Source of the DNA: Euglena gracilis
Lineage: Eukaryota
DNA: 64,000 bases
NCBI GenBank assembly: GCA_039621445.1
Contig: CP154954.1
Span: 2,542,001-2,606,000, forward strand
Direction: 5' to 3'
In this document: one piece after another, positions 1-64,000 of the stretch
Numbering within the stretch: the stretch's first letter is position 1
How the letters are laid out: every line of letters begins with the position of its first letter
The notes under the pieces: model-generated
Databases searched by the model: none
The model's input: the letters and a program-made list of their open reading frames with translations, nothing else
What the model was told of the DNA's origin: nothing
Position numbers and translations under genes: made by a program

Positions 1-2627
1 GATGGAATGGAAATGGTCAACAAGGTGTAATAAAACCCCACTGTGATGGAATGCAAATGCTAAAGGGGGCAACAGTATTTGTGAAGTAAGGGGGATTTGA
101 AATGTAGACAGCACATGCAAAATGCAATTATTGTCAAGCCCACAAATGTGCCCACAAAAACGCCACGCACAGACGTTCAGGTGTTCAGCAAAATGAGGTG
201 TCTGGATTTGCTGACAAACATTGGCATGGCAGCTGTAAAAAAAAAAAAGAACCGAACTTTACCCAAAAGGTGGAGTTTGCAACCAAAAAAAAGCATCGTA
301 CTTAGAATCCAAATGAAAGGCAACAGCGAATGCTTTGGAACTGTTCATGAAAGAGAAAATGCCATTCAGGTCGAGCAAAGCATCTCAACTTGCAACATGG
401 GGGGAAGGCACGGTAGCTCCCTTGTGCTTTTGTAAAGTTTTTTTTAAAAAAAATTCCCCAAAATAATAAAATATCCGAATTATTTTAAGTTTTTTTTCCA
501 GTGACCTTTCCAATAGAACACAAGATCCATTGATATTGGATGATGTGTCTGATTCCTCCATCATTCCTCAACCAATGTTCAATGGAAGGGGTTGGGGGTA
601 GGGGGTGGTCCAGCCAGCCAGCAGCCAGCTCCCAGATCCCCCTCCCCCGGGGTCCACTGAAATAATTGGAACCCGGCGAAGCCTGGGCTGGACCGAAAAA
701 AAAAAGTGGTGCGAAGGGCCGATTTTTCGGGCAAAAAGGAGTCAAAATAGCCAAAAATGGCACTTTAGGGCCCTTCTTTCTTAATTTCAACTCAACTTTT
801 GGCTGAGACCCTGGCAGGAATTGGAACTCTTTTGCCTGTTTTCAGCACCAACTGCGTCCAGGCCAACAGCTGGGCTAACTTAACTGCCCTCCCCCCAGAT
901 GGGGTCCAGCAGGGCAGAACGGGAAGCTGGTGGGGGGGGGTCGACCCCCCCCCCCCACCCACCACAGCATTTTCACCGATTTCGGGAAAACGAAGATGTT
1001 GGCCGGAAAATTTTTTGAAACTTTTTTTTGAAAAATGAACCCAAAACGCATGATTTTTTGATGGAAAACCACATTTTTCACAAAAAAAATCTCAAAATTT
1101 ACAGGTTTAAAAATTGGTGGTTTTTAGGAGGGGGCATGAAAAAACGAAGGTCAAAAAAAAATGGACCAATTTTGGGCACAGTCAAATTTTTACTGACATT
1201 TTTTCTCTTTGGAATTTTTTGGATTTTCAATAGAATTTTTTTGCTTCAAAAACCTCTCAAAACCAAAATTTTGAGAAAATGTTGAATTTTTGGAAAGTGT
1301 GAAAAAATGGGGTTTTGAGGGGTTTTTGGGGGAACCTCCCATATGGAAGTAAAGAAACACCCGGCACCGAAGGCGTCGGAAAATTTTTTTCAAGTCCAAA
1401 AATTGGTGGTCCTGGAAATACGGGAAGAGGTTTGGGGGGGGTCGACCCCCCCCACCCACCCTGGCTGTTTGGCTGATTCCCGTTCAGCTAGCACATTTTT
1501 TTCCAGCCAGCCCATAGGACTAAATAGGGCTTCACTGAAGCCGAAATGAACCCCATCCCCTGGGGATGGGGGAGTCCAGCAAGCAGCCTTTTTCCAAGAC
1601 AAATGCATCACAACAAAGCAGATGTCTCGACCATACCCAAAAAAGACACCCACGTCGAAAGGTTAGATGAGCGCCTGACAGGGCTCCTCGGTGCCCTTTT
1701 CAGTTTGGTATATGACTTGAAGAGGGAGTAAGCATTTTTTTGAAAAATAAGACGGCGGTCCAAAAAAAATATAACAGGTAAAGAACGGCATTCAACAATT
1801 GTCTGAAAAGAGCTTGCAAAAAAATATATTTCTCAGAAGTACAGCTCCGGTGTTGGATTGTTGATTCAAAAGGTCCTGCCATCACATTGGACCACAGATT
1901 CACTTGGTGACCCCAGGGGTGAGGGCACTTTTGCCTGTGCCCAAACCCACCCAACCCACTGTTCTTGAAAACCCAGCCACCCACAACAGGGTGGTCAACC
2001 ACCCACCCACCCACCCACCCAAAAAATCCAGCCAAAATCGGCCAAAAATGCTGCAAAAATTATCCGGGCAAAAAAAAGGTTGCCCCATGGCGCACCCCCC
2101 CGGGGGGGGGGGGGGGGGGCAGAGGCCCCAACCCACCCACCCGGGGGGGGGGGGGGGGCACACAGGTGTTAAATGAATTTATGCCTTGGACATGGATTCA
2201 TCGCTGGAATGGAAGATAGCATTCAGTGTGGGGTTGGAAAGGATTGGCAGCGGGGGTGAAAACCCCACCCAATCTCAATCTGAGGTAGCCCTTCAGTCAG
2301 CCAAAATGGGTTCAAGGTGGGGAAGGTTACAATTCTGGCACATTTCTTCAAGGTGCCCCGTCCCTGGAGGTGCAAAAAAAATGCCTAAACAAGGTGGCAG
2401 AGAGATTGGGGGAGGAGCAAAGGTTAGTGAGCATTTTTCTGCAACTTGCTTGGCCGAGGGGCCACATTGATTTCATGCCTTCTGATGTCCTTGCATGGCA
2501 GAGTTCATCACAGCTGCGACACATCATTTTGAAATATTTGATGAAATCCAGCTGTTGCTTTTAACTGATGCGTGTTTCCTGGAGGAAGATTTTCTTTGCT
2601 CTTGAAATTATTGGCGGCCAAGAAATA

Positions 2628-2729
2628 CCACCACCACCACCACCACCACCACCACCACCACCACCACCGCCACCACCACCACCACCACCACCACCACCAC
2701 CACCACCACCACCACCACCACCACCACCA
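2628..2729. repeat. (CCA)n microsatellite
   Basis: Near-perfect CCA trinucleotide run; it explains the poly-P/poly-G/poly-V ORFs here. Confidence 0.95.
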
Positions 2730-2744
2730 CGTTTGGAAGCCGCG

Positions 2745-3325
2745 TTAGCGGCTTGGTTCGATCGGAGCCCCTCCTCCTGATGCTGACCGAATTGGACTCC
2801 ACCGACACGCTCCGACTGCTGGGTACCCCTGTCCCGGCCTCGTTCGACCACGACACCTGCGTTGTGCTGCCCCCCACTGCGGTGGCCTGGGCCCTCAGCC
2901 ACAAGGCCCGCAACCGGCTGCAGCACGCGCTCAACGGCAACCCACCCCCGACGCAACGCCCCGGCCTCCTCGACCGGCAGCAGCTGCAGAAGCTGCAGGA
3001 GGCGGGCAAGCTGCGTGCGGCTGGCTGGACGCTTCCCGCCGCTGTCGACAACAAGCTGCCGGTGCGGGTGTACGACACTCGCATCCCGAAGCCGAAGGAG
3101 TGGCTGCTGCAGCTGGCAGCCGACCTCCGACGCCTGGACGAGTCCGACCAGGCTTGGGTGGTGGGAGGCGATTTCGCCTCGGGAGCCGACCTGACCGATG
3201 CGGACGTCGCGGCGTGCCCCGACTCGAAGCGATGGTCGGACGAGCCCCGCCATCTGGTGATCCCGCCGCGACCTCACCTGCGGGAGCTGGTCTTGGCCCT
3301 GCGGCGGCGCGCCGAGGTGGAACAC
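2745..3325 (+). CDS. Possible coding fragment of unknown function (host exon or other element), abutting the break point of element D
   Basis: GC3-rich open frame (LLLMLTELDSTDTLRLLG...LRRRAEVEHL) with protein-like composition; no domain recognised. Confidence 0.35.
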
Positions 3326-5653
3326 CTGTCTGCATGCCGCTGTTGCAGAGGTGATTTTGCAGGCGCGCAAGAGGTCATTCACTTTGCAAGCAGATAAACA
3401 AAAACGAAGCAAGGTGAATTGCACATGCGATTGAGGTAGGTGCTGAAGTACTGTGCAAGAACGTCGGATGTCTGCAATGCGCTTATTCCAAACTTCGTCA
3501 CAGAAGCGGTCATCTTGGGGGTGGTGGACAGGGACCCCCAAAACTTTCAAACCAGAACCAGCAACAAAGGCGGTCAGTGGTATTTGATGTAAGGGGCTGT
3601 CGTGTGGCGTGCCAGGGGGAATGCAAGGGACGCCTTCTGTTGATGTGAACGCTGGTCCCCACAATCGACATTTTGCAGGGTTTACGGCCAACCCAAGCGT
3701 GGCTGCCTCGCGAATCAGGAAGGCAAGGGCATTGTGCAGTTGGGCTGGCGATCCCAGCAGATGGGCGTCATCCAAGTACCATCCCTGCCATTCGACCAAC
3801 GGTGAGAGGCCCTCACAAAGGTCTTGCACTCCCCAGGCGAAAGCTGCTGGTCCACATGGGTCGCCTTGCTGAGCCCCCCTCTGGGAAGGCAGACAATGGT
3901 TTCCACAATACAGCTTGCTGTGTTGGGCGTAGCACGAATCCAGCCAAGGGCACACTTCTGGGCATCGTCTACGGATGGATTGCAGGATTTTTTCCCGTGA
4001 CAAAGAGTTGAAGGCATTCCTGAAATCCACTTGAAGCAGCCCCCAGCGATTGTCTCTGTCTGAGTGCAAAGTGTCCACCATTTGTTGGATTCCCATTGCG
4101 ATCAGTGGACAAGCATTCGGCACACCAACGCCACATTGTGGAGGACTCAGTTCTTTCAAAGCGTTTACCACTGTGGGATGACGCATGAGGCATTTGCCAA
4201 CCAATCGGCGAAGGGTTTCCCCTGCTGCGATTGGGCGAGTGTCTTCATCACACACCGTGTTCTCCACAAGGTTTCCAAAAGCATCCTCTTCCATTGCTGT
4301 TTGTTTGTTCTGTTTTCGCAGAGGTGTCAACCTGGCTGAGGAAAGAATTGGGGCCATGCCGGGGTGAACACCATTTGTAATTGCCCGACAGATGAAGGTA
4401 TCAAGCCCTTCGAGGAGGTCATCTCCACAAGCCCCTGGGTAGTCTCCAACCATGGCCTTGAGGTGGTCAGGTCTCAGGCCAGAAGGACCCGGTGCGGATT
4501 CCTTTGGGAACCCGAATATGGCTTTGCGCAAATTTTGCAATCGTTCTTTTGTGCTTTCTGGGTCCGAAGGAAAGGTGATCGTTTGGGAAGGGTCGGACAC
4601 CGGGATGCGCGGTGGAGGCTCTTGTGGGTGAAGGTCACGCAGCCTTTGAATGACTTTTGGGTCATTGCTGTTCTGAACCCCCTCAGAGGTGAGCTCTCGG
4701 CAGGCTTTTGAAATAGCCCCGTGGCCAACAAGGCTTTCAATGCGGGAAAGGAACCGTTCTTCAGTGGCCTTGGCAGCGAGTGCTGTTTTTTGCCTTGTCT
4801 GTCTGCCTTGTGGCTGTTGTGGGAGACTGGAGTCCAACCAAGAATCAAACACGGGACGGGTGAGATACAGGCGAGCTCGTTCTGCCATTTTTCTCCCCAC
4901 CATCGCCCAGTTCGATCGCCCGCCACGCTGCAGAGGACAGAGCACGGCTTTGGGGAAGGCCCACAAGGCGTGCAGGGTTTCCCAGCCAGGTTCCCTGTTG
5001 AAATGCCTCAACAATTGCAAGTAGGTTTGATTGACATTCAGGAGGGCTCCACGCGGCAGGTATACAAGGGTGCCCCGATCATCAAAAGAAATTTCCTCAA
5101 AAGTGGGATGAAGGGATGGTGGGCATGGAGCAGAGAATGGCGTAACCCCGGCAATGTGATTTTGGCCAATGGGGGTTGGTGGGGGTCTGGCTGGGGCTGG
5201 TGACGATGCTGCTGCGGTTGTTGCCACAGAGGTTGGTGGGGGTCCCGCGAGGGCTAGTGACGATGTTGCTGCGGTTGTTGCCACTGAGGATGAAGAGCTG
5301 GCACCCAAAGGGAGATTGGAGAAGTTCAGGAAGGGCGTCGCCTGATTTGCTTGCATCCAAATGGCCCCAACATCTGACGGGGGGAAGGGTCCTGGTTCTT
5401 GTGTGCCAATTGGGTTCTCCATGATGACCGTGGAGCACATTGAGGGGAGGCCTTGTTGGCCAAAGAACAATGGACCCGGCAGATTTGGGAACCAAGATCC
5501 CCTTTCCAATGGTGGAACTGCGGGTGGTGGTGCGGATGGGGGGATGGAAATTTGTGATGCTGGCGCCATGTCAACGTCCTCACCCGACACCGATGGGTGC
5601 CCTGCGGACGGCGGTGCAGCAGGAGGGATTGAGGTTTGTGATGTTGGCGCCAT
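3325..5653 (-). pseudogene. Reverse transcriptase of element D, 3'-truncated
   Basis: Complete RT core within ORF 2561..5653; the ORF portion below ~3325 is read-through into unrelated DNA. Confidence 0.9.
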
Positions 5654-5690
5654 GTCAATATCCTCACCCGGGACAGATGGTGGGTTTGTA

Positions 5691-5746
5691 GGAGGCCTGT
5701 TGTTACAGTCAAAGACCCCGCAGGTAAGTAAAGACCGACCTCGGCC
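5691..5746 (-). other. Degenerate 2A-like peptide (GRGRSLLTCG-VFDCNNRPP) in frame upstream of the RT ORF of element D
   Basis: The N-terminal half matches GRGSLLTCG of the 2A preceding RT in A/B; the DVEENPGP core is lost. Confidence 0.6.
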
Positions 5747-6074
5747 TGCCCCTCCGATGCTGCTGCTAGGGTAGGCTGTGTGCTGTCTCTCGCAGAAATG
5801 TAAGGCACCAGCACTTTTAATTGTTTGGCCGACGTTGGGTGGTTTCTTCCAGTCACCGGAGACGGAACCTTGGGGTTGTCCGGTTTATTTTGCTGAGGTG
5901 GGAAGGTTGCAGGCCAGTAGAATCCGGCAGAACTGGCTGGCTGGGGGGCCATTGTTGCAGACCAAAAAGTGGATGTGCTGTCTGGCTGGGGGGCCACTGT
6001 TTTAGTCCAAAATGTGGAGGAACATGGTTTGAGAGTTTGTCGGGGGCTTTTCAGGCTGAGAGCAAAAATGGTGT

Positions 6075-6890
6075 CAGGGGGGGGCCTTTGCAGGCCCAGG
6101 GCCTTTGCAGGCCACTGGGACAAAATGCTGCAACAGGACAAAAAGGTGTCACAGGGGGGCCTTTGCAGGCCCATGGCCTTTGCAGGCCACTGGAGCAAAA
6201 TGGTGTTGGAGGGGGGCCTTTGCAGGCCCAGGGCCTTTGCAGGCCAGTGGGGCAAAATGGTGCAACAGACCGAAATGGTGTCACAGGGGGGCCTTTGCAG
6301 GCCCAGGGCCTTTGCAGGCCAATGGGGCAAAATGGTGCAACAGACCGAAATGGTGTCACAGGGGGGGTGTCAAATGGTGTTAATGAGGGGTTGGGGTGGC
6401 AAAATGTTTTTCAATGTCAAGTCAAAACTGCTGCAAAAAGTGTCACTGAGGGGTTGGGGTGGCAAAATGTTTTTCAATGTCAAGTCAAAACTGCTGCAAA
6501 ATGTGTCAGAGCTTTTGGTGTAACATGTGCTGTGAAAACTGGGGGTTTGCCACTTCAATTGATCAGAAGTTTGGGATGCAATGCAATGCAGAAAACCGAA
6601 AAGAAAACACTGGAGCTGAAAGTTCCACTTGGTTCCAAAGCTGAAAGTTCCAAATGGTTGGCAGATGGGGGACCTTTGCAGGCCCAAAGGGAGGGCCTTT
6701 GCAGGCCCAGATGGAGGGGCCTTTGCAGGCCCAAAGACAGGGGGGGGCCTTTGCAGGCCCAAAAACTGGGGGGGCCTTTTCAGGCCCAGTGGCTGAACGG
6801 GCCTTTTCAGGCCCTGTAGCAGGGGGGGCCTTTTCAGGCCCAGGGCCTTTTCAGGCCAGTGGCGGTGTTGAGGGGGCCTTTTCAGGCCCA
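6075..6890. repeat. Internal tandem repeats in the 5' region of element D (core GGGGCCTTTGCAGGCCC)
   Basis: Many copies of GGCCTTT(G/T)CAGGCC in ~60-70 bp and shorter units, plus a ~63-bp duplication at ~6385-6500. Confidence 0.9.
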
Positions 6891-7173
6891 ATACAGCCAA
6901 CAGCAGCATGGTGAAGTTCTGCAGCAGCAAGACCAATAAGGGCTGAGAAGCCCAAGGACTTGGGTTCTTGAATGTCTTTCTCTGAGCTTGTACCTTTGAC
7001 TTCTGGTATTGTACTTGTACTTGACTTCTGCCTGCACCAGCAGGACTTCAACTTCTGCCTGCACCAGCAGGACTTCTTCTGCCTGCACCAGCAGGACTTG
7101 TGATCGATGATAGTTGAACTCTTGGCTTGGTTTGTCCCCACCAGGGGCTTTCAATTGTCCGCCATGTATTATG

Positions 7174-7199
7174 CGAAAAAAAATGGACACTCAGAAAGA
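7174..7199 (-). other. Spliced-leader (SL) exon copy at the 5' end of element D (2 mismatches)
   Basis: Minus strand TCTTTCTGAGTGTCCATTTTTTTTCG vs Euglena SL ACTTTCTGAGTGTCTATTTTTTTTCG; followed by CATAATACATG, not by a GT SL intron. Confidence 0.85.
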
Positions 7200-7344
7200 A
7201 ATTTTTGACGAAACAAAAAGAAATTTCTGACGAATTAGGAATACCCAGATTCGCGTTCCGAACTTTTTGAAATTTTCGAAAATTCGAATTTTTCGAATTT
7301 TTCAATTGAAATGAAAAATTCCCAAAATTTCGAAATTTGCCGAA

Positions 7345-8212
7345 CCTTGCGCGGATGTATCACTCCTGAACGAAGCCCAAAGCCCTCACATTCAAAGGAA
7401 GTGTTGGAGTGTGAATGCTTTGCGAAACAACGACAAAAGGTATTATCCTCCAGCCTTCACGGTCAAGACGCCGTCCGGTTCGCAAGCCAACAGCGCGCCC
7501 ACGCAATGGCCTGGGCTTCTGTCACACCATCCTCTGGACTGAAAATATTGGTCGCGTCTGCTGAATTCAAAGGATTTCTAAAGTGGTCACTGGGAGCACC
7601 AGTTTGTCCACCAACTGCACCAAGCCAATGGACAACCTGGGTAATCACCTTGTATGCTGCAGCTCAAATGGCATCACGCGGCGACATGGTGCAATCCAGG
7701 ACTTTGTGTTCCAACTGGCACATGATGCTGGGTTTACAGCAAAAAAAGAACAAGGAGGTCCAGAGAGAACACGCCCGGGCGATGTCCTCATCAGCAGACT
7801 TGACGCCAATGGTCCTGGAGCAGTGGATATCACAGTGAGACACACAGCAGCACCGTACAGACCGTTGCGTGACACAGCTGAACTGACTGAATGGTATGAA
7901 CGCCAAGAGAAGGAAAAACATTCAAAATATGACGCCACCTGTGGGAGGATGGGATAGACCTGCATTCCGTTTGTTGTTGACTGCTATGGCGGCCTAGGCC
8001 AAGAAGCGCTAACCTTAATGTCAACACTGATGAAACTTCTCCTCGGCCAACAAGATGCATGGTCAAAACGCAAAACTGAAGCCGACACATGGCAACTTCT
8101 ATCAATAACTGTTGCGCGAGAGATCGCGCGACAAGTAATCTGGGGACGGTATGCAGGGAACGACACAGATCCAGAAGTAACCAACACCATACACCAGCCG
8201 TATTGTCTGTAA
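7345..8212 (+). pseudogene. C-terminal zinc-knuckle + restriction-like endonuclease of a CRE-like element (probably the 3' half of D, opposite orientation)
   Basis: CTKPMDNLGNHLVCC, RRHGAIQD, RPGDVL, VDITV, KHSKY, PFVVDCYGGLG; contains a frameshift and a stop. Confidence 0.88.
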
Positions 8213-8458
8213 AGAAGACCACTACGTCCCCTACACCCAGAACAAACAATTGTTCTTAGACCATCCACAACTTGTCAAAAAAGTAAACAACGGTACCCAA
8301 CCATCAGTGACTCACATTGGCAAGAGAAGTGGCCCGCCAGCTGGCTTGAGGAACAGTGGCGGAGCCATTTGGAGCGGTGGATCCCACCACCCATTGCCCA
8401 TATGAAACGGAGTGAGCAATTTGACCACAGGGCCGAAGACGCCATGACACACCAACCG

Positions 8459-8822
8459 TACGGGGGGGTGGATCTGGCATCGGGGGGGGGGGTTGTGGGC
8501 CGACCCTAGGGTCGGCCCACGGTCGCCAAAGGTCGCCAAAGGTCGCCATGGTCGCCAAAGGTCGTGGGTGGGTTGATGTCAAAAAATGCGCTCCACGGCA
8601 AATTAGCGCAACTTACACACAAAAGGAGTTGCACACACAAGGGATTTTTTTTTTCAGGGCCCTGGAACAGTTGCCTACGCCGCTACATGGCAAAAAAAGA
8701 CTGAGTAGGAAATACCCATAGCGACCTTTGGCGACCTTTGGCGACCGTGGGCCGACCCTATGGTCGGCCCACAACCAACTCCCCCCCCCACCCCCAGGCC
8801 AGATCCGGGAGCCAACCGTACG
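8459..8822. mobile_element. MITE-like element with ~90-bp inverted arms and GGTCGCCAAA subrepeats
   Basis: 8459-8545 is the imperfect reverse complement of 8721-8822. Confidence 0.7.
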
Positions 8823-9117
8823 CATAACCAACCACAAGACTAATTAAACCAAAAAACAAGCAAATCACACCTTGCAACGATTGGACCAAGTCTACAAAGA
8901 CGTCCAAACCCTTACCTCACCGAAAACAGAGCCTTCCCTGCGCCAACTCCCCAAAACCTAAACTGGTCGCTGTCACAACCTCAACACTCAACAGTCCCCA
9001 TGGCCGTTCCATTGAACCTTCCCTGCCGCTATACACTTTCCTCTCACACTCGCTAACCCCCCTCCGTACTGTGCCCTTCACCGCCCTTCTTCACCCGCGA
9101 CTCTCCCCCGTCCCACC

Positions 9118-10745
9118 TTGAGAACTTGCTGTGTGCATTACTCTCACCCGCACAGGACTTCGGCTCGGAGTGAACCTCCTAGGCCGCACCTTGGTTTCTG
9201 GTTCGAGTACCTTCCGCCTCCAGTCCACTCCGTCACTTCCGCCCCTACCCCTACCTCACCTACCCCCTTCCCCCTTCGCCCCTACCCCAACTTCCAAGGC
9301 CAGGGGGACGCCCCTGTGCCTCCCATGTGTCAAGAGGCGCCCCATCCCGCCCGCCGCCCAGGGCCCCCTGAGGGGGACGCCCCCATTCCGAGATGCGCCC
9401 AACCTGTGAGCAGCAAAGGCAATGACCTGGGGGTGATGCCGCCAAGGCTCCCGCCCCCAGCGAGCCTGGGCGAGTCTCCCTGCTCCTCCCCCCGGAGGGC
9501 AGCCCCATCCCTCCAACGCCCCCGCAGCACCAGCAGGCTGGCCCACACGTCAACGGCGTTTGCGCTGGGCTATGATCCGCGGGAGACGCCACCAAGGATC
9601 TCTCCCTCGGTGAGCCCGGGCGGGCCTGTCCCTCCCCTTGGTGCTGCCGCAGTCTCCACTGCCGGCCTATCCTCCACCCCTTTCCCAAGATGCGCCCAAC
9701 CTGTGAGGACGAGCTGCCAACCCGCCCCATCGGCTGCTCCCCTTTCCAGCCCCGTCCCAACGTTCCATCCTCACATCCACAGCTGCAGCTTCGTGTGTCA
9801 ATTGTCACCATTTTACGACCAAGGGTCTTGGACACGTGACCTTTGTGAGGATGGAGATGTCGAGCCAAATCCAGGCCCAACTTCACCTCCAGATCCCGGG
9901 GCAGCTTTCTTGGCAATGAATCAAACGGCTGCTGTCATCAACCTGGCTCCTCTCCCACCGTCCGCCGCCTCCTCCGCCTCTGCACCGGCAAGACCAAATC
10001 CTCAAGCACGCAAGCGGAGGGCCGAGCGTGGTCCAGATTCCTCTGATTCTGAAGAAGAGGGCCCAGGCGTTTTCCATTGCCCGTTTCCCCACTGTTGCAA
10101 GTCCTTCCGACATGGCTTTCAAGGCTGGAATACAAAGCGGCTCGCCACAAATCATGTGGCCATGGTTCACGTTGCTGCTGGTGAAATTCCATCATCCGTG
10201 TGGCTCCAAGAAGCGCAACGCTGGGTTTGTGGCCATTGCCTAAGAATGCTGCCGGAGCGGAAAAGGTGTGTGGGGGAGAACTGCTTTCGTGTCAGAGCAG
10301 ACTCCACCCCAAGCCGCTTGCCACCACCGAGCCATCCTCCTGCAGTCCAGGCGGCCTCATCATCATCACGTAACCCCGCACCACCATGTTCCTCCTTGGA
10401 CTTACCAACTGCAGCCATGGCTACGGCGGTTCACGATATCCTGTCCCTCACCAGGCCTCTGTTTCGGCACATCCCGCGTGCAGCCATACCCTTGTGGGGC
10501 ATGGCATGGGCCAAGGTGCAACAGCGTCTCTGCTCCGAGCGCTCATGGGAGGCATTGCGAGATTGGGCCCTCTTTCAAAAAATCACACTGTGGTGCCCAC
10601 GGGGTGGCAAAGCACACAAGGGACAAGCTGCCCAGCTCATCCGCTCACGAGTCGAGCGTTTCAATGCAGGTGACCTTGCAGCTCTGTGGGACGAATATCG
10701 CCAGGGCATCCCGCCGCCGGACCGCAAGAAAAGAAAGAGCACATC
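9118..10745 (+). mobile_element. Element E: 5' part of a CRE-like retrotransposon (Pro-rich leader, 2A, two Zn fingers, pre-RT region), truncated by a TIR element
   Basis: WTRDLCEDGDVEPNPGP; FHCPFPHC..NHVAMVH and CGHC..C..C fingers; HIPRAA..W, FQKITL..RGG and R..RF.AGD..ALW motifs parallel the pre-RT regions of A, B and D. Confidence 0.8.
9829..9879 (+). other. 2A/StopGo peptide WTRDLCEDGDVEPNPGP (element E)
   Basis: Canonical D(V/I)ExNPGP motif, in frame. Confidence 0.9.
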
Positions 10746-10989
10746 GGAGACAAGGCACAGGGGGGGGGAGGGGGGGTCCGAGGGGGGTGGTTGGAAGCTG
10801 TACAGGGGGGGGGGGGGGGGGGGGGGGGCCCCGGAAAATCACAACTGTACTGCCCACCCCCGAGACAGTTGCGACATTTTTCGTCCAATTGAGGTTGGCA
10901 ATGATGGATTTTGCGAAATTCAGATGCATTTTGCAAAATATTTGTGTCTTGTAAAAAGAATGGTAGCCAGTGTTTTCACTTTAAACACT

Positions 10990-11177
10990 TACCCCCCCCT
11001 TTATTTGACCCCCCCCTTAATTGAGCATTTGGGTCCGGGGAAATTTTTTTTTTCATGCGCCGAAGGCGCCGAAAATTTTTTTTGCCCGCTTTCTAAAGGA
11101 GTTTTTGACCCCCCCCTTATTTGAGCATTTGGGGGGTCCGTTGGCCCGTGGGTGTGCTCAAATAAAGGGGGGGGGTA
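10990..11177. mobile_element. TA-flanked MITE
   Basis: TACCCCCCCCTTTATTTG...AAATAAAGGGGGGGGGTA; the paralogous copy near 13791 has an empty site with a single TA. Confidence 0.85.
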
Positions 11178-11931
11178 GCAGAAAGGCAGGAAGCAGCTTC
11201 AATCACTCCCCCTTGGCACACCATGCGGAATTGAGCCAGGGTTGACGTTTTTTTTGTTTTTCAACAAAGAACAAAATATGTTTTTTTTCAAAAAAACACA
11301 GAAAAACATGTTTTCTTTTTTTAAAAAAGCAAAAATTGACCTTTTTCCTTGCAAAATGGCCATTTTTTGAGGAAAAAGTTTTAAGGTCATTTTTTTGGTC
11401 ATCAAAAGTGACGTTTTTTAGTTTTTCCAGACACTTCATCGCACCCTTTACGGACTACGAAGCTGCAGAGATGAAAAAAGACCTTTTTTCTTAAAAAAAA
11501 GTTTCAAAAAAATTCCCCCAAACCCTTCATGAGTTTTTTTTGTTTTTTTTTAAAAAATATATTTTTCTTAGGGGGTGCCACCCCCGTGACCCCTCCCCCC
11601 CCGTTACATCCCCGTGACGTGACCCGAGAATTGATCCTCCGCCATTCTTTTTTTCAAAAGCATTTTTTTTAAAAACAATGAACTTTCATGTATCCTTGTC
11701 TGCCCAATGCACCTTCATACCCAAAAATGGCCAAAAATCTTTTCCCCTGAAAGAAGTGCCAAAAACTGGTGCATTTCCCCACCCAAAACGGAATTTTGTC
11801 AAAAATGGCCCAAACTTCATCCCAAAAACGTGTTGGTCAAGAAAATCCTAACACAATTCCCTTTCAAAATGACCAATTTTATCACGATGCAACGTCATGA
11901 ATGTTGCCTCCCGGCTACCTGCAAAGTGGCA

Positions 11932-12025
11932 TACCACCCCCCCCCCCCCATATTATCCCCCCTCCCATATTGTCCCTCGGCCCGGCCGACGAGGGGTTTT
12001 TTTGGCTCGGTCAATGAAATTTCCT
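11932..12025 (+). mobile_element. Left half of a ~175-bp TA MITE split by the inversion (right half at 14273-14348, reversed)
   Basis: The halves match the intact copy at 32867-33044; empty TA site in the paralog at 13063. Confidence 0.8.
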
Positions 12026-12265
12026 CCGCCCGCCCTCCCGCCCGCGCCAAGCAGGCCGCCTCACCCCTACCGTCAGCCACCCCAGCCGTCAGCCACTCCA
12101 GCCGTCCCTCTGCGCCTTATATTGAAGATGGGCCTTGCCCGTTTTCCTCCTGCCCTGCCCTGTATATACTTTTAACCTCCTCTGGACCTTCAAACCCAGT
12201 AGGCTGTGCCACTGGTCGGTGGATTCGGTTCGCCCCACCACCGCATCCCCACGTCTGGTTGAGCC
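12026..12265 (+). mobile_element. Displaced (inverted) distal 3' UTR of element A plus target-site copy GTTGAGCC (12258-12265)
   Basis: Homologous to the 3' UTR of element B (20830-21070, minus strand), including a near-identical 55-nt block. Confidence 0.8.
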
Positions 12266-12697
12266 AAGGCGCATTTGTGCAAGAGTGGCAGAGGACAAGT
12301 GGGGAGGAGCAGCTTTCCGCACAGCACCTGCGCAAATGGCTGTCCAAGGGGAGGGAACTGTGGTGAAGGCAGGAAGTGACGACCATAAACGTATCAACTG
12401 GCAGCCGAGCTCTTTGCTCAGCTCAACAACTTGCGTCCTCGTCGCAAGTGAGAGGGCGTCAGCGGCGATCCTTAACCTTCTCATGCTTTGCAGGCCTCGG
12501 GAATTTTTTTAGGGGGGGAAAATTATCAGACGGTTTTCCATTTCCAGATTTTGGGCCAAAATCAGGGGGGGGGGGAATTATCGACCGGGGAAAATTATCA
12601 GACACTTACAGTAACCCCCCCCCCCCCAATTTTCGCCCCCCCCCCCCGGGGGGGGGGCGACTATTGGGGGGGGGCGACAAATAGGGGGGTCACGTTA

Positions 12698-12799
12698 CCC
12701 ATACGCATTCTCCACCAAAAAACTCCCAGAAATCCTGGAGATCCTGCACATGCCTCCGCCGACTGCCGACCTCTTTGCCTCCGCCTCCAACTCCCATGG
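12698..12799 (+). pseudogene. N-terminal fragment of an N6-adenine-type methyltransferase, inferred to belong to element C
   Basis: YAFSTKKLPEILEILHMPPPTADLFASASNSH aligns with FMLDTEWFQAVVRALSPHNPPTIDAFADQNN of element A; joins the 2A of C across the TA site of a TIR element. Confidence 0.6.
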
Positions 12800-14465
12800 A
12801 GGACAAGGCAGTACAGTTGGTCAAACCTTGGGACCCCCCTCCCCCCCCCTGTACAGTTCCAACCCCCCCCTCCCGGGACCCCCCCCACTTCCAACCCCCC
12901 CGAGACAGATGAAAAAAAATAAAAAAACCGGCTTGTTTTTTGGAAACAAAAAAAACATGCGGTTTTAAGGGGGTGGTGGCGGGTGGGGGGGGGGGGGGGT
13001 CATGGGGGGGTCACGGGGCGGGGGGGGGGGTCACGGGGGAAGTATGCCACTTTGCAGGTAGCCGGGAGGCAACATCCATGACGTTGCATCGTGATAAAAT
13101 TGGTCATTTTTTGAAAGGGAATTTCGTTAGGATTTTCTTGACCAACACGTTTTTGGGACGAAGTTTGGGCCATTTTTGACAAAATTCCGTTTTGGGTGGG
13201 GAAATGCACCAGTTTTTGGCACTTCTTTCAGGGAAAAATATTTTTGGCCATTTTTGGGAATGAAGGTGCATTGGGCGGACAAGGATACATGAAAATTCAT
13301 TGTTTTTTTTTAAAAAAAATGCTTTTAAAAAAAGAATGGCGAAGGATCGATTCTCGGGTCATGTGGGGGGTTACGGGGTGTAACGGGGGGGGGTCACCCC
13401 CTAAGAATTTTTTTTAAAAAAAACAAAAAAAACCAATGGAGGGTTTGGGGGAATTTTTTTTAAACTTTTTTTTAGAAAAAAGGTCTTTTTTCATCTCTAC
13501 AGCTTCGTAGTCTGTAAAGGGTGCTGGATGAAGTGTCTGGAAAAACTAAAAAAACGTCACGTTTGATGACCAAAAAAAAATGACCCTAAAACTTTTTCCT
13601 CAAAAAAATGGCCATTTCGCAAGGAAACAGGTCAATTTTTGCTTTTTTAAAAAAGAAAACAGGTTTTTTTTGTGTTTTTTTTGAAAAAAAAAAAACATAT
13701 TTTTAGTTCTTTGTTGAAAAACAAAAAAACGTCAACCCTGGCTCAATTCCGCATGGTGTGCCAAGGCGGAGCTGCTTCTTGCCTTTCTGCTAAGTGTTTA
13801 AAGTGAAAACACTGGCTACCATTCTTTTTACAAGAGACAAAATTTTCGCAAAATGCATCTGAATTTCGCAAAATCCATCATTGCCAACCTCAATTGGACG
13901 AAAAATGTCGCAACTGTCTCGGGGGTAGGCAGTACAGTTGTGATTTTCTGGGGACCCCCCTCCCCCCCCCTGTACAGCTTCCAACCCCCCCCTCGGACCC
14001 CCCCACTCCCCCCCCTGTGCCTTGTCTCCATGGGGACAAGGCAGTACAGTTGGTCAAACCTTGGGACCCCCCCTCCCCCCCTGTACAGTTCCAACCCCCC
14101 CCTTCCTGGACCCCCCCCTCCCCCCCCACTTCCAACCCCCCCGAGACAGATGAAAAAAATTAAAAAAAAATGTTTTTTTTAAAAAAAAAAAAACATGTTT
14201 TTTTAAGGGGGTGGGGCGGTTTGGGGGGGTTCATGTGGGGGTCACGGGGCGGGGGGGGGGTCACGGGGGAAGTACCCCCCCCCCCCATATTGTCCCACCG
14301 ACCTCTCCCGACGGGACAATATGGGGGGGGGGGACAATATGGGGGTACGTGTTGGTGTGCGTGTGTGCGTGTGTGGGTGTGGGTGTGTGTGCGTGTGTGG
14401 GTGTGGGTGTGTGGTTGTGTTGTGTGTGTGTGTGGTTTTTTTTTTTGGCATACCTCCTCCCGTGG

Positions 14466-17400
14466 TTAACGGAGGACGTGCTTGGGTTGTAAGAGGTGGA
14501 ACACTTCTCGGAGCAAGGCGATGGCCACATTTTGGTAGATTTCCGCTTGCTTGGTTTCGCGCTCAGCGCCCTGTTGCCAGGACGATGCGCGTTTGGCCAC
14601 TCTGCTCAGTGTCTTGGCCGTTTCCGGTCCCATGCCACCCCATGTCCCGAGGGCGAAAGGTGTGAAGCCCCAACCTGCTTGCTGACATGGCACGTTGTAT
14701 TTCTGCTTTTTGGCGTCCTCCCTCCTCTTCAGGAAGGATCTCCAGCGTTCGCGCGTCGCTGTGTGTTCTGCCGCTTGCCATCCGTGGCAGACGGTGACGT
14801 CCAGCGCCGTCGGCTTCCCCTCGGACCAGCAGTCCAGCAGGAGGTCCGCCGGGCGTAGGTGACTGTCTCGGGCCGTTGGCAGGGAAACTTCCTTCTGCAC
14901 CCGGTGACCGCTGTTGGACAAGGTTTGAAACAGAGCGTCCTGAACAGCGTTGTGCCGGGCTGAGAAGTTGTTCCTGCGGCAGCAAAGCAGGTGGTCGCCT
15001 TCCTGGTCCAGAGGCTGGCCGCACCCTGTGCACGGCTGGCTGACGTCCACCAGCACCGGAAGCCCTAACCACCACTTCAGTCCCAAGGTGTACTCCTCGC
15101 TAGAGAAGGTGGTGTGGGAGTTGTTGGAGGGGGTGGCCGCCATCCACCCGTGTCCGAACCCCGTGGCTTGTTCAAGGAGGCGGTTCTGGTCGCGAGGCCG
15201 GGCCTGGTCCACAAGGCCGCCCATCGCCTTTTTGCCCAGCTCGTGGTTCCACCACTTTTGCCTCCGGGGTTCTTGGTCCGCGGAGGCGAGTCGTTGTGGG
15301 TCTGTGAGGAAGGTGGTGACCGTGGCATGGTTGGCTCCTAGCCTGCCCCGGAGGTCGTCCAGGACGGGCGCGACCAGGGGTAGCTGCAGGCCGGATGCGT
15401 AGTCGGGCACACCCACGCGCCTGGCCCCGTCTGAGTAGAAGTCTGCAAGACAGGAGATCCTGGCTGCGGGCTGAGTGCAGGACGGGACGCGGAGGCCGCA
15501 GCCCCCGCTGGATAGGGGCAGCGACGCTTGGGTCTGCTGTTGTGGGTTCAGTGCCGTGCCCAGTATGTCCTCGAAGGCGTTCATGATGACCTCCGAGCAG
15601 CCTGTAATCTGATCTTGGCTGCCATACGAGTCGGACGCGCGTAGGAGGTGGTTCACTTTGCAGCCGTCTAGGCAGCTCCGCAGAAGGTGATGTGCCACCT
15701 GGGCGTCGGTGAGGGACGTTATGGTAGATGAGGCCTTCTCGATCTTGGGCAGCATCCGCCCACGCTTTCTTAGTGGTGTCGGAGGACGCGGGGTGGTCTA
15801 CTGGGATTCCGAGCACGGTAATGCCTTCCCCTGGTGACCAAGGGACCACTTGCAATCTGTCGCAACTGGGTGCACTCCGCGCTCCCGGGCCCCACATGAC
15901 GCACTTCTGCAGGTTGAGGCGAGGCCGATGCGGTGGGACTCTTGCAGCAGGAAACGGAGGCAGTGTTCAATCCTGTCGGGGGTTCCGACCAGGAGGCCGT
16001 CGTCCAGGTACCAGCTGTTCCATAGCAGCTGGCCGTCCCTGGTTATCTGGTCCAGCAGCGGCTGCAGCGCCAGGGCGAACCCGATGGGGCCCAGAGGGCA
16101 GCCCTGGTGTGTGCCCCTCTGGGAAAGGATGGTGCGGCCCCCGCAGAAGAGGGGGACGGGCCCGCTGTATGCAAACCTCAGGAAATTGAACAGACTGGGT
16201 GTACGGGTCTCGGCCTCTGTGAGGATCGCCCCTCGGTCAACTGTGTTGAAAGCATTGGAGTAGTCCACCTGGAGGGAAACCCAGGGTGAGGTGTCCCCCA
16301 GCTGAAGCACGAGGTGCTGCATGCCCAGGGCAACGGCCTCGGCGGCGTTCCGTACCCCAACCCCGACCTGGGTGGGGGCGAGCGTTGCAACCTCCGACCG
16401 GGCATGTGGTGTCTGGAGCAGTGTTTTCCCTACCAGGCGGCGGATGGTCTCCCCAACCGCCACTGGCCGCACCCCGTTGTCCTTCTTGCGGAGTGGGGTC
16501 AGATTCGCGCAGCACCAGGCCGCGGCGTGGTGCGGGGGTAGTAGCTGGCCGTCAATCCAGAACTGGGTCAGCCGCGCAAGGGCTGTGATCAGCTTGGCTC
16601 CTCGGCCCGGCCTACGAAGACAGTCTTGGAGGTGGCTGGGCCGCAGGCCCGACGGGCCTGCGGCGGAACCCCGTGGGAAACGGCGGATGGCCTCCTTCAG
16701 TCTGTCCTCCCATTCCGGGATGTGGTTCTCAGGGAAGGGCTTAACATGTCGCGGGAGGCGGTTGGTGTCCACCTGTCTGCCGCTTGGGTGCAACTTCTCC
16801 AGGGCAGCCCAGACATCCGGATCATCCGGTTGGTGCGCGCCCTCAGAGAGCAGTAGCTGGACTGCCTTCGCAGACGCCCCTCTTCAGCGGTGAGGGTGCG
16901 CACACCCGTCTCGTGATGGCCTCACTGAGGGCGGTCGGCTGCGTTCTGGAGCGCTTTTCCGCCCTGGTTTCCACGACGGAGTGTCGAGCCTGTGCGTCTT
17001 TATTGCCTCTGTCAGAAGGGTGCCGTAGTCCCCCTCGCGGAACAGTTTGGTACGCCTCAGCAGGATGGACTCCAGCTCCGCTGCCGGCGGTGGTTTGGTA
17101 GTCGACACCGGTCGGAGGACGAGTTTCGGGAAGGATAGGACGCTGAATAGAGCAGCGTCCGAGGGTGCGTGCGTGTATGCGTTGATGGCATCTGCCAAAG
17201 TGTCAAAGACAGGTTGCTGGAAGGCCGAGGGCAGGTGAATAAGGGTCGAGATTCTTTGTTGGAGGACGTGGGTGATGTCGCAAGGGGGAGTGCCCACGAC
17301 CAGATTGTGTGCGGGCCGTCCCCGGAGGTTGGACTCCTGCCCCGCGCTGTCGATAACTACCGCGCGGCGTCAAGTTCCGGGAGCCAGGTCCAGAAAGAGG

Positions 17401-17468
17401 TGGTCGTGGTCCCGGGCATCCGCAGCAGCCGGTGCGCCATGAGGTGGCCCGGAGGCCGGGCGCTTGGC
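14466..17468 (-). pseudogene. RT-RLE protein of element A (several frameshifts)
   Basis: ORF pieces 16884-17297, 15798-16793 and 14466-15755; GPSG, RPVAVGE, VDYSNAFN, QGCP, YLDD (15999-16010), CTGC..HLLCC, RHN, RPAD, DVT, KKQKY. Confidence 0.92.
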
Positions 17469-17522
17469 TGGCCCAGGGTTCTCCTCCACATCTCCACAGG
17501 TGAGGAGGCTACCCCGTCCGCG
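17469..17522 (-). other. 2A peptide RGRGSLLTCGDVEENPGP preceding RT-RLE (element A)
   Basis: 17/18 residues identical to Thosea asigna virus T2A (EGRGSLLTCGDVEENPGP). Confidence 0.95.
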
Positions 17523-17821
17523 GTTTGCCCCCCGTATGCAAGGACTGCCCCGCGGCGGACAACGATGGCCGTTTTTTGGCAGTGAGTCGGCTACCGCTGC
17601 CGGATCCAGGGGGGCCCGTGGCCCGTCGAGGAGGGAGTGAGGGGTGGGGGTCAAAAGCCGGGCGTAAGAGCGGTGGTCTAGGGGCGGCAAACTGAAGAGG
17701 GAGCAGCGTGGGGCAGTCCCAAGGCCATTGCCACAGGCCGCAGCGAAGGCACCAGCAGGGGGTCTGACCGCGGATGTCCCACGGGGCGTTCCGGTGGAAT
17801 AGGAATGTCCGGCCTGCTGCA

Positions 17822-17995
17822 TACCACCCCCCCCCTTTATTGTCCCACCGACCCCCACGGGCGGCCCTTACAATAAGGGGGGGGACAAGAAAGGGGTACC
17901 AAAGGAATTTCATTGGCCGGGCCAAAAAAACCCCCCGTCGGCCGGGGCCCAGGGACAATCAAGGGAGGGGGACAATAAAGGGGGCGGGGGTGCTA
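17822..17995 (-). mobile_element. TA-flanked MITE inserted into the Cys-rich cargo domain of element A
   Basis: Related to 32867-33044; removing it restores the frame ...FRLGD-Y-AAGRTF... Confidence 0.85.
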
Positions 17996-18189
17996 GTCCC
18001 CTAGGCGGAAGACTTCGCCGCCATGAGTGGAGCGGCGTTCTATGATAAGGCGTTGTTGGCCAAGGGAGAGGAGCGGTGCAAGGGGGTAAGGGGAGTGCGC
18101 GTGGCGCGAGAAGTGCCGTCCGTGGTCAGCGCCCCGGTGGGGACCCGGGGGGCCGGGCGCCGCATGGGCTGCCGCTGCCGGTGTGGCAA

Positions 18190-18585
18190 ATCCGTAGGGC
18201 TGTGGTCGACCATGGGGGCCGGCAGCAGCGCTGTCCCCCGGGCCCGGTAGATGGGGCATCGCGGTAAGGTCACGGAAAGCGAGGAGAGGCGCCGCAGGCC
18301 GGCCAGCGCGGTGGACCACTCCGGTGCGAGGAGGATGATGTTGCCCCCAAATCGAAGGACGTGTTCCAAAACACGGGGGAGCAGGGAGAAGGGTGGGTTG
18401 CACCACAGCGGGTTTGGCAAGTTCCAATTCTGGAGGAATGCATCCTCCCTTGATGACCAGAAGGCGTCCAGTTGGGTGTTATTTTGGTCGGCGAAAGCGT
18501 CGATGGTGGGCGGGTTATGGGGGGACAGAGCCCGTACCACCGCCTGGAACCACTCGGTGTCCAGCATGAAGTCTTCGCGTGGTGC
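18190..18585 (-). CDS. Phage Dam/DIRS-like DNA N6-adenine (amino) methyltransferase domain, 2A-delimited
   Basis: PTIDAFADQNN (SAM-binding), DAFLQNW, LWCNPPFS (NPPF at 18388-18399), IILLAPEW; put in frame with the upstream 2A by adding one base to a 7-G run. Confidence 0.85.
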
Positions 18586-18623
18586 GAGGGGGGGAGAACG
18601 GATGAAGCCCGGCCGGAGCTCGT

Positions 18624-18677
18624 GGGGCCGGGGTTGCTCTCCACATCTCCCGCAGTGAGGATGTCTGCGCCCCTGCC
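18624..18677 (-). other. 2A peptide GRGADILTAGDVESNPGP (element A, before the methyltransferase)
   Basis: Canonical DVExNPGP. Confidence 0.9.
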
Positions 18678-18919
18678 GCTCCGAGGCCGCGGGGGAGCTA
18701 ACAGGCGGCGGCAGCCGGCGGCCTGGCGGCGAAGTGTGGAGGTGATGAGGCGCCCACGCGGGGCTCCCTGTGAGTCTCTGGGGGGGGAAGCACGTGGACG
18801 TGGAGTGGAGGTGAGGCCCCGGGGGGTGCCGGTGCCGGGCTGCTGGGCCCAAGAGCGGACGCTCCCCGTCTGGGACGCGTGGAGTCATCGTCGTCGGCAT
18901 CGTCATCCTCCGGGTCGCT

Positions 18920-19372
18920 ATCGACGTCAGAGAGAGACGGTGGTTGGCAGATCTGCATGTGGGCAACTATGGGCGCTGGGTAGGGGGTCGCAGTCGACCA
19001 TCCGCACATTTGGCAGTGTACCAGCCACCACTCGCCGTTTGGGAGGGACTCCAAGTGCTGTAGCCTCCAGCGCCACGAGTCTTCTCTTATGGAGGGGAGA
19101 GAGAAAATGTTTCCCATGGGCCTACCCGCCTGGCATTGATGGGACTGCATGCCTTGGAGGGACGACAGGTTGACGTGCTGAGAGCACAAGAGGCATCTCG
19201 CAAATTCGGACCCTGCCGACGCGAGGTGTGCTGCCGTCCCCGACGACGAGGGGCCGGCGGTTGCCGGGGTGAGCAGACGTAGCCACCGCCAGTGTTGGCC
19301 AGTCCAGTAGATCTCCTCCCAGACGTCGTCGGGCGCCAGGGGGGGGGATGGGCTCGCCGGTCCCCCCGGGCG
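18920..19372 (-). CDS. 2A-released module with two Trp-rich CxxC..H..C zinc fingers (BED-like), element A
   Basis: VWEEIYW..FARCLLC..MQSHQC and WRW..WLVHCQMC..IVAHMQIC, then an acidic tail; conserved in B. Confidence 0.65.
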
Positions 19373-19430
19373 AGGCCCCGGGTTCTCCTCGATATCGCCG
19401 CAGCAGAGGATATCCCTGTGGCAGAGCTGC
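19373..19430 (-). other. 2A peptide QLCHRDILCCGDIEENPGP (element A, first)
   Basis: Canonical DIExNPGP. Confidence 0.9.
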
Positions 19431-20751
19431 CTCGAGAGGCCGGGGCGACTGTGACCGTCGGCGTGATGCCACCCCATCGTATGCCCGTGGCGCCGGCCCC
19501 CCCCGAGGGGCGGTAGCCGGCCGCCCTCCCCCCCCCCTTCTTGGGGCTGCGCGCAGGGGGGATACAGGAGCAGCTGGACGTCGTCGTCCGCTAGGTCAGA
19601 CCAGGTGCGACCGGGGGGGGGGGGGGGCAGGGGGGAAGTGGTGGTGATATGGATTCCCTCCAGCCAGTGGTCCACGAGGACTTTTTTGTATTTTTTCTGG
19701 ACCCGGTCCATTCCCCCCAGATGGAGGCGTCCGTCGAAGACAGCACAGACCAATCGTCTGCTGCTGAAATCGAGTTTGTCGGCAGGTTGGCCGGGGCTCT
19801 GGAACTGGCTGCTAAGGTGTGCTCCTTTTTTTGTGCAGCCCTTTTTTGATCCACCAGGTCGGTGACCATTTTCTTTTCCTCAGTGGACCTTGTCCTGAGT
19901 TTTTCCAAAATCCTCTGGATTTGGGGTGTTGTGGTGCATTTTTGGGGGGGGGGCCTTGGCCCAGTCCTGGGTGTGACTTCAAAAACTTCTGCCCCCCCCT
20001 CTTCCACTCCCCCCCCCTTCGATTTGGCAGGGCACAAATGAAGGAGATGGTGGGAGGAAGGGTCCAGAGGGTCCAGCTGCCATTAAGAGCGGGGCATCGG
20101 TAGCAATGGACATGTGGCTGCCATTTGAATTTAAATTTAAATTTAAATTTGGAACATTTCCAAGCAGCATCCACATGATTTGTAGCAGCAGCTGTCGCAG
20201 CAGGTCGGTGGGGAGCTGCAGCCCTTGGTTGGCTGTTGCACTGGCTGTCATGGTGGGGGTGTTCCCCACAGGGCCCCCCAGGAGGCTGCCCATCTGGGCC
20301 CCCATTTGGCTGCCCATTTGCCCCATTTGGGGCTGCAGCTGTTGCTGCTGTTGCTGCTGTGGCTGCTGTTGTGGCTGGGCAGTCCTTCCAGGCTTCCCCT
20401 GGGGATTTAAAAGTGTGTGGTGTGTGTGGTGTGTGTGTGTGTGTGTTGTAGCCAGGGGGGCGGTAAGGGCTGCTCAGGCTGGTGTCGGAGGTGGCGGGGG
20501 ATGTAGCGGCTCTGGTGCTTTTTTTTGAGGAACTCCTCGTAGGCTTCGTCTTCTTGTCGTCTCCTTTTTCCCGGTCGTCCTTCCTCCACCTTGTCGGCCA
20601 GCTCTTCCACTTTGCTTGCTAATACCACCATATTTTGAGCCACCAGGCTCACTTGCTCCAGCACCGAATTCAATTTTTTGTTGAGGATGACGTTGTCCAG
20701 CGGCACTTCCAGCACGGCTGGCGGGTCTTCTGGGGCCGCGGCCCCCGACAT
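19431..20751 (-). pseudogene. ORF1-like N-terminal region of element A (coiled-coil, Q/QMG-rich), frameshifted
   Basis: ATG 18 nt after the SL (GCCATG); heptad-like LNSVLEQVSLVAQNMVVLASKVEELADKVEE; QMGSQMG and LPTDLLRQLLLQ shared with B. Confidence 0.6.
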
Positions 20752-20769
20752 GGCGGTTTATGCGGAGAT

Positions 20770-20795
20770 CGAAAAAAAATAGACACTCAGAAAGT
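20770..20795 (-). other. Exact spliced-leader exon at the 5' end of element A
   Basis: ACTTTCTGAGTGTCTATTTTTTTTCG, 26/26 to the Euglena SL as I recall it. Confidence 0.92.
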
Positions 20796-21109
20796 GGCTC
20801 AACTTTTTTTTTTCGGACACAGAGTGATTCACTCACGGTGGTGGGGCGAACCGAATCCACCGACCAGTGGCGCAGCCTACTGGATTTGAATGTTCGAGGG
20901 TGCGGGGATATAGACAACGCTGGAGTGTGGGTCAGTTCACAGCAGGGGCAAAGGGCGGCGGGAGGAAAATGGGCGAGGCCCACCTTCAATATGTTGCGCG
21001 GGGGAAGAGAGGAGCGGAGGTGTGCGGCGGAACAGGAGTACGTGCGGGGGAGGAGGGGTGAGCGGCAGGGCAGTACGCGGCTCGGTGAGGTGTGCTGTGG
21101 TGGGCGTGG

Positions 21110-21145
<36 letters not shown>

Positions 21146-21183
21146 CTGTGCGTTCGTTTTCTTCCGTCTCTCTGTTTTTTTTT

Positions 21184-24182
21184 TTATCGGAGAATGTGCT
21201 TGGGTTGAAGGAGGTGGAAGACTTCGCGTAGCAGGGCGATTGCAACGTTCTGGTAGATCTCTGCCTCCTTTGTTTGACGTTCCGCTCCCTGTTGCCAGGA
21301 GGAGGCGCGTTTCGCCGCCCTGCTCAGGGTTTTGGCCGTCTCAGGTCCCATGCCCCCCCACGTCCCGAGGGCGAAGGGCGTGAAGCCCCAGCCTGCTTGC
21401 TGGCATGGGATGTTGTACTTTTGCTTTTTGGCCTCCTCCCGTCTCTTCAGGAAAGATCTCCACCGTTCGCGGGTGGCCGTGTGTTCCGTCGCCTGCCATC
21501 CGTGGCAGACGGTGACGTCCAGTGCCGTCGGTCTCCCGTCAGACCAACAGTCCAGGAGGAGGTCAGCCGGGCGGAGGTGGTTATCTCGTGCCGTTGGCAG
21601 GGCAACCTCCTTTTGCACCCGCTGTCCGCTGTTAGACAAGGTTTGGAAAACCGCGTCTTGCACAGCGTTGTGGCGGGCGGCGAAGTTGTTCCTGCGACAG
21701 CAGAGGAGGTGGTCTCCCTCCTTGTCCAGGGGCTGGTTGCATCCCGTGCATGGTTGGCTGACATCGCTTAATACCGGGAGGCCCAGCCACCACTTCAGCC
21801 CCAAGGTGTACTCTTCGCTGGAGAAAGTGGTGTGGGAGTTATTTGAGGGGGGTGCCGCCATCCAACCGTGTCCGATACCTGTAGCCTGTTCCAGGAGGCG
21901 GTTTTGGTCCCGCGGTCTGGCGTGGTCCACTAGATCATCCATGGTCTTCTTGCCCAGCTCGTGACTCCACCACTTCTGCTTCCGGGGCTCTGAGTCCGCG
22001 GAAGCGATGCGTTGAGGGTTGTTGAGGAAGGTGGTGACGGTGGCGTGATTGGCCCCTAGCCGGCCCCTGAGGTCGTCCAAGACAGGCGTGATGAGGGAGA
22101 GCTGTGGGGAGGTTGCGTATCCAGGAACACCGACACGTCGTGCCCCATCAGAGTAGAAATCTGCAAGGCAGGAAATCCTGGCCGCCGGCTGTATGAAAGA
22201 TGGGACGCGGAGGCCGCAGCCGCCACTCGACCAGGGCAGGGAAGCCTGGGCCCGCTGTTGTGTGTTGAGAGCCGTGCCCAGTACGTCCTCAAAGGCGTTC
22301 AAGATCACCTCAGAGCAGCTTCTCACCTGGTCCTGGCTGCCATACGAGTTAGAGGCACGCAGCAGGTGGTTTACCTTGCAGCCATCCAGACAGCTTCGGA
22401 GCAGGTGATGTGCTACCTGAGCGTCGGTGACGGACGTGATGGTGGATGAAGCCTTCTCAATTTTGGCGGCGGCAATCTCCCACGCAGTTTGTGTGGTGTC
22501 CGTAGAGGCTGGATGGTCGATTGGGATACCCAGGACGGTGATGCCCTCCCCTGGGGTCCAGGGGACCACTTTCATCCTCTCACAGCTCGGCATACTCCTG
22601 GCTCCCGGGCCCCACAAGACGCACTTCTGCAGGTTCAGGCCGAGCCCCACTCGATGGGACTCTTGCTGCAGGAAACGTATGCAGTGCTCAATCCGGTCTG
22701 GGGTCCCGACCAGCAGGCCGTCGTCCAGGTACCAGCTGTTCCACAGCAACTGGCCATCTTTGGTGATCTGTTCCAATAGAGGCTGTAGCGCAAGTGCGAA
22801 CCCTATAGGGCCCAAAGGGCAGCCTTGGTGTGTGCCCCTTTGTGATAGGATGGAGCGACCACCACAGAACAAGGGAACGTGCCCGCTGTACGCAAATCTC
22901 AGGAAATTGAACAAGCTGGGGGTGCGCGTTTAGGCCCCGTTAGGATCGCCCCGCGGTCCACCGTATTGAACGCATTGGAGTAGTCCACCTGGAGAGAAAC
23001 CCAGGGCGATGTGTCCCCCAGCTGGGTGACCAGGTGTTGCATCCCCAATGCGACGGCCTCAGCTGCGTTTCGTACCCCAACCCCAACCTGGGTAGGGGCG
23101 AGGGCGGCAACCTCGGATCTGGCGTTTGGTGTCTGGAGCAGGGCTTTCCCCACCAAGCGGCGGATGGTTTCCCCAACCGCAACCGGTCGTACCCCGTTAT
23201 CCTTTTTGCGGAGGGGTGTCAGATTCGCACAGCACCAGGCGGCGGCGTGGTGGGGCGGTAGCTGGCCGTCCACCCAGGCTTGTGTCAGGAGAGCGAGGGC
23301 AGTGACCAGCCTTGCTCCCCGGCCTGGTCTCCGCAGGCAGTCTTGGAGGTGGCTCGGTCGCAAACCAGATGGCCCCGGCGCCGACCCCCGCGGGAAGCGT
23401 CGAATGGCTTCCCTCAGTCTGTCCTCCCAGTCAGGGGTGTGGTTCTCGGGAAATGGGCGGACGTGACGCGGCAGGCGGTTGGTGTCAACGTTCCTGCCGA
23501 TAGGGTGTAGCTTTTCCAGGGCGGCCCAGACCTCTGGGTCGTCAGGTTGGTGCGCCCCCTCGGACAGCAGAATCTGGACAGCCTTGGCCGAGGCCCCCTC
23601 CGCAGTGAGGGTGCGTATGCGTCTATTCATTGCTTCACTGAGGGTGGTGGGCTGTGTCCTGGAGCGTTTTTCCGCCCTGGTTTCAACAATGGAGTGTCGT
23701 GTCTGGGTGTCCTTCTGGGCCTCTGCCAGCAGGGTGGCATAGTCCCCTTCGCGGAAGAGCCTGGCACGTCTCAGCAAGATGGACTCCATTTCTGCAGGTG
23801 GCGGTGGTTTGGTTGTTGACGCGGGGCGTAGGACAAATTTGGGGAAGGAGAGCACGGCGAACAGCGCCGCGTCCGATGGTGCGCGTACGTAGGCCGTGAT
23901 GGCGTCTGCCATGGTGTCGAAGACATATTGTTGGCAGGCGGAGGGTAGGTGGATGAGGGTCGGAATTCTCTGTTGGAGAACGTGGGTGATGTCGCAGGGG
24001 GGAGCCCCAATCACCAGGCTATGCCCAGGCTGCCCTCGGAGATTGGATTCCTGGCCTGCGCTGTCGATGATCATTGCCGCGTCGCGATCCGGGTGAGCGA
24101 GGTCCAGGAAAAGGTTGTCATGCTCCCTGGCGTCTGTTTCGGTTGGCGCGCCACGAGGGGATGTTGGTGCCGGGCGCTTGGC
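21184..24182 (-). CDS. RT-RLE protein of element B (one frameshift near 22930, possibly a sequencing error)
   Basis: ORFs 22899..25364 and 21184..22914; YLDD at 22720-22731; complete RLE motifs; closely similar to A. Confidence 0.92.
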
Positions 24183-24236
24183 TGGTCCCGGGTTCTCCTC
24201 CACATCCCCGCAAGTGAGAAGGCTACCCCGTCCGCG
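24183..24236 (-). other. 2A peptide RGRGSLLTCGDVEENPGP (element B)
   Basis: Same peptide as in A but with many synonymous codon differences. Confidence 0.95.
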
Positions 24237-24539
24237 GGTAGCCCCCAAAGTGTGGGCACCGCCCAGCGTCGGGCTACAACGGTCGTTTTTTGGAGTGGGG
24301 TGGGCCGGTGCTGATTTAGCACGTGGTGTTTGTACAGCGTGTAGGAGGGGGCGCGGGATGGTAAGGATGGCATCGCCCCTGCCAGTGGATGTATGGGGCG
24401 AGATAGGAAATGGACGGTCGACGGGGGTGGGCGCTGGTGCTGGGCTTCCGGAGTCTGCAACGGTGAAGTTCCTTTGGTCGTGTTCCGAGTCACCGTGCAT
24501 GTCATCATCTCCGTCGTGTTCAGCGTCCCTTTCCGAGTC

Positions 24540-24989
24540 GCTCTCCAAGTCCGAGAGGGACGGCGGTAGACAAATTTGCATGTGGCTCAGTAGGGGCGCC
24601 GGGTAAGGGGTTTCGGTCGACCACCCACACACCTTGCAGCGCACCAGCCACCACTCGCCATTTGGAAGGGACTCCAGGTGTTGTAAATTCCAGCGCCAAT
24701 AATCTTCCCGGACTGTGGTGAGGGAAAAAATGTTACCGAACGGCCTACCTGCCTGGCAGTGATGAGACTGCATATCCCAGAGGGACGACAGGTTGATGTG
24801 CTGAAAGCACAGGCGGCATCTCGCAAATTCCGTCCCTGGGCCGGTCTGGGAGGGGGTCCCGAAGGATGGACCTGCTGTAGCTGGGGTGCGCAGCCGTAGC
24901 CACCTCCAGCGCTGGCCATTCCAATACAGCTCATCCCAGACGTCGTCTGGTGTCAGGGGGGCTGATTGGCTTGCTGGGCCCCCTGAGGG
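24540..24989 (-). CDS. 2A-released tandem BED-like zinc-finger module, element B
   Basis: FARCRLC..MQSHHC and LVRCKVC..LLSHMQIC, in an uninterrupted frame between two 2As. Confidence 0.65.
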
Positions 24990-25046
24990 CGGGCCCGGGT
25001 TTTCTTCGATATCCCCACAGCGTAGGATATCCCTGCGACAATTTTG
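24990..25046 (-). other. 2A peptide QNCRRDILRCGDIEENPGP (element B, first)
   Basis: Canonical DIExNPGP. Confidence 0.9.
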
Positions 25047-25964
25047 CCTTTGGTTCTTGAGCCACAGGGGCTCTGGCTGCAGTGGACCGCCAGTCCTGTG
25101 GGTGCCCACTGTGCGCCAGGTTCCCCACGTTCCGATGGGGAGAAGCCAAAAGGCTCCAGCCACTTGCTGTGTTTCCAGTGTGGACCTAGTCCTCGTTTTC
25201 CCCAAGATTTGGAGTTTTGTGGTGCAATTTTCTGGGGGGGGGGGTGTTGTCTTTTTTGGGACCTCCAATTTCTCCTTTCCCCCCCCCCCCCGCCTCCCGC
25301 CTTTGGCTTGGGCAGAGTATTGGGCAGGGCACAAGGGGAAGAAAATGTTGGGAGCAAGGTCCAATGGTTCCAGCTGGGGGGGCCAATGGTAGTGGGGCAG
25401 CTTGCAACAGCAGCTGTCGCAGCATGTCGGTGGGGAGCTGCTGCCCTTGATGGTTGTTGGCTTTTGCCCTGGTGCTCATGGGGGGGGTGTTCCCCACTGG
25501 GCTGCCCATCTGGGTCCCCATTTGGCTGCCCATTTGTGGCCCCATTTGTCTGCCCATTTGTGGCCCCATTTGGGCCAGCAGCTGTTGCTGCTGTTGTTGC
25601 TGGGCAGTCCTTCCAGGCATCCCCTGGGAAAGTAAAAGTGTGTGGTGTGTGTGGTGTGTGTGTGTGTGTGTGTGTGTGTTGTAGCCAGGGGTGGGGTAAG
25701 GGCTGCTCAGGCTGCTGCTGCTGCCACGATGCCAAACACATGTCGTACTGCTCAAAGGGCTCAGAAGCCCACTTCACTGTGGTCGTGTTCTGGACCTTCA
25801 CTCCACCTTGGACTCGACTTGGACGTCCACTTGTTCTTGGACTTAACCCCTTGTACTTGATACCAGTACTTGTGACCAACAAGTGGGTATGCTGCTCGCA
25901 GTTGTCCTTCGTATTGAGCTTCGGACCCCACTCGGGGCTTTCAAGCCATGAGCACGTGTGGAGA

Positions 25965-25990
25965 CGAAAAAAAATAGACACTCAGAAAGT
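25965..25990 (-). other. Exact spliced-leader exon at the 5' end of element B
   Basis: 26/26 identical to the copy at 20770-20795. Confidence 0.92.
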
Positions 25991-25998
25991 GGCTCAAC

Positions 25999-26450
25999 TG
26001 CTTTTTTCCTTTGATTAGATTCAAACTGCTTTCGCTTTGCTTTCGCAGCAGGATCTGCCCAGTGTTGTCCGTGATGTGCACTCGGTTTCGATAATCTTGC
26101 AACACAAGTGCAACAAAACCTGCATCGTGCAGGCTATATTTGCCCTTGTTGCGTTGCTCGATATGACGCTTGCCAGGTGCTGTCCCACGGGACTTCCCAC
26201 GGGCCATTAGTGATTCCTTCACGGGCATGAGAAAATCTGTCAAATGAAAAACCGGTCGATAATTTTCCCCCCCCCTGGTTTTGGGCTCCGTGGGGGGGGG
26301 AAATTATCAGACACTTATAGTAACCATGGACCCATGGAAATGTGGGGTGAATTGAGTAGCCCCCCCCTAATTGTCACTTTCCCCCTAATAGTCGCCAAGG
26401 GGGTCAAAACGCTCCCAGGGGGGTGCCATATAGGGGGGGGGGTCACGTTA
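25999..26450. mobile_element. Right part of a TA-flanked TIR DNA element (terminus GGGGGGTCACGTTA) that received A and B; other part at 12266-12697
   Basis: AAATTATCAGACACTTA..GTAACC and GGGGGGTCACGTTA are shared by 12590-12697 and 26300-26450. Confidence 0.7.
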
Positions 26451-28084
26451 TGTGTCGTCAGAGGCGTGCCTGGGTTTTGTTCAATGTCCCCACAGCGAAG
26501 GAGGGGCTTTCCGGGTGTCCATTTGCAGGATTTGTCCTTTGGGCGGGCAATGTGCAGTAAGGGGCTGTTTTGGCGAGGGCGGTGTTCCGGGGGGAGACAA
26601 GGCCTCGACCCACGTCTTGCCTGTGGTAAAGGAGTCTCCACAACCGCTAGCTGACCTGTCGGAGGAAATTCCTTTCTTCCATCACTTTTTGGTGAGCAAG
26701 GGCCGACGTCTTTCTTTTGTTGAAAAAGGCTGCGTAATGGGTTACGTCGTCATCCTCCATTTCCGAGGGAGGGGGGGCTCCATACTAATGAGGGCAGTTG
26801 TTCTTGTTCAGGGGGGGGCGTGCTTTTTGGTGGGCTCTGTGGCCCATGATCCTGGAATATTTCTGCTCCAGCTGTAACATAAGGGGATGTATGCTGGGGG
26901 TGTTGATGTGCCTGGGGGTGGAGGTTCAGGTTTGTAAATAAAAAAACAGTCAACATCATGTCTGGGGGGGCTTGGAGGTATGGCGTTGATTTTGCCAAAT
27001 TTTTTGGGAGTGGGTTTTCAATCGCTAGACGATTTTCATCTTCAATGTTGGACTCAGTTTGGTGCAACTGGTGGGGGGGGGGGATCAGCTGGGGTGGGGG
27101 TGGGGGTGGGAGATTGGGGTAGCAGGTTGTGGAACTTTGCATGGGGTGAGGCGCAAACTTGCAGAAATGAAAGGCTGGCATGGGTGGTTCTGGGCTGGGC
27201 AGGGGGGTTGGCAGTGGAGGCAAATTGTGTAGTTTGGGGGGGGGTTGGACTGTAGAACATTGCATGGGAAGCAGGTGTGTTTCAGGTTTGACATGGGGGT
27301 TGGCTGTTCAGGGGGGGAAATGCAGAGCACAGGAGCAAGGCATGGGGGGGAGGCAGGTTCCAGCAAGTGCAGTCCAGAGCAATCAGATGCAGATTCGTGG
27401 GTGATGGCTGGCCCAGGTCTCTAGGGGTGGGGTGGGGGGGGGCTGGTTGAGAGGGGATGCTGGGGGGTGGGGGCAAGCAGGCATTCTGTGGTGGCGGATT
27501 GGTTTGGCAGTGGTGATAATTTGGGTGAGAATTTGGTGCTGGACTGGGCTGATTTGTCAGGAATGGTGGGGGTGCAGGCAGGAGGGGGCACAGCTGGGGG
27601 GGTTGGAAGGCCTGGCCAGTCTGGGGGGAATGAGGGTGGGGAACAGGGAGGGGAGTGAGCCATACATTGTTAATCTTCTTCTTCCCGATGATGCTCAGGG
27701 GCTGTTGAGAGCAGGCTCCATTGTGGTGGGTGGCTGAATTGCAATGGTTCCTGTGGGAGCTGCACAGCCTCTCCCACAGCCCAAGAAGCCTCCACAGCAG
27801 GAGGCTTCTTAGTTTGGCTAAGTCTACCCCACTTGGGGACTGTGGGGTCAGGAAGGGGTTGCTCCCCTCATTCCCTTGACTCCCCTGGAATGGGGAGTTG
27901 AAGGGGCCCTTGGGACGCTTCGCTGCCGCGCTCTTGTTCGATGCTTCTTCGGGGGCTCTCTCCTTGCTCATCCTTCGACCACCTTGTTACGCTCGTCGGC
28001 GTATTCTTTGGCGTCCAGCACGCCGGCTTCATGCAACTCAGTGAGTCCTCTCAAAATTTCTTTGATTTCGTTCGTCGTACTCAT
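26451..28084 (-). mobile_element. Element C: 5' part of a divergent, related retroelement (ORF1-like, Pro-rich region, 2A-like LLRCGDIEQNPG)
   Basis: ATG at 28084 (MSTTNEIKEILRGLTELHEAGVLDAKEY...), frameshifted Pro-rich frames, 2A-like motif at 26465-26503. Confidence 0.6.
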
Positions 28085-28329
28085 ATCTGGATTGCTTTGG
28101 TTGCTTGGCTTGAGCGTTAGTAGCAGATCAGGCGATTAGGAATCGCGTGATCTGCAAAGCATGAAGACAAAAGCGGTAAGCCAGCCCGCCGTTACAATGA
28201 TGCCTGACCGATGTAGATACACTTGTGTAGGGTTGGCTGGTGCTGCCAGCGGTGATGGACTTGGAGTGAGGCATCGGAAAGGTGATCAGGTGCGCGGTCA
28301 GGGTGGCCGAATTTCGGCCCGGCGCTTCG

Positions 28330-28605
28330 CGCCGGGCCAAAAAATTTTGACCCCCCAGAACGACCAAAAGTGCCATTTTGGGCACTTTTTGGGCAAAAAT
28401 GTGCCAAAAATGCAAAAAATTTTCGGCGCAAAGCGCCGGAGGAGAAAATTGACCCTTTTGGGGGGGGTCCCGGGAACCCCCCCGAGGGTCGGTCCGGACC
28501 CCCTGGCAGGTTGGGGGGGGGGGGTCCGGACCCCCCCTGCGGGCCAGGAGGGGGGGACACCCCCCCACCTAAACCATGTACGCCCTCCTTATATCAAACC
28601 CTGCT
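28330..28605. repeat. Dispersed repeat, inverted copy at ~42135-42430
   Basis: CTAAACCATGTACGCCCTCCTTATATCAAACCCTGC and the adjacent ~250 bp recur as the reverse complement. Confidence 0.8.
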
Positions 28606-29983
28606 GCCCCCCCCCCCTAGGAGGTTGCAAAACCTCAAAGAGAGGTATGGTTCTGGGTTGATGATGACACAATACAGGGTCGTCGTCAAAGTGAACCCTG
28701 ACCGAATGGACACTTGGAAATGAAGTTGGACCGCCTAACGAACCCCCCCCACAAGGTAGAATTTTTTCAAGGACGTGACAACAAACCCTACAACCCAAGG
28801 GGGGGTTGCCACCCCCCCCCCCCCCCCCCCTCTCCGAGGGCCTCGCCACGCCATTTACCCCCCCTCCCCCCCCCCTAGCCGGACCCCCTCGCCATGCCAC
28901 CGGCGATTTTCGCGATTTTTCGAACGAAAATTTTGTTGGCGACCATGGTACACCCCTCCCGCCCCCCCTGGTCCCCGACCCCCTCGCCACGCCATTTACC
29001 CCCCCCCCCCCCCCCCCTATTCAGACCCCCTCGCCACGGCGTACCAACCCCCCAGGAACTCAAACCTTCCTGTCAAAATGGTAAGGCGCATAATTTAAAA
29101 GGCATTGCCAGTACAGCCTTATAATCTTAAAAGAAGGGAGCTCAGGCCTTCCCACCATAGCAACAAGGAATATTGATTGGACAGTTGGTAATCCATTTGA
29201 ACGAGTATGTGCCTCATTTTTTTTGCCAAACTCCTCCCTTGAAGGTCAGGTGGAGTGAATTAGAGACGCAGAGGAAAAAAACGTGGGAGCCTCAAACCTT
29301 CCCACCAAAAGAGATATTTTCAAAAAAAACGGAGACCCGAATAGCAAAACACTCTCGATGCCCGCCGTGGCCACACACATGGCAGAAGAAATGCCGGCGC
29401 ACCTGGACAACAGCAGAAGGCCATAAATTTTGTTTGGGGACACGTCTTAGAGGCCGCCATCAAGCTCGCCTTCCACCTTGGCTACTCCTCCCGTTCCATT
29501 TTCGGCGACAACCTCGGCGCCCTCTCACTCCTAAACACTTTCACTCCATCCTTATCAAACCACCACCAATGCACCGCCATTCACGGATTCTCAATTTTAT
29601 ACGCTACACTAACATCCGTGCCCACCTCATATGGTGCCCAACCCATATACGGCAGAGACCACAACAACCTTGGCGAGTTGAAGAGGGGGAAATGGCGTGG
29701 CGCCCCTCGGAGAGGGGGTGGTGTACCAACCCCCCTTGGGTTGAATACGGTCATACGTTCGAACCTGACTCAACTCGTATGTGATCTCCCATGATGTGCA
29801 CTGATGAAACGGTGCATGGGTCACCCCCCCCAAGGTGGACGTAATTAACCGTATTCTCTGAGGATGAGCTTTGGATGGGTAGGATTCAATGGGGGCACTC
29901 GTGTTCATTGTTCCACTGCTGTTCTCACTGTTTCACAGTGTGTTCGAGTTTGGTTGGCCATTCCTCCCTGTCCCTCCGCCGTC

Positions 29984-30050
29984 ATGTTCGACGGGGGGCC
30001 ACTGGACCTCAGCCCTCCGCATCCAAAGAAGAAGAAGCTCCCCGAACCAT
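29984..30050 (+). CDS. Possible first exon of a host gene (MFDGGPLDLSPPHPKKKKLPEP)
   Basis: GCCGTCATG after a pyrimidine tract; NLS-like PKKKK; no homology recognised. Confidence 0.3.
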
Positions 30051-31029
30051 GCATTGCTTCGTTTAATCCCACAATTGGGATTATGAGGGACATTGCATTT
30101 CCCCAATGGCCTCATTGTTTGACTCTGCTTGCCTGTCCTCCTCTTGGAAAACACAACCATGGTTTTCGGCGACGCAAACATTTGCCGAACTGCTGCATGA
30201 CATTAACGTCCGCGTCCTGCTGGGATGCCACAGTTGCCGGAGCGCAGCTCCTCGTATGAGGTGAGCAGAGGTTTTCTTTTGGATGGTGACGTGACGTTTT
30301 TATTGAAAGTGTTGGATGCTTCTACGACAAAATTGGATGCTTCTATGCATCTGAAAATAAACAAATGAATATTAGGGCATTTTGCACGATTTTTCACTCG
30401 TAACGCCTCCTGTTTCTCAAAAAAAAAGTGCCTCTTTTACTCACTTTCCCCCGTTGGGGGGGTCCAGGATGCTCCGCCGGATGTCCGGGGCCACCCTTCT
30501 TGCACACCTCAAAATCTCTGGGGATGAGGACGCTGCTTCGGAACCAGGTGGCCACGCGCGACAGGCCAAACCCAGGAAAGAGCTGTTCCACGAAAAACAG
30601 CCAGCGGCTGTTTGATGCTCACCCGGAGGAGCCATTGTGCAAAAAAGTGTTGACTTCCTTGCTTTTGAGTTTCTTTTTTTTTAAGTGCATTTGGCCCAAA
30701 TTCACCATTTTTCAGACAATTTTCAAAAAAATTTGGGAAATTCTGGGCATTTTATGTCTCAACCATCACAAAAAATGCCAAAAAGCCAATTTTGCCACCC
30801 CATTTTGGGGACCATTTGAACGCATGGCTCAATTTTCTCAGTCGGTTGGATGGAGTGTATATTGGGGCTAGCGATTGCACAGGGTGATGGTGCAAGGGCG
30901 CCCAAGCAACATGAAGTCATGCCTTTGTTTTTGACAGATGTCGGCTTCCAAGAGGTACCGACCCAGCCTCAAGGCCATCAAAGAATTCCGCCGGGGTGGG
31001 GGGTTGGGGCAGTGCACTGGTGCAAACGG

Positions 31030-31460
31030 TAGCAACCTGACCGGTGTAAACCACCCCAAATAACACCCCCCAAATAACACCCCCCCCCAAATAACACCCC
31101 CCAAATAACACCCCCCCCCTCGGGGGCCGTTTTGGGCCGCCCAAATAACACCCCCCCCCTGTTTCCCTTTGGTTTTCCATGTAAAAATAACACCCCTGTC
31201 CAACACGCTAGTTCGGGCGGCAGAATCGGCGTTCTGGAACGGTTTCACACCCGAACTGGCGTGAAACACAGTTGTTGAAACCGTGTATTTGGGGTTCTGG
31301 CTTCCCGTCCGAACTGGCGTTCATGGACGCACGGTCATTTGTGAATCCTTTGCACGGACTTCTTCTAAATGTAACCCCCCCCCCCAAATAACACCCCCCC
31401 CGGTGTTTTATTTCGGCACCCGAACTGGGCCCCCAGGGAGGGGGGTGTTATTTGGGGTCC
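31030..31460. repeat. MITE-like element with CCAAATAACACCCC subrepeats
   Basis: Several direct copies plus an inverted copy at ~31441-31456. Confidence 0.65.
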
Positions 31461-31794
31461 GCATTTTCTGGACGCCAAAATTTGGTGGGACCCTGGCCTG
31501 TTATGGAGTGAGCAAGTAAGCCAAAAAGGTGAATGACTTTGTTTGTGTTTGATTTTTTTTGAAAATATGATCCAATCATCCAAAGCGGTAAATCGAAATT
31601 AATTGAGGGAAATGCATGGTTGATTGAAAATTGGCTAATCGACGCCCAACCCCCAATTGACCATGGTTAATTGCTTCACCTAGAAAATGACGGTTAATTG
31701 CCGAACCCTGCCTGAGGTTTTGTTTTTGGTTTACTTGGAATCGAGCAACATTTCTTAATCATCCATCGCCCCAAAGGCAATGGTCCCGTTGAAG

Positions 31795-32310
31795 CAGGGG
31801 GGGGGGAATTGATATCCGCAATTTTTCCACAATTTCCGCAATTTTCCGCAATTTCCGCAATTTTCCGTAATTTTCTGCAATTTTTTCCGCAATTTCCGCA
31901 ATTTTTCCGCAATTTTTCACCATTTTTTTGAAGAATTTTTTCCCCACCGCCGAAGATGGAAGATGCAATGAGTTCAAGCCATTCTTCAAATGGATCAACA
32001 GGTGTGCTATTGTGTTTTGTTGTCCCCCCCAGTTTACCAATTTTTCTCACAGGTGCACCACTGGTCACAGGATTGGGTGCGTCCCACCAATGCAAAGAAC
32101 ATCAAGCGTGTTGATTTGCTCGCCTGCATCGACGTGGGTGTTGTGGTGTTCTGAACCTCACAATTGAAAGTTTTCTAAGTCCCCCCAAGCAGAAATGTGT
32201 AAACCCGATATCAATTTTTCCGCAATTTTTCCGCAATTTCCGCATTTTTTCCACAATTTTTCCGCAATTTTTCCGAAGGCCTCCGATGTCAATTCCCCCC
32301 CCCCTGGTTG
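31795..32310. mobile_element. TIR element with TTCCGCAAT subrepeats
   Basis: CAGGGGGGGGGGAATTGA...TCAATTCCCCCCCCCCTG termini. Confidence 0.65.
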
Positions 32311-32866
32311 ATGCGGTGGTCAACACTGTTGTTAACCGAAATGCAATGAAAGTCCACTGTCCAATGAACAGAAGCATTGAATGTTGCTCACCTCCTAAAT
32401 GAGAAGAACATTTGGCAACAGATTTTTTTAAGTGAAAGTTGCTGGGGACCGAGCCTCAACGTTATTGGGTAGCACATAAAACCATTGACAGATCGATTCA
32501 CCAAAACCAGTAGTTCCAGGGACCAATAGTTCCAGGGATGTAGTTTGGCGACCGTGCTCACCACCTGCACTTTCGTGCAAGAGCCCCTCCTTGCGGTCCA
32601 CCTGCCGCAAAGCAGCATCACCCCGGTAACCCTGACGAAGGTGTTGCCACCTTTCACGGCACCAATTCGCGCGGCGCACAAACGCTGCCGATGATTTTTG
32701 AGACCAATTTCCTGTTTCGCGATTTTGGCAAGAAGCGTCACGGCCAAACACTGGGATCCTGCCGGATTACGCAATCAGAATCCCCATCTCCTCTCTTCTT
32801 TCGTGAATGGGATTATTTGAAGATGATTGTTAAGAGTTGTTCACAAACTTCATGGGAAATATACCT

Positions 32867-33044
32867 TACCACCCCCCCCATATTGTCCCCCCTCCCATAT
32901 TGTCCCTCAGCCCGGCCGACGAGGGGTTTTTTTGGCTCGGTCAATGAAATTTCCTTTGGTACCCCCATATTGTCCCCCCCCCCATATTGTCCCGTCGGGC
33001 CTCCTGGGGAGAGGTCGGTGGGACAATATGGGGGGGGGGGGGTA
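32867..33044 (+). mobile_element. Intact TA-flanked ~175-bp MITE
   Basis: TA-C(n)-ATATTGTCCC...GGGACAATAT-G(n)-TA; family members at 11932/14273 and 17822. Confidence 0.85.
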
Positions 33045-36000
33045 GTTGATTGGTTGAGAATTATATTTTATCGTCTTTATCATCTTTCGGAATGATACTG
33101 GTTACCATCACTGTATACCCTTTGACTTGGTTGCTACCACAACCAGTTCGCTCTGGAAAGTGGTCCGCAACTTTTGAGTGTGCGTACCACCACCAGGTTG
33201 AATTGACTCGAAAATTTGTGCCAACGGCATCTTTAGAGATTTCGGCACAGCAGGGCTGGGGGGGGGGCTGCGGGTGGAAGGGGGGAGGAAGGTCAAAAGG
33301 AGGCCGCGCGCGGCACGCAACCTAGAATCGTGATTTTCAAGATCTCTTGCAGTCTTTGCAATCTCTTGCAGATTCTCTTTCCCACATGCCGACAATCATT
33401 ATCACCAGTGTGTTGCTTTCCTTCATTTTGCATCTTTGCACAGCTCACAAACCTAAACCCCCCAAAAATGAGCCCTCCCCCTCCCCGTAAAATAACCCCC
33501 CAAAAAATGGACCCCCCCATAAATCAGACCTGCTGGTGCGAAGCGCCGGATTTTTGAAAAAAGGACCATTTTGGGGGGTAAATCTGTCATTTTGGGACAG
33601 TTTCCACACAATTCAGCATGTTTTCCCCTATTTGTCTGGCGCGAAGCGCCAAATTTTTCGAAAAATGGTATTTTGGGGGGCATTTTTGGACATTTTGGGG
33701 AATCGAAAAATTTTCCAGCAAAAATCCATAAAATGGACCCCCCTCCCCATGAATAAGATCCCCCCTCGGGCTTTCCAGCAACCGACCCATGAATGGACCC
33801 GGGGTCTTACTTTGGGGGGGGGTTATATGTGGACTATGAAAATTTCAGGAGTGTATACACCCCGGGGGGTCGGCACACCCCTCCCCCCCCCTCACTGACC
33901 CCCTCGCCACGCCATTTTACCCCCTCCCCCCCTTTTCAGACCCCCCCCCTCGCCACGCCATGTCAGGCCCACCAAAGAAAAAAAATTTGGCGCACCCCTC
34001 CCCCTCCCCATCCAGGACCCCCTCCCACACCAAACCCCCCCCCCTAGCTGGACCCCTCGCCGCGGCGTGCCAACTCCCCCCCCCCCAAATTTGGTGGGTT
34101 TTTGATGAAAAATGATTCCCAGGGGGTCAACCAGGTTTTCAATTGTGCTGAGCTCTTAATGGGACTTGCATGTAATGGCAATTCACGGCAATTTACAGTA
34201 ATTTTTGTCACCATACCCCTTTCCCCTTTCCTTGGATTTTTTTGACTTTTTTTGACCCGCTTTTGACCTAAAGTCCATGGTTTTTGGGGGGCCGGGGGGG
34301 GGTCAAAAAAAAGTTGGTTTTCGGCTCAAAAACAATTTTTCCAGGTCTGGGAGGCCAAAAAATATGGTTTCGGGTGTTTTTTCCCCAACGTTTTTGATTG
34401 ACCTGTATTAAAATTCATCAAAACAAGCCAAAACTGCACAAAATGGCAGGACTGGATAGAGTAGAGGTAGAGGTTGAGGAAGAGGTAGAGGTCACCTCTA
34501 CCTCCACTATCCCTCTAGAAAATTCTTGTGGCCCAAAAGTTGTTTGTGTTTCAGCAATTTGAAGGCCATGAGAAGACAGACATGAAGTTATTTTCAAAGA
34601 AATATCTCTACGGCCTCCTTCAACATTTAGGTTGGTACATGGCATGTGAGTGTGTCTCTTTTGGTCCTGCAAAACAATTTGAACGGTCATGGTCTGAGTG
34701 GTCATAGCCATGACTTTTAATCCTGGCAAAACGGCATTTGACAAAAGAGCAAAGTCAAATGCTTCCACACTTTTCTGCAATCCACAATGGAATTTTCTCG
34801 AGTGAGTTTTGTTGCTTTAACTTTATATTTGGTAGTTTATCTTTTGATATGAAAACTGTGTCTGGAAACGCCGGTTCGGGCACCCGTTGGTTTAGGATGA
34901 ACATACTTGTTGAAGCAGTGTATTAGGGCCTAAACGTCTCAGTTTAAGTTTAACCTCATTGAAGTTTAACCCCTCCATCGGAAGCTCTTCTCACGTGGCC
35001 ACAGAATTTAGCCACACACAAAGCTCTTATGTTTCCGTACGTTCCAAATTTTGGCATATTGGCTTGTCAGATCCCCAGTTCAATTGCCATTTAGCATTTC
35101 AAATCAAAGTTCTCCCTCTTAAAAATTCTGCCGACAGAATTCGGCCACACTGTACAGACTAAGAAAACTCCCCAAAACAGCTCAGTCAAAGCTGCTGGTT
35201 TTTTTATCCTTGGGGGGGGGAGCCACGATCGCCCCCTTGGAAGGGGGGTCGACCATCGTCACCCTCGGTCGACCCCCACGACCGAGGGCAACCGTGGGCC
35301 AACCATGGCCGACCCCCGCCCCCCCCCCCAGGATGTCGCAACCCCTCCCCCCCCCCCGGAGGTCATTTAGAGGGATCGTTCACCTTTCTAAAGTGGAGTA
35401 TGTGCTTGGCGGGCGCTTGGTAGTCCCGCCAGGCTCGGGCACCTCCACGTGCAGAGACAAAAAGGGCCAGAAACAGCGCAGGCAGAAGAAGGGATAAAAG
35501 GCACCTAATAAACAGCCACAGTGCGCACAGAGGGGATGGTATTTGTGGGAGTTGGGAGTCAAACAGACGTGATTCAGAAACATGAAATCCAGTCGCTTGC
35601 GACTGAATAAAAGAATTCTGGGAACCGGGCTGGGATCATGGTGATAATTCGCGGTTTTCACGGTTTGCCTTGGGGCGGGGGTTCGACCCCCGGTTGTAGC
35701 TTCGCTCTTACCCATTAAGGGATAAACAGTGTGTAAAGGGATAAACAGAGTGTTGCAGCCAGGGCAACCTGACCCAGCACAGCTGCCTGGCGGCCCAACC
35801 CGTCCAGCCGGCGCGGCGGCCTGGCACGGCAGGGCTGGTCCAGCCGGCAGCTCAGCGGCTTGGCACGGTTGGGCCAGTCCGGCCGGCAACCCGGTGGCCT
35901 GGCCCAGCCGGCACCTGGCACCCCGGCACGGCCGGCGGCCAGGCAGCCCGGCCCAGCCCGGCGGCACAGCCAGTGGCCCAGCTCATTGTTGGCTCAAAAA

Positions 36001-37902
36001 CGGTTTTTCTTGGTCCGGGAGGCCAAAAAACATGGTTTCGGTCAAAAAAAAATTCCGATTTTTTTGATTTTTTTAATGCCCCGTAAAATAACCCAAAATC
36101 CATGAGTTTCAGGCCAAAAACGGGGCACCGGCGGGTCAAAAAACCCTCATTTTGGGCTCAAAAATCGGGTTTCCAGGTCTGGGAAGCCAAAGCCATGGCT
36201 TCAGGCAATTCTTCTTTTCAGTTTTCCCCAATTTTTACCCCACATATGGCTGAAACGTCCAAGTCAAAACAGGCCAAAACTGTACAAAATGGCCCAAATT
36301 GGACGAAAATTGGTTGTAACTCGGGCTCGGCAGGGAGTTGTGGGGAAATAAGATTGGGCATTTTGAGGGCTTCAATTTTGGTCTCCGGACATTTCCTTTA
36401 ATTTTGCTTCATTTTTGAGTTTTGAAAACGTTGATTTTTTGCTTTTGAACAAAACAAACATTTATTTAAAGATTAATTTTTTTGGCCACGAACTCTTCGT
36501 GTAGCCCGAGTTACGGCCATTTTTCGGCTAATTGTGTCTTTTTTTCTGGGGCCATTTTGGGCTGTTTTCGGGGTGGGCGAACGCGGGGGCGGTAGAGGGG
36601 CTCCAGGGGCACATTCCATCTTGAGACACTTCCGGAGATATTGGACTTTTCTTGATAAATTTCGAAAAATCGGATTTTCGACCAATTTTTGGACCAACAA
36701 CAGAGTTGAAACTGGGTGGGGGCGCAATCCTACCCAGTTTGGACCCCTTCGCGACTGAATAACTCAGGCATTTTCAAAAATCGTTGTTTTTTTTTGGCAA
36801 ATGTGCTCAAAATTGACCATTTTTTGCGAACATCCAGAAAGTTGCCAAAAATGACCTTCCCCTCCCCCAAGCTGTCCCCCCCCCCCCCGTACTGTTCCCA
36901 TTGGGCCGTAAAGGGTCCCGGGGACGGGAATAGCTCAGGGGGGGGGATGCGGCGGGGGTCCAACCCCCCCCCTTTTGCCCCGGAGTAAGTTTTCACTCTT
37001 ACCTAGCATCACAATAAGTGTTCTCATTGCAGTGAATTTTATTAAGAGTATTATGAAAATGCTGAGAAAATTCAAAACAGCAGCTTGGGGTGCAAGGTGA
37101 TGCCAAAAACCACAAAAAAAAAGCCCAAAAACTTATTTTTAACCCCAGTAATTTGTCAGGTGCCCTGGTGTATTCAAAGGATTTGAAATAAAATTAAAAA
37201 TATTGAAAAAATTGATATAGTATAAGCCCCCCGAATAACTTTGCAGGCCCTAAAGCTTTGCGTGCCCGAATAACTGTTTTAAGGGAAGGCCGAAAAAGTT
37301 CGGTCAGAATAATTTTGCCGACACCCCCTTTTTCAATGAAAAAAAAAACGGGAAAAAGATGTGGATTTGAACCTCACCCAACCATCACCTGATTCCTTCC
37401 CCAAACCCTAACCATATCCTTTTCAAATAGCCCAAACCCTAACCCTCTGCGTGGAATTTGCTTGCCGTGCAACACACTTCTATTGGACATCTCCCGCCGG
37501 AGTGGTGAAATGACAGGCAAATTCCCTCTTGGACAGGCAAATTGGGCCCTTTTATTAAATGCAGGAGGGTCCGACTGCTTTCTGATATTTTCAGCCACAG
37601 TGTTGGGGCTACAATTGTCGTAAAAAAAGGCCAACTTCATCGGATTTGTCCAAACTTCAGGAGACCACACCGAGGCCTTTGTCCCTTTTTGCTTAATTAA
37701 ATTTTTTCCTGGAGATTTTTTTTTCAGGCATTTCAGCCAAAAATTTTGAGGCCTATTCTAAGGCTTTTCTCCAAAGGGCTTAAAGCCTTTTGCCTTTTTT
37801 ATTTTCAAGTCAAGGCAAACCCACCTTTCATTGACTGAAACCCAAAACGGCAATATTTTTCTTGTGGTCTGTGTCAGCAGGGGAAAGCAAAAACGCGTTT
37901 TT

Positions 37903-37924
37903 GTGTGTGTGTGTGTGTTTTTGT

Positions 37925-37975
<51 letters not shown>

Positions 37976-37978
37976 TTT

Positions 37979-38009
<31 letters not shown>

Positions 38010-38123
38010 TTTTTTTTTTTTTTTTTCTGGAGCAAAATTTTTTTTGTGGGTGCTTTTTTTGGTGGAGTTTTTTTTTTGTCTTTTGTGTTTTTTTTTTTTT
38101 GTCTTTTTGTTTTTTTTTTTTTT

Positions 38124-38171
<48 letters not shown>

Positions 38172-38190
38172 TTTTTTGTGTTTTTTTTTA
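37903..38190. repeat. (TG)n plus long degenerate poly-T tract
   Basis: Low complexity; may be a noisy consensus. Confidence 0.9.
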
Positions 38191-41100
38191 TGTTTTATTC
38201 CTGTGCAATTTTTTTTCATTCATGTGACGCTGTGTGGAATGTGTGAAAACGCCATATGAAAAAATATCACGGGTGGCCGCCCCCTTCTTTGAAAAATTTT
38301 TGGTGAATTCGCCTGTGCATTTTTTTGGTTGACAATATGCTATTTTTGAAATGCGAAATGAAAATGTTACCCGGTAGCCAATGATTTTTTTTTAAGTCTT
38401 CTCCTCAGCAGTCCCTCCAGTCAACACCTGGGGGTTTTTAAAGGATTTCATTTGCAATTTGCCCCATGTGTTTAGCGTTAATGGTGGGGCCCTTTTTTTT
38501 CGGGTCCATCCCCCCCATGTGGATGGCAAAATGTTTCTTTTCCCTTTGAGATTCCATATGGCCCATTTATGCATTTTCATGTCATTTCCATATTTGCTCA
38601 TTCATCAAAACCATTTAAACCATTTAAACCACTGTCATGGGTGACGCTGTGTGAGGAAAAATGTGAAACGTTCACGGGTGCCCTCCAGGGTACCTGTGAA
38701 CATTGAACAGTTTCACAATGTGAGACCATGAACATATCACGGTGCCGCACCCGTTACACTTTCTGAAATGCGCCATTTTCGTGAATTTTCTACGCCAATG
38801 TGTCTTATGCAGATGTGTTTTTTTGGTGTAATTGACAATTTCGAGCAGGCCATTTGCTTAAAGGTTCGCAGTGCCCCCCACCCCGGGGGGGGGGGGGGCT
38901 GGGGCCAGTCCCATTTAGCTTGTGGAAATCCTATGACCTGGGGGGGGTCAGCAGGGCTGGCTAGCTAGGGAACACTTTTTTCCAGTGACTGGCAGGACAT
39001 ACTGAAAAAAAATTGGACCCCCCAAAACTCGCCAAAAATGCCTTTTTGGCATTTTCGGACAACATCAGCCAAAAAAAAAACATATTTTCATTCCCCCATG
39101 CCTGTGCGCTGGAGGAAAATTTTCTTCCAGTTGGGCGACACCCAGACCACCTCGGAGGGGTCTAGCTAGTTTTTTTTGTTCAAGTGTCCAGCAAACTGGT
39201 TAGCCAGTGAAACCGCCCCGGGTCCTGAAGCAGTGGCATGATCTCGAGGTTCTGGGAGCACACAAAATGTGGAGCTGCCTCTTCTCCATTGGGGCGGAGA
39301 TCCAACTTTTTGTGGCAGCTCGTTCTGTCTGAGGCGGTTCTGTATCCCCCAAAACCCACAAAAAATTTTTTTTTTTTTTCTGTTGGAGTTCGGTATGCTG
39401 CCTTTTCCACTGATTGGCGTTGCTTTCAAGGGGGGTGTACCCCCCTGTGTCACATCCCATACGCCCTGAAGGTGTTATAACGTGCCCTGTGTTTTTTAAG
39501 TTTTGGAAAGCCTGAAGTTGTCTCGAAATCTCAATGCAACCATATTTTTTTCTCCACTTTTTGTTCACACAGGGGTCCCAGATGGGCGGAATTTGAAGAT
39601 GTCCAAGAGTTTTTGAGGGAATCCGACTCGTTGAAACTGAATCAACTTTCTTGACTGGTGGTCGGTGGCGAGTTGCAATCGAAGATGTTACAAGGTGTGT
39701 TGTTCTTATATTAAATCCGGACCACATTTTATAAAGGATTTGGACTTTTTTTTTTTTTAAAGTTTTGTTGGTGCACGTTGGCATACGTCCCCCCACCAGT
39801 GATGTATGGGAAGCCTGTCATTGTTGAGGCAGGTGGGGGGGTGGGGCAAGATGGGAGGGGACTATGGGACCCATTTTCTACCAGGGCGGTCTTTAGGGAA
39901 CAGGAAAGTCATTTTCTTAAGGACTCCCCCCTTTCGGCCAAAGGGCCGACTAAGGGCCGGATTGGGACTTGAACAGTCCATAATTAAAAGGTCCTAAAAA
40001 CACATTTTTTGATGATTTTAGGTGGATGTGCGATGGTCCAAGGATGCCAAGAATCAGTTTTTTTTTTCCTGATGTCGACCTGTTGTCTCCGAAGAATGCC
40101 AGATTTTTTTTGCCCATTTGTTGTGTACTTTCATTGAGTGTGCTGGGACAGCGGAGTTTTTTTTTTTATTTTTTTAAGGACTGTCTTTGTTTTTACACCG
40201 GAAAATGTGTTTGAACCGAGTTTTTTCTCATGGGTTTTTCTCATCAATACCAGATTTTTCTTTGAAAACAAATACAAAATGCCCATTTTTGAATTTTCAA
40301 TTTTTTTGCATGTGGAAAACCTCCATGTGCAACGTGCAGTGTGAGGAAAAAAATGTTTTTTTTTTTTTTTTCATTTTACGGTACACAGCGCTGGAAGAAA
40401 GTTTTGCATTATTTTAGAACCTGCCAAGGAGGGGGCGGTGAGCCTGGACACCCCCTCCCAACATTTAGGGGAGGGTGATCTGGATTTTCCAATTGTGATT
40501 GAACCCTATTTTGACTTAAAACCGTTGCCTGTCGTTGCAAAGTTCGCATTTTACACCTGTTAATTTGAGACCTATGATTGAACTTCTGCATTTAAAGAGG
40601 CAACCTTTTTTTTTGATTCATTGCCGTCATCTCACCAAAGAGTTGGAATCTGATTTTTGACGAAAACATCAAACTGAAAATATATGCGGAAAAAATTTTG
40701 GTAAACGTCATTTTCGATCACGGGGATTCACTAGGGAACCATGAATGGATCACAGGTGACACATGTGGCAACGTGGCAACACATGATCGGATCGGAATTT
40801 GGTGTTCACAGGTGCACTATAACGCACCCGTGAATGCCCAACGTGAATGCTGGACCTTGCGTCCCAAATTTGTGCCCACCTGGCTTAAAAAAAAAAGTGT
40901 CAGAATTCTGCCCAAACGTGTCAGAATTTTCTCCCACAGCTTTTAAATGCATTTGGCCACACGGCAAAACGTATTGCACATCAAGCTTTCCAATTTTGAT
41001 AGCACCAGAAGGCTTTCGATCAAAAACGGACATCATGTTGGTCAGCCAAAGAACCTGGCACCCGCTCAAAGAAAGTTCATTTGGCGCCAGAAGGAAGATT

Positions 41101-44100
41101 TTGGTCTAAAAATCGGCACCCCCAGGAATACAAGAAGGCCTGGTGGGGGGGGGCAGTGGTCGACCCCCCCACCACCCATAGGGTTGAGGGGGTTCCTGGG
41201 GGTTCCCTGGGGTGACGCATGGGTACCTGTGATGCACTCCACGGCAACTGTGATCGGATGGAAAATCCCATTTCTGGTTACTTTTGTGAGGGGGGTGGTG
41301 GACCCACCTCCCGGGTAGGGGGCCCAACCCCCCCCCCACCAGGCTTTCCCATACAGCCTTGGTCACCCCTGAACCATTCACGTGTGACGTATTGTTCACC
41401 CCCTGAAACAACCCCAATTCCTCATGTGAGGAAGCCCGTGAATGGCTAACGGCTGGATCCAGTCCCTTTGACATCCACAGAAGCAAAAATACCCCAGGCC
41501 CCGACCATCTCGAGTCACCCCCCCCCAATGTTGGGAGGGGGGTCCCCTCAAGGCTTCCCATCGACCCAGGCCAAAGTCTTCTTTAAACATTTTTGTTTTT
41601 TCAGCAAACTCTCGAGTTTTCTCCCTGTCAGTTGCCTGCTTAATTTTCTTTTTTTGGAAGTTTTCATGAATATGGTGGGATTGTGAGGGACTGAGGGATT
41701 GTGAGGTGACAGTGAGTCAAGGCACGCACTTCAGTGAATGAATGAATGTCAGCCTAATGACTCTTCCTCCCTCTCAATAATGACCACAGCAGGTGAATGC
41801 AATCATTTTTTTATTGATAGAAGGCATTCCATCTAAAAAAAAAATACCGCGAGAAGGTGTGTTTTTTGTTGAATTATTCAAAGCTTCACCATAGCAACTG
41901 TGAACGTCCAATTCTGTCCCTGGGGCCAAAATATTTTTATTGCAATATTTTATTTTGATTTTTGTCTGTTGATGGCGTTCTGTTTTCCCAATGTTGGGTG
42001 CAGCTGCTGAACGGAAGTACGCCCCCTTCGCTGGATCTACGCAATTTGCCAAGAAGATTTGTGGGGCCAGTTGTACCCAGTCTGCCAGCATTTTTTCACC
42101 AGCAGATCACTGGGTCAGGGGTTTTAAGCTGGAGGGCAGGGTTTGATATAAGGAGGGCGTACATGGTTTAGGGGGGGGGGGGGTCCGGCCCCCCCCCCCC
42201 CCACCTGCCAGGGGGGTCCGGACTGACCCTCGGGGGGGTTCCCAGGACCCCCCAAAAAGGTCAATTTTTCCTCCGGCGCTTCCGGCGCTTTGCGCCGAAA
42301 ATTTTTTGCATTTTTGGCACATTTTTGCCCAAAAAGTGCCCAAATGGCACTTTTGGTGGTTTTGGGGGGTCAAAAATTTTCGGTAACCCAGACCGCGCAA
42401 CTGTTTAGGGGGGGTGTCCCCCCCACCCCCCCCCCCCTCCTGGCCCGCGGGGGGGGGGGGTCCGGACCACCCCCCCCACCTGTCCTTATATCGAACCCTG
42501 CTGGAGGGGACCCGGGAGTCCGCTGAAATATACTTCAGGCCGGCCCAGCAACGCCGGGCTGGACCGAAAAAATTTGGAAAGGGGGTCAAAAAATGGCCAA
42601 GAATAGCAGTTTTGGGTGGCTTTTGGGTTTTCACCTCAAATTTTTGGCAGAAAATGGCACCAGCTGCATTTGGGCTTTTTGCGCGATTTGGGAGGTGTCC
42701 TCCGGCCAGGCCTACCCCCCCCCCCTGGACCCCCACCCCTGGGGGAGCTGGGTCCAGCCAGCACCTTTTTTCCAGCCAGCACTTTTTCCAGCCGGCCCGC
42801 AGGACCCCCCCCCCAAGGTGCCTAAGAAACCCCCCTGAACTGGATGCGAGCGTTTTGAAGAAACCCTACGTTGCCAGAGAAAGTTGTGGGTAGTTCTTTG
42901 GAAAGGTTCCTGGATTGGACACAGGGTTTATAAGCCCCCGCCCCCCAGGGAGGCCAGCCAGCCAGCACTTTTTTTCCAGCTAGCCCACCGGGCTTCGGAC
43001 CTCCGGGAACTGCTGAAATAAAGTTGGATCCAGGGGTGGTCCCCCCCAAAAATACCAAAAAACACATTTCTAGCTGGAAAATTCAAATTTTTTGGTGCAG
43101 CCTGGCTTTGCTGGGCCCCCCCCCCTCATTTTCTCCAGCCGGCTTGCTGGAGCCCCCCCCCCCCTGGACCCTGAGAAAAACCTGATTGGATATGGGTTCC
43201 TAGGACAGGATATAGGCATCCTGCTTTGGGGATCCTGCTTTGCGTTGAGCCATGGTCAAGGAACGGCTCACAATTTTTTGGGGAAACATCCATAGTTTTG
43301 GGGGTCTTGGAGGTCAACGAGTCAATGAGGTATTTCATCGTGACTCACCAGGTGTCGGATGCTTTGAACAAAAGTGGCGGAACCCTTGCCATGGGGGTCA
43401 TTATGGTGCAGGAGGATACGGAAGAGAATGCTGACCCGTCCCCTGCTGATGAGAATATGGATCTTGGTGTGTGTTTGTTTGCCAATGCGGTGAACTTGTT
43501 GGAAGCGGGTTGTTTTTGGAGGATTGCTATTTCAAGTCAGATTTGCTTCAATAATTCTTGCAACCCGCTGCAAGCTTCTTGCTACTTGCTGAAACTAGCT
43601 TGCAAAAACATGGCTTTGTACACAGTTCACACAAAGCTATCAAACCTCCCAGGAGTGGGTTTCTCTTTTGTTCGTGAAGAAACAGGAGGGGGAAGAGTGC
43701 TGAATTTTTGTGGCTGGGTTGTGCCATGGGTTGTGCCACCCCCTCCCCCAATGAGAACCAGGTCTCATTTTGTTGGTTCACCACTGGTGCCTTTTTAAAG
43801 GACATTACAAACACCATTTTGCTGTTTTTTTATAATTATAAAAAACGGAATTCAAGCAAGCAGTGCTTTGTATCATCCCCAACCTTGTTGATCATTTCCA
43901 ATTTTCTCAGTGCTCAACCGTCCCTGGCAGTAACACCCCCCTCCCCGTCCCACAGAGTGGAGGGGTTTTTAGGACCGGGGGGGGGGGGTCCCTCCATGTA
44001 TGAATGTATCTATGTGTCTATGTCTGATGTATGTACGTTAAACATGCACAAAAGTGAGCCAAAAATGGAGGGAAATGCAACAAATGCGAATATGTTGATG

Positions 44101-44145
44101 AGAGAAGTGCACAAACAAAGATTCAAAAAATCGTGTTTATAGAAT

Positions 44146-44319
44146 ATGCATACATGCACGTGTGAATGCATGCATGCATGCATGCATGCATACAATACAT
44201 GCATACAAACATACATACATACATACATACATACATACATACATACATACATACATACATACATACATACATACATACATACATACATACATACATACAT
44301 ACATACATACATACATACA

Positions 44320-44351
<32 letters not shown>

Positions 44352-44360
44352 CACATACAT
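44146..44360. repeat. (ATGC)n/(CATA)n microsatellite
   Basis: Direct inspection. Confidence 0.95.
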
Positions 44361-45160
44361 GTTTTTTAAGTGCTGGCATCCCCTTCTGCATTAAACGTGC
44401 ATTTCTATTTGTTTTCTGCCTTTGGGGCTTCTAAATAACAGGCAATTTTTGCTTGAAAAGGCTATTTTGGTACACCAGCCAGGCTTTAGCTTAAAAGTTC
44501 GCAGTTCCCAGGGGGTTAGACTGCAGGCAGTCCAAATTTGGCACGTGAAATTCCAATGGACCTCCCCAGTGTGGGGGGTCCACTAGTAGGGTTGGCCAAT
44601 GGAAAAAGTTTTCCGTGACCCTCGCAAAGCGCCGAAAAAAAAATCTGGGACCCCCAAAACTTGCCAAACATACCTATTTTGGCTACTTTTTGGATTTTTT
44701 GAACAAAATCAGCCCAAAGAACACATCGAGGATTTTATTCCCACCGAAGGAATTTCACCCTCCTCATCCCCAAACAAATTTTTTTCCCAGTCGAGGGAGT
44801 CCCCAGGACCCGGGGGGGGGGGTCTGGCTAGTGCCACCTGCCGTAAGGCTTACGTTTTGGTGACCCGGGCCTGCTAACGCTGTGAGATTGTGAGGCCACA
44901 CTTCAAGTCATGGCGTTGTGCTCGTGCCATGCATCCCTAGAGTCGCTCACCCGGCCAGGAGGAGCAACACAGGAGCACTGGTGCAGGGGTCCCTCACCAC
45001 TCACCACACAGCAAAATGGCCCAAAAGCGAAGTTGGCACCGGCCATAAACAGACAAGGACCCTGGGGACTTTTTTTTCAGTGTCCAGGAAAATAACTAGC
45101 CAGCGGACACCCCAGGGTCCTTAAATAAAAGCCTGTCCCGAGCGCCGAAGTCGCCGGGGG

Positions 45161-45204
<44 letters not shown>

Positions 45205-45217
45205 TATACATATATAT

Positions 45218-45734
45218 GGCAGCCATCTTCTAAATGGCCCCCCCCCTGGTCACTCTAAATGCCCCCCCGGCATCTTTTTCGTTAATGATGGAGTATGGGT
45301 AGAGGCACGACTTAGGCTTAGGGGTAGGCCTGACTTGTCCACCGAACACCCGTCTATAAGTTAGGCCTAACCCTAAGCCTAAGTCGCGCACCTAACCCTA
45401 TTCCATCATTAACGCAAAAAAAACTATTTTGACGCCCTGGTCACTCTAAATGGCCCCCCCAGGGGGGCCATTTAGAATATGGCTGCCATATTATATATAT
45501 ATATATATATGGCAACTACCAACTATAGGCCCCCCCCCAAAAATTGGTTTTTTGCGTTTATGATGGAAGAGGGTTAGGTGCGCGACTTAGGCTTAGGGTT
45601 AGGCCTAACTTATAGGCGGGTGTTAGGTGTACAAGTTAGGCCTAACCCTAAGCCTAAGTCGCGCACCTAACCCTATTCCATCATTAACGCAAAAAAAACG
45701 ATTTTTGGGGGGGGCCCTATAGTTGGGAGCTGCC
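45218..45734. mobile_element. Two related hairpin MITEs (45218-45487, 45511-45734), each bounded by (TA)n
   Basis: GGCA(G/A)C...GCTGCC termini; internal palindrome TTAGGCTTAGGGTTAGGCC / GGCCTAACCCTAAGCCTAA. Confidence 0.8.
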
Positions 45735-48463
45735 ATATATATATATATAGCACCACCATCCCAAAACCTGACTCCCACGGAGGGGGGCCGAAAGTGTCCT
45801 ACCTCCCTTCTTGCCCATACTGCAGGTGGGGGATGTGTTTCGCATTTTTCACATCTGCGTTTCGCATTTTTGCGCATTTTGGAGTTTTTCCAAAATGCGC
45901 ATTTTTCACATTTTTGCCATTTTTTTCAAATTTTTTTCGGCGCATTTTTTTGCTCTTTCAGAAATGTGCTTTTTTGCGCATTTTTTGTGCACTTTTGCAC
46001 ATTTTTGCGGCTGGCGCATCCCCCCCCCTTGCATACTGCCCGCAGTACCCCCTGTGTGCATTGTGGCTGTTGTTTGGTGCCTTTTATCCCTTCAGAGGCG
46101 CTGTTTTTTGCCTCTGGCCCTTTTCGTCTGTGTATGTGGAGGTGGCCAGAGCCTGTCCGGACTGCCCTTGTTTACTGTGCCGGCCCATAGTACCTCCTCG
46201 GGGGGGGGGTGCAAACTTCCTTCGGGCAGCTATGGGATGCCCAAAGCACCGCCCTCCCCCCCCCGTTGGTGAAAAGAATCCTGCCCCGGTAGGTGGTCCA
46301 GGGCGGCTGGCTTGTTAGACTCCTGGCGGTGGAGCCCGACTCTTTACTGGAGAGGCAATGCTGATCGAGGAGGAAAGATTAATCCAATTTAATTAATTTG
46401 TGCTCTTATGTGGGGTGCTTTTTTTGCTGTTATCTGTGTTTAATCAGGTCCCACTGAAAGTCTCCCAGACGCAGTTAGAGATTTGATGGACGCAGTCGCA
46501 CCTGAAGTGGAGGGTATGTTGTTGTTTTGGTGACCCCACCTCGAAAAACCCTGCATTCCGATGGCATTGCTGATCCCCAGGCACTCCCTGGCTCCCTGGC
46601 CCTCGGGGTGTTGGACTCATAGCTCTGTGTTGATTAACACACAAATTGGGTTCATGTTCCTGCATATCTTTTGTCTCCTTCTGATTTGTCATTTGCTAAT
46701 TTGACAATTCCAAATCGTGGTGTGAAATGCACATTCAGAGGTCAGAGATTTTTCTGGCATTTTTTTTGCATGGTCCCCAAGCTGTCTCCCAATTGAGGGG
46801 AACAGCTCTCAGATGGAGCTCCTACCAAAATTATGGCAAGTATAAAAAGATTGGTTTTTTCCCATGCACTATATCTTCCATTTAGATTTGAAAGTAAAAG
46901 TTTTAGAAGGAAATTTGATCCCACCTGGGGCCATACCAAATGTTCCAGATGGAACATTGCCAAATGGAACTTAGGTCCAGCTTCGGCCCAGTTATTATTG
47001 GGAAAGGATTTCAACAGACCATTTTTGTGGCTACACATATTTTAAAAGTTTGATGTAATTGTTGTTACCTAGGCAAGAACTACAACACAAAACATTCATT
47101 GCATTTTCAGGTCGGGTGAAGTTGACAGGAACATTTTTAATCGATGAAAGTTCTGGTACAATTCTCAAAATTTTGTGAGCGCGATGCCATATTATAAGGC
47201 ATGGTTTTTTTAAGCCAAGGGGAACTTTGCCTGGGTGGGGGTTCGACCCCCACCTCCCAGGGGGGGGGGGGTAGCAGGGCTTTGGGCCTGGGGGGGATTT
47301 CGCTGAAGTAAAGCTGGGACAACAAGGTGGGCTGGATCGATATAACATTTGATGCAAATTGTCGATTTTTCATAATAGAAAGGGTCAAGAATGGCCTAAA
47401 ATGGCCGAAAACGTTTTTGCAGGTGATTTGCAGGAGTCCATTCCAACAAGAGCAATTGTTGAGGATGATGAACAAGGCGAGCCATTGTCAGGTGTGAAGT
47501 TTCATTTGCTGAAATTCTGAGCGATTTGAATGTCATTTGATTGATTTCCGATTTTTTTTAAATCCAAAGTCTGCAAATGGCTGCTTTCAAGGCTTTCACG
47601 ACAATTTTTGGACATTTTTCATTTTCATTTTTTTTTCACAGATGTTACAGGTTTTTAGCAGGTTTTTTTTTGTCAAAGTGAGGGTTTCCCCCCTCCTAAA
47701 CCAAAGGGGAGGTCTGGACCCCCCACCTGCTTTTTCACAGGAGCAGGGGGGGTGCACTAATTTGGCCATCTAAATACGCGCTAAATTCGCAAAACATTCA
47801 CCAGAAACATGTGAGGAAAATTCGCGAATCCTCTCTCTGCGACATATTTGACCATTTTCAGGATTTACTCCTCATTTCAGGCTGTGGTTTTTTGGGGGGT
47901 ATTTCCCATTTCAGAGTTTTGCCAATGTTCCGGAAAATGACCAGCAGTGGCCTAAATATGATTGACGGTGACACAAGGTGACCATAACAGTAAAGAATGG
48001 AAAAGTTCCAGCTGAAAATCCCTGAAAACCCTCAAAAAAACCCTCAGAATATGTTGCAGGTTTGTGCAAAACATGTTTTTTTCCTTACCAAAAGAAACCA
48101 AAATGCAACACATGCAAAAATCCTCTGCCTGATTGGCCCCCAAATCGCTTAATGATTTTGAAAAGGTTTGGCAACCTCGGAAAGAGAGAACATCTCTTCC
48201 AGAATTTTTTTACGTTTTTTTTTTAAGTTTGGTGACGGAGGGGGGGGTCCAGACCCCTCAGGGGGGGGGGGCGAGTGGGTACCCCGCTGGAGGCCGGGTT
48301 TTCCTTTATTTTTGGTCCGAAGCTCTGCAAAATTTTTTGGGCCCAAAAATGACCCCCAAAGTTGGTCGAAAAACCCCTGATCCTGTGCTCATATCTTCTC
48401 TTCTGCGCTTTTGCTTTTGTTTCTGTTTAATGCAGGTTCGTTTGTTTCTGTCTCCCTCGCAGA

Positions 48464-48538
48464 TGGTGACGAAAACGCCGAACAACCCCCAGGGGAGGAA
48501 GTGGGAAGTGGAGAAGCTCAAGGCACTGACCTTGGCCG
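48464..48538 (+). CDS. Possible short acidic exon (DGDENAEQPPGEEVGSGEAQGTDLG)
   Basis: Pyrimidine tract + CAG acceptor and GT donor; similar AG/GT-bounded candidates at ~30469-30548 and ~43412-43467. Confidence 0.35.
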
Positions 48539-49022
48539 GTGTGATTATGCTCTCCCCCCCCCCCCAAAACAGTCGCTTGTTTTAAGTCTCTCTTCAGGGA
48601 CACAACCGTTTTTCTATTTCAAACTCTTCTTTAAACGGAGACAATTCGACTGAAGGCACGTCATAAAATTATTGCCTTGGTTTGGTCTGAGGTTATTTCT
48701 GTTGCACTGCTGAGAAGCTGCGTGGTGGGCAGCGGCGGTCCATTAGGGACCACGTCTTGAGGTTCATCCCTCGGGCAAAGCCTGCGGCCTGAATGGGATC
48801 GGATATTGAAACGTTGAAAAAACACATGGTTATTTTTATGCTTGGGTGGCGGAGCGATTGTCCACGGACCAGAAACCAATTTTTTCCCAATGTCGACGTG
48901 TTTTCCCTGTAGAAATTATTTTGCCATTTTTCTCCTGAATTCTTGGTCGAACCGGGAAAGATATTTTTTGTTTGCTAATTTTATTTGTTTGTTTGTTTGC
49001 TTGTTAGTTTGTTTGTTCATTT

Positions 49023-49136
49023 GTTATGTTTATGTTATGTTATGTTATGTTATGTTATGTTATGTTATGTTATGTTATGTTATGTTATTTATTTATTTAT
49101 TATTTATTTATTTAATTTATTTATTTATTTGTTTAT
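49023..49136. repeat. (TTATG)n and (TTTA)n microsatellites
   Basis: Direct inspection. Confidence 0.92.
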
Positions 49137-49974
49137 TTTCGGTATAGATTCAATAACCTCTCTGGCACTGGCTCGGGGTGTTCTGAAGCCGGAAGGGACC
49201 TAAACCAGCATTTTTTCCTGGCCAGCAGCTGCCTGCCAGGTTGTGGATCTCAGGGGGGGGGGCATTGAAATGTGGTGGGGCCAGCCCAGCAAAGCCAGGC
49301 TTGACCGATAAAATTTTTTCACCAAGACCTCACTCTGGCCATGCACAGAAGGGCCCCCGGTACACCGTAACACATCAGAGAGACTCCCATAAGCTCAGGG
49401 GGCTTCTGTTAACTATTGCGCTTAAGCGCAATAGTTTGACATTGTGCTTAAGTGCAATGTCCTTTCAAATAGCAGATGTATTTGAATGTGTTCGTGCTGT
49501 GTGAGAAGGTGCGGGATGGAGGAAAATGAGGAGGGGGGTTTGAGCGCTGCTCTGCCAGAAGCTTGGTTGGTGCTTTTGAACTATTCAGGAACTGAGTTGC
49601 TGTTCCAATGAGTTGAATCACGGGCGGTAGGCTGTGGAGCCTCAGTGACTTTGCACTCGGTGCACAAAAAGGGGTTTTTTGGGATGTTGACAGAAAGACC
49701 TGTTTCGGCTGAACAATGCCCTACATCTGCCCAGTGTGATTGTCTGGTGGGGTGCAAATTACTGAATCAAAGTGTGTCAGAATGTCTTCCCTTCTCCGCT
49801 GTTGTTGATGGACCATTTCGATCTCTCAATTCCATTCGCTCATCCGCAAAGTTGTGTGCTTCAAATCCTGGGTGAGAAAAAGGGGGTGACGAGCTTCTTT
49901 TTAAAACACCTTTCGACGCCTAAAGCTGTTTCCTCGGCTGTGATTCCAATCAGACAATTGCTTAAGCACTGTCC

Positions 49975-50298
49975 CACCCCCCCCCCCGGGGGGGTGGGGG
50001 ACTGGTTTTTTCAAAGTGACTGCCTGGTTTTTTGGCCCGGACCCCTCCCCCCCTTGCCTTGGGGGGGGGGTCGGCCAGGAGTGGGCAAAAGTGGCTTGAG
50101 TGACCCCGGCGCCGAAGGCACCGGAAAATTTTTTGGGGCCTAAAATGGCCTAAAGTGACTGGAAAGTGGCCGTTTTTCTGAGTGGCCGACCCGCCACCCC
50201 CCCCCGGGGGGGCAGTGACTGGCTGTTTTTTTTAAAATGAGTGACTGACTGGTTAAAAAAGTGGATTGACCCCCCTCCCCCCCCCCGGGGGTCGGTAA
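49975..50298. mobile_element. Dispersed ~320-bp MITE-like repeat; second copy at ~60022-60336
   Basis: Shared AAAAGTGGCTTGAGTGACCCCGGCGCCGAAGG...GGCCTAAAATGGCCTAAAGTGACTGGAAAGTGGCCG. Confidence 0.85.
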
Positions 50299-50624
50299 GC
50301 AATTGTATGATTCCAATGCTTCATCTAGTACCTTTCTTTTCCTAATCGAAAATTTTTGCCTAAAAGAAGGGCCCTCAGGCATGCTTAACTGCGAAGCAAG
50401 TGGGAGGAACCTCCGGCACTGGCAGTTGGGCTCACAACGCCTAGGGCAAGACACGTCTGGATGTGAAGAAGTTAGTGGTTGCATTCACACACCAGGGGGT
50501 GGGTTTCCTGTCCCAGGCAAAGTTTTCCTCCACTTTAGCTCTGTCCGCTCTGGTAATGAGATGCTTCCAGTATTGTTTTCTCCGCCCACAGTGATAAAGA
50601 TAAGGAGTGAAAATTTGGTAACTG

Positions 50625-51030
50625 TTGCGCCACAGCGCAATGGGCAGGCTTATGTAGAATGAAATTTCAAGAGTGATATTACGCCAAAGCGCAATAGAAA
50701 TACAATTTTTAATGTTGTAAAAGCAGCGTGGGTGTTTGCGCCAAATGTTGACCATTTCTAACGCAACGTGACCGGGAGTAGGCTTCCGTCCCCCTGTCTT
50801 ATGTTTTTGTGCTCTATCCCGTCTGGTGCTCATGCTCATACTCTACCAAGGCTGTTCTCTCCCTCCGGTGTGAGATAAGTTTCAAGCAGTTATATTGCGC
50901 TTCGGCGCAACTCCCCGCTAATGTAAAATTGTATTTATATTGCGCTTTGGCGCAATTTATATTGCGCTTTGGCGCAATATAACTCTTAAATTTCCATTCT
51001 TTATGAGCCTGCCCATCGCGCTGTGGCAAA
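50625..51030. repeat. Inverted-repeat element rich in (TT)GCGCAA motifs
   Basis: 50625-50697 is the imperfect reverse complement of 50959-51030. Confidence 0.7.
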
Positions 51031-51675
51031 CACATGTTGACACATATGTTGTTATTATTGTGCAAGTACAGCAATGGTCACCCACATGCTGAATTGCAAG
51101 TAAAATGTTTGCGTTAAAGCGCAATTTGTTTTTATTTTTGTCATAAAAAATTGTTGCGCCAAAGCCCAACTGCGCAACCCCTCGTTTCATTACCCGGCGC
51201 TTTGGGTTCAAGCACATTGTGCCCCGGGAGCCCTGTGCCTTCAGACCGTAGAGTTCAAAGTCGTTGTTTCCGTCCTGAGTCCCTGGGGGTGTAGGGAGAC
51301 ACTAATGCGGGCTGTCTCAAGTCTCAGGCCTCGGTGTTCGAAAACATGAAAAAATTTTGGCATTGCGTGTTGGCGCAAATTTGCAGTCACTTTCAAAGCT
51401 AAGTGTGGGAGTTAGGCCGCCTAAGACGGTGTTTGTTGTTTGTTTTGCATCCCATTCTTTGAAGAAGATGTTTGTTGCGTGTTTTGTTGGTTGTCACAGG
51501 GGGCATCCAGGCGAATGTTGATTCTTTGAAGGGGGCAATGTGCTTTATTTATTTGTGCCATTTTTTTCAATCCCATTCTCTACAGTCATTGTTTGTTTCA
51601 AATTCAAGGATGGCCAAGGGTTGTTTTTGCTTTACTATCCATGCTTCTGTGTGAATCATTGCTGGTTGTTACCAG

Positions 51676-51836
51676 GGAGAAGGAGCGGGACCACGACAAA
51701 AAGAGGAAGAAGGAGAAGAAGGAGAAGAAGGACAAGAAAGAGAAGAAGGAAAAGCACGAAAAGAGGGAAAAGAAACGGCACCGAAAAGATGAGCTTGCTG
51801 GCGAGGAGGTTGAAGACGATACCAAAGACTTTGGAG
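51676..51836 (+). CDS. Probable Lys/Glu-rich exon (EKERDHDKKRKKEKKEKKDKKEKKEKHEKREKKRHRKDEL...)
   Basis: Purine-rich, codon-structured stretch bounded by CAG and GT; typical of nuclear low-complexity tails. Confidence 0.5.
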
Positions 51837-53398
51837 GTTTTGAGAAGCTGCCTTTTCCCATCATTTTTCTCCATTGCTTTCTTTCGACATTTGACAAAAA
51901 TTTTGCATCTGAATTTTTACTCTCATTAAAGGTGTTGATTGCCGGAGAAATTGAGAAGAATCAAAACGGAAAAGCCATGGCCAGCTACCAGTCGTGCTGG
52001 CAGTTTCCCAGGGGATGGTCGGGATGACGATTTCAAGGTGGGGATTTCCGAGAGAAAAAATGTTAAAATAAACCCACTTTTTTTCAAACAATTAAAAAAA
52101 ATCAAAAAAGTATTGAAAAGCAACAATTTTATCTTCCGCCTGGGGAGGCCCCAGACGGTAGACTGGGGGGAGGGTAACCCAATTGGTCAGCCGACTAGGC
52201 CTAGTCGGTAGCTAGTCGGCGAGATGGGGGGGGGGGGGAATTTGGTATTTGGACAGATTGTAACCTCTACTCTCAGTTATTGGAAACCGGGGGTTCATTT
52301 ATTAACGGGTCCAATGGCGCCGACTTTTAAACCCCCCTGAAAAAAATATTGTCCAAAATCATCCCAAAGCTGGCAGAAACCTGCCCAAATGGCTTTTAGA
52401 ACCCCCCAAACTAGTTCGGATAAATCCCGATAATTTCCATTTCTTTCAGAGGAGATCGGATTTAAAAAGGCATTGGTTGCGATCTCATTTGCAACAATGG
52501 AACAGCTCCACGACCAATCATTTAAAAAGCATCCCGTACCCCATAAACCTGGGGGGGGTTGTAGGACCTCATTTGGTTGGTCGACAGAAGGGGGTTTGGA
52601 ATTTTAAAAAAATGCTGGTTGAAATCCGACCCCAAAAATGATCCAAAAACCCACAGGACTTTTGTCTTTTGTCGACAACACGAAAGACAAAAAAAGATAT
52701 TTTTGTTCAAAGCATGCATAGACACAGAGGGGGCGGCAGCAGTCAGGGGTAGAAACACGACACAATGTTTTTGTTTTGTGAAGACATGAAACATGTATCC
52801 TCTGTTCCAAGTGAAGAGGGATTATAACACTGAAAACAATGACGATACATTCATCAGCACAAACAAATCTTTCTTTTTGCTTGACTAAATAAAAGCTGTA
52901 TCACAGACTCAAAAAATTAACACAATAAAATTAACGCCCAGAAACATTCAATCAACAAAAACAGAGAGATTGCCAATATCCCTAGGTATAAGCAACCTTT
53001 TGGCTGATTTTCGGCCGACACCCAAATATAAGCAACCGGTCGCTTATATTTGGGGGGGGGGGTTACCCTGACAACAGGTATTTGTGAGTGAAACCCGTTT
53101 TTCATGTATTTTAGCAGATGGGTGAAAGTACCTAAATTTTACCATCAATGAAAAGCTTGAGTACCTAAAGTACCCTAAAGTGGTCCCCCGGACCCCCCCC
53201 CCAGGAGGGGGTTTGGGGTCCCCCCCAGGGAGTCGGTGGGTGCCGACCCCCCGGGTCCGCATCTACTTGGACCCATGCCCCAATTGCTTCCATCGGGCAT
53301 TGCCCAAGCCTTTGTTTCCGAGCGCGTCGGCTCCTTTCCTGGCTGCCTCAACCTCCGCCCCGCAGCGGTCGTCCGTTTCCCCCGCCGCCCCCCGCACG

Positions 53399-56300
53399 AT
53401 GCAGCACGCGCTGGCCGAGGAGGTGAGGTGCCCCGTCTGCCTGGACCTGTTCGAGGACCCCGTCGTGCTGGCCTGCCCCCATTCTGTGTGGCCAGGGCCG
53501 GGCTGGGGCTGGGGCTGGGATGGTGTGTCCGTGAATTGGGAGGTCCGTGTGTTGGCGCTTTTTTTCCCCCTTCCGGCTCAATATTGCGACTGGCGACGCT
53601 CTTGTCCATTCTAATATTTTTGTCTCCCATGTTTCTTGGTGATGTCCTCATGTCGGTGCATTCCGTCTCCGGGAGGAAATTGGGCTGGGATTTGACCACT
53701 TTTTTTTCGTTGATTGTGTTGCTTCTTCTCCGCCAGCGGTGTGTCGCCCGACCTTGCCCTCGTCGGAGGTGTGCGGCGCAGCAAATGGCGTTCCAGCAGA
53801 CTGCCGCCCCGGCTCCGCCACCACAGCTCACAGGGCCTCTTTTGCCCTCTTTTATTATTTTGGGGGGTTGCCCATTGGGGCCCACACCAATGCCCATGGG
53901 GGGAGCATGGAGCATGCCCCTGTGGGCATTGGCTTGCGGAGTGTGCACCAAAATAACCCTCTCCCCGCGGCATTGTGATGCTCGATAAGTTTTCATTGGG
54001 ATGCCCTGTGACCGCCATGCCTTGCGAACGCGTGTAGTCCCTGGCAATGCCGACCTGTCAAATGACCATTTCTGACAGGACAAGGGAGAAGGGAGAGCGG
54101 TGCAAGAAAATCCAACGCTGAAAAACCTCGAAGGTCAGCCCTCGGAACTCAGAGAGTTCATGAAACATTCAGCCAGCGACAAAATGTGCATTTCCTGGAA
54201 AGCTCCCTAAAATTCCCACAATTTGTGATTTTGATGCCATGGAATTTCGCCTGTGCATCGTTTTATGGATTCTCTCCATCGGGTGTGTCTGTTCCAAAAC
54301 CACTTTTTGGGGGGATTGGATTTTGGGGTTGGGGTGGTATGGTGCACCAATTGGAGGAAAAAAAGGGGAGACCTGGTGAGGGACACCCCCAAACCAGATT
54401 TGGTCTCAGTTGTTTCTCCTGTTCATGGCCCGACTCTATCAGAGTGATCCTTGGGGGGGAGCATTCTTGGGCTGACAAATCATTATTTTTTGGGTGCCTC
54501 CGTGAATTGCACTGACCTGAGCCACAGGCAAATATTAATTCTATGACAATTTTTTTTGTGTGTAGTTCCCAATCTCCCCCAAAATGTGCATTTTTGTGCG
54601 AAATGGGTGTGATTTTGTTTGTGGAAGTTGTAATATCCGCCCCAAAAAATATTCTGTCGCCCTGGAAGGTGCCCTCGGGTGGCTTCTCATTGGGGGGGGG
54701 GGGTTGTGTTTGGGGTGGACACTGGCTTTGTTTTCGGTTGACAACATTTCTCTTCCCCGCAAGCATCTCTCGCCCATCGATGGTGCAGTGCGGGTCACAG
54801 TCCTCCGACTCTGTGTCAGGCTTTGGGGTTTGGTTGGGGGTTCCGGCGACGCTTTTCTGTGCTTTCCGTTATTTTTTTTTTGCTTTTCGCCTGGGGGGGG
54901 GGGGGGGAGGGGGCCCTGGGGCCGGCGTTCCCGTGCCCGCTGTGCCGGCAGCCCACGCCCCTCCCAAAGGGCGTGGCCGCGCTGCCCCGGAACCACCGGC
55001 CAGAGCCATCGTGGCGATGGCAATGTTTCCATTTGTAGCAGCCTCTCATTTGTTGCCCCCCCCCCAAGGTGGATCCAGGGATTCCCGCAACACTATGGGT
55101 GGTTGGTGGGGGGGGGGTCGACCACCCCCTCCCACCCCCATCCTGGGGGTGGGGCGGGGGCCGTCCCCCCCCCCCAACAAGGCCTTCCCATATTTTTTCT
55201 TTTATCAATTTTTTTCTTGAGCAGGTGCCATGGTGGGGTGTCGGCCCCCACCTCCCAGGTGGGTGTGGGGGTTGCGCCTCCCCCCCCAGGCCTTCCGATA
55301 CAACCCTTGGGGGGGGGGGGGTTCCACAAGCGTACTAAGGGGTCGGTGGTCCCCTTCCGTGCCCCCCAGAGAATGCCAAAAATCGGTCGAATTTGCCATC
55401 TTTATCTATTTATTTTTATGTCCTCGGCGACTTCTGATTTGGGTGAAACCATTGTAAACCACGTGAAGCATTTTGGAAAATCACGTAAATGGCTTGAAAT
55501 CACCTAAAATAACAAATGAGAATTAAGGGTGATAAATATTTCTCTCTTTTTTCTCCCACCGGTTTTTCGATGTCTTCTGGAAATTTTTAAATTTTGAAGA
55601 ATCTTTCATTATATACCCCAAATTTCCCTGATTTTTTTTTGGCCGTACGAATGAAAAAACTTTGTCAATATGCGTGATGAAGCGTTTCCCAAAAACAACG
55701 GCGTATGGCCGATGCACCCCACGGTGCCAAGCCTTCCATGCAGGATGAGCCCGGGGCGGGCAGCCCACCCCGTTGCCTTGCCCCCACCTGGGCAACGTGG
55801 TGGACCAGCTGCGGAGGCACGGGTTGCCCCCGGCGGCCACTGCTCAGACCCAGGGGATGGGGCGGGCCCCCGTGTGCAGGAATTTCGACCAGACTGTGCT
55901 CCGGCGACACCGAACAAGCAAGGTCGCAACAAAACGCCGGCTGTCGCTGTCTGTGGCATCCGTGGTGGAATTTCTTTTCATGGAGAAGAGCGCACAGCAT
56001 GGCGGCGCTGTGGGCCACACGGACACGGATGACACCAACCAACGTATGTGGTTGGCGTGGCCTCACACAGAACGGTCGGCACGGAATCCAGGTTGGCGTG
56101 ACAGGGTCCATCCCCAACCACGCCCTGCCGTTGGGCGCAAAAGGGAGGACGGTCATCGGGGGCAATGTGGGCGCGTGGCAACCGCAGGCGGCAGTCTGCC
56201 GCTCGCACCAGCCGCAGATCAGCCCCGTCGTGGCCGCCGCCGTCACCACCGTTGTCGCCGTGGTCAAGCGCGTCTGGTCAGCCATGCCCGGCCCAGCATC

Positions 56301-58495
56301 CTCCAATATTTGCCCCAAATCAATGCAAAATAGCCCCCAAATTAGCAAAAAAAAAATCCAAATGGCCAAGGCGGGTGTAACGTTGGAGATTTGTGGGAAA
56401 ATTATCCTGAAAAGGGTTTAATTCTTCAAAATGTGCAAAAAAATGCAAGCATCGCCCAGCATCATTAGAGGTGCTTGGCCGTGGGGCAAGGTGCCGCTGT
56501 GCGGGTCGCTGCTCTGCCCTTCCTGCCACGCGGCGGTGCACATCGGGGCCCTGGCCCGCCACCCCGTCACCGACGTGAGCAGTGGGGCTGCCGGGCATCC
56601 CTGGCGTCGAGGGATGGCACGAACCCAGACCCTGACCCCAACCCCCACCCTGCCATCCCATCTCCCACCTGACCCTAACCCTAATCCCGACTTTAACCTG
56701 TACCAAACCACCCCCTCCCCCCCCCGCACCTATTCCCCCTATTCCCTGCACCCCTATTCCACCCAACCCCCCCCACCCCACCCTCCCTCACCGAGTTTGT
56801 AAACCCTCCCCCCCCAATAATACCCCCCCAAATAATCCCCCCCCCTCGGGCCCCCTTCGGCCACCGAATTAATACCCCCCTCAAAATCTCGGGCCAACGA
56901 CCCGGACTTTGACCAGAAGTTTTGGGTGAAAATCACAATCTCTGACAACAAGCTGCAAAAAAATCAATTTTTCTGGATCATCTGTCCTCCAAAAATGCTA
57001 AATTTTATGAGAAAGGACAAAAATGACCCCAAAGGGGGGTTTTGGGTGCTATTTTGGGTCTTACGGGACTTCGAAAAATTTCGAAAACTTTGGGGTGCTA
57101 CCAGGTTTTGAATGGCGCTGAGCTCTTAATAAGCGTGCACCCACCCCTTCATTGACCCCCATATACGCTGGCCCACTCCATGGAGCTCTTTTGACTGAAA
57201 TGCAAGGGTTTTGTGCCCGAAACGTGAGGCCAGGGGGGCAAAAGACGCTGATTTTTGGCTCAAGAAACACCTTTTCCGGGTCTGGGAGGCCAAAAAAACA
57301 TGGTTTCGGGCATAAAAAATGTCGATTTTTTTCGACTTTTTTGACCCGGTTTTGACCCAAAGTCAATGGGGTTGGCGGCCCAAAACGGGGCGCTGGCGGG
57401 TCGAAAAACGCTCATTTTCGGCTCAAAAACAGTTTTTCCGGGTCCGGGGGGCCAAAAAAACATCGTTTCAGGCAAAAAAATTTCAATTTTTTTTTGGTAT
57501 TTATTTCGACTTTTTTGTCCCAAAACGGTTACATCTGACATTTGGAAAAAGTGCGCAAAATGTCCCAAATTGGCGGGAAAACGGCGGTGTCTCGGGCCAG
57601 CCGCACAGTTGCGGGGAAATCAAAATACCGGCAGATGGGGCATTCCAAGGGCTTCAAATTAGGTCTCCGGACATTTCCTTTGATTTTGTATCATTTTCAA
57701 GAGATTTTGAAAATTGAGTTTTGACCCTCCCCCGCCCCCCGAAAACGGCTGAGTCGGACAGAGGGAAAAGTGTACAAAACGGCCATCTGGGCCGAAAAAC
57801 GGCCGTATCTCGGGCTACGCGGGGCGTTGCGGGGAAATCAAAATACCGGTAGATAGGGTGTTCCAAACGCTCAAATCAGGGAGACACCTGCCCCCCCCCC
57901 AACCCTCGCCCTCCACCTCCTTGCTAGGGTGCAGGGCCATACCCGCCAGCTCCTGGGCAGGCTGCTTCTTAATAAAAGTTGCACCCCGGGGGATGCTGAT
58001 GGACAGGCAGAGATATTTCGCCCCCCTCCAGGCAGAGTACTAAGTGAGCGTTGGTTTTGTACAAAGGGGGGGTCGACCCCAGGGAGGGAGGGAGGGAGGG
58101 AGGGAGGGAGGGTCCGGACCCCCCACCCTTGCAGTCGAGAGCACCCTGGAACCAAAGAAATTCTTCGCACCCTGGGGGGGGGGTCTGGCTTTCGGGTGGG
58201 TAGTGCTAAATGTACATATAGCACACCCCCAGGGGGCGGCCCAATAATGGTCATTTTCAAAGTGAAAGCTGGCGGGGCTCGGCCACGACCCAATACCCTG
58301 GATTTGTTTGCCCTGGGCAGACACCCAAAGCAAAGCACCCCCCCCCCCGCCGGTGGGGCGCCAAAAGGAAGCCTGCTCCCGGGGCTGCTCGACCAGCAGC
58401 AGACGGTGGTCGAGCCACCGCAGCAGCGGGCTGCCGGGCTGCTGGCCCGGCTGCCGGGGGCGAAGGCTGCAGCTGCCCGGCTGCTGGCGCGGGCT
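53399..58495 (+). CDS. TRIM-like RING/B-box E3 ligase gene; exons ~53399-53489, 53762-53829, 54924-54997, 55786-55841, 56273-56173 (minus strand), 56499-56576, possibly 58372-58495
   Basis: Spliced product [34 protein letters not shown]...AFPCPLCRQPTPLPKGVAALPRNHHLGNVVDQL...ICGWCERQTAACGCHACGSLLCPSCHAAVHIGALARH: complete C3HC4 RING plus B-box; candidate trans-splice acceptor CGCAG at 53361-53365. Confidence 0.8.
53490..53761 (+). other. Euglenid non-canonical (non GT-AG) intron
   Basis: Starts GGCCAGGGCCGGGC (CAG at +4..+6), ends GCCCGACCTTGCCCTC; the ends base-pair and removal restores HSVCRRC. Confidence 0.8.
57230..57870. repeat. Dispersed element containing satellite-like monomers; inverted relative to 62105-62650; relatives at ~34240-34380 and ~35990-36420
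   Basis: TTTTGACCCAAAGTCAATGGG and GGGGAAATCAAAATACCGG blocks recur. Confidence 0.8.
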
Positions 58496-60666
58496 GGTCG
58501 AGGACGGGTGGTCGCTACTGTCGCATCAGAGGGAGGGTTGCCAGGTGGGGTCTTTCGGCGCTTTTCCCCGCAAATAATAGCCCCTCCGGTTTAAAAATCC
58601 CCCAAATGACCCGGCGGGGGTTATTGGAACCAACTTTTGGCCCTCCCCCCCCCCCGCCAGGTTATTTGGGCCCCTTTTTCAGTGTCGCAAAGGAATTTTG
58701 CCTAAAAAAGGAGGTGCCAGGTTTCTGGAACCATCTTTTTTGCCCCTCCCCCCGCCGAGGTATTCGGCCACTGCCAGGAGCAGGTCCCCCGCCGGGTTAT
58801 TTTGGGGGGGGGGGGTTATTCCTCAGCAGTTGAAGTTGGAGTCCAGGGGGGTACTGTTTGACAGTATATGTTTATGTGGGCGAACGATTTCAGAGTGAAA
58901 ATCGACCCAAAGTGCCTTAAAGCCATTTTTTTTGCATATTGGGGCTTTTTTTTGCACACTGGATGCTCTTCTCGATGTATTTTCTGCGCTATTTTCATCC
59001 ATTTTTGTGATTTTTGCAACATTTCTGCTGATTTTTCCAATCTGTTTTGTTTGTCTTCACAATTGTCGGAGGGGGTGTTATTTCAGGGGTTTTTTTCCTC
59101 TTTCCCACTGTTTCTTGTTGATGGGTGGCAAATTGCTCAGCAACAAGGTACTCTGCAAAATAAGTTGACACGCTCCTCCCTCGTCCTTTTTGCTAGCTAA
59201 TTTTGTCAACTTTTCCCTCCAGAATCTTCAAGTTTCCCTCATCCTTCTAACAGAAGTATTTTTTCTCAAATGAAAAGAGGGGGGGAATGGACAGGAATCA
59301 CACATATGTGTGAAATAAATTTTTTCATTCATTTTTAAATTATGGATTGTTTTCTGAATTTCTCTTGATTGGGGTTGAAACGGTTGTGCTTTTTAGACCT
59401 CCCAGAAACCACATTGTTGTAATGGTTGAAATTAGACCCCAAGGAGTCACGTTTGTTGTTGCTGCTGCTTTTTTTTTGTTGCTGTCGTCATCGTTGTTGT
59501 TGCTGATGCTGTTTGTTGTTGTTGTTGTTGTTGTTGCGCTCTTATAACTGATCGAATTGTGTTCGCACTCGCTGATATGTGTGGAAACAATCTCCCAAAG
59601 ATGTGTAGGTTCTTTAGAAGTCACGGCAGCAATTCTCTCTGCAAAATATGACAGGGATTCTCTCTCTGGGTAATTTTAAATTTTCTCAATTTCCATGTTC
59701 TTTACTTATTTTATAATTTTACATACTTTTTGTGTATTTGTCTATTTTATATTTTTGCATTGTATGTGTGTGTATATATACATATAGTACATAATTTTAC
59801 CATATTTGCTATCAAATCAGTTTCTCTAGAGCTCATATTCGAATTCAGGAAATACAATCCAAGGAAAATGAAGCAAATTCCCGAAACACATGTCTCGACA
59901 AACTGGTGAAAAAAAGGAATGATTAGTTTTTGCTTCAAAAAAGGCAAAACTCAGATTTAAAAGAAGAAAAGGTAGCCAGAGGATGGCACAGGTGCCAACC
60001 AGTCAGTTTTTCAAGCACTGGCCGACCCCCCCCCCCAGGGGGTGACCGGTTTTTTCAGAGTGACTGACTGGTTTTTGGCCTGGACCCCCTCCCCCCCCCC
60101 GGGGGGGGGGGAGTCGGCCGGGAGTGGACAAAAGTGGCTTGAGTGACCCCGGCGCCGAAGGCGCCGGGAAATTTTTTTTCGGCCTAAAATGGCCTAAAGT
60201 GACTGGAAAGTGGCCGTTTTTTTGAGTGGCCGACCCGGGGGGGGGGGGGGTAGTGACTGGCTGGTTTTCCGAAAATGAGTGACTGACTGGTTTTTAAAAA
60301 AGTGGAGTGACCCCCCTCCCCCCCTGGGGGTCGGTAAAAAAAATTGCATGGTGCCAACCTCCAGTTGGGAAAAGGCTCAAACCAGCATTTGCAGAGCATA
60401 ATGGCCTCCCGGAAAATGAGATTATTTTATTTTTTCATTCATAATTATTTCATTTTTTTTAATTTTGTTATTTTCCCGCCCCCCCCCCCTGTCGTACGAC
60501 CACCCCTCATTTACGACCACCCCCCAGTCACAGGTTGCAGGTCATGGGGGTGTTATGACCCCCCCCCGGTCACAGGTTGCAGATTGCGAAAAATTTAACA
60601 CCACTTTACTTACGACCGCCCCCTCATTTATGACCACCCCCCGGTCACAGGTTGCAGGAACCCGGT

Positions 60667-60831
60667 CGTACAACAAGGGGGGGGGGCGGGTAATGTTTTT
60701 ATGCATTATTTCTCTTTTTTTTGTATTTTTCTTCCTTTGCAGATTCAGCGTACAACAAGGGGGGGGGGCGGGTAATGTTTTTATGCATTATTTCTCTTTT
60801 TTTTGTATTTTTCTTCCTTTGCAGATTCAGC
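60667..60831. repeat. ~82-bp tandem duplication
   Basis: CGTACAACAAGGGG...TTTGCAGATTCAG occurs twice. Confidence 0.85.
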
Positions 60832-62499
60832 TTTAGTTGCATGGGAAAGGACCGCAGTCCAGGTCTCTACTTGACAACCAGGACCGGAACCTCCAGTGCC
60901 GATCCAACAGGTTGGTGGTCAGCCACCTGGCCCGTTCAGGAAGGAAGTTCATGGAAATGGAGTTCCACGGCTTGCTGCGGGAGCCAGCCTTCTCTTCAAG
61001 CAAGGCCGCCCTCCCCCCAAGCAAGCATGGGCAGCATATGGAATCCAGTTGTGCAACCCAAATCCTACAGGAAACCAATGTGGAATTGCGGCAATGAGGA
61101 TAAGGTGCTTCTAAACAGAGATTTTTTTGAGTTTGGGGACTGGAGGGGTGAGTGGGTGGGCAACGCCACCCCCCTCCCGAGGGGGCCCTTCCCCCCTCGG
61201 GGGGGGGGGGGCCCCCCCCGAGGAGGGGGCCAAGGGGCCGGGTTTCTGCTTTTTTTTTCAGCCTGAAGAGCCGGAGAAAAATTCTGGACCCAGGTTTAAC
61301 CCCCAAGATCCAAGGTTGGGTCCTTCCGAGCCCGCCACCACTCCCACACACAGGTTTTCTGAGATTTCATTGCAGCCCTGGGGGCCCCGGAGAGACCACT
61401 CGGGGGGTGGGTGGGTGGGTGAGTCCGGACCCCCCGGGTCCTTAACAATTCTTCTACTGCAATGGTCTGTGGTTGATTCCCTTTTCCTAATTTGGCTTGC
61501 GTGTTCTTGTTTTGTCAGAAATTTCCCCATGATTTCGACCCCAAATGGCTCTTCTGGGGTCAGACATTTGGGGAGGGGGATGTTTTTGTCCTCAGGTGCT
61601 TTTGGAACCAAAAAAGGCCACTTTGACACATACAGACAAATGGATATGCTTACATATGTATGACCCCCCCTAATATGGGAAGCTCCGCAGACATGAGGTA
61701 AGTGGCAGGGGGGTCCTCCCCACCCCACCCCCTAGGGGGTAAAGTGGTAGGGGGGGGGGGTCGCTGAGCTCTTATCCCTTTATGGGTAAGAGCGAAGCTT
61801 ACCCCTGGGGGAAAACCCCCCCCGAACCCCCCCCCCTCCCCCCCCCCCCTCGGGGCCACCTCGGGAACCGGCGGATTATCACCATGATCCCGGCCCCGTT
61901 CCCGAAATTTTTTTTTTCAGTCACGAGCGACTGGATTCCTAGTTTCCGAATCACCTGGGTTTGACCCCCAACTCCCCGCCAGGCCCGAGTTATTCACGCG
62001 CGAAGGGGTCCAAACTGGGTAGGATTCGCCAACCCCCCCTGGATAAGCCCCCCCCCCTTTGGACGGCCAAAAAATGTCAATTTTCAAAATATCTCCAAAA
62101 TGAAGCCAAACCAAAGGAAATGTCCGGAGACCTAATTTGAAGCCCTTGGAACGCCCTATCTACCGGTATTTTGATTTCCCCGCAACTCCCCGCCTAGCCC
62201 GAGATACGGCCGTTTTCGGCGCAGACGGCCGTTTTGTACACTTTTCCCTCTGTTCGACTTAGCCGTTTTCGGGGGGTGGGGGGTCAAAAAATCGATGTTT
62301 TCAAAATTTCTCGAAAATGATGCAAAATCAAAGGAAATGTCCAGAGACCTAAATTGAAGCCCTTGGAACGCTCTATGTACTGTGATTTTGGTTTCCCCGC
62401 AACTCACCGCCCAGCCCGAGATACGGCCGTTTTTTGGCCAATTTGGGCCATTTCAAGCCATTTTGTACACTTTTCCCTCTGTTCGACTTGGCCATTTTC

Positions 62500-63900
62500 G
62501 GCCAAAAAGTCGAAAAAAATCGAAAAAATTTTTTTCGCCCGAAACGATGTTTTTTGGCCTCCCGGACCCGGAAAAACCGTTTTCGAGCCGAAAACGAGCG
62601 TTTTTCGACCCGCCGGGGCCCCGTTTTGGGCCGCCGACCCATTGACTTTGGGTCAAAACCGGGTCAAAAAAGTCGAAAAAAATCGAAAAAATTTTTTTTG
62701 CCCCAAAAGATTTATTTTTGGCGTCCGGGACCCGGGAAAACTGTTTTTTGTGCCGAAAACGAGCGTTTTTCGACCCGCCGGCGCCCCGTTTTGGGCCGCC
62801 GACCCATTGACTTTGGGTCAAAACCGGGTCGAAAAAGTCGAAAAAAATCGAAAAAAAATTTTTTGCCCGAAACGATGTTTTTTGGCCTCCCAGACCCAGA
62901 AAAACTGTTTTTCAGCCGAAAACGAGCGTTTTTCGACCCACCAGCGCCCCGTTTTGGGCCGCCGACCCATTGACTTTGGGTCAAAACCGGGTCGAAAAAG
63001 TCGAAAAAAATCGAAAATTTTTTTTGCCCGAAACGATGTTTTTTGGCCTCCCAGACCCGGAAAACTGTTTTTGAGCCGAAAACGAGCGTTTTTCGACCCG
63101 CCAGCGCCCCGTTTTGGACCGCCGACCCATTGACTTTGGGTCAAAACCGGGTCGAAAAAGTCGAAAAAAATCGAAAAATTTTATTTTGCCCGAAACGATG
63201 TTTTTTGGCCTCCCGGTCCCGGAAAAACTGTTTTTGAGCCGAAAACAAGCGTTTTTCGACCCGCCAGGGCCCCGTTCTGGGCCGCCGACCCATTGACTTT
63301 GGGTCAAAACCGGGTCGAAAAAGTCGAAAAAAATCGAAAAATTTTATTTTGCCCGAAACGATGTTTTTTGGCCTCCCAGACCCGGAAAACTGTTTTTGAG
63401 CCGAAAACGAGCGTTTTTCGACCCGCCAGCGCCCCGTTTTGGACCGCCGACCCATTGACTTTGGGTCAAAACCGGGTCAAAAAAGTCGAAAAAAATCGAA
63501 AAATTTATTTTGCCCGAAACGATGTTTTTTGGCCTCCCGGTCCCGGAAAAACTGTTTTTGAGCCGAAAACAAGCGTTTTTCGACCCGCCAGCGCCCCGTT
63601 TTGGGCCGCCGACCCATTGACTTTGGGTCAAAACCGGGTCGAAAAAGTCGAAAAAAATCGAAAAATTTTATTTTTGCCCGAAACGATGTTTTTTGGCCTC
63701 CCAGACCTGGAAAAACTGTTTTTCAGCCGAAAACGAGCGTTTTTCGACCCGCCAGCGCCCCGTTTTGGGCCGCCGACCCCGTTGACTTTGGGTCAAAACC
63801 GGTCGAAAAAGTCGAAAAAAAATCGAAATTTTTTTTTTTTGCCCGAACATAAAATGTTTTTGGCCTCCCGGGACCCGTAAAAACTGTTTTCGAGCCTAAA
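62500..63900. repeat. Tandem satellite, ~160-165-bp unit, about 8 copies
   Basis: CCCATTGACTTTGGGTCAAAACCGGGTC recurs at ~62640, 62803, 62967, 63127, 63290, 63453, 63614, 63780. Confidence 0.95.
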
Positions 63901-64000
63901 TGACCTTTTTTGACGCCAACACCGGCGCCCTGTTTTCTGGCACCAACCCATGGATTTTTCAGGCAAAAGAGCTCCCATGGATTGGCGGTATGTATGGAGG

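Follow-up and report, generated by a model that had tools for sequence, protein, structure and literature searches.

Retrotransposons headed by encoded copies of the host spliced leader in Euglena gracilis, and a possible role of the leader as their landing mark

Why should a complete host spliced leader (SL), encoded in the DNA, stand at the very start of a retrotransposon, and how would daughter copies that lack a promoter come to be expressed again? These questions are raised by a 64,000-nucleotide stretch of the Euglena gracilis genome (contig CP154954.1, positions 2,542,001 to 2,606,000 of the forward strand; hereafter the window), in which a first-pass annotation had placed three SL copies, each at the extreme 5' end of an element.

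Spliced leaders and the elements they head

A scan of the window with the 24-nt SL core, allowing up to 3 mismatches, bore out the three copies: it returned three matches, all on the minus strand, one with a single mismatch (7174-7197) and two exact (20770-20793 and 25965-25988). Shuffled sequences contained none (n=100, mean 0.00, maximum 0), and no chance match to the SL is expected in the window. Over the full 26-mer, the window holds no additional copy with up to 6 mismatches. The 26-mer is the SL given for E. gracilis in excerpts of PMC6242988; it also serves as the SL primer in excerpts of PMC5654406. The copies and the elements behind them are as follows:

7174-7199, minus strand: SL copy 1, 2 mismatches (SL positions 1 and 15), heading element E1
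3362-7173, minus strand: E1, a different, decayed family, with a reverse transcriptase (RT) at 3362-5071 and internal tandem repeats
20770-20795, minus strand: SL copy 2, exact 26-mer, heading E2
14363-20769, minus strand: E2, with about 79% identity to E3 between 20484 and 14363
25965-25990, minus strand: SL copy 3, exact 26-mer, heading E3
25718-25964, minus strand: E3 leader, starting with TCTCC, with a short ATG..TGA uORF
21184-25717, minus strand: E3 coding region, comprising a Q-rich ORF1-like part, 2A-like and zinc-finger-like motifs, RT, CCHC and restriction-like endonuclease (RLE)
20804-21183, minus strand: E3 3' region, comprising A12, (CA)n, a segment of about 280 nt termed U, and A10 at 20804-20813

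As the SL features lie on the minus strand, a location absent from the first-pass annotation, E1, E2 and E3 run toward lower coordinates. Downstream of every SL on this strand there is an element leader followed by ORFs with an RT match, which supports the placement of the SL at the extreme 5' end of retrotransposons: 3/3 copies in the window head such an element, with the junction exactly behind SL nucleotide 26. The next bases are CA, AT and TC in the three copies and GT in none, consistent with the claim that no SL intron GT follows. The further claim that each SL is fused to a different 5' UTR holds only in the main. The leaders are mostly distinct, and those of E2 and E3 are unalignable past the first bases, but these two have the first 5-8 nt behind the SL in common, while E1 (7136-7154) and E3 (25926-25944) have a 19-nt motif, TTGAAAGCCCC..GTGGGG, in common. 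E2 has its own leader of 286 nt with a 113-codon ORF (ATG at 20749-20751), the first 90 residues of which found 0 matches among 1.84 billion representatives; nothing points to the capture of a host gene. A derivation of the leaders from the SL RNA intron was considered and rejected: 8/9 comparisons were not significant, and MAFFT did not align the remaining match, a 15-nt stretch (14 identical, similar offset) between the E3 leader and the true SL RNA gene L003 with a nominal p of 0.002 as 1 of 9 comparisons.

The three elements are R2-like non-LTR retrotransposons of the restriction-like endonuclease type, where R2-like denotes the RLE-type level and not a placement in one clade (CRE, NeSL, R2, R4 or HERO). 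The Pfam RVT_1 profile matches all three elements above its curated cut-off (E1 44.4 bits, E2 38.3, E3 34.1), and the RT of E3 carries YLDD. In the C-terminal part of E3, which contains the CCHC motif (21697-21750) and also the restriction-like endonuclease, the residues C394, C397, H407, C411, R453, P454, D456, D471 and K501 are invariant across 20 aligned sequences, these columns being the CCHC, RPxD, D and K; E2 matches E3 over the CCHC/endonuclease region as well. An AlphaFold model of the E3 protein (pLDDT 89) has a predicted fold for which R2 proteins take the first 7 places among the PDB matches (E 3.7e-12 to 6.2e-9, about 630 columns aligned), with LINE-1 ORF2p behind them at 2.8e-5. 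By sequence, phmmer against the PDB gave no R2 match. A CxxC..H..C motif is common to E3 (24570-24638) and E2 (18947-19015), visual inspection suggested another in E3, and no Pfam zinc-finger match was obtained even at E 5. The AP-type endonuclease profile (Exo_endo_phos) matched no ORF scanned, the N-terminal ORFs contain no Pfam protease family, and a search with the 342-aa 5' ORF of E3 found no homologue. In all, 127 relatives were found, bearing either no name or an uninformative one. Relatives in genome contigs, 14 non-euglenid loci with 22-34% identity, all of them in a single mislabelled MAG, were left out.

The three elements differ in preservation. E3 has one frameshift near 22899-22929 and is otherwise nearly intact; E2 has in-frame stops in both RT and RLE, private indels, an extra Dam-like NPPF module and a MITE inserted at 17822-17990; and in E1 similarity revealed no endonuclease part and no 3' end was recognised. 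The 2A motif D(V/I)ExNPGP is found seven times in the window, namely twice in E3 (24990-25013 and 24183-24206), three times in E2 (19373-19396, 18624-18647 and 17469-17492) and twice elsewhere:

26465-26488, minus strand: 2A motif outside E2/E3
9856-9879, plus strand: 2A motif outside E2/E3

Residues 409-430 of the E3 ORF, which hold a 2A motif, match two unrelated PDB chains, probably through left-over 2A tags in the latter.

Junctions upstream of the spliced leader

The 5' edge of the SL is a second junction, which the first-pass annotation had overlooked. The features that bear on it are:

20796-20803, minus strand: octamer GTTGAGCC, abutting the A10 run on one side and SL copy 2 on the other
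25991-25998, minus strand: second GTTGAGCC, directly upstream of SL copy 3, with an A-rich stretch before it
25999-26037, minus strand: 39-nt segment from the octamer to the point where a contig of public run X20 stops matching the window
12119-12265, plus strand: second copy of the U core (12119-12150 and 12189-12243, 91-96% identical), with GTTGAGCC at 12258-12265

The octamer is found four times in the window, two of them directly 5' of an exact SL. Since both exact SLs are directly preceded by it, E3 has an SL on either flank and adjoins E2 in a head-to-tail arrangement; octamer and SL together are identical on the two sides over 34/34 nt. The order X-SL-E3-SL-E2 is equally explained by an E3 that carried in an SL of its own and inserted immediately 5' of the SL of E2. 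The octamer is apparently the 3' terminus of the E3 family: next to the second U core copy it lies 14 nt past the latter and is followed by non-SL sequence, thus behaving as an element 3' terminus. This terminus abuts SL position 1 in 2/3 contexts. The segment U, with its core at 20836-20890 and 20961-20992, may by contiguity belong to E3, while the 3' end of E2, an A12-(CA)n without U, speaks against assigning U to the E3 family. A U-like motif in the 3' UTR of a plus-strand RLE fragment was rejected (p 0.07, the reverse-complement control scoring equally).

The 39-nt segment may represent what is left of an E3-like element after strong 5' truncation, a very short tail. There is no SL upstream of it, and tblastx of the region upstream of E3 gave only low-complexity noise. 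Apart from the octamer itself, the similarity of this stretch (39 nt, or the 47 nt upstream of the E3 octamer) to the E3 tail is not significant (p 0.2). A second SL at the 3' side of E1 or E2 is absent from the window, the 3' ends of both being decayed or rearranged.

Contigs from public runs extend this picture. In at least five joints, the final 20-30 nt of U are linked to an SL with an E1-like leader, the intervening sequence being 0-38 nt long; one of these tail-SL joints was recovered from both X3 and X4, and a second from both X3 and X14. The stretch just upstream of the E1 SL adjoins a canonical SL in another contig (joint 20794 to 7221). In two contig joints, an unrelated spacer of 23-34 nt separates the end of U from the SL, and one contig among the joints listed has a partial SL upstream of the full one. 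These are the best-supported joints, in addition to which there are 223 more joints and 2523 loose ends. Of the runs listed, 19/24, from 16 studies, contain 50% or more of the words sampled from 20400-26100, which implies that the structure did not arise as an artefact in a single assembly. None of the runs listed is recorded as RNA; run X20, an RNA run by guess only, has near-zero depth on the bodies of E2 and E3, which is evidence neither way.

What lies upstream of the SLs in the window is another element's tail or a dispersed repeat. Rfam at the gathering score found no 5S rRNA, SL RNA or other family in the whole window, and relaxed thresholds around the junctions added nothing; no HDV-like ribozyme, SL RNA, 5S, tRNA or other RNA family was detected at or near them. 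The true SL RNA genes (L001-L004) differ: there the SL is followed by GTATA.., the upstream sequence ends in ..TAC and, on 3/4 contigs, a 5S gene lies about 100 nt upstream of the SL. An SL scan of metagenome contigs returned 4 contigs with 5 SL copies, all of them true SL RNA genes; viral contigs gave 0 matches, and genome contigs a single one (L005) with an SL lacking the intron, which has only the SL and 4 nt in common with E2 and no RT similarity. Hence the suspicion, raised by the first-pass annotation itself, that the flanks might be SL RNA/5S repeat sequence was not borne out.

Accounts of the encoded leader

The reading that we tentatively prefer is that the elements home to the SL, as do CRE/SLACS/CZAR and NeSL, and that their transposed unit starts with an encoded host SL. 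The encoded 26 nt would be the first 26 nt of the element RNA, the message thereby resembling a mature trans-spliced mRNA, and the DNA copy of the SL would be the landing mark for the next insertion. The 3' terminus of an incoming E3-family element would be fused precisely to SL position 1 of a copy already in place, and repeated insertions would yield head-to-tail arrays with the pattern tail|SL-element-tail|SL-element. The copies in the window would be ectopic, an SL-bearing copy having seeded them away from the arrays of 5S-SL genes. This supposes that the SL is recognised as a target and that the element RNA probably starts at SL position 1; master copies might hypothetically lie behind SL RNA gene promoters. 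By analogy with CRE1/SLACS/CZAR, NeSL-1 and R2 in 28S rDNA, target sequence at the RNA end might guide the joining.

In favour of homing to the SL are the SL junction at nucleotide 26 in every copy, the octamer-SL identity on both sides of E3, the joint that brings a canonical SL next to the sequence upstream of E1, and the SL|TCTCC junction kept in both E2 and E3 despite about 21% divergence. Against it count the octamer at 12258 that continues into non-SL sequence, the two spacer-bearing contig joints and the lack of any insertion into a real SL gene in the window. According to excerpts of PMC4640811, target specificity prevails in 4/5 RLE clades, the 3' junctions being precise and the 5' junctions variable. 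Because of the octamer|SL junctions and this usually target-specific endonuclease type, SL-directed integration appears at least as likely as passive copying. A bolder version is a long shot: that the SL is the element's own part, yielding trans-spliced-looking messages without trans-splicing, with the same 26 bases as homing site and transcription from SL position 1 via the upstream tail or an SL-gene promoter. On that version, a self-propagating array of SL cassettes would account for the re-expression of promoter-less daughters.

The strongest rival, a doubtful one in our estimate and one of the two options of the first-pass annotation, is the passive copying of trans-spliced element RNAs, reverse-transcribed to their 5' ends, with the arrays arising by RT template jumping. 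The RT of R2 performs end-to-end template jumping in vitro; here, an RT reaching the SL-capped 5' end would move to the 3' end of another element RNA, and the last template would be copied only briefly before joining to the target. The SL, complete and exactly at the element start in 3/3 copies, and flanks that are not SL-gene sequence are what such retrocopies predict, as are 5'-truncated pieces without a preceding SL (12119-12265 and an RLE fragment at 7583-8125) and the incorrect first base of the E1 SL, as expected from imprecise copying near a modified cap. Jumping would likewise explain octamer|SL junctions without extra bases and an array headed by a fragment of up to 48 nt with no SL before it. 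However, the pair of bases before the SL|TCTCC junction is CG and not AG, so that a daughter copy could not regain an SL by trans-splicing there, and an SL-headed E1 together with E2/E3 at their present divergence would require long-lived SL-less masters in each lineage, of which none was seen. Recycling of the kind seen in dinoflagellates would leave a truncated relict SL downstream of the full one, and 0/3 copies in the window have it. Jumping, for its part, would have to be frequent in vivo to account for two of the three SLs plus several contig joints, and the stops and private indels of E2 against a near-intact E3 fit separate events better than a single one.

We consider it improbable that the SL is an inherited functional module (an internal promoter, a cap or translation mimic, or a start driven by the upstream tail) without being a target. 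The HeT-A 3' promoter drives the next element in Drosophila telomere arrays, and the recurrent U-to-SL spacing would similarly fix the distance from a promoter in the 3' UTR. Diverged copies retain the SL and the first leader bases, with the remainder of the leader exchanged, and in trypanosomatid retroposons the 5' Pr77 acts as an internal promoter to which TBP and SNAP50 bind (excerpts of PMC8190864). Nevertheless, the SLs of E1 and other copies decay like neutral DNA, and the SL of E3 is not preceded by U.

Two accounts have almost nothing left to recommend them. Insertion of the ordinary CRE/NeSL kind, into SL RNA genes within the 5S-SL repeat, as is known for the same element type in kinetoplastids and nematodes (excerpts of PMC12278014 and PMC4640811), is contradicted for these three copies by flanks unlike L001-L004 in a window without a 5S rRNA gene or an SL intron. 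An assembly artefact from cDNA or chimeric reads, suggested by the A run closely before the SL as in concatenated cDNAs, has against it the wide recurrence of the E3 region across runs, related but different tail-SL joints in three runs guessed to be DNA, and the decayed E1/E2, MITE insertions and flanking repeats that are features of genomic DNA.

Related systems and significance

CRE elements lie inside SL RNA genes, between SL nucleotides 11 and 12, with long target duplications. We know of no 2A peptide or GTTGAGCC terminus in them. The present elements resemble the CRE clade in coming from a sister lineage within the Euglenozoa and in having SL sequence directly 5' of the element; they differ in that a full 26-nt SL, intact to nucleotide 26, precedes the element rather than being interrupted at a fixed position within an SL RNA gene, in lacking intron and 5S gene, and in forming dispersed head-to-tail arrays. 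CRE1, CRE2, SLACS and CZAR combine an RT, a restriction-like endonuclease and 1-2 zinc fingers and are tied to the SL (excerpts of PMC12278014). NeSL-1 and the NeSL/Utopia elements are likewise RLE-type and SL-associated, the NeSL lineage being specific for small RNA genes including SL exons, bearing N-terminal zinc fingers and having 3' junctions that are precise and 5' junctions that vary (excerpts of PMC4640811). They differ in their N-terminal Ulp1-like protease, which has no Pfam match in the elements of the window, and in residing in SL1/5S repeats, whereas the latter lie outside SL genes.

The R2 elements of animals provide the best structural matches to the RT-endonuclease half, but target 28S rDNA and lack both SL and 2A peptides. 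R2 uses target sequence at its RNA ends for precise joining. In the HeT-A/TART arrays, a tail abuts the next head and the upstream 3' end serves the downstream copy; these elements attach to chromosome ends and have neither an endonuclease of this type nor an SL. L1Tc/ingi carry a 2A self-cleaving peptide and are in this regard similar euglenozoan non-LTR elements, differing in their AP-type endonuclease, unspliced transcripts and lack of a 5' SL. They solve the promoter problem with the conserved 5' module Pr77, which binds SL-gene factors (excerpts of PMC8190864 and PMC1874656). In dinoflagellates, a DNA-encoded 5' SL is taken as the mark of a reverse-transcribed, trans-spliced mRNA (excerpts of PMC3942190, PMC6050394 and PMC12014239). 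The intron-less SL at the 5' end of a retrocopy is found here too, with the difference that there it heads host genes with truncated relict SLs and here retrotransposons without relicts.

SL-associated retrotransposons are already known from within the SL RNA genes of kinetoplastids and nematodes; literature searches, along with a term search of two E. gracilis genome papers, found none in euglenids. If the SL is both RNA head and landing mark, SL homing would be old or recurrent across the Euglenozoa. It would also be a natural case of a mobile element mimicking a mature trans-spliced mRNA and would account for part of the repeat content of a genome that exceeds 2 Gb. The 2A peptides in an R2-like element bear on the history of 2A, and in Euglena the SLs encoded in the genome will confound efforts to map 5' ends and gene models by the SL.

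SL copies and the elements they head

A scan of the window for the core of the 26-nt E. gracilis spliced leader (SL) recovered three matches, each on the minus strand, where none is expected (100 shuffles); the observation is real and chance is ruled out. No fourth copy is present in the window, even with up to six mismatches. PMC6242988 gives this 26-mer as the E. gracilis SL, and PMC5654406 employs it as an SL primer. Downstream of the SLs, i.e. toward lower coordinates, lie long ORFs with reverse transcriptase (RT) matches, defining three retrotransposons, E1, E2 and E3.

SL copies and the elements they head
7174-7199, minus: SL at the head of E1, differing at SL positions 1 and 15 over 26 nt
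20770-20795, minus: SL at the head of E2, exact over the full 26 nt
25965-25990, minus: SL at the head of E3, exact over the full 26 nt
7199 down to ~3362, minus: E1, SL start, RT-bearing ORF
20795 to ~14363, minus: E2, SL start, RT-bearing ORF
25990 to ~20796, minus: E3, SL start, RT-bearing ORF

The three SL positions are those reported by the first-pass annotation, and the missing SL intron GT it described is likewise confirmed: the minus-strand bases after the SL are CA, AT and TC in E1, E2 and E3, and none of the three has the GT with which the SL RNA intron begins.

For the RT-containing ORF of E3 the protein collection yielded 127 relatives, most of them metagenomic, and an alignment of 20 of these displays an invariant CCHC motif along with invariant RPxD, D and K columns. 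R2 retrotransposon proteins take the first seven places among the PDB matches of the confident AlphaFold model of this ORF (pLDDT 89.2), at E 3.7e-12 to 6.2e-9, with LINE-1 ORF2p next (E 2.8e-5), and no AP endonuclease match was found in the ORFs scanned. Therefore, the elements are classed as R2-like and of the restriction-like endonuclease (RLE) type. Upstream of the RT, E2 and E3 have kept one CxxC..H..C motif in common, but Pfam calls no zinc finger. E2 and E3 are ~79% identical (E3/E2 coordinates 25717/20484 to 21090/14363); a single clear frameshift interrupts E3 near 22899-22929, and E2 contains in-frame stops, a MITE-like insertion and an additional Dam-like module. E1 belongs to a separate family and is decayed, having lost the endonuclease part.

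The additional module, absent in E3, lies between two 2A-like motifs (17996-18623, minus strand; core ~18381-18510) and matches Dam-like N6-adenine methyltransferases (PF05869, 29.6 bits against a cut-off of 28.1), with an NPPF motif; it is unusual for an R2-like retrotransposon to contain a DNA methyltransferase cistron. The window holds seven such 2A-like "ribosome skipping" motifs, all within retrotransposon ORFs; two in E3 and three in E2 take the form GD[VI]E.NPGP. The plus-strand ORF carrying one of them (9016-11124) has neither a Pfam match nor an SL at its start. E2 and E3 each also contain a (CA)n microsatellite twice.

2A-like motifs and (CA)n tracts
24990-25013, minus: 2A-like motif, E3
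24183-24206, minus: 2A-like motif, E3
19373-19396, minus: 2A-like motif, E2
18624-18647, minus: 2A-like motif, E2
17469-17492, minus: 2A-like motif, E2
26465-26488, minus: 2A-like motif, fragment upstream of E3
9856-9879, plus: 2A-like motif, ORF 9016-11124
25645-25679 (E3), 20420-20446 (E2): (CA)n in leader/ORF1, inside the 5' ORF, reading as His-Thr repeats
21090-21140 (E3), 14363-14430 (E2): (CA)n at the 3' end, directly after A12 behind the stop codon

Comparison with genuine SL RNA genes

Scanning the metagenome collection with the 26-mer yielded four contigs with five SL copies. Behind each of the five come GTATA.. and an Sm-like site, ..TAC closes the upstream sequence in every case, and on three of the four contigs a 5S rRNA gene lies ~100 nt upstream on the same strand. 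The window copies have no such SL-gene flank and no intron. No Rfam family reaches its gathering score anywhere in the window, relaxed thresholds around the junctions gave nothing relevant, and no tRNAs were found. Hence, ordinary insertion into the SL/5S repeat, the alternative that the first-pass annotation had raised against its own reading, is contradicted for the SLs of E1-E3.

One contig of the genome collection (L005) likewise bears an SL without an intron, unrelated to E1-E3 beyond the SL and 4 nt, with degenerate TAGGGG-like repeats just upstream. In the 5S-SL RNA gene repeat units of two metagenomic contigs (L001 and L004, the latter with a 782-bp unit), the spacer holds runs of TTAGGG-like telomere repeats. 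The E3 leader (25913-25927, minus strand) is identical at 14 of 15 nt to the intron part of the SL RNA on a third (L003), lying 37 nt from the SL in E3 versus 43 nt in L003; with a nominal p of 0.002 in one of nine comparisons, this likeness could reflect SL RNA ancestry or be fortuitous.

The two sides of the SL junction

Immediately after the SL, E2 starts with ATCTCC and E3 with TCTCC; past these first bases their leaders are unalignable for ~250-290 nt. Yet, despite belonging to different families, E1 and E3 have in common the motif TTGAAAGCCCC..GTGGGG ~20 nt after the SL (17/19 identical, p ~0.002). The 5' UTRs are thus mosaics that include conserved pieces. The earlier claim that each SL is fused to a different 5' UTR therefore holds only in part. 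Short minus-strand uORFs within 25926-25964 of E3 and 7136-7173 of E1, comprising an ATG and one or three codons, terminate at a TGA within the shared motif, and the conserved bases of this region encode a similar peptide, ESP.WG, in another frame.

On the upstream side, both exact SLs are directly preceded by the octamer GTTGAGCC, with an A-rich run ahead of it. This octamer occurs only four times in the window; the third (12258, plus strand) lies 14 nt after the second copy of U, a ~280-nt segment, with non-SL sequence next. The first U copy is positioned behind the E3 stop codon, A12 and (CA)n, and the cores of the two copies are 91-96% identical. The simplest reading is that U...GTTGAGCC constitutes the 3' end of the E3 family, U being linked to E3 by contiguity alone and E2 ending at (CA)n without U. 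Again on the simplest reading, this end would adjoin SL position 1 twice in the window, once where E3 meets E2 and once where a fragment no longer than 48 nt meets E3. Ahead of the octamer upstream of E3 lie 39 nt that show no significant similarity to the E3 tail (p 0.2), and the boundary at 26038 is based on one contig. A high-copy AT-rich repeat lies ahead of the E1 SL, and a 21-nt tandem duplication there takes in SL positions 1-8. Between the plus-strand U copy and the E2 tail, an inverted duplication (~85% identical; 12794-13044, plus, and 14028-14274, minus) marks the E2 3' flank as rearranged repeat sequence.

Of the 24 listed sequencing runs, 19, from 16 studies, contain half or more of the words sampled from 20400-26100. 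Contigs from four of those runs were compared with 6900-26400; the following concerns the joints listed, 223 further ones existing. Among them, E1-like leaders and the E1 upstream repeat are fused to canonical SLs, a partial SL immediately precedes a complete SL on one contig, and in five joints the final 20-30 nt of U stand 0-38 nt ahead of an SL (20796, 7182, 7183, 7199 and 7201, in each case linked to 20830-20835). Two of these five turn up in two runs, one in X3 and X4, the other in X3 and X14. The contigs are short unitigs, with a shorter side of 20-30 letters, in which adjacency rather than whole structures is visible; tail-to-SL adjacency recurs beyond this locus.

The contigs also bear on other repeats. 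One repeat of ~75-170 bp, whose inverted ends are C-rich/G-rich around ATATTGTCCC and which is apparently TA-flanked, resembles a MITE. Its copy inside E2 is skipped (joint 17817 to 17994) by contigs from each of the four compared runs, so other E2-like copies are without it. A plus-strand RLE fragment (7583-8125) carries in its 3' region another insertion with inverted ends, ~360 bp long, which contigs of three runs skip.

Other repeats
17822-17990, 14273-14348, 11938-12021, 32874-33044: MITE-like repeat
8451-8812: insertion with inverted ends
62417-63836: tandem repeat array, ~163-bp unit, eight copies listed
37854-38263: long T-rich/GT-rich low-complexity tract

Origin of the SL-headed copies

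Any model must cover two facts: full-length copies begin exactly with the SL, and tails often end at or just before an SL. The best candidate, which we hold tentatively at somewhat below even chances, is a target-specific RLE element with SL-directed integration. This fits the class: PMC4640811 describes most members of four of the five RLE clades as target-specific, their 3' junctions being precise, and in PMC12278014 SL RNA genes are the insertion site of the CRE clade. Integration at the SL would yield the octamer-SL joints and an SL on both sides of E3, and an SL-gene promoter in master copies could then give RNA headed by the full SL. Its weak points are that the analysis turned up no interrupted SL gene and that neither E1 nor E2 has an SL downstream.

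Copying of trans-spliced RNA up to the cap, combined with end-to-end template jumps, accounts for the octamer-SL joints too, as well as for the short fragment heading the array and for truncated pieces not being preceded by an SL. However, it requires SL-less masters for each diverged lineage, and daughter copies could not be re-spliced at the junction, since CG rather than AG precedes it; moreover, the unequal decay of E2 and E3 suits separate events better, and we consider this route, the main rival, less likely than SL-directed integration. That the SL, or U plus SL, acts as a promoter or cap mimic is improbable as an explanation in its own right, although it is compatible with SL-directed integration. 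The order X-SL-E3-SL-E2 is predicted equally whether the SL derives from target duplication or from the RNA of E3 itself, and the window does not separate the two.

The interpretation of the first-pass annotation thus survives in that SLs head retrotransposons lacking SL-gene flanks, and is amended in that the 5' UTRs are not simply different. We found nothing in print on such elements in this lineage, including the genome-paper texts, whose supplementary files may list such repeats; we rate them as a variation on the CRE/NeSL theme. With the R2-like type, the conserved junction, a 3' terminus abutting the SL, head-to-tail arrays and no SL-gene flanks, the added anatomy points to an SL-homing, SL-headed retrotransposon.

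Follow-up and report, generated by a model that had tools for sequence, protein, structure and literature searches.

A Euglena gracilis retroelement relic with a putative 2A–methyltransferase module split at a high-copy repeat

Results

The window, a 64-kb stretch of Euglena gracilis DNA, holds two related retroelements on its minus strand, A (14373–20481) and B (21085–25714), both delimited by similarity only. Element A, our reference for a 2A–methyltransferase arrangement, carries three 2A sites recognized by motif (19376–19396, 18627–18647 and 17472–17492) and a Dam cassette (17493–18626, with NPPF at 18388–18399) that scores 30.9 bits against the Pfam Dam model (PF05869, cut-off 28.1) and is placed after a zinc-finger cassette. 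The copy of A in the window carries a MITE-like insert of 176 nt (17818–17993) together with a 1-nt frameshift private to it; most of the depth of other A copies has an extra base after position 18587, which puts the 2A and the methyltransferase of A in one frame. Element B is ~80% identical to A, lacks the methyltransferase cassette and comprises a reverse transcriptase (RT; RVT_1) upstream of a C-terminal CCHC and an R2-like, PD-(D/E)XK-like endonuclease domain. The top seven fold matches of its C-terminal model (pLDDT 80) are all R2 proteins, with E-values from 6e-7 to 1e-3. Given this RT, CCHC and predicted endonuclease fold, B is best classed as a non-LTR retrotransposon of the R2-like type with a restriction-like endonuclease (RLE), and A probably belongs to the same type by homology to B. 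Sequence searches of the PDB with the RT region and with the methyltransferase of A returned nothing useful, and in the ESM Atlas the RT retrieved nothing but unnamed RVT_1 clusters, whose taxa were uninformative.

Repeat W (12794–14274, no strand assigned) has ~250-bp direct repeats on its two sides (12794–13044 and 14028–14274, 85% identity); the core between them has the sequence of 10742–11941 in reverse complement. Copy number was read from four sequencing runs, as short Logan contigs, none of which spans the region. Depth is about 18–25 in contigs whose sequence is identical or nearly identical to other parts of the window, and it reaches 1.4e5–2.9e5 in those of W.

A second high-copy repeat, T, is present on the plus strand as two ends, at 12512–12697 (recognized by sequence match) and at 26232–26450. 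Read directly, the plus strand runs ...GGGGGGTCACGTTA at the first junction, with 12697 as its last base, and ...GGGGGGGGGTCACGTTA at the second, with 26450 as its last base. The original prediction had placed the same terminus at both points, and GGGTCACGTTA indeed has exactly two exact matches in the 64-kb window, ending at 12697 and 26450. Allowing up to one mismatch gives three matches in the window against 0.61 expected, a number attained in 5 of 100 shuffles. A 22-nt subterminal motif, ~90–125 nt inside both ends, likewise has exactly two occurrences (0.00 expected). The ~200 nt upstream of the two ends are alignable with many indels, and an alignment of 374 columns that includes the flanks has a mean column identity of 71%. 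At 26432–26433 the summed contig depth of T is about 3.3e5 in run X1. Contigs also join the two ends to each other (12687 to 26421 and 12689 to 26324), which identifies them as one family and nothing more. The opposite terminus of T was not found in the window, both ends present being in plus orientation; the two ends would be mutually inverted only if the proposed join of the flanks of element C, described below, is right. No transposase was found for T: Pfam assigned no family to seven ORFs taken from around T, from the region upstream of C and from that preceding the element at 2561–5884.

The end of T at 26450 abuts the 5′ flank of the third element, C (26451–26749, minus strand). As predicted, C ends in a 2A/StopGo-like motif at the T terminus: LLRCGDIEQNPG, at 26468–26503 on the minus strand, matches positions 5–20 of a profile that we built from 18 database proteins with a 2A immediately upstream of a methyltransferase (the 2A–MTase profile; domain E-value 0.0066). 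The motif reads GDIEQNPG and is followed by ACG (Thr) in place of the obligatory final Pro, and is therefore defective in the present copy; the other six 2A motifs in the window all read NPGP. The 17-nt linker from NPG to the T terminus (26451–26467, minus strand) encodes ASDDT in a frame two bases off that of the 2A motif, which implies the loss of 1 nt around the Pro codon and agrees with the frameshift that the original prediction had located there. Relatives continue after NPGP with x(0–6)-[ED]-D-[YF]. The need for this frameshift counts against joining the two flanks of C. The upstream part of the C open frame (26504–26749, minus strand) has no in-frame ATG, an ATG at about 26536–26538 being one base out of frame, and no detectable zinc-finger cassette: an HMM of this cassette run across the window detected it in A and B only, its best match near C having an E-value of 2.1. 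Pfam gave no match further upstream of C.

The end of T at 12697 adjoins 34 codons (12696–12797, plus strand; ...PPPTADLFASASN...) that resemble the N-terminus of a Dam-like methyltransferase. The translation of 12696–12821 on the plus strand is YPYAFSTKKLPEILEILHMPPPTADLFASASNSH, with unrelated residues after the fragment. The first codon, TAC, takes in the TA of the T boundary, and the fragment ends 6 residues past the N of its motif, where repeat W starts and truncates it on the right, ~30 codons short of the expected NPPF. With a family HMM made from 115 database relatives of the methyltransferase of A, no window sequence being included, we searched the full set of 2045 ORFs in the six frames of the window. 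The fragment was recovered with an E-value of 5.8e-4, the next match outside A having an E-value of 0.42. Two weak, collinear methyltransferase-like matches at 3588–3929 on the plus strand (E-values 0.42 and 3.5) are antisense to an RT ORF and were set aside as chance. The fragment contains P-P-P-T-A-D-L-F-A-S-A-S-N and with it the Dam-like family motif P-x-P-x(2)-D-x-F-A-x(3)-N; six columns (P, P, D, F, A and N) are invariant across nine 2A–MTase relatives and the fragment (PPPTADLFASASN). A seventh invariant column, G107, is spurious, as its match falls in the tail of the fragment that does not belong to C. Of the aligned residues, 9 of 30 are identical in A and 13 of 31 in P0044, an environmental protein. 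No continuation of the fragment, including the catalytic NPPF, received a profile score anywhere in the window.

Each of the four runs covers the fragment with one contig, at depths of 1025–2125; the fragment is a member of a multi-copy family. The high-copy contig differs from the window at five positions, three of which are synonymous in the frame of the original prediction, a proportion that is not significant alone.

The fragment might instead be no methyltransferase remnant, its likeness having arisen by chance in proline- and alanine-rich repeat DNA. The surrounding DNA is of low complexity and rich in repeats, the Pfam Dam model has no match to the 34 residues, and BLASTP aligns them to the methyltransferase of A with only 7 of 14 identities (E-value 0.004). 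We find this explanation scarcely credible because the independent profile reaches its E-value window-wide, none of 2000 composition-preserving shuffles equals the 19.7 bits of the fragment (maximum 8.4), all six real invariant columns of the family are kept and the frame is intact in the high-copy variant, with its three synonymous changes. By profile similarity, then, the 34-codon fragment is a real, if highly diverged, Dam-like methyltransferase N-terminus, as the original prediction had it.

Relatives of the methyltransferase of A provide a context for both flanks. The database holds 539 at E ≤ 1e-3. Among the best 150 of these, D.FA...N is present in 115, NPP[FYW] lies most often 34 residues past D.FA...N (62 cases) and a 2A motif occurs in 38; among the 50 closest, 30 have a 2A motif. 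In this family, the catalytic Asn-Pro-Pro-[FYW] is expected about 33–39 residues after the D.FA motif. Full-length environmental relatives read 2A, methyltransferase, 2A, zinc finger, 2A, RT and RLE, as exemplified by P0165, with 2A sites at residues 223, 385 and 499, the methyltransferase after the first and the zinc-finger cassette after the second, then the RT (YLDD at 1097), CCHC (1437) and RPADI (1495). P0042 has a layout like that of P0165. The methyltransferase precedes the zinc-finger cassette in these two proteins and follows it in A, P0010 and P0052; P0080 has up to five 2A sites in its ORF. These layouts bear out the suggestion that the cargo is a recurring feature of the family.

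The two flanks of C, which both break at the identical T terminus, lie on opposite strands with 13.7 kb between them. On the 2A–MTase profile, the flank at 26451 occupies positions 5–20 and the flank at 12698 positions 27–58, and such consecutive placement identifies them as successive parts of one architecture. When the flanks are joined, 36 residues separate the Asp of the 2A motif from the Asp of DLFAS, or 37 if the missing Pro is counted; the same distance is 32–55 in the 18 relatives and 32–36 in 10 of them. The last two bases of both T ends are TA, and the frames of the two flanks are compatible only if exactly one TA is retained, a relation that depends on the join. The consecutive profile positions, the spacing within the range of the relatives and the single-TA frames together favor the predicted join of the flanks at a shared TA as 2A plus methyltransferase. 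The further claim that the methyltransferase occupies the same post-2A position as in A stands in part: it would directly follow a 2A motif, but the module of A comes after a zinc-finger cassette, and none is detectable in C.

The flanks could also derive from unrelated elements, the Dam N-terminus belonging to another element cut at T and the 2A motif of C heading some other cassette, such as a zinc-finger one. This would fit the presence of two T ends in the same orientation 13.7 kb apart, and the extreme abundance of T makes independent insertions common. In addition, ASDD after the 2A motif of C faintly resembles APDD/TPDD, which A and B have 14 residues past their first 2A, and Dam domains are also carried by LTR-type relatives, recognized by RT_RNaseH and rve in 2 of 33 long relatives. 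We nevertheless regard an origin from two elements as unlikely, as it requires several coincidences at once: both flanks would abut an identical terminus with frames made compatible by one TA, the 2A flank would stop by chance five codons past NPG, and the fragment would begin no more than a few residues from the point at which the post-2A linkers of relatives end. The APDD reading moreover requires a 14-codon deletion.

The present geometry raises a separate question, that of a mis-join or mis-orientation inside T, in which case the flanks would really bracket one ordinary T insertion. Very high-copy repeats are classic sites of mis-assembly; the depths of T and W are 1e5 or more, and the contigs of all four runs are short and leave the region unspanned. 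The window itself shows no break, and an artefact of this kind, which we hold to be very improbable, would alter the geometry alone and leave the 2A–methyltransferase reading intact, so that it is a sub-case of our preferred explanation and not a competitor. No opposite-strand joint of 12698 to 26451 was among the 15 joints listed (there were 274 others), which carries no weight either way. Recombination of the inverted repeat at 10742–11941 with that at 13035–14032 could have produced an inversion, a route that we do not favor, as W (12794–14274) is intact in the present arrangement.

In the protein database, a search for an uninterrupted copy of C (fragment P0008 against longer proteins) and a search with the C 5′ flank (near lengths) each gave two candidates, none of which scored. 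In metagenome contigs, an exact 24-mer of the fragment had no match, and none of 201 pattern matches to alignment A4 was confirmed.

Discussion

We propose, with a probability of roughly three in four, that C is a decayed member of an R2-like, 2A-partitioned clade with a methyltransferase as its first cassette, split at T. The core of the original prediction, a 2A-then-methyltransferase module in C, is supported by the sequences of environmental relatives that have the full layout of the same kind. As a zinc-finger cassette is undetectable upstream, the methyltransferase of C probably headed the series of cassettes, the arrangement seen in P0165 and P0042. No RT or RLE of C lies in the window, so its probable membership of the RLE type is drawn from relatives such as P0165.

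The members of this clade would be R2-like non-LTR retrotransposons with an RLE, whose one long ORF is subdivided at 2A/StopGo sites, each cassette being released on its own. In C, the order would have been a short leader, a 2A motif and a Dam-like (PF05869-type) N6-adenine methyltransferase as the first cassette. In active relatives, ribosomal skipping of the Gly-Pro bond would free a methyltransferase of about 150–170 residues (predicted), after which the zinc-finger cassette and then the RT–RLE would follow. The very high-copy T would have inserted at TA, seven codons after the 2A motif of C, and we infer that the flanks of C were once contiguous and that the TA was duplicated by a TIR element. 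Since the T ends are co-oriented and no opposite end occurs in the window, the model requires either a further rearrangement or another copy; the present geometry may reflect a single rearranged locus or pieces of two C::T composite copies. Repeat W cuts off the C 3′ flank after 34 codons. C would once have continued into NPPF, RT and RLE, with an active 2A and an active methyltransferase. With its Pro codon missing, its frame shifted and its end short of NPPF, the present copy is a dead, functionless relic.

To our knowledge, Dam-like methyltransferases of eukaryotic retroelements were long known solely from DIRS elements, and the published non-LTR cases of 2A that we know of are APE-type elements in which one 2A lies close to the N-terminus of ORF1 or ORF2. 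In the present elements, by contrast, two to three 2A sites split an RLE-type ORF into cassettes, among them a methyltransferase. According to its main text, a 2026 preprint extends Dam-like methyltransferases to LTR elements, places the Dam domains of DIRS and DAM-LTR elements in DIRS or Ty3-like pol, beside RNase H, integrase or tyrosine recombinase, and describes LINE/L1-like RTs in some Euglena DAM-LTRs (bioRxiv 10.64898/2026.05.21.726589). A DAM-bearing LINE class and the terms '2A-like' and 'self-cleaving' are absent from that main text. In E. coli, the preprint detected no activity for Dam domains of DIRS, LTR and adintovirus origin. As described there, DIRS and DAM-LTR elements share with ours PF05869, an Asn-Pro-Pro pocket, carriage by a retrotransposon, multiple copies and frequent orphan fragments, whereas the Dam domain studied here would be a free-standing, 2A-delimited cassette in an R2-like RLE LINE (10.64898/2026.05.21.726589).

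SymbioLINE-Dnmt of Symbiodiniaceae (PMC5890265) is likewise a LINE with a DNA methyltransferase upstream of the RT and has relatives without DNMT in the same genome, as B stands beside A here. It differs in that its enzyme is a C5-cytosine DNMT, encoded by an ORF1 of its own in a LINE of the APE type (Exo_endo_phos), where the present elements have a Dam-like, predicted adenine enzyme in a single 2A-separated ORF of an RLE-type LINE (PMC5890265). D(V/I)ExNPGP inside LINE ORFs is shared with L1Tc/Ingi and animal APE-type elements, and one survey in this pair of sources mentions that dinoflagellates and the TSAR clade have 2A peptides of class B (PMC3708506, PMC12338488). Element B is akin to the R2 protein (PDB 9dou, 9nl3, 9nl2, 8iby, 8ibz, 8gh6 and 8ibw) in its C-terminal CCHC and PD-(D/E)XK-like fold with RVT_1 upstream; it differs in its sequence, with 15–18% identity, in giving no sign of rDNA targeting and in having 2A-delimited cassettes in place of the N-terminal part, all of these features being read from B and not from C.

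The literature that we covered describes Dam domains in DIRS and LTR elements, and we found none there in 2A-partitioned R2-like LINEs. We lean slightly towards the view that this genome and many marine-type metagenome contigs contain undescribed 'DAM-LINEs', in which an R2-like RLE ORF would comprise leader, methyltransferase, zinc-finger and RT–RLE cassettes, with variable cassette order and loss of the methyltransferase in B. If so, the 2A sites would be joints for module shuffling, and the free methyltransferase would perhaps place 6mA on newly made cDNA copies or on the target DNA.

At least two diverged lineages in this genome appear to carry a module of 2A plus adenine methyltransferase. 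If this reading of C is correct, the occurrence of the post-2A enzyme in at least two diverged LINE lineages and in many environmental relatives would make this cargo a stable, selected feature of the clade and not the accident of a single capture. The 2A sites, as cassette boundaries, would permit the gain, loss and reordering of modules, and these elements would provide a natural example of a retrotransposon that frees a DNA-modifying enzyme.

Two related LINEs, one with a methyltransferase cassette

The window is eukaryotic repeat DNA. A self-comparison and a six-frame motif scan, on which the map between the two junctions of the high-copy repeat T is based, place two elements there on the minus strand, A (14373-20481) and B (21085-25714). 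They are ~80% identical and share the order 2A site, zinc-finger cassette, further 2A site and then reverse transcriptase (RT; RVT_1). The C-terminal domain of B was modelled with a mean pLDDT of 80, and the top seven fold matches of this model are R2 retrotransposon proteins (E 6e-7 to 1e-3), which identifies A and B as R2-like LINEs with a restriction-like endonuclease (RLE).

Element A carries an extra cassette (17493-18626, minus strand) with 2A sites on both sides, which matches Pfam Dam (PF05869) at 30.9 bits against a cut-off of 28.1 and has its NPPF motif at 18388-18399. In the window copy a single-base offset separates the frame of the 2A from that of the methyltransferase. In four sequencing runs containing window sequence (contigs of ~1.3-1.8 Gb per run), most of the depth has one extra base after 18587 (for example 2998/3029 in X1, 13178/22912 in X2), and frame arithmetic shows that this base restores the common frame. 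The MITE-like 176-nt insert at 17818-17993 is private to the window copy, since contigs skipping it exist in the runs (in X2 they make up roughly a quarter of the summed depth there). Together, the runs lacking the frameshift in most of their depth and the insert-skipping contigs establish that more intact A-type copies exist in the genome. The insert also matches 32868-33044 and 11938-12025 in the self-comparison.

The methyltransferase cassette is missing from B (24298-24531 of B versus 17585-18908 of A, minus strand), which reads …TGRGDAILTI… where the cassette would sit. These residues are similar to those that open A's second 2A (…SGRGADILTAGDVESNPGP), and B may have arisen by deletion from an A-like element instead of being an ancestor without cargo; at the DNA level the match behind this reading is weak, with 85% over 20 nt (E 0.26).

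Two further 2A elements lie in the window. One is a third RT-bearing element (2561-5884, minus strand; RVT_1 E 2e-11), in which the 2A (…GRGRSLLTCGVFDCNNRPP…) is degenerate and the open-frame tail includes a run of ~39 Gly codons (a poly-G/C tract). In the fourth (9016-10741, plus strand), a region rich in Cys and His lies downstream of an intact 2A (…CEDGDVEPNPGP at 9856-9876), and the repeat at 10742 truncates the element.

A diverged methyltransferase fragment

Element C is a decayed element with a 2A flank at 26451-26503 (minus strand) and a probable second part, a 34-codon fragment at 12696-12797 (plus strand), which the original prediction took for the same methyltransferase N-terminus as in A, highly diverged. 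Compared with A directly, the fragment gives only 7/14 identities (E 0.004), and the Pfam Dam model does not match it; we therefore gathered relatives of A's cassette for a profile, obtaining 539 proteins at E<=1e-3 (10/10 of those looked up come from metagenome assemblies). Among the best 150 of these 539, the motif D.FA...N occurs in 115, and NPP[FYW] most commonly lies 34 residues after it (62 cases). A family profile built from these 115, window sequence excluded, was searched against all 2045 six-frame window ORFs: it recovered A at E 9e-49 and the fragment at E 5.8e-4, with no further ORF among the 2045 below E 0.42. On its own the fragment scores 19.7 bits, a value reached by 0/2000 shuffles (maximum 8.4). 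This window-wide significance bears out the proposed identity.

Seven invariant columns are common to the fragment and nine relatives, six of them real (P, P, D, F, A, N); the seventh (G107) is spurious, a match of the non-C tail. With identities of 13/31 to the environmental relative P0044 and 9/30 to A, the fragment represents a diverged lineage within A's Dam-like methyltransferase family. A high-copy variant in the sequencing runs carries five differences from the window, of which three are synonymous third positions in the frame originally proposed, which is suggestive but not significant.

The two proposed flanks of element C

A 2A lies <=70 residues upstream of D.FA in 18 of the 150 best relatives, at distances of 32-55 (ten at 32-36). 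On a profile of these 18 proteins, the 26451 flank (…GKPLLRCGDIEQNPG) occupies positions 5-20 and the fragment positions 27-58; the six-position gap corresponds to a linker x(0-6)-[ED]-D ahead of a Tyr or Phe that is conserved. In the 2A flank the remaining 17 nt read ASDDT in the shifted frame, the fragment's first codon, TAC, uses the boundary TA, and the Asp-to-Asp distance after read-through would be 36, or 37 counting the missing Pro. The frames of the flanks are compatible only with a single TA kept, as expected from a TA target duplication. Each flank is multi-copy, and their depths are broadly similar in X1 (~1480 for the fragment, ~1500-1960 at 26589-26649); the other runs agree less well. 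Protein-database searches and metagenome contig scans yielded no uninterrupted copy of C, and we infer the contiguity of the flanks. Their consecutive profile positions and the fit of their frames through one TA support the core of the original prediction, a 2A-methyltransferase module split in C, to which we assign a probability of about three in four.

The C copy in the window is dead. Its 2A has lost the Pro codon, with a frameshift at that place, and no in-frame ATG lies upstream; C is interrupted by T, and its frame is ended by repeat W (12794-14274) ~30 codons short of NPPF. No RT attributable to C was found in the window. Upstream of its 2A no zinc-finger cassette is detectable, so the methyltransferase was most likely the first cassette of C.

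Repeat T and the geometry of the split

Direct reading of the sequence reproduced both termini and both peptides exactly as first described. The terminus GGGTCACGTTA is matched exactly at two places in the window, with ends at 12697 and 26450 on the plus strand; a 22-nt subterminal motif occurs exactly twice (0.00 expected), and inward of the termini the two copies can be aligned over ~200 nt with many indels. T is extremely abundant in the sequencing runs (depth ~3e5 near 26433). A motif search of the whole window detected no terminus in the opposite orientation, and the 'TIR' nature of T therefore stays an assignment of the original prediction.

The two T ends share one orientation, so the geometry of C needs an extra step: a single C::T locus may have been rearranged, the two junctions may derive from two separate copies of a C::T composite, or the assembly may be wrong inside T. 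An inversion between the inverted repeats 10742-11941 and 13035-14032, which flank the segment with the T end and the fragment, could in principle account for the rearrangement, but the self-comparison shows W as an intact unit as now arranged, which speaks against such an inversion. These repeats are ~1.2 kb long and 90-93% identical, and the right copy has ~250-bp direct repeats on either side (12794-13044, 14028-14274), a layout reminiscent of a miniature terminal-repeat element.

In two runs, 12300 is linked to 26038 on opposite strands by contigs with depths of 2220 and 6200 (among the 15/289 joints listed). The window itself has no inverted similarity between these places. The joint could be the interior of an intact T of ~0.8 kb, or an edge effect, as its place coincides with the edge of the stretch compared (12300-27300). 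Over this stretch the contigs of the four runs are short and summed depths range from 1e3 to 4e5, so nearly all sequence in the span of the finding is multi-copy. A sharp repeat boundary lies at 20835-20836, with 83-99 contigs per run carrying unrelated A-rich loose ends before it and a depth >2e5 in the bin that follows; in the self-comparison, 12179-12243 is a reverse match to 20836-20899.

A recurring cargo in the family

Longer proteins, sought starting from the C-like relative P0093, gave P0165 (1627 aa: 2A, Dam, 2A, zinc finger, 2A, RT with YLDD, CCHC, RPADI) and P0042 (Dam, then 2A, zinc finger, 2A and the RT N-terminus), whereas P0052 and P0010 share A's order of zinc finger, 2A, then Dam. 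Across 33 long relatives, Dam was found in 30, RVT_1 in 13, RT_RNaseH plus rve in only 2 and Chromo in 1. The 2A motifs cluster in the relatives nearest to A (30 in ranks 1-50, 5 in 51-100, 3 in 101-150). These 2A-Dam layouts, with 2A in 38/150 best relatives, agree with the proposal that the cargo recurs in the family. In some environmental relatives (P0080, P0043, P0052, P0162) a single ORF contains three to five 2A motifs, and in P0052 the variant GDIHPHPGP stands at a place where one would be expected.

2A sites in LINEs are already known from L1Tc/Ingi and APE-type elements (PMC3708506), and 2A peptides in dinoflagellates are mentioned in a survey (PMC12338488). The nearest analogue is SymbioLINE-Dnmt, a LINE whose ORF1 encodes a cytosine methyltransferase (PMC5890265). 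The main text of bioRxiv 10.64898/2026.05.21.726589 does not describe a DAM-bearing LINE class and contains neither '2A-like' nor 'self-cleaving'. Full-text searches combining 2A, non-LTR and methyltransferase returned only an unrelated review or nothing, and our literature search met no adenine methyltransferase in a non-LTR or restriction-like endonuclease element. Dam cargo in retrotransposons is already known, and the finding is best filed as such cargo in the form of a 2A-delimited cassette in R2-like LINEs. The relic alone is of moderate interest; the family to which it points is of higher interest.

What the first reader, a model, noticed from the sequence alone, without database searches (positions are those of the whole stretch)
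14349..20795. RLE-type retrotransposon built as a triple-2A polyprotein carrying an adenine DNA methyltransferase
Seen: on the minus strand, an ORF1-like region, GDIEENPGP, a Zn-finger module, GDVESNPGP, a methyltransferase (IDAFA..N, DAF..W, NPPF, P.W), a Cys-rich domain, GDVEENPGP, then RT-RLE. Established: D(V/I)ExNPGP causes ribosomal skipping; single 2As are known in APE-type LINEs (e.g. trypanosome L1Tc); Dam-like domains are known in DIRS elements and phages. Inference: a CRE-clade element uses serial 2As as an operon substitute to make four proteins from one trans-spliced mRNA, including an m6A/m4C writer that could mark or protect new copies or their target sites. I know of no description of this combination.
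Basis: partly seen in the sequence, partly recalled or inferred. Interest (0 to 1): 0.95.

Follow-up and report, generated by a model that had tools for sequence, protein, structure and literature searches.

The report
Multi-2A retrotransposon carrying a Dam-like methyltransferase
This is a damaged copy of a jumping gene whose single long protein is cut into several proteins by virus-style 2A "skip" signals, one piece being an adenine-methyltransferase-like enzyme, a combination not found described for this class of element.

Summary
On the minus strand of 14466-20812 lie three strict D(V/I)ExNPGP motifs (6 in the window, 0 expected). There is a Pfam Dam hit just above threshold, a reverse transcriptase, and a C-terminal endonuclease whose model matches R2 proteins first.

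This copy is broken. It has at least 8 frame breaks, one in-path stop and a 176-nt MITE-like insert.

The architecture is real. Unnamed public proteins carry Dam, several 2As and RT(-RLE) in one uninterrupted frame, with up to 5 2As per protein. In the RT tree all 19 2A rows fall in one group. In the Dam tree 42 of 43 2A-linked domains fall on one side.

The neighbouring copy (21184-26007) has a 90% identical RT but lacks the methyltransferase cassette. 2A-3 matches the T2A peptide at 17 of 18 residues.

Not supported: CRE-clade placement (untested), trans-splicing (no evidence) and enzyme activity (untested; related Dam domains were inactive in E. coli). My paper searches found Dam domains reported in DIRS and LTR elements and 2As in APE-type or Dualen LINEs, never this combination. 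Verdict: new variant of a known kind.

The parts
20764..20812 (-). Conserved 5' end / 5' UTR block of copy 1
   Evidence: 93.9% identical over 49 nt to 25960-26007 of copy 2, against about 77-81% for the rest of the element.
19397..20751 (-). N-terminal ('ORF1-like' by position only) region. ATG at 20751-20749, then a charged helical stretch, then (CA)n/CAG low-complexity sequence. The frame is broken.
   Evidence: Sequence and ORF map. No Pfam family at E<=1 apart from a 0.43 chance-level row.
19373..19396 (-). 2A-1, DIEENPGP (context RQLCHRDILCCG-DIEENPGP-RPGG)
   Evidence: Copy 2 has the same motif at 25013-24990.
18909..19372 (-). Zinc-finger module with two CCHC motifs (19195-19133, 19015-18947), followed by an acidic tail
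   Evidence: 64-79% identical at protein level to copy 2. Weak leads only to zf-C2H2_12 / zf-BED (E 0.074, scores <=0.87).
18624..18647 (-). 2A-2, DVESNPGP (context SGRGADILTAG-DVESNPGP-TSSG)
   Evidence: It lies in a different frame from both the ZnF module and the methyltransferase in this copy.
18181..18609 (-). Dam-like (PF05869) methyltransferase domain; NPPF at 18399-18388
   Evidence: Pfam 29.6 bits against a cut-off of 28.1. phmmer found 673 relatives at E<=1e-3. AlphaFold2 model pLDDT 90.9. All 50 best VIA matches are SAM methyltransferases, led by PCIF1 (Z 8.1) and T4 Dam (Z 6.9).
17818..17993 (-). MITE-like insertion private to this copy (not part of the family)
   Evidence: 20-nt inverted arms at 17827-17846 and 17969-17988, 95% complementary. 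Contigs of runs X1 and X15 join 17817 to 17994 and so skip it. The terminal motif occurs 7 times in the window against 0.11 expected.
17644..17811 (-). Cys-rich extension of the methyltransferase product (CWCLRCGLWQWPWDC at 17757-17713)
   Evidence: tblastn match to P0006 residues 185-240, 41% identity.
17469..17492 (-). 2A-3, DVEENPGP (context RGRGSLLTCG-DVEENPGP-AKRP)
   Evidence: It matches the T2A peptide quoted in 10.1101/2021.03.10.434623 at 17 of 18 residues (passage seen).
15924..17468 (-). N-terminal domain of the RT protein plus the RT core (Pfam RVT_1 16490-15924; YLDDG 16010-15996)
   Evidence: Stop at 17370-17372 in the homology path. Frame changes near 17000, 16903-16880 and 15920.
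14469..15923 (-). RT thumb/linker and C-terminal CCHC + PD-(D/E)xK restriction-like endonuclease (CCHC 15032-14979, RPAD 14855-14844, LDVTV 14804-14790); stop codon 14466-14468
   Evidence: Invariant C, C, D, H, C, H, E, D, D, K columns in 50 sequences. The model of the homologous copy-2 segment has pLDDT 92.5. Foldseek's top 7 hits are R2 proteins, E 2.9e-7 to 6.6e-4.
14349..14465 (-). 3' UTR, A-run and imperfect (CA)n tail
   Evidence: Copy 2 ends the same way at 21183-21110.
21184..26007 (-). Copy 2: sister element with two 2As (25013-24990, 24206-24183), ZnF module and RT-RLE, but no methyltransferase cassette. One frame break in the RT near 22910-22930.
   Evidence: RT 90% identical to copy 1 over 274 columns.

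Best explanation
The region 14466-20812 (minus strand) is a defective genomic copy of a high-copy non-LTR retrotransposon of the RLE (R2-like) type.

In intact family members one long ORF is punctuated by class-A 2A/StopGo peptides. At each NPG|P the ribosome releases the upstream product and carries on. One mRNA would therefore yield, in order: an N-terminal protein of unknown family, a double-CCHC zinc-finger protein, a Dam-like methyltransferase (here with a Cys-rich tail), and the RT-endonuclease that performs target-primed reverse transcription.

The methyltransferase belongs to the eukaryotic retrotransposon Dam family known from DIRS and LTR elements. Here it sits as a cassette bounded by 2As and can be present or absent in very close relatives, as copy 1 and copy 2 show.

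Shown: the anatomy, the family-wide conservation of the 2A-Dam-2A-RT-RLE order in single ORFs, conservation of the catalytic NPPF pocket, and the R2-like endonuclease fold.

Inferred: that the 2As skip; that the enzyme methylates adenine; and, most speculatively, that it marks new cDNA or the insertion site.

This particular copy cannot make the proteins as it is written in the window.
For: - Motifs are well beyond chance: 6 matches against 0.00 expected.
- Dam hit above Pfam's cut-off and an RVT_1 hit.
- Of 112 proteins found with copy 2's RT region, 6 carry precomputed PF05869. P0009, P0021, P0029 and P0030 read Dam and 3-4 2A-like motifs in one frame ahead of the RT protein's N-terminal domain or the RT-RLE itself; P0006 has 1 such motif and P0007 has 2. 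P0139 (1805 aa) has Dam at 319-374, 2A-like motifs at 477, 574 and 597 (one strict), and RT at 985-1183.
- 45 of the 150 best Dam relatives hold a 2A-like motif (36 strict), including 32 of the top 50. 137 of 150 keep NPP[FYW]. The maximum is 5 2As in one protein.
- RT tree of 108 rows: all 19 2A rows lie in one group of 36-38 rows (support 91-92) and 0 of the 70 other rows have one.
- Dam tree of 132 rows: 42 of 43 2A rows lie on one side (support 89), and the window's domain lies in a starred 46-row clade. In 29 of those rows a 2A lies upstream of the domain, ending within about 20 residues of its start in 26 of them.
- The profile of 29 relatives hits PDB R2 proteins at E about 4e-25 from the RT through the C-terminus, but hits L1 ORF2p only in the RT core at about 3e-7.
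- The C-terminal model's top 7 Foldseek hits are all R2.
- Methyltransferase model: pLDDT 90.9, and all 50 best VIA rows are SAM methyltransferases.
- 2A-3 matches T2A at 17 of 18 residues.
- Short-read contigs carry frame-shifting differences at 15919, 16901, 16997, 18146 and 18212 and skip the MITE. By my frame arithmetic these would put the methyltransferase and the Cys-rich motif in one frame.
- Summed contig word depth is in the hundreds (X1) to tens of thousands (X10), which fits a multi-copy element, though the tool warns that this is not a copy number.
Against: - The window copy is not translatable: at least 8 frame breaks, one stop in the path and a MITE insert.
- I cannot tell private mutations from assembly errors, because the contigs drop rare variants.
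- There is no evidence of expression. No RNA holder is listed. Of 12.9 million raw RNA records read from X22, only 55 were laid, and 54 of those only partly.
- The Pfam Dam score is marginal (29.6 against 28.1). P0007 (27.3) and several other relatives fall below the cut-off.
- The Dam profile finds nothing in PDB by sequence. Foldseek finds nothing at E<=0.001. VIA Z values of 8.1 or less are in the range the tool calls common.
- The preprint reports that eukaryotic retrotransposon Dam domains lack the N-terminal catalytic and target-recognition parts of bacterial Dam, and that those tested added no 6mA in E. coli.
- Both trees are FastTree only, and the key 2A branches (89-92) are not starred.
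- In the 2A group, 5 rows with enough upstream sequence (P0040, P0031, P0023, P0026, P0016) show no 2A.
Confidence: 0.78

Rival explanations
1. The architecture is the same, but the 2As work mainly as dosage valves rather than clean separators. Each site lowers the amount of everything downstream, so that the N-terminal, ZnF and methyltransferase products far outnumber RT-RLE. Some fused products would also exist.
For: A 2026 preprint (PMC13405545, passages seen) reports that most retrotransposon-linked 2A-like peptides it tested reduced protein abundance: 70% of ORF1p and 59% of ORF2p occurrences. Another preprint (10.64898/2026.09.24.754024, section 31 read) found only 43 of 580 RT-element contigs with highly active 2As. 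Tandem 2As a few residues apart in relatives (P0009 at 356 and 376; P0029 at 467 and 491) would fit graded attenuation.
Against: 2A-3 is 17 of 18 identical to T2A, a widely used separating peptide. The strict D[VI]ExNPGP form is kept in 36 of the 45 2A-bearing Dam relatives.
Confidence: 0.3
2. The Dam-like domain is not a DNA adenine methyltransferase in this setting. It may act on RNA or on the RNA:DNA hybrid of reverse transcription, or it may be a non-catalytic nucleic-acid or SAM-binding module.
For: The best structural match is PCIF1/CAPAM, an RNA cap adenosine N6-methyltransferase that also uses NPPF (Z 8.1, 125 residues aligned, 21% identity; the NPPF point about PCIF1 is recalled, not from a call). 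rRNA and tRNA methyltransferases fill most of the list. The preprint found no 6mA gain in E. coli and itself suggests a hybrid substrate. The domain is about 130 residues and lacks the bacterial target-recognition half.
Against: The only sequence family matched is Dam PF05869. T4 Dam, EcoDam, DpnM and M.BseCI are also among the 50 rows (Z 5.0-6.9). The preprint reports raised 6mA on Dam-bearing LTR elements (abstract).
Confidence: 0.3
3. The methyltransferase region is a nested insertion of part of another element (for example a DIRS element), or an assembly chimera, and is not a component of the LINE's own polyprotein.
For: This copy already holds one foreign insert, the MITE. The Dam region is out of frame with its neighbours in the window. 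The sister copy lacks it.
Against: At least 7 independent unnamed proteins read Dam, the 2As and the RT protein (its N-terminal domain or the RT itself) in a single frame. 2A-linked Dam domains form their own part of the Dam tree. In the 20 rows where a 2A ends right at the domain start (gap -6 to +7), the junction is too regular for random nesting. No tyrosine recombinase, integrase or RNase H family was found in the ORFs scanned.
Confidence: 0.04

Closest known systems
DAM-TEs: Dam-carrying DIRS and Ty3/Gypsy-like LTR retrotransposons (bioRxiv 10.64898/2026.05.21.726589; outline, section 4 part 1, section 9 and passages read)
   Same: They share the Dam family (PF05869-like, Asn-Pro-Pro pocket, truncated relative to bacterial Dam). 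The window's domain retrieves such architectures as more distant hits: Dam+rve (P0240), Dam+DNMT+peptidase A3 (P0245), and RT with Dam in the order RT-Dam (P0197) or Dam-RT (P0222). The idea is also shared: a retroelement bringing its own epigenetic writer.
   Different: The main text assigns Dam only to DIRS and LTR classes. [quoted passage not shown] It never mentions 2A/NPGP or an endonuclease. Here the carrier is an RLE-type LINE and the domain is a 2A-bounded cassette. The paper's figures and supplements could not be seen and may list a LINE class.
2A-bearing non-LTR retrotransposons: L1Tc/Ingi and the APE-type clades of Odon et al. 2013 (PMC3708506); Dualen/RandI and a Symbiodinium ORF2p in PMC13405545
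   Same: Class-A D(V/I)ExNPGP peptides lie inside LINE coding sequence, upstream of the RT protein. In PMC13405545 accessory enzymes (Josephin or OTU deubiquitinases) sit N-terminal to ORF2p next to a 2A (passages).
   Different: Odon's title and the passages seen concern APE-type clades; the RLE clades appear only in its introduction as single-ORF RT + REL-endo elements. None of the 2A papers searched contains 'methyltransferase'. A 2025 survey gives up to three 2As per eukaryotic gene. Relatives here reach 5 2A-like motifs, all strict D[VI]ExNPGP in P0152.
SymbioLINE-Dnmt (de Mendoza et al. 2018, PMC5890265; passages read)
   Same: A LINE that encodes a DNA-methyltransferase-type enzyme upstream of its RT.
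   Different: That enzyme is a C5 cytosine DNMT in a separate ORF1. The endonuclease is APE (Exo_endo_phos), and no 2A is mentioned (NPGP 0 occurrences).
R2 elements (PDB 9dou, 9nl3, 9nl2, 8gh6, 8ibw-z)
   Same: RT followed by a linker, a CCHC knuckle and a PD-(D/E)xK endonuclease. The profile match runs from the RT to the C-terminus and the fold match is specific. N-terminal zinc fingers are also shared in kind.
   Different: No 28S rDNA context was seen in the window (Rfam found no family). The zinc-finger part is separated from the RT by a 2A. Extra cassettes are present. The 3' end is an A-run plus (CA)n. Clade membership was not tested by a tree.
Multi-2A polyproteins of RNA viruses (e.g. 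picornaviruses, PMC11512398; search listing and abstract only)
   Same: Serial NPGP sites divide one ORF into several products. 2A-3 is nearly identical to the Thosea asigna virus 2A.
   Different: This is a chromosomal, RT-encoding, high-copy retrotransposon, not an RNA virus.

Membership tests
RLE-type (R2-like) non-LTR retrotransposons | Reverse transcriptase of the non-LTR type | tested here: met
   Pfam RVT_1 E 1.5e-9. Profile of relatives against PDB: R2 at 4e-25, L1 ORF2p at 3e-7, group II intron RTs weaker.
RLE-type (R2-like) non-LTR retrotransposons | C-terminal CCHC motif plus PD-(D/E)xK restriction-like endonuclease downstream of the RT | tested here: met
   CCHC, RPAD and LDVTV motifs. 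Invariant C67 C70 D79 H80 C84 H93 E114 D129 D144 K174 in 50 sequences. Model pLDDT 92.5. Foldseek's top 7 are R2 proteins, followed by Prp8 and cap-snatching endonucleases. A 5-sequence profile of this part alone found nothing in PDB.
RLE-type (R2-like) non-LTR retrotransposons | No APE (Exo_endo_phos) endonuclease | tested here: met
   No such Pfam family in 9 window ORFs or in 20 relatives scanned.
RLE-type (R2-like) non-LTR retrotransposons | Single ORF (as stated in the introduction of Odon 2013) | tested here: inconclusive
   The frame is broken in the window copy. It is a single uninterrupted frame in relatives P0007, P0009 and P0139.
CRE clade (CRE1/2, SLACS, CZAR) | RT groups with CRE-clade references in a tree | not tested
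   No reference sequences were reachable with these tools. Only kinship with R2-type proteins in PDB is shown.
CRE clade (CRE1/2, SLACS, CZAR) | Insertion into spliced-leader genes | tested here: inconclusive
   A dinoflagellate-type leader motif (typed from recall) has no match with up to 3 mismatches. Rfam finds no RNA family in the window. The host and its leader are unknown. Both copies end in an A-run plus (CA)n.
Class-A 2A / StopGo peptides | C-terminal D(V/I)ExNPG|P with a Leu-rich upstream stretch | tested here: met
   Three strict motifs. 2A-3 is 17 of 18 identical to T2A. Class A is described as the GDVE + NPGP type in PMC12338488 (passage).
Class-A 2A / StopGo peptides | Lies in frame between two coding parts | tested here: met
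   Met in relatives. In the window copy only 2A-1 to ZnF and 2A-3 to RT are contiguous in frame.
Class-A 2A / StopGo peptides | Peptide-bond skipping during translation | not testable with these tools
   Needs a reporter assay.
Eukaryotic retrotransposon Dam family (PF05869-like) | Profile match to Dam | tested here: met
   29.6 bits against a cut-off of 28.1, E 6.8e-7. 673 relatives at E<=1e-3. 5 of the 18 relatives with a Dam row exceed the window's margin over the cut-off (score above 29.6); 5 score 28.3-29.6 or just under the cut-off (24.9-27.3) and 8 lie further below.
Eukaryotic retrotransposon Dam family (PF05869-like) | Asn-Pro-Pro-aromatic catalytic motif | tested here: met
   NPPF at 18399-18388. 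N71 is invariant and P72, P73 and F74 are at least 90% conserved in 70 sequences. 137 of 150 relatives keep NPP[FYW].
Eukaryotic retrotransposon Dam family (PF05869-like) | Class-I SAM methyltransferase fold | tested here: met
   All 50 best VIA rows are SAM methyltransferases (Z 4.9-8.1), including T4 Dam, EcoDam and DpnM. Foldseek alone found nothing at E<=0.001, so the support is moderate.
Eukaryotic retrotransposon Dam family (PF05869-like) | Adenine-N6 methylation of DNA | not testable with these tools
   Related domains gave no 6mA gain in E. coli (preprint section 9).
DIRS elements | Tyrosine recombinase and RNase H alongside the RT | tested here: not met
   No Phage_integrase or RNase_H family in the window ORFs or in the 2A-bearing relatives scanned. 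The endonuclease is R2-like.

The most novel reading that the evidence does not exclude
A clade of RLE-type LINEs has turned its single ORF into a virus-like, plug-and-play polyprotein. 2A sites act as cassette boundaries that let the element gain, lose and reorder accessory proteins without new promoters or start codons. One such cassette is a Dam-like enzyme, taken from DIRS/LTR elements, that writes N6-methyladenine on the TPRT intermediate or the new copy. This would make the insertion look like host 'active' chromatin, or shield it from a host nuclease. The near-identity of 2A-3 to an insect virus 2A would then point to exchange of 2A modules between retroelements and RNA viruses.
Probability: 0.25. 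Interest if true: 0.85.

Novelty: new variant of a known kind. Interest (0 to 1): 0.62.

Why it matters
- It extends the recently reported co-option of Dam methyltransferases by retrotransposons from DIRS and LTR classes to an RLE-type LINE, by a different genetic route: a cassette bounded by 2As.
- It shows that an RLE-type LINE, a class described as encoding one multifunctional protein (Odon 2013 introduction), can in effect carry four or more genes on one mRNA.
- It offers a natural paired control. Copy-1-type (with Dam) and copy-2-type (without Dam) elements have 90% identical RTs in the same genome. Long-read 6mA maps could therefore test directly whether the enzyme marks its own copies.
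- It provides a pool of natural class-A 2A variants, including a near-T2A, from a cellular genome.

Tried and rejected
- Whole-genome search: no genome is held for this window.
- Earlier findings of this scan: nothing by place, sequence or words.
- Word-index search with the methyltransferase part gave only 1 hit, P0001. The full HMMER search was needed.
- PDB by sequence: P0007 alone gave 0 hits, the Dam profile 0 and the 5-sequence C-terminal profile 0.
- Foldseek on the Dam model found nothing at E<=0.001.
- Related loci: the Dam alignment was too variable to search with. The single Dam protein found no relative in metagenome contigs. The C-terminal alignment found 4 distant loci, L001-L004, none with the 2A DNA pattern. 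Viral contigs gave none.
- Rfam and tRNA scans of the window found nothing.
- Spliced-leader motif: no match.
- RNA: no RNA holder is listed. From X22 raw RNA reads, 55 were laid and 54 only partly, mostly on low-complexity parts. X15 ('RNA?' is a guess) has depth 2-4 over parts of the element. None of this is used as evidence either way.
- Atlas: the RT-RLE query returned unnamed RVT_1 clusters with mixed eukaryote labels. The ZnF query returned only sub-0.9 leads to zf-BED / zf-C2H2_12.
- I first thought a 2025 survey's 'class B 2As in dinoflagellates' hinted at the host. On reading, class B is a different Trp/EEGIE type, so I dropped the idea.
- Host identity was not resolved. Placing the RT against CRE, NeSL, R4, Hero and Dualen references was not possible.
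- Copy 2 carries GRGDAILT at 24383-24360, where copy 1 has GRGADILT just before 2A-2. This may be a relic showing loss of the cassette, but the DNA match is only 10 nt (E 0.51). It is a lead only.

Full report
WHAT IS THERE

On the minus strand, from about 20812 down to 14466, lies one retrotransposon copy ('copy 1'). A degenerate DNA pattern for D(V/I)ExNPGP matches 6 times in the 64-kb window against 0.00 expected; 0 of 100 shuffles reached it. Three of the matches are in copy 1:
- 2A-1, DIEENPGP, at 19396-19373
- 2A-2, DVESNPGP, at 18647-18624
- 2A-3, DVEENPGP, at 17492-17469

Between them and after them, in order, come:
- a module with two CCHC motifs (19195-19133 and 19015-18947)
- a domain with IDAFA, DAFW and NPPF (18504-18388)
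- a Cys-rich motif (17757-17713)
- an RT with YLDDG (16010-15996)
- a C-terminal CCHC (15032-14979) with RPAD (14855-14844) and LDVTV

Pfam gives RVT_1 at E 1.5e-9 and Dam (PF05869) at E 6.8e-7, 29.6 bits against a curated cut-off of 28.1. Five of the nine ORF pieces match no family. The element ends with a stop at 14466-14468, a short 3' UTR, an A-run and an imperfect (CA)n. Its first 49 nt (20812-20764) are 93.9% identical to the start of the next copy, while the rest is 77-81% identical.

STATE OF THIS COPY

The parts are not in one frame. Ungapped protein comparison with the neighbouring copy shows the following homology path:
- 19432-18797 in frame class 1
- 2A-2 in class 2
- the methyltransferase in class 0
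- 17696-16998 in class 2
- 17001-16903 in class 0
- 16880-15921 in class 2
- 15918-15748 in class 0
- 15746-14469 in class 2

That makes at least 8 frame changes counting those around the methyltransferase, plus a stop in the path at 17370-17372.

A 176-nt segment (17818-17993) has 20-nt inverted arms that are 95% complementary. Its terminal motif occurs 7 times in the window against 0.11 expected. I read it as a MITE-like insertion.

Laying public data on the copy (4 of 24 listed runs) gave three results:
- Summed contig word depths were in the hundreds (X1) to tens of thousands (X10), which fits a multi-copy element, although the tool warns this is not a copy number.
- Contigs in X1 and X15 join 17817 to 17994 and so lack the MITE.
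- Contigs differ from the window by small indels at 15302/15305, 15919, 16534, 16901, 16997, 17361, 17380, 18146 (GG) and 18212 (CG). Nine more indels were not shown.

The indels at 15919, 16997 and 16901 sit where the window's frame breaks. By my own frame arithmetic, the +2, +2 and -175 changes at 18212, 18146 and the MITE would put the methyltransferase and the Cys-rich motif in one frame.

I cannot say whether the window's versions are private mutations or assembly errors, because such contigs drop rare variants.

IS THE ARCHITECTURE REAL? RELATIVES

A word-index search with the RT half of the neighbouring copy gave 112 proteins at E<=1e-3. All are unnamed or 'hypothetical' except two, an Octopus 'uncharacterized protein' and a hypothetical protein of a Planctomycetes MAG. 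Six carry precomputed PF05869. Their sequences are uninterrupted ORFs:
- P0009 (1481 aa): 2A, Dam, 2A, Cys-rich module, two adjacent 2As, RT, RLE.
- P0021, P0029 and P0030: Dam and 3-4 2A-like motifs, with a 2A immediately before the Dam domain in P0021 and P0030 (P0029 starts at the domain), but they end within or before the RT.
- P0007: Dam, two 2As, then RT-RLE.
- P0006: Dam, a Cys-rich motif like copy 1's, 2A, RT-RLE.
- P0139 (1805 aa): Dam at 319-374, 2A-like motifs at 477, 574 and 597 (one strict), and RT at 985-1183.

An exhaustive HMMER search with the window's 143-residue Dam segment found 673 proteins at E<=1e-3, 63 at <=1e-10 and 2 at <=1e-30. Of the 150 listed:
- 45 hold a 2A-like motif (36 in the strict form)
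- 32 of the top 50 hold one
- 137 keep NPP[FYW]
- the most in one protein is 5

Lower-ranked hits show the published architectures: Dam+integrase (P0240), Dam+C5-DNMT+peptidase A3 (P0245), and RT with Dam in the order RT-Dam (P0197) or Dam-RT (P0222).

TREES (FastTree only; supports are local SH-like)

RT core. 116 sequences went in, 115 matched the profile, and 108 with at least 200 profile positions were kept. All 19 rows with a 2A (16 database proteins and 3 window elements) fall in one group of 36-38 rows (support 91-92). None of the 70 other rows has one.

Within that group, 12 of the 17 rows without a 2A begin fewer than about 265 residues before the RT core, which is where the nearest 2A lies in complete rows, so they cannot show it. 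Five rows (P0040, P0031, P0023, P0026 and, at the borderline, P0016) have room and lack it. Dam-bearing rows are scattered through the group.

Dam domain. 154 sequences went in and 132 with at least 85 positions were kept. 42 of 43 2A-linked rows lie on one side of a branch (67 rows, support 89). The window's domain lies in a starred (97) clade of 46 rows, 32 of them with a 2A. A 2A lies upstream of the domain in 29 rows: it ends right at the domain start in 20 (gap -6 to +7), within about 20 residues in 6 more, and 61 to 100 residues away in 2 others, with P0224 (gap 21) just outside.

WHAT KIND OF LINE?

A profile of 29 relatives hits PDB R2 proteins (9nl3_A, 9dou_A) at E about 4e-25, aligned from the RT to the C-terminus. 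It hits R2Bm at 7.5e-11 and L1 ORF2p only in the RT core at about 3e-7.

In a 50-sequence alignment the C-terminal part has invariant C, C, D, H, C, H, E, D, D and K columns. Its AlphaFold2 model, built on the copy 2 segment, has pLDDT 92.5. That model finds R2 proteins as Foldseek's top 7 hits (E 2.9e-7 to 6.6e-4, TM 0.42-0.60), followed by Prp8 and cap-snatching endonucleases. No APE domain was found.

So it is an RLE-type, R2-like element. Whether it belongs to the CRE clade could not be tested, because no reference sequences were reachable.

THE METHYLTRANSFERASE

The AlphaFold2 model (70-sequence alignment) has pLDDT 90.9. Foldseek finds nothing at E<=0.001 and the profile finds nothing in PDB by sequence.

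An all-against-representatives structural scan gives only SAM methyltransferases in its 50 rows:
- PCIF1/CAPAM, Z 8.1
- Mcbe1, Z 7.1
- T4 Dam, Z 6.9
- EcoDam, Z 6.0
- DpnM, Z 5.8

The tool notes that such Z values are common, so this is consistent with the Pfam call but not decisive. Conserved columns across the 70 sequences are W62 and N71 (invariant) and D37, F39, A40, N44, A57, W69, P72, P73, F74 and P96 (at least 90%). This means the pocket is under constraint.

THE NEIGHBOUR AS A NATURAL CONTROL

Copy 2 (21184-26007, minus strand) has two 2As, the ZnF module and RT-RLE, with one frame break in the RT. Its RT is 90% identical to copy 1's over 274 columns, and the two are sisters with support 100.

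Copy 1's 18908-17585 is replaced in copy 2 by 234 nt. At that place copy 2 reads GRGDAILT where copy 1 reads GRGADILT just before 2A-2. This may be a relic of a lost cassette, but it is weak.

LITERATURE (what I saw)

- 10.64898/2026.05.21.726589 (outline, section 4 part 1, section 9, passages). Dam domains are reported in DIRS and LTR elements, with 10,030 Dam proteins. There is no occurrence of NPGP or 'endonuclease'. LINE is mentioned only for possible Euglena chimeras. E. coli assays were negative.
- PMC5890265 (passages). SymbioLINE-Dnmt has a C5 DNMT in ORF1 and an APE endonuclease.
- PMC3708506 (passages). 2As occur in APE-type clades; RLE clades are described as single-ORF.
- PMC12338488 (passages). 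It defines class A and class B and reports up to three 2As per eukaryotic gene.
- PMC13405545 (passages). 2As occur in ORF2p-like proteins, including Dualen/RandI with deubiquitinases; many reduce protein abundance.
- 10.64898/2026.09.24.754024 (section 31). 580 RT-element contigs carry 2As, and about 79% are non-LTR-like.
- PMC12846837. Only a reference-list mention.

'Methyltransferase' occurs in none of the four 2A papers searched. Full-text searches for the combination found no description. Figures and supplements were closed and may bear on this.

VERDICT

The core reading is right and is a family-wide trait: an RLE-type LINE built as a multi-2A polyprotein with a Dam-like cassette. The copy in the window is dead as written. 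CRE-clade membership, trans-splicing, 2A activity and methylation remain untested.

I rate it a new variant of known kinds (2A-bearing LINEs and Dam-bearing retrotransposons), of moderate to high interest.

Noticed in passing
window 21184-26007 (-): Sister copy without the methyltransferase cassette. It carries GRGDAILT at 24383-24360, where copy 1 has the upstream half of 2A-2, which may be a relic of cassette loss. Its 5' region has no long ORF from an ATG.
   Followed up: partly
window 2561-5884 (-): A more distant member of the same 2A-bearing RT group (1107-aa stop-to-stop frame). It has a decayed 2A, GRGRSLLTCGVFDCNNRPP, at about 5746-5690, and its C-terminal part is frameshifted.
   Followed up: partly
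window 9016-10950 (+) and 7380-8137 (+): Two further fragments on the plus strand. One has GDVEPNPGP (9856-9879), a Cys/His-rich segment and the N-terminal domain of the RT protein. The other is an RLE C-terminal fragment of a different family with no (CA)n tail.
   Followed up: partly
window 26465-26488 (-): A decayed 2A (GDIEQNPGT) upstream of copy 2, probably the remnant of yet another element.
   Followed up: no
window 17818-17993, 14281-14328, 32874-33035: A MITE-like family with G/C-homopolymer-flanked GGGACAATxxxGGGGG termini. There are 7 matches against 0.11 expected, and depth in DNA runs is very high over 17862-18073.
   Followed up: partly
window 8460-8790 (+): A long inverted repeat built of GGTCGCCAAAGGTCGCC-type units around a short spacer, seen by eye. 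It may be another foldback or MITE element.
   Followed up: no
window 62504-63900: A satellite with a 163-nt unit, 8.6 copies and 92% matches.
   Followed up: no
window 20764-20812 and 25960-26007 (-): The first 49 nt of the two copies are 93.9% identical, while the bodies are 77-81% identical. This suggests a constrained 5' end, such as a promoter, a 5' UTR signal or a template-switch end.
   Followed up: no
runs X1-X14: About half of the sampled words of 17300-19500 are held by DNA runs filed under five coded organism labels (A-E); a sixth label (F) appears only on a small-share run guessed to be RNA. This could mean close relatives, a symbiont or shared material. I did not pursue it.
   Followed up: no

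What the first reader, a model, noticed from the sequence alone, without database searches (positions are those of the whole stretch)
56160..56500. One exon of the TRIM-like gene lies on the opposite strand
Seen: the first half of the B-box (TRLTTATTVVTAAATTGLICGWCERQTAACGCHA) is encoded on the minus strand at 56273-56173, between plus-strand exons. It joins in frame to 56499 to give CHACGSLLCPSCHAAVH. The intron's pairing arms now appear as direct repeats (GGGGCAATGTG ~56159-56169; GGGGCAAGGTG ~56483-56493). Inference: a local inversion that inactivates this allele, a misassembly, or, more excitingly, an invertible exon switch or structure-guided trans-splicing between opposite-strand RNAs.
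Basis: partly seen in the sequence, partly recalled or inferred. Interest (0 to 1): 0.7.

Follow-up and report, generated by a model that had tools for sequence, protein, structure and literature searches.

The report
Flipped exon in Euglena TRIM-like gene
One small exon of a Euglena RING/B-box (TRIM-like) gene copy really does lie on the opposite DNA strand, most likely through a small inversion in a defective extra copy of the gene.

Summary
A Euglena gracilis transcript-derived protein (P0003, EG_transcript_7647, 548 aa) carries the two B-box halves side by side. Mapped on the window, its residues lie on the plus strand at 53399-53488, about 53762-53820, 54913-54996, 55761-55850 and 56500-56583. 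Residues about 100-125 map only to the minus strand, 56285-56178 (E 9e-9).

The flipped exon (56273 to 56173) carries its own nonconventional-intron signals on the minus strand. These are CTG-N5-purine at its acceptor, and N3-CAC plus an arm pairing 10 of 11 with the plus-strand arm before 56499. That pairing sits in the published register for Euglena nonconventional introns; chance is about 1e-4.

A 433-nt short-read contig from run X1 matches 55911-56343 exactly, which argues against misassembly.

The copy looks defective:
- It is only about 60-97% identical to P0003 per exon.
- It lacks B-box2 and the first part of the coiled coil (aa 154-250).
- Skipping the 101-nt exon shifts the frame.
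- No RNA reads lay on the exon in two runs.
- No flanking inverted repeat exceeds chance.

Best reading: a real inversion of 128 to 644 bp in a probably dead paralog (0.6). Trans-splicing or a DNA switch has no support, but trans-splicing is not excluded.

The parts
53399..53489 (+). Exon 1: start codon and the first five RING ligands ([30 protein letters not shown] + first base of the Cys codon)
   Evidence: tblastn with P0003 aa 1-30: 29 of 30 identical, E 5e-14. Partial Pfam RING matches, E 4e-5, below cut-off. Boundary.
53490..53761 (+). Intron 1, nonconventional: GGC-CAG ... TTG-CCCTC | G
   Evidence: Junction fixed by the P0003 alignment (V-C-R-x-C). In-register pairing is 9 Watson-Crick + 1 G-U of 11.
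53762..53820 (+). Exon 2: (C)RRCAAQQMAFQQTAAPAPP, sixth RING ligand
   Evidence: Aligns to P0003 CRSCAAQQMSFQQT. Its 3' end was chosen from the N3-CAG rule and the frame, so it is inferred.
53821..54924 (+). Intron 2, nonconventional: CCA-CAG ... CTG-GGGCCG | G
   Evidence: In-register pairing is only 5 of 11. Boundaries are inferred.
54925..54997 (+). Exon 3: AFPCPLCRQPTPLPKGVAALPRNH, last RING Cys pair
   Evidence: tblastn with P0003 aa 50-77: 82% identity, E 2e-10.
54998..55785 (+). Intron 3, nonconventional: GGC-CAG ... TTG-CCCCC | A
   Evidence: 6 Watson-Crick + 2 G-U of 11 in register.
55786..55847 (+). Exon 4: (H)LGNVVDQLRRHGLPPAATAQ, linker after the RING
   Evidence: tblastn with P0003 aa 62-99 at 55761-55850, E 1.8e-7. 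This sets the left limit for any inversion breakpoint.
55848..55853 (+). Donor signal of intron 4 on the plus strand (ACC-CAG)
56274..56281 (-). Acceptor signal of intron 4, now on the minus strand (CTG-ACCAG, then exon starting with A)
   Evidence: It fits CH'G-N5|R of the published code.
56173..56273 (-). Exon 5, the flipped exon: TRLTTATTVVTAAATTGLICGWCERQTAACGCH(A). It is 101 nt and holds the first four zinc ligands of B-box1.
   Evidence: Translation. tblastn with P0003 aa 82-123, E 9e-9, minus strand only. X1 contig over 55911-56343 is identical to the window.
56159..56172 (-). Donor end of intron 5 on the minus strand: GCC-CAC-ATTGCCCC (5' pairing arm)
   Evidence: 10 of 11 Watson-Crick pairs with 56483-56493 in the +4..+14 / -16..-6 register.
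56483..56498 (+). Acceptor end of intron 5 on the plus strand: GGGGCAAG-GTG-CCGCT (3' pairing arm and 5-nt spacer)
56499..56576 (+). Exon 6: (A)CGSLLCPSCHAAVHIGALARHPVTD(V), second half of B-box1
   Evidence: tblastn with P0003 aa 126-153: 79% identity, E 1.3e-9. Pfam zf-B_box positions 21-41 of 42, E 0.033. Followed by GAG-CAG, or GTGAGC if read as a conventional donor.
56577..57916 (.). Stretch where the exons for P0003 aa 154-250 (B-box2 and the first part of the coiled coil) should lie. None was found. Most of it is very high-copy repeat.
   Evidence: tblastn over the whole window and restricted searches. DNA depth from about 600 to 3.3 million in X1 against about 26-35 for the single-copy contigs.
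57917..57955 (+). Downstream coiled-coil exon piece (LLARVQGHTRQLL)
   Evidence: tblastn with P0003 aa 251-263: 69% identity, E 0.011 in the restricted search.
58385..58486 (+). Downstream exon (LLDQQQTVVEPPQQRAAGLLARLPGAKAAAARLL)
   Evidence: tblastn with P0003 aa 265-298: 74% identity, E 4.6e-8.
60957..60983 (+). Possible further exon piece (MEFHGLLRE)
   Evidence: tblastn with P0003 aa 298-306: 8 of 9 identical, but E 0.09 in the restricted search. Weak.

Best explanation
The window holds a diverged copy of a Euglena TRIM-like (RING, B-box1, B-box2, coiled-coil) gene whose exons are separated by euglenid nonconventional introns.

A short DNA segment has been inverted in place. It contains exon 5 (101 nt, first half of B-box1), the last bases of intron 4 and the first bases of intron 5. 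It spans at least 56159-56286 and at most 55848-56491.

As a result, the intron-4 acceptor signal and the intron-5 donor arm now sit on the minus strand, while their partners stay on the plus strand. The former pairing arms of intron 5 therefore read as direct repeats.

A plus-strand transcript cannot include exon 5. Joining exon 4 to exon 6 drops 101 nt and shifts the frame. The copy also lacks the exons for B-box2. It is therefore most likely a non-functional paralog.

Shown: the strand of each exon, the intron signals, the exact short-read contig, and the missing exons.
Inferred: that the order was once colinear, that the event was a simple inversion, and that the copy is dead.
For: 1. Colinear homolog. 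P0003 (eukprot EG_transcript_7647) reads ...AGLICGRCEQQAAACGCQTCGSLLCSPCRAAVHVGALARH... in one piece. Its Pfam domains are RING at 11-60 and two B-box stretches, the best at 162-201.

2. Exon map. tblastn gave one match per exon. Five clear exon matches lie on the plus strand at E 2e-7 or better, and one lies on the minus strand (56285-56178, E 9e-9). No plus-strand alternative for those residues had E below 0.02.

3. Intron signals on the flipped strand.
- The published code is N3-CDG ... CH'G-N5-6 | purine (passages of PMC12501133).
- The acceptor side of exon 5 is CTG-ACCAG|A.
- The donor side is GCC-CAC, with 10 of 11 in-register pairs to the arm before exon 6.
- The null gave 25 of 400,000 and 95 of 400,000.
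- Intron 1 of the same gene pairs 9+1 of 11 in the same register. All 5 acceptor exons start with a purine, and 5 of 6 donor ends have N3-CAG.

4. Real DNA. X1 record 6 is 433 nt, depth 35.1, covers 55911-56343 and has 0 differences and 0 gaps. Neighbouring unique contigs have depth 26-32.

5. Signs of a defective copy.
- P0003 aa 154-250 were not found anywhere in the window on either strand.
- B-box2 is kept in 3 of 3 Euglena paralogs.
- Per-exon identity to P0003 is only about 60-97%.
- Exon 5 is 101 nt, not a multiple of 3.

6. RNA. 0 reads lay in the two bins that hold exon 5 and 0 in the bin that holds nearly all of exon 1 (53402-53602), in X20 (about 5 in 100 of the run read) and X24 (about 56 in 100).
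Against: - All zinc ligands of the RING and of B-box1 are intact in the window copy, and the substitutions against P0003 fall on non-ligand positions. The copy was therefore under constraint until recently, or still is.
- The intron-5 arms are still 10 of 11 complementary, although they would be useless after an inversion.
- The breakpoints were not located. If the left one lies in 55848-55910 or the right one in 56344-56491, the X1 contig does not test the arrangement.
- X1 may be the sample the assembly came from.
- The missing B-box2 exons lie where there is very high-copy repeat, so an assembly collapse could have removed them.
- I could not establish whether the window is from the same species as P0003. 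If it is not, this would be the ortholog rather than a spare paralog.
- RNA sampling was thin.
- Free-register duplex energy of the intron-5 ends is no better than shuffles (z -0.40). Only the fixed-register count is significant.
Confidence: 0.6

Rival explanations
1. Assembly artefact: the exon is colinear in the real genome and a short stretch was inverted, and the B-box2 exons lost, during assembly of a repeat-rich region.
For: The locus is embedded in very high-copy repeats (56216-58024; depths of thousands to millions). Exons for aa 154-250 are missing exactly there. X1 contigs differ from the window by small indels at homopolymers (table 4), so the assembly is not error-free.
Against: A k-mer-based short-read contig of 433 nt matches 55911-56343 exactly, with 262 nt to the left and 70 nt to the right of the exon. 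The flanks share no long inverted repeat that could confuse an assembler.
Confidence: 0.1
2. The inversion is real but the locus is an active gene, or a recently disabled haplotype of one. The window may come from another Euglena species or strain, so that P0003 is its ortholog. The missing middle exons would then be an assembly gap.
For: All ligands in the RING and B-box1 are intact. Exon 1 is 29 of 30 identical to P0003. The database search returned no protein closer than P0003; the next relatives are 43 and 42% identical.
Against: By cis-splicing the reading frame cannot be kept (101-nt exon). No RNA reads lay on exon 1 or exon 5.
Confidence: 0.15
3. Trans-splicing guided by nonconventional-intron arms. 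Exon 5 is transcribed from the minus strand, and its RNA pairs through CACAUUGCCCC / GGGGCAAGGUG (and CAG/CUG upstream) with the plus-strand pre-mRNA. The ends are brought together as in a cis intron, and an intact B-box1 message is produced.
For: Both signals flanking the flipped exon are intact on its own strand and in the exact published register. Pairing works equally well between two RNAs. The coding capacity of exon 5 is intact.
Against: 0 RNA reads on either strand in the bins holding exon 5, and no RNA-supported joint among the 15 joints shown (105 more not shown). Two separate trans events would be needed. The copy lacks B-box2 in any case. My two literature searches on this point listed no report of exons on the opposite strand in euglenid nuclear genes (listings only).
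Confidence: 0.04
4. An invertible DNA segment that exists in both orientations in the population or within cells and switches the gene on and off.
For: Nothing beyond the geometry: a small exon-bearing segment lies between two introns.
Against: No inverted repeat above chance flanks the exon (best score 16; shuffle median 16, 95th percentile 22). The X1 contig runs unbranched through the exon and both near flanks at the same depth as its neighbours. No strand-changing joint appears among the joints shown.
Confidence: 0.03

Closest known systems
Nonconventional introns of Euglena (code 5'-N3CDG ... CH'GN5-6|R, with base-paired intron ends; PMC12501133, passages read; abstracts of PMC6221363, PMC3935182 and PMC4770533 seen in the listing)
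   Same: Introns 1-5 of this gene have the 3-nt spacer, a CAG-type triplet, a 5-6-nt spacer before a purine-initial exon, and in two cases 10-11 bp of in-register pairing.
   Different: For introns 4 and 5 the two ends lie on opposite DNA strands, so they cannot pair within one transcript. Intron 5 uses CAC/GTG and introns 1 and 3 use CAG/TTG, which fall outside the tested CDG/CH'G motif.
TRIM / RBCC proteins; nearest relative is Euglena gracilis EG_transcript_7647 (P0003), with paralogs EG_transcript_7668 and 11060
   Same: Same order of RING, linker (LGNVxDQLRRHG) and B-box1. Per-exon identity is about 60-97%. Animal TRIMs are distant hits (24-25% identity).
   Different: The window copy has one exon inverted and no B-box2 or first coiled-coil exons. 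The C-terminal 240 residues were not found in the window.
Unprocessed (duplicated) pseudogenes disrupted by small inversions
   Same: A diverged copy with introns retained, a local rearrangement, missing exons and no detected RNA.
   Different: No stop codon or ligand loss in the exons that remain, so decay, if any, is recent.
Trans-splicing of exons encoded on the opposite strand (Drosophila mod(mdg4)) and pairing-guided split-intron trans-splicing in Giardia.
   Same: They show that opposite-strand exons, and intron halves that find each other by base pairing, can give one mRNA.
   Different: Those cases use the spliceosome and are documented by RNA. Here there is no RNA evidence, and the intron type is the euglenid nonconventional one.

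Membership tests
TRIM/RBCC-like protein gene | N-terminal C3HC4 RING finger | tested here: met
   Exons 1-3 align to the RING of P0003 (Pfam RING 11-60) with all eight ligands present. The window pieces alone give only sub-threshold Pfam hits.
TRIM/RBCC-like protein gene | B-box zinc finger after the RING | tested here: inconclusive
   The second half matches zf-B_box positions 21-41 of 42 (E 0.033, below cut-off). The first half exists only on the minus strand. Read together they have the same ligand spacing as the B-box1 of P0003. The joined peptide was not scored against Pfam.
TRIM/RBCC-like protein gene | Second B-box and coiled coil | tested here: not met
   P0003 aa 154-250 were not found on either strand of the window. 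Later coiled-coil exons are present at 57917-57955 and 58385-58486.
Euglenid nonconventional intron | 5' end N3-CDG | tested here: met
   5 of 6 donor ends examined have N3-CAG. Intron 5 has N3-CAC.
Euglenid nonconventional intron | 3' end CH'G followed by 5-6 nt and a purine-initial exon | tested here: inconclusive
   Spacer and purine are met in 5 of 5. The triplet is CTG in 2 (introns 2 and 4), TTG in 2 (introns 1 and 3) and GTG in 1 (intron 5).
Euglenid nonconventional intron | Base pairing that brings the intron ends together | tested here: met
   In-register pairs of 11: intron 1, 9+1 G-U; intron 5, 10; intron 3, 6+2; intron 2, 5; intron 4, 3+1. Free-register energies do not beat shuffles except for intron 2.
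Euglenid nonconventional intron | Removal from RNA shown by spliced reads | tested here: inconclusive
   No RNA reads on the exons in X20 or X24. Junctions are inferred from the protein alignment only.
Invertible DNA switch | Inverted repeats flanking the segment, and both orientations present | tested here: not met
   Best inverted similarity equals the shuffle median. Only one orientation was seen in the X1 contig.
Trans-spliced gene | Chimeric RNA joining transcripts of both strands | tested here: inconclusive
   No reads at all on exon 5. Sampling was 5 and 56 in 100 of two runs.

The most novel reading that the evidence does not exclude
The flipped exon is still used. An antisense transcript carrying exon 5 pairs through its intact nonconventional-intron arms with the sense pre-mRNA, and the unknown euglenid machinery joins them in trans. 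This would show that this intron type is recognised purely by RNA-RNA pairing, whether within one molecule or between two.
Probability: 0.04. Interest if true: 0.85.

Novelty: new member of a known kind. Interest (0 to 1): 0.27.

Why it matters
As it stands this is a rearranged gene copy in a repeat-rich Euglena genome, and that is ordinary. It has two modest uses.

First, it gives a clean worked example of the recently published nonconventional-intron code, recovered from protein homology alone, including variants (CAG/TTG, CAC/GTG) outside the tested motif.

Second, it is a natural test case for whether paired intron ends work only in cis. One RT-PCR with copy-specific primers would answer that. 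A positive result would bear on the unknown mechanism that removes these introns.

Tried and rejected
- No whole genome is held for the window, so the colinear paralog could not be sought.
- Rfam over the window gave 0 matches.
- Self-BLAST of 54800-57000 against the window found no second copy of the exon or its flanks.
- A protein search with the minus-strand piece (P0002, longer proteins) scored nothing among 100 candidates. It did not even return P0003, so it was crowded out by low-complexity words and says little.
- Pfam on the long ORFs of both strands found no B-box.
- A metagenome scan with P0003 gave 85 pattern matches, none confirmed. An exact 40-nt pattern from exon 5 gave 0 matches.
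- Earlier findings of this scan: nothing by place, sequence, relatives or words.
- No RNA holder was listed among the 19 runs that hold the stretch.
- Free-register duplex energies of the intron ends do not separate real ends from shuffles in this GC-rich DNA.
- A 17-nt imperfect inverted repeat (56133-56149 / 56299-56315) was considered as the inversion site and set aside, because it scores at the shuffle median.
- An early guess that exon 2 lay at about 53934 (ACGVC) was dropped once P0003 showed the true exon at 53762.
- A conventional GT-AG reading of the exon 5 / exon 6 junction was rejected, because no GT donor keeps the ligand spacing.
- A weak minus-strand resemblance to the end of B-box2 at 56647-56603 (E 0.71) was treated as noise.
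- Literature searches for opposite-strand exons or pseudogenes in Euglena listed nothing relevant (listings and abstracts only).
- Supplements of PMC12501133 (datasets of intron motifs) were not opened. They may show how common CAC/GTG or CAG/TTG ends are.


Full report
**What is there.** The minus strand from 56306 to 56160 reads LEDAGPGMADQTRLTTATTVVTAAATTGLICGWCERQTAACGCHAPTLP. The plus strand from 56500 reads CGSLLCPSCHAAVHIGALARHPVTD.

**Finding the homolog.**
- A protein search with the plus-strand ORF (residues 17-56) returned one hit: P0003, eukprot EG_transcript_7647, 548 aa, 79% identical over 70% of the query.
- The EG_transcript naming occurs in Euglena gracilis papers (listing only).
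- P0003 reads ...TATTTAGLICGRCEQQAAACGCQTCGSLLCSPCRAAVHVGALARHPVTDV.... In a related mRNA the two halves are therefore adjacent and colinear.
- Pfam finds in P0003 a RING (11-60) and two B-box stretches, the best at 162-201.

**Exon map from tblastn of P0003 on the window.**

| P0003 residues | Window coordinates | Strand | Identity | E-value |
|---|---|---|---|---|
| aa 1-30 | 53399-53488 | + | 97% | 5e-14 |
| CRRCAAQQMAFQQT stretch | about 53762-53820 | + | | |
| aa 50-77 | 54913-54996 | + | 82% | 2e-10 |
| HLGNVVDQLRRHG... | 55761-55850 | + | | 1.8e-7 |
| aa 82-123 | 56285-56178 | MINUS | | 9e-9 |
| aa 126-153 | 56500-56583 | + | 79% | 1.3e-9 |
| aa 265-298 | 58385-58486 | + | 74% | 4.6e-8 |

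- Weaker pieces lie at 57917-57955 and 60957-60983.
- No plus-strand match for the first B-box half exists in the window.
- Pfam aligns the plus exon to zf-B_box positions 21-41 of 42, from its first residue (E 0.033, sub-threshold).
- The minus piece alone gave no Pfam hit.

**Introns.**
- The published Euglena code for nonconventional introns is 5'-N3CDG ... CH'GN5-6|R, with pairing next to the triplets. CAG sits at +4 and CTG at -8 (passages of PMC12501133).
- I placed junctions only where the P0003 alignment and the reading frame demand them.

| Intron | Ends |
|---|---|
| 1 | GGC-CAG...TTG-CCCTC\|G |
| 2 | CCA-CAG...CTG-GGGCCG\|G |
| 3 | GGC-CAG...TTG-CCCCC\|A |
| 4 | ACC-CAG (plus strand) ... 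CTG-ACCAG\|A (minus strand) |
| 5 | GCC-CAC-ATTGCCCC (minus strand) ... GGGGCAAG-GTG-CCGCT\|G (plus strand) |

- In the fixed register (+4..+14 against -16..-6) intron 5 forms 10 of 11 Watson-Crick pairs. Intron 1 forms 9 plus one G-U.
- Among 400,000 random site pairs, 25 (whole window) or 95 (gene region) reached 10 or more.
- The arm length of 11 was chosen after seeing the arms. Allowing about ten such choices still leaves roughly 1e-3.
- Free-register duplex energies do not beat shuffles for intron 5 (z -0.40) in this GC-rich DNA. The significance rests on the register, not on energy.
- The flipped exon also carries a canonical acceptor signal on its own strand.

**Size of the inverted piece.** It must include 56159-56286. 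It must lie between the exon 4 donor signal (55848-55853) and the intron 5 acceptor arm (from 56483). That gives 128 to about 644 bp. The breakpoints themselves could not be placed. The best inverted similarity between the flanks (56133-56149 / 56299-56315) scores at the shuffle median.

**Is it real DNA?**
- Nineteen runs hold the stretch.
- In run X1 a 433-nt contig (depth 35.1) covers 55911-56343 with no difference. Neighbouring unique contigs have depth 26-32.
- Run X4, which differs from the window at many sites elsewhere, has an identical contig over 55912-56095.
- This supports the window's order if the breakpoints lie within 55911-56343.
- X1 may be the assembly's own sample.

**Is the copy functional?**
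- Exon 5 is 101 nt, so skipping it shifts the frame.
- P0003 aa 154-250, which include B-box2, are absent from the whole window on both strands.
- B-box2 is present in all 3 Euglena paralogs, whereas B-box1 is already degenerate in one.
- The gap coincides with very high-copy repeat, so an assembly collapse cannot be ruled out.
- Residues 307-548 were not found either and may lie beyond the window.
- No RNA read lay in the bins holding exon 5, in X20 (about 5 in 100 of the run read) and X24 (about 56 in 100).
- Reads near 54890-54913 are G-run artefacts, and those near exon 6 fall on a repeat.
- Against decay: every zinc ligand of the RING and of B-box1 is intact.

**Relation to P0003.**
- Per-exon identity of about 60-97% is too low for the same gene in the same strain.
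- The database holds no closer protein of 301-959 aa. The next are 43 and 42% identical (7 proteins at E 1e-5 or better among 8000 candidates scored).
- I could not determine whether the window's organism is the species of P0003. It is a diverged paralog if it is, and an ortholog if it is not.

**Verdict.** The most likely reading is a real small inversion in a diverged, probably non-functional copy of a Euglena TRIM-like gene (0.6).

| Rival | Weight |
|---|---|
| The same inversion in an otherwise active gene or haplotype | 0.15 |
| Misassembly | 0.10 |
| Arm-guided trans-splicing | 0.04 |
| Invertible switch | 0.03 |

The remainder is left open. My searches found no report of opposite-strand exons in euglenid nuclear genes (listings only).

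Noticed in passing
window 2561-5884 (-), 15798-16883 (-), 18040-18966 (-), 21184-22929 (-): Long ORFs with reverse-transcriptase domains (RVT_1, E 2e-11 to 3e-8) and one with a Dam-like N6-adenine methyltransferase match (E 7e-7). From recall, this combination is known from DIRS-type retroelements.
   Followed up: no
window 62504-63900, with related units at 57265-57494: A 163-bp satellite (8.6 copies, 92% matches). Its units inside the gene's intron region reach summed depths of millions in DNA runs X1 and X4 and are also present in the RNA runs.
   Followed up: partly
window 60667-60831: A perfect tandem duplication of an 82-nt unit (2.0 copies, 100% matches), just upstream of the possible exon piece at 60957.
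   Followed up: no
window 55103-55180: A G-run/C-run palindrome (81 nt, 79% self-complementary) inside intron 3. Similar G/C homopolymer blocks recur across the window and attract poly-G RNA-read artefacts.
   Followed up: no
window 56603-56647 (-): The minus-strand translation WGLGSGSGFVPSLDA resembles the end of B-box2 of P0003 (FGLHQGHGCVPVEEA; 7 of 15 identical, E 0.71 in a 1.8-kb search). It could be a decayed, also inverted relic, or just noise.
   Followed up: partly
window 53762-53820 and 54925-54997: Introns 1 and 3 of this gene use CAG paired with TTG (G-U at the inner position) rather than the tested CAG/CTG motif. This may be a natural variant of the published code.
   Followed up: partly
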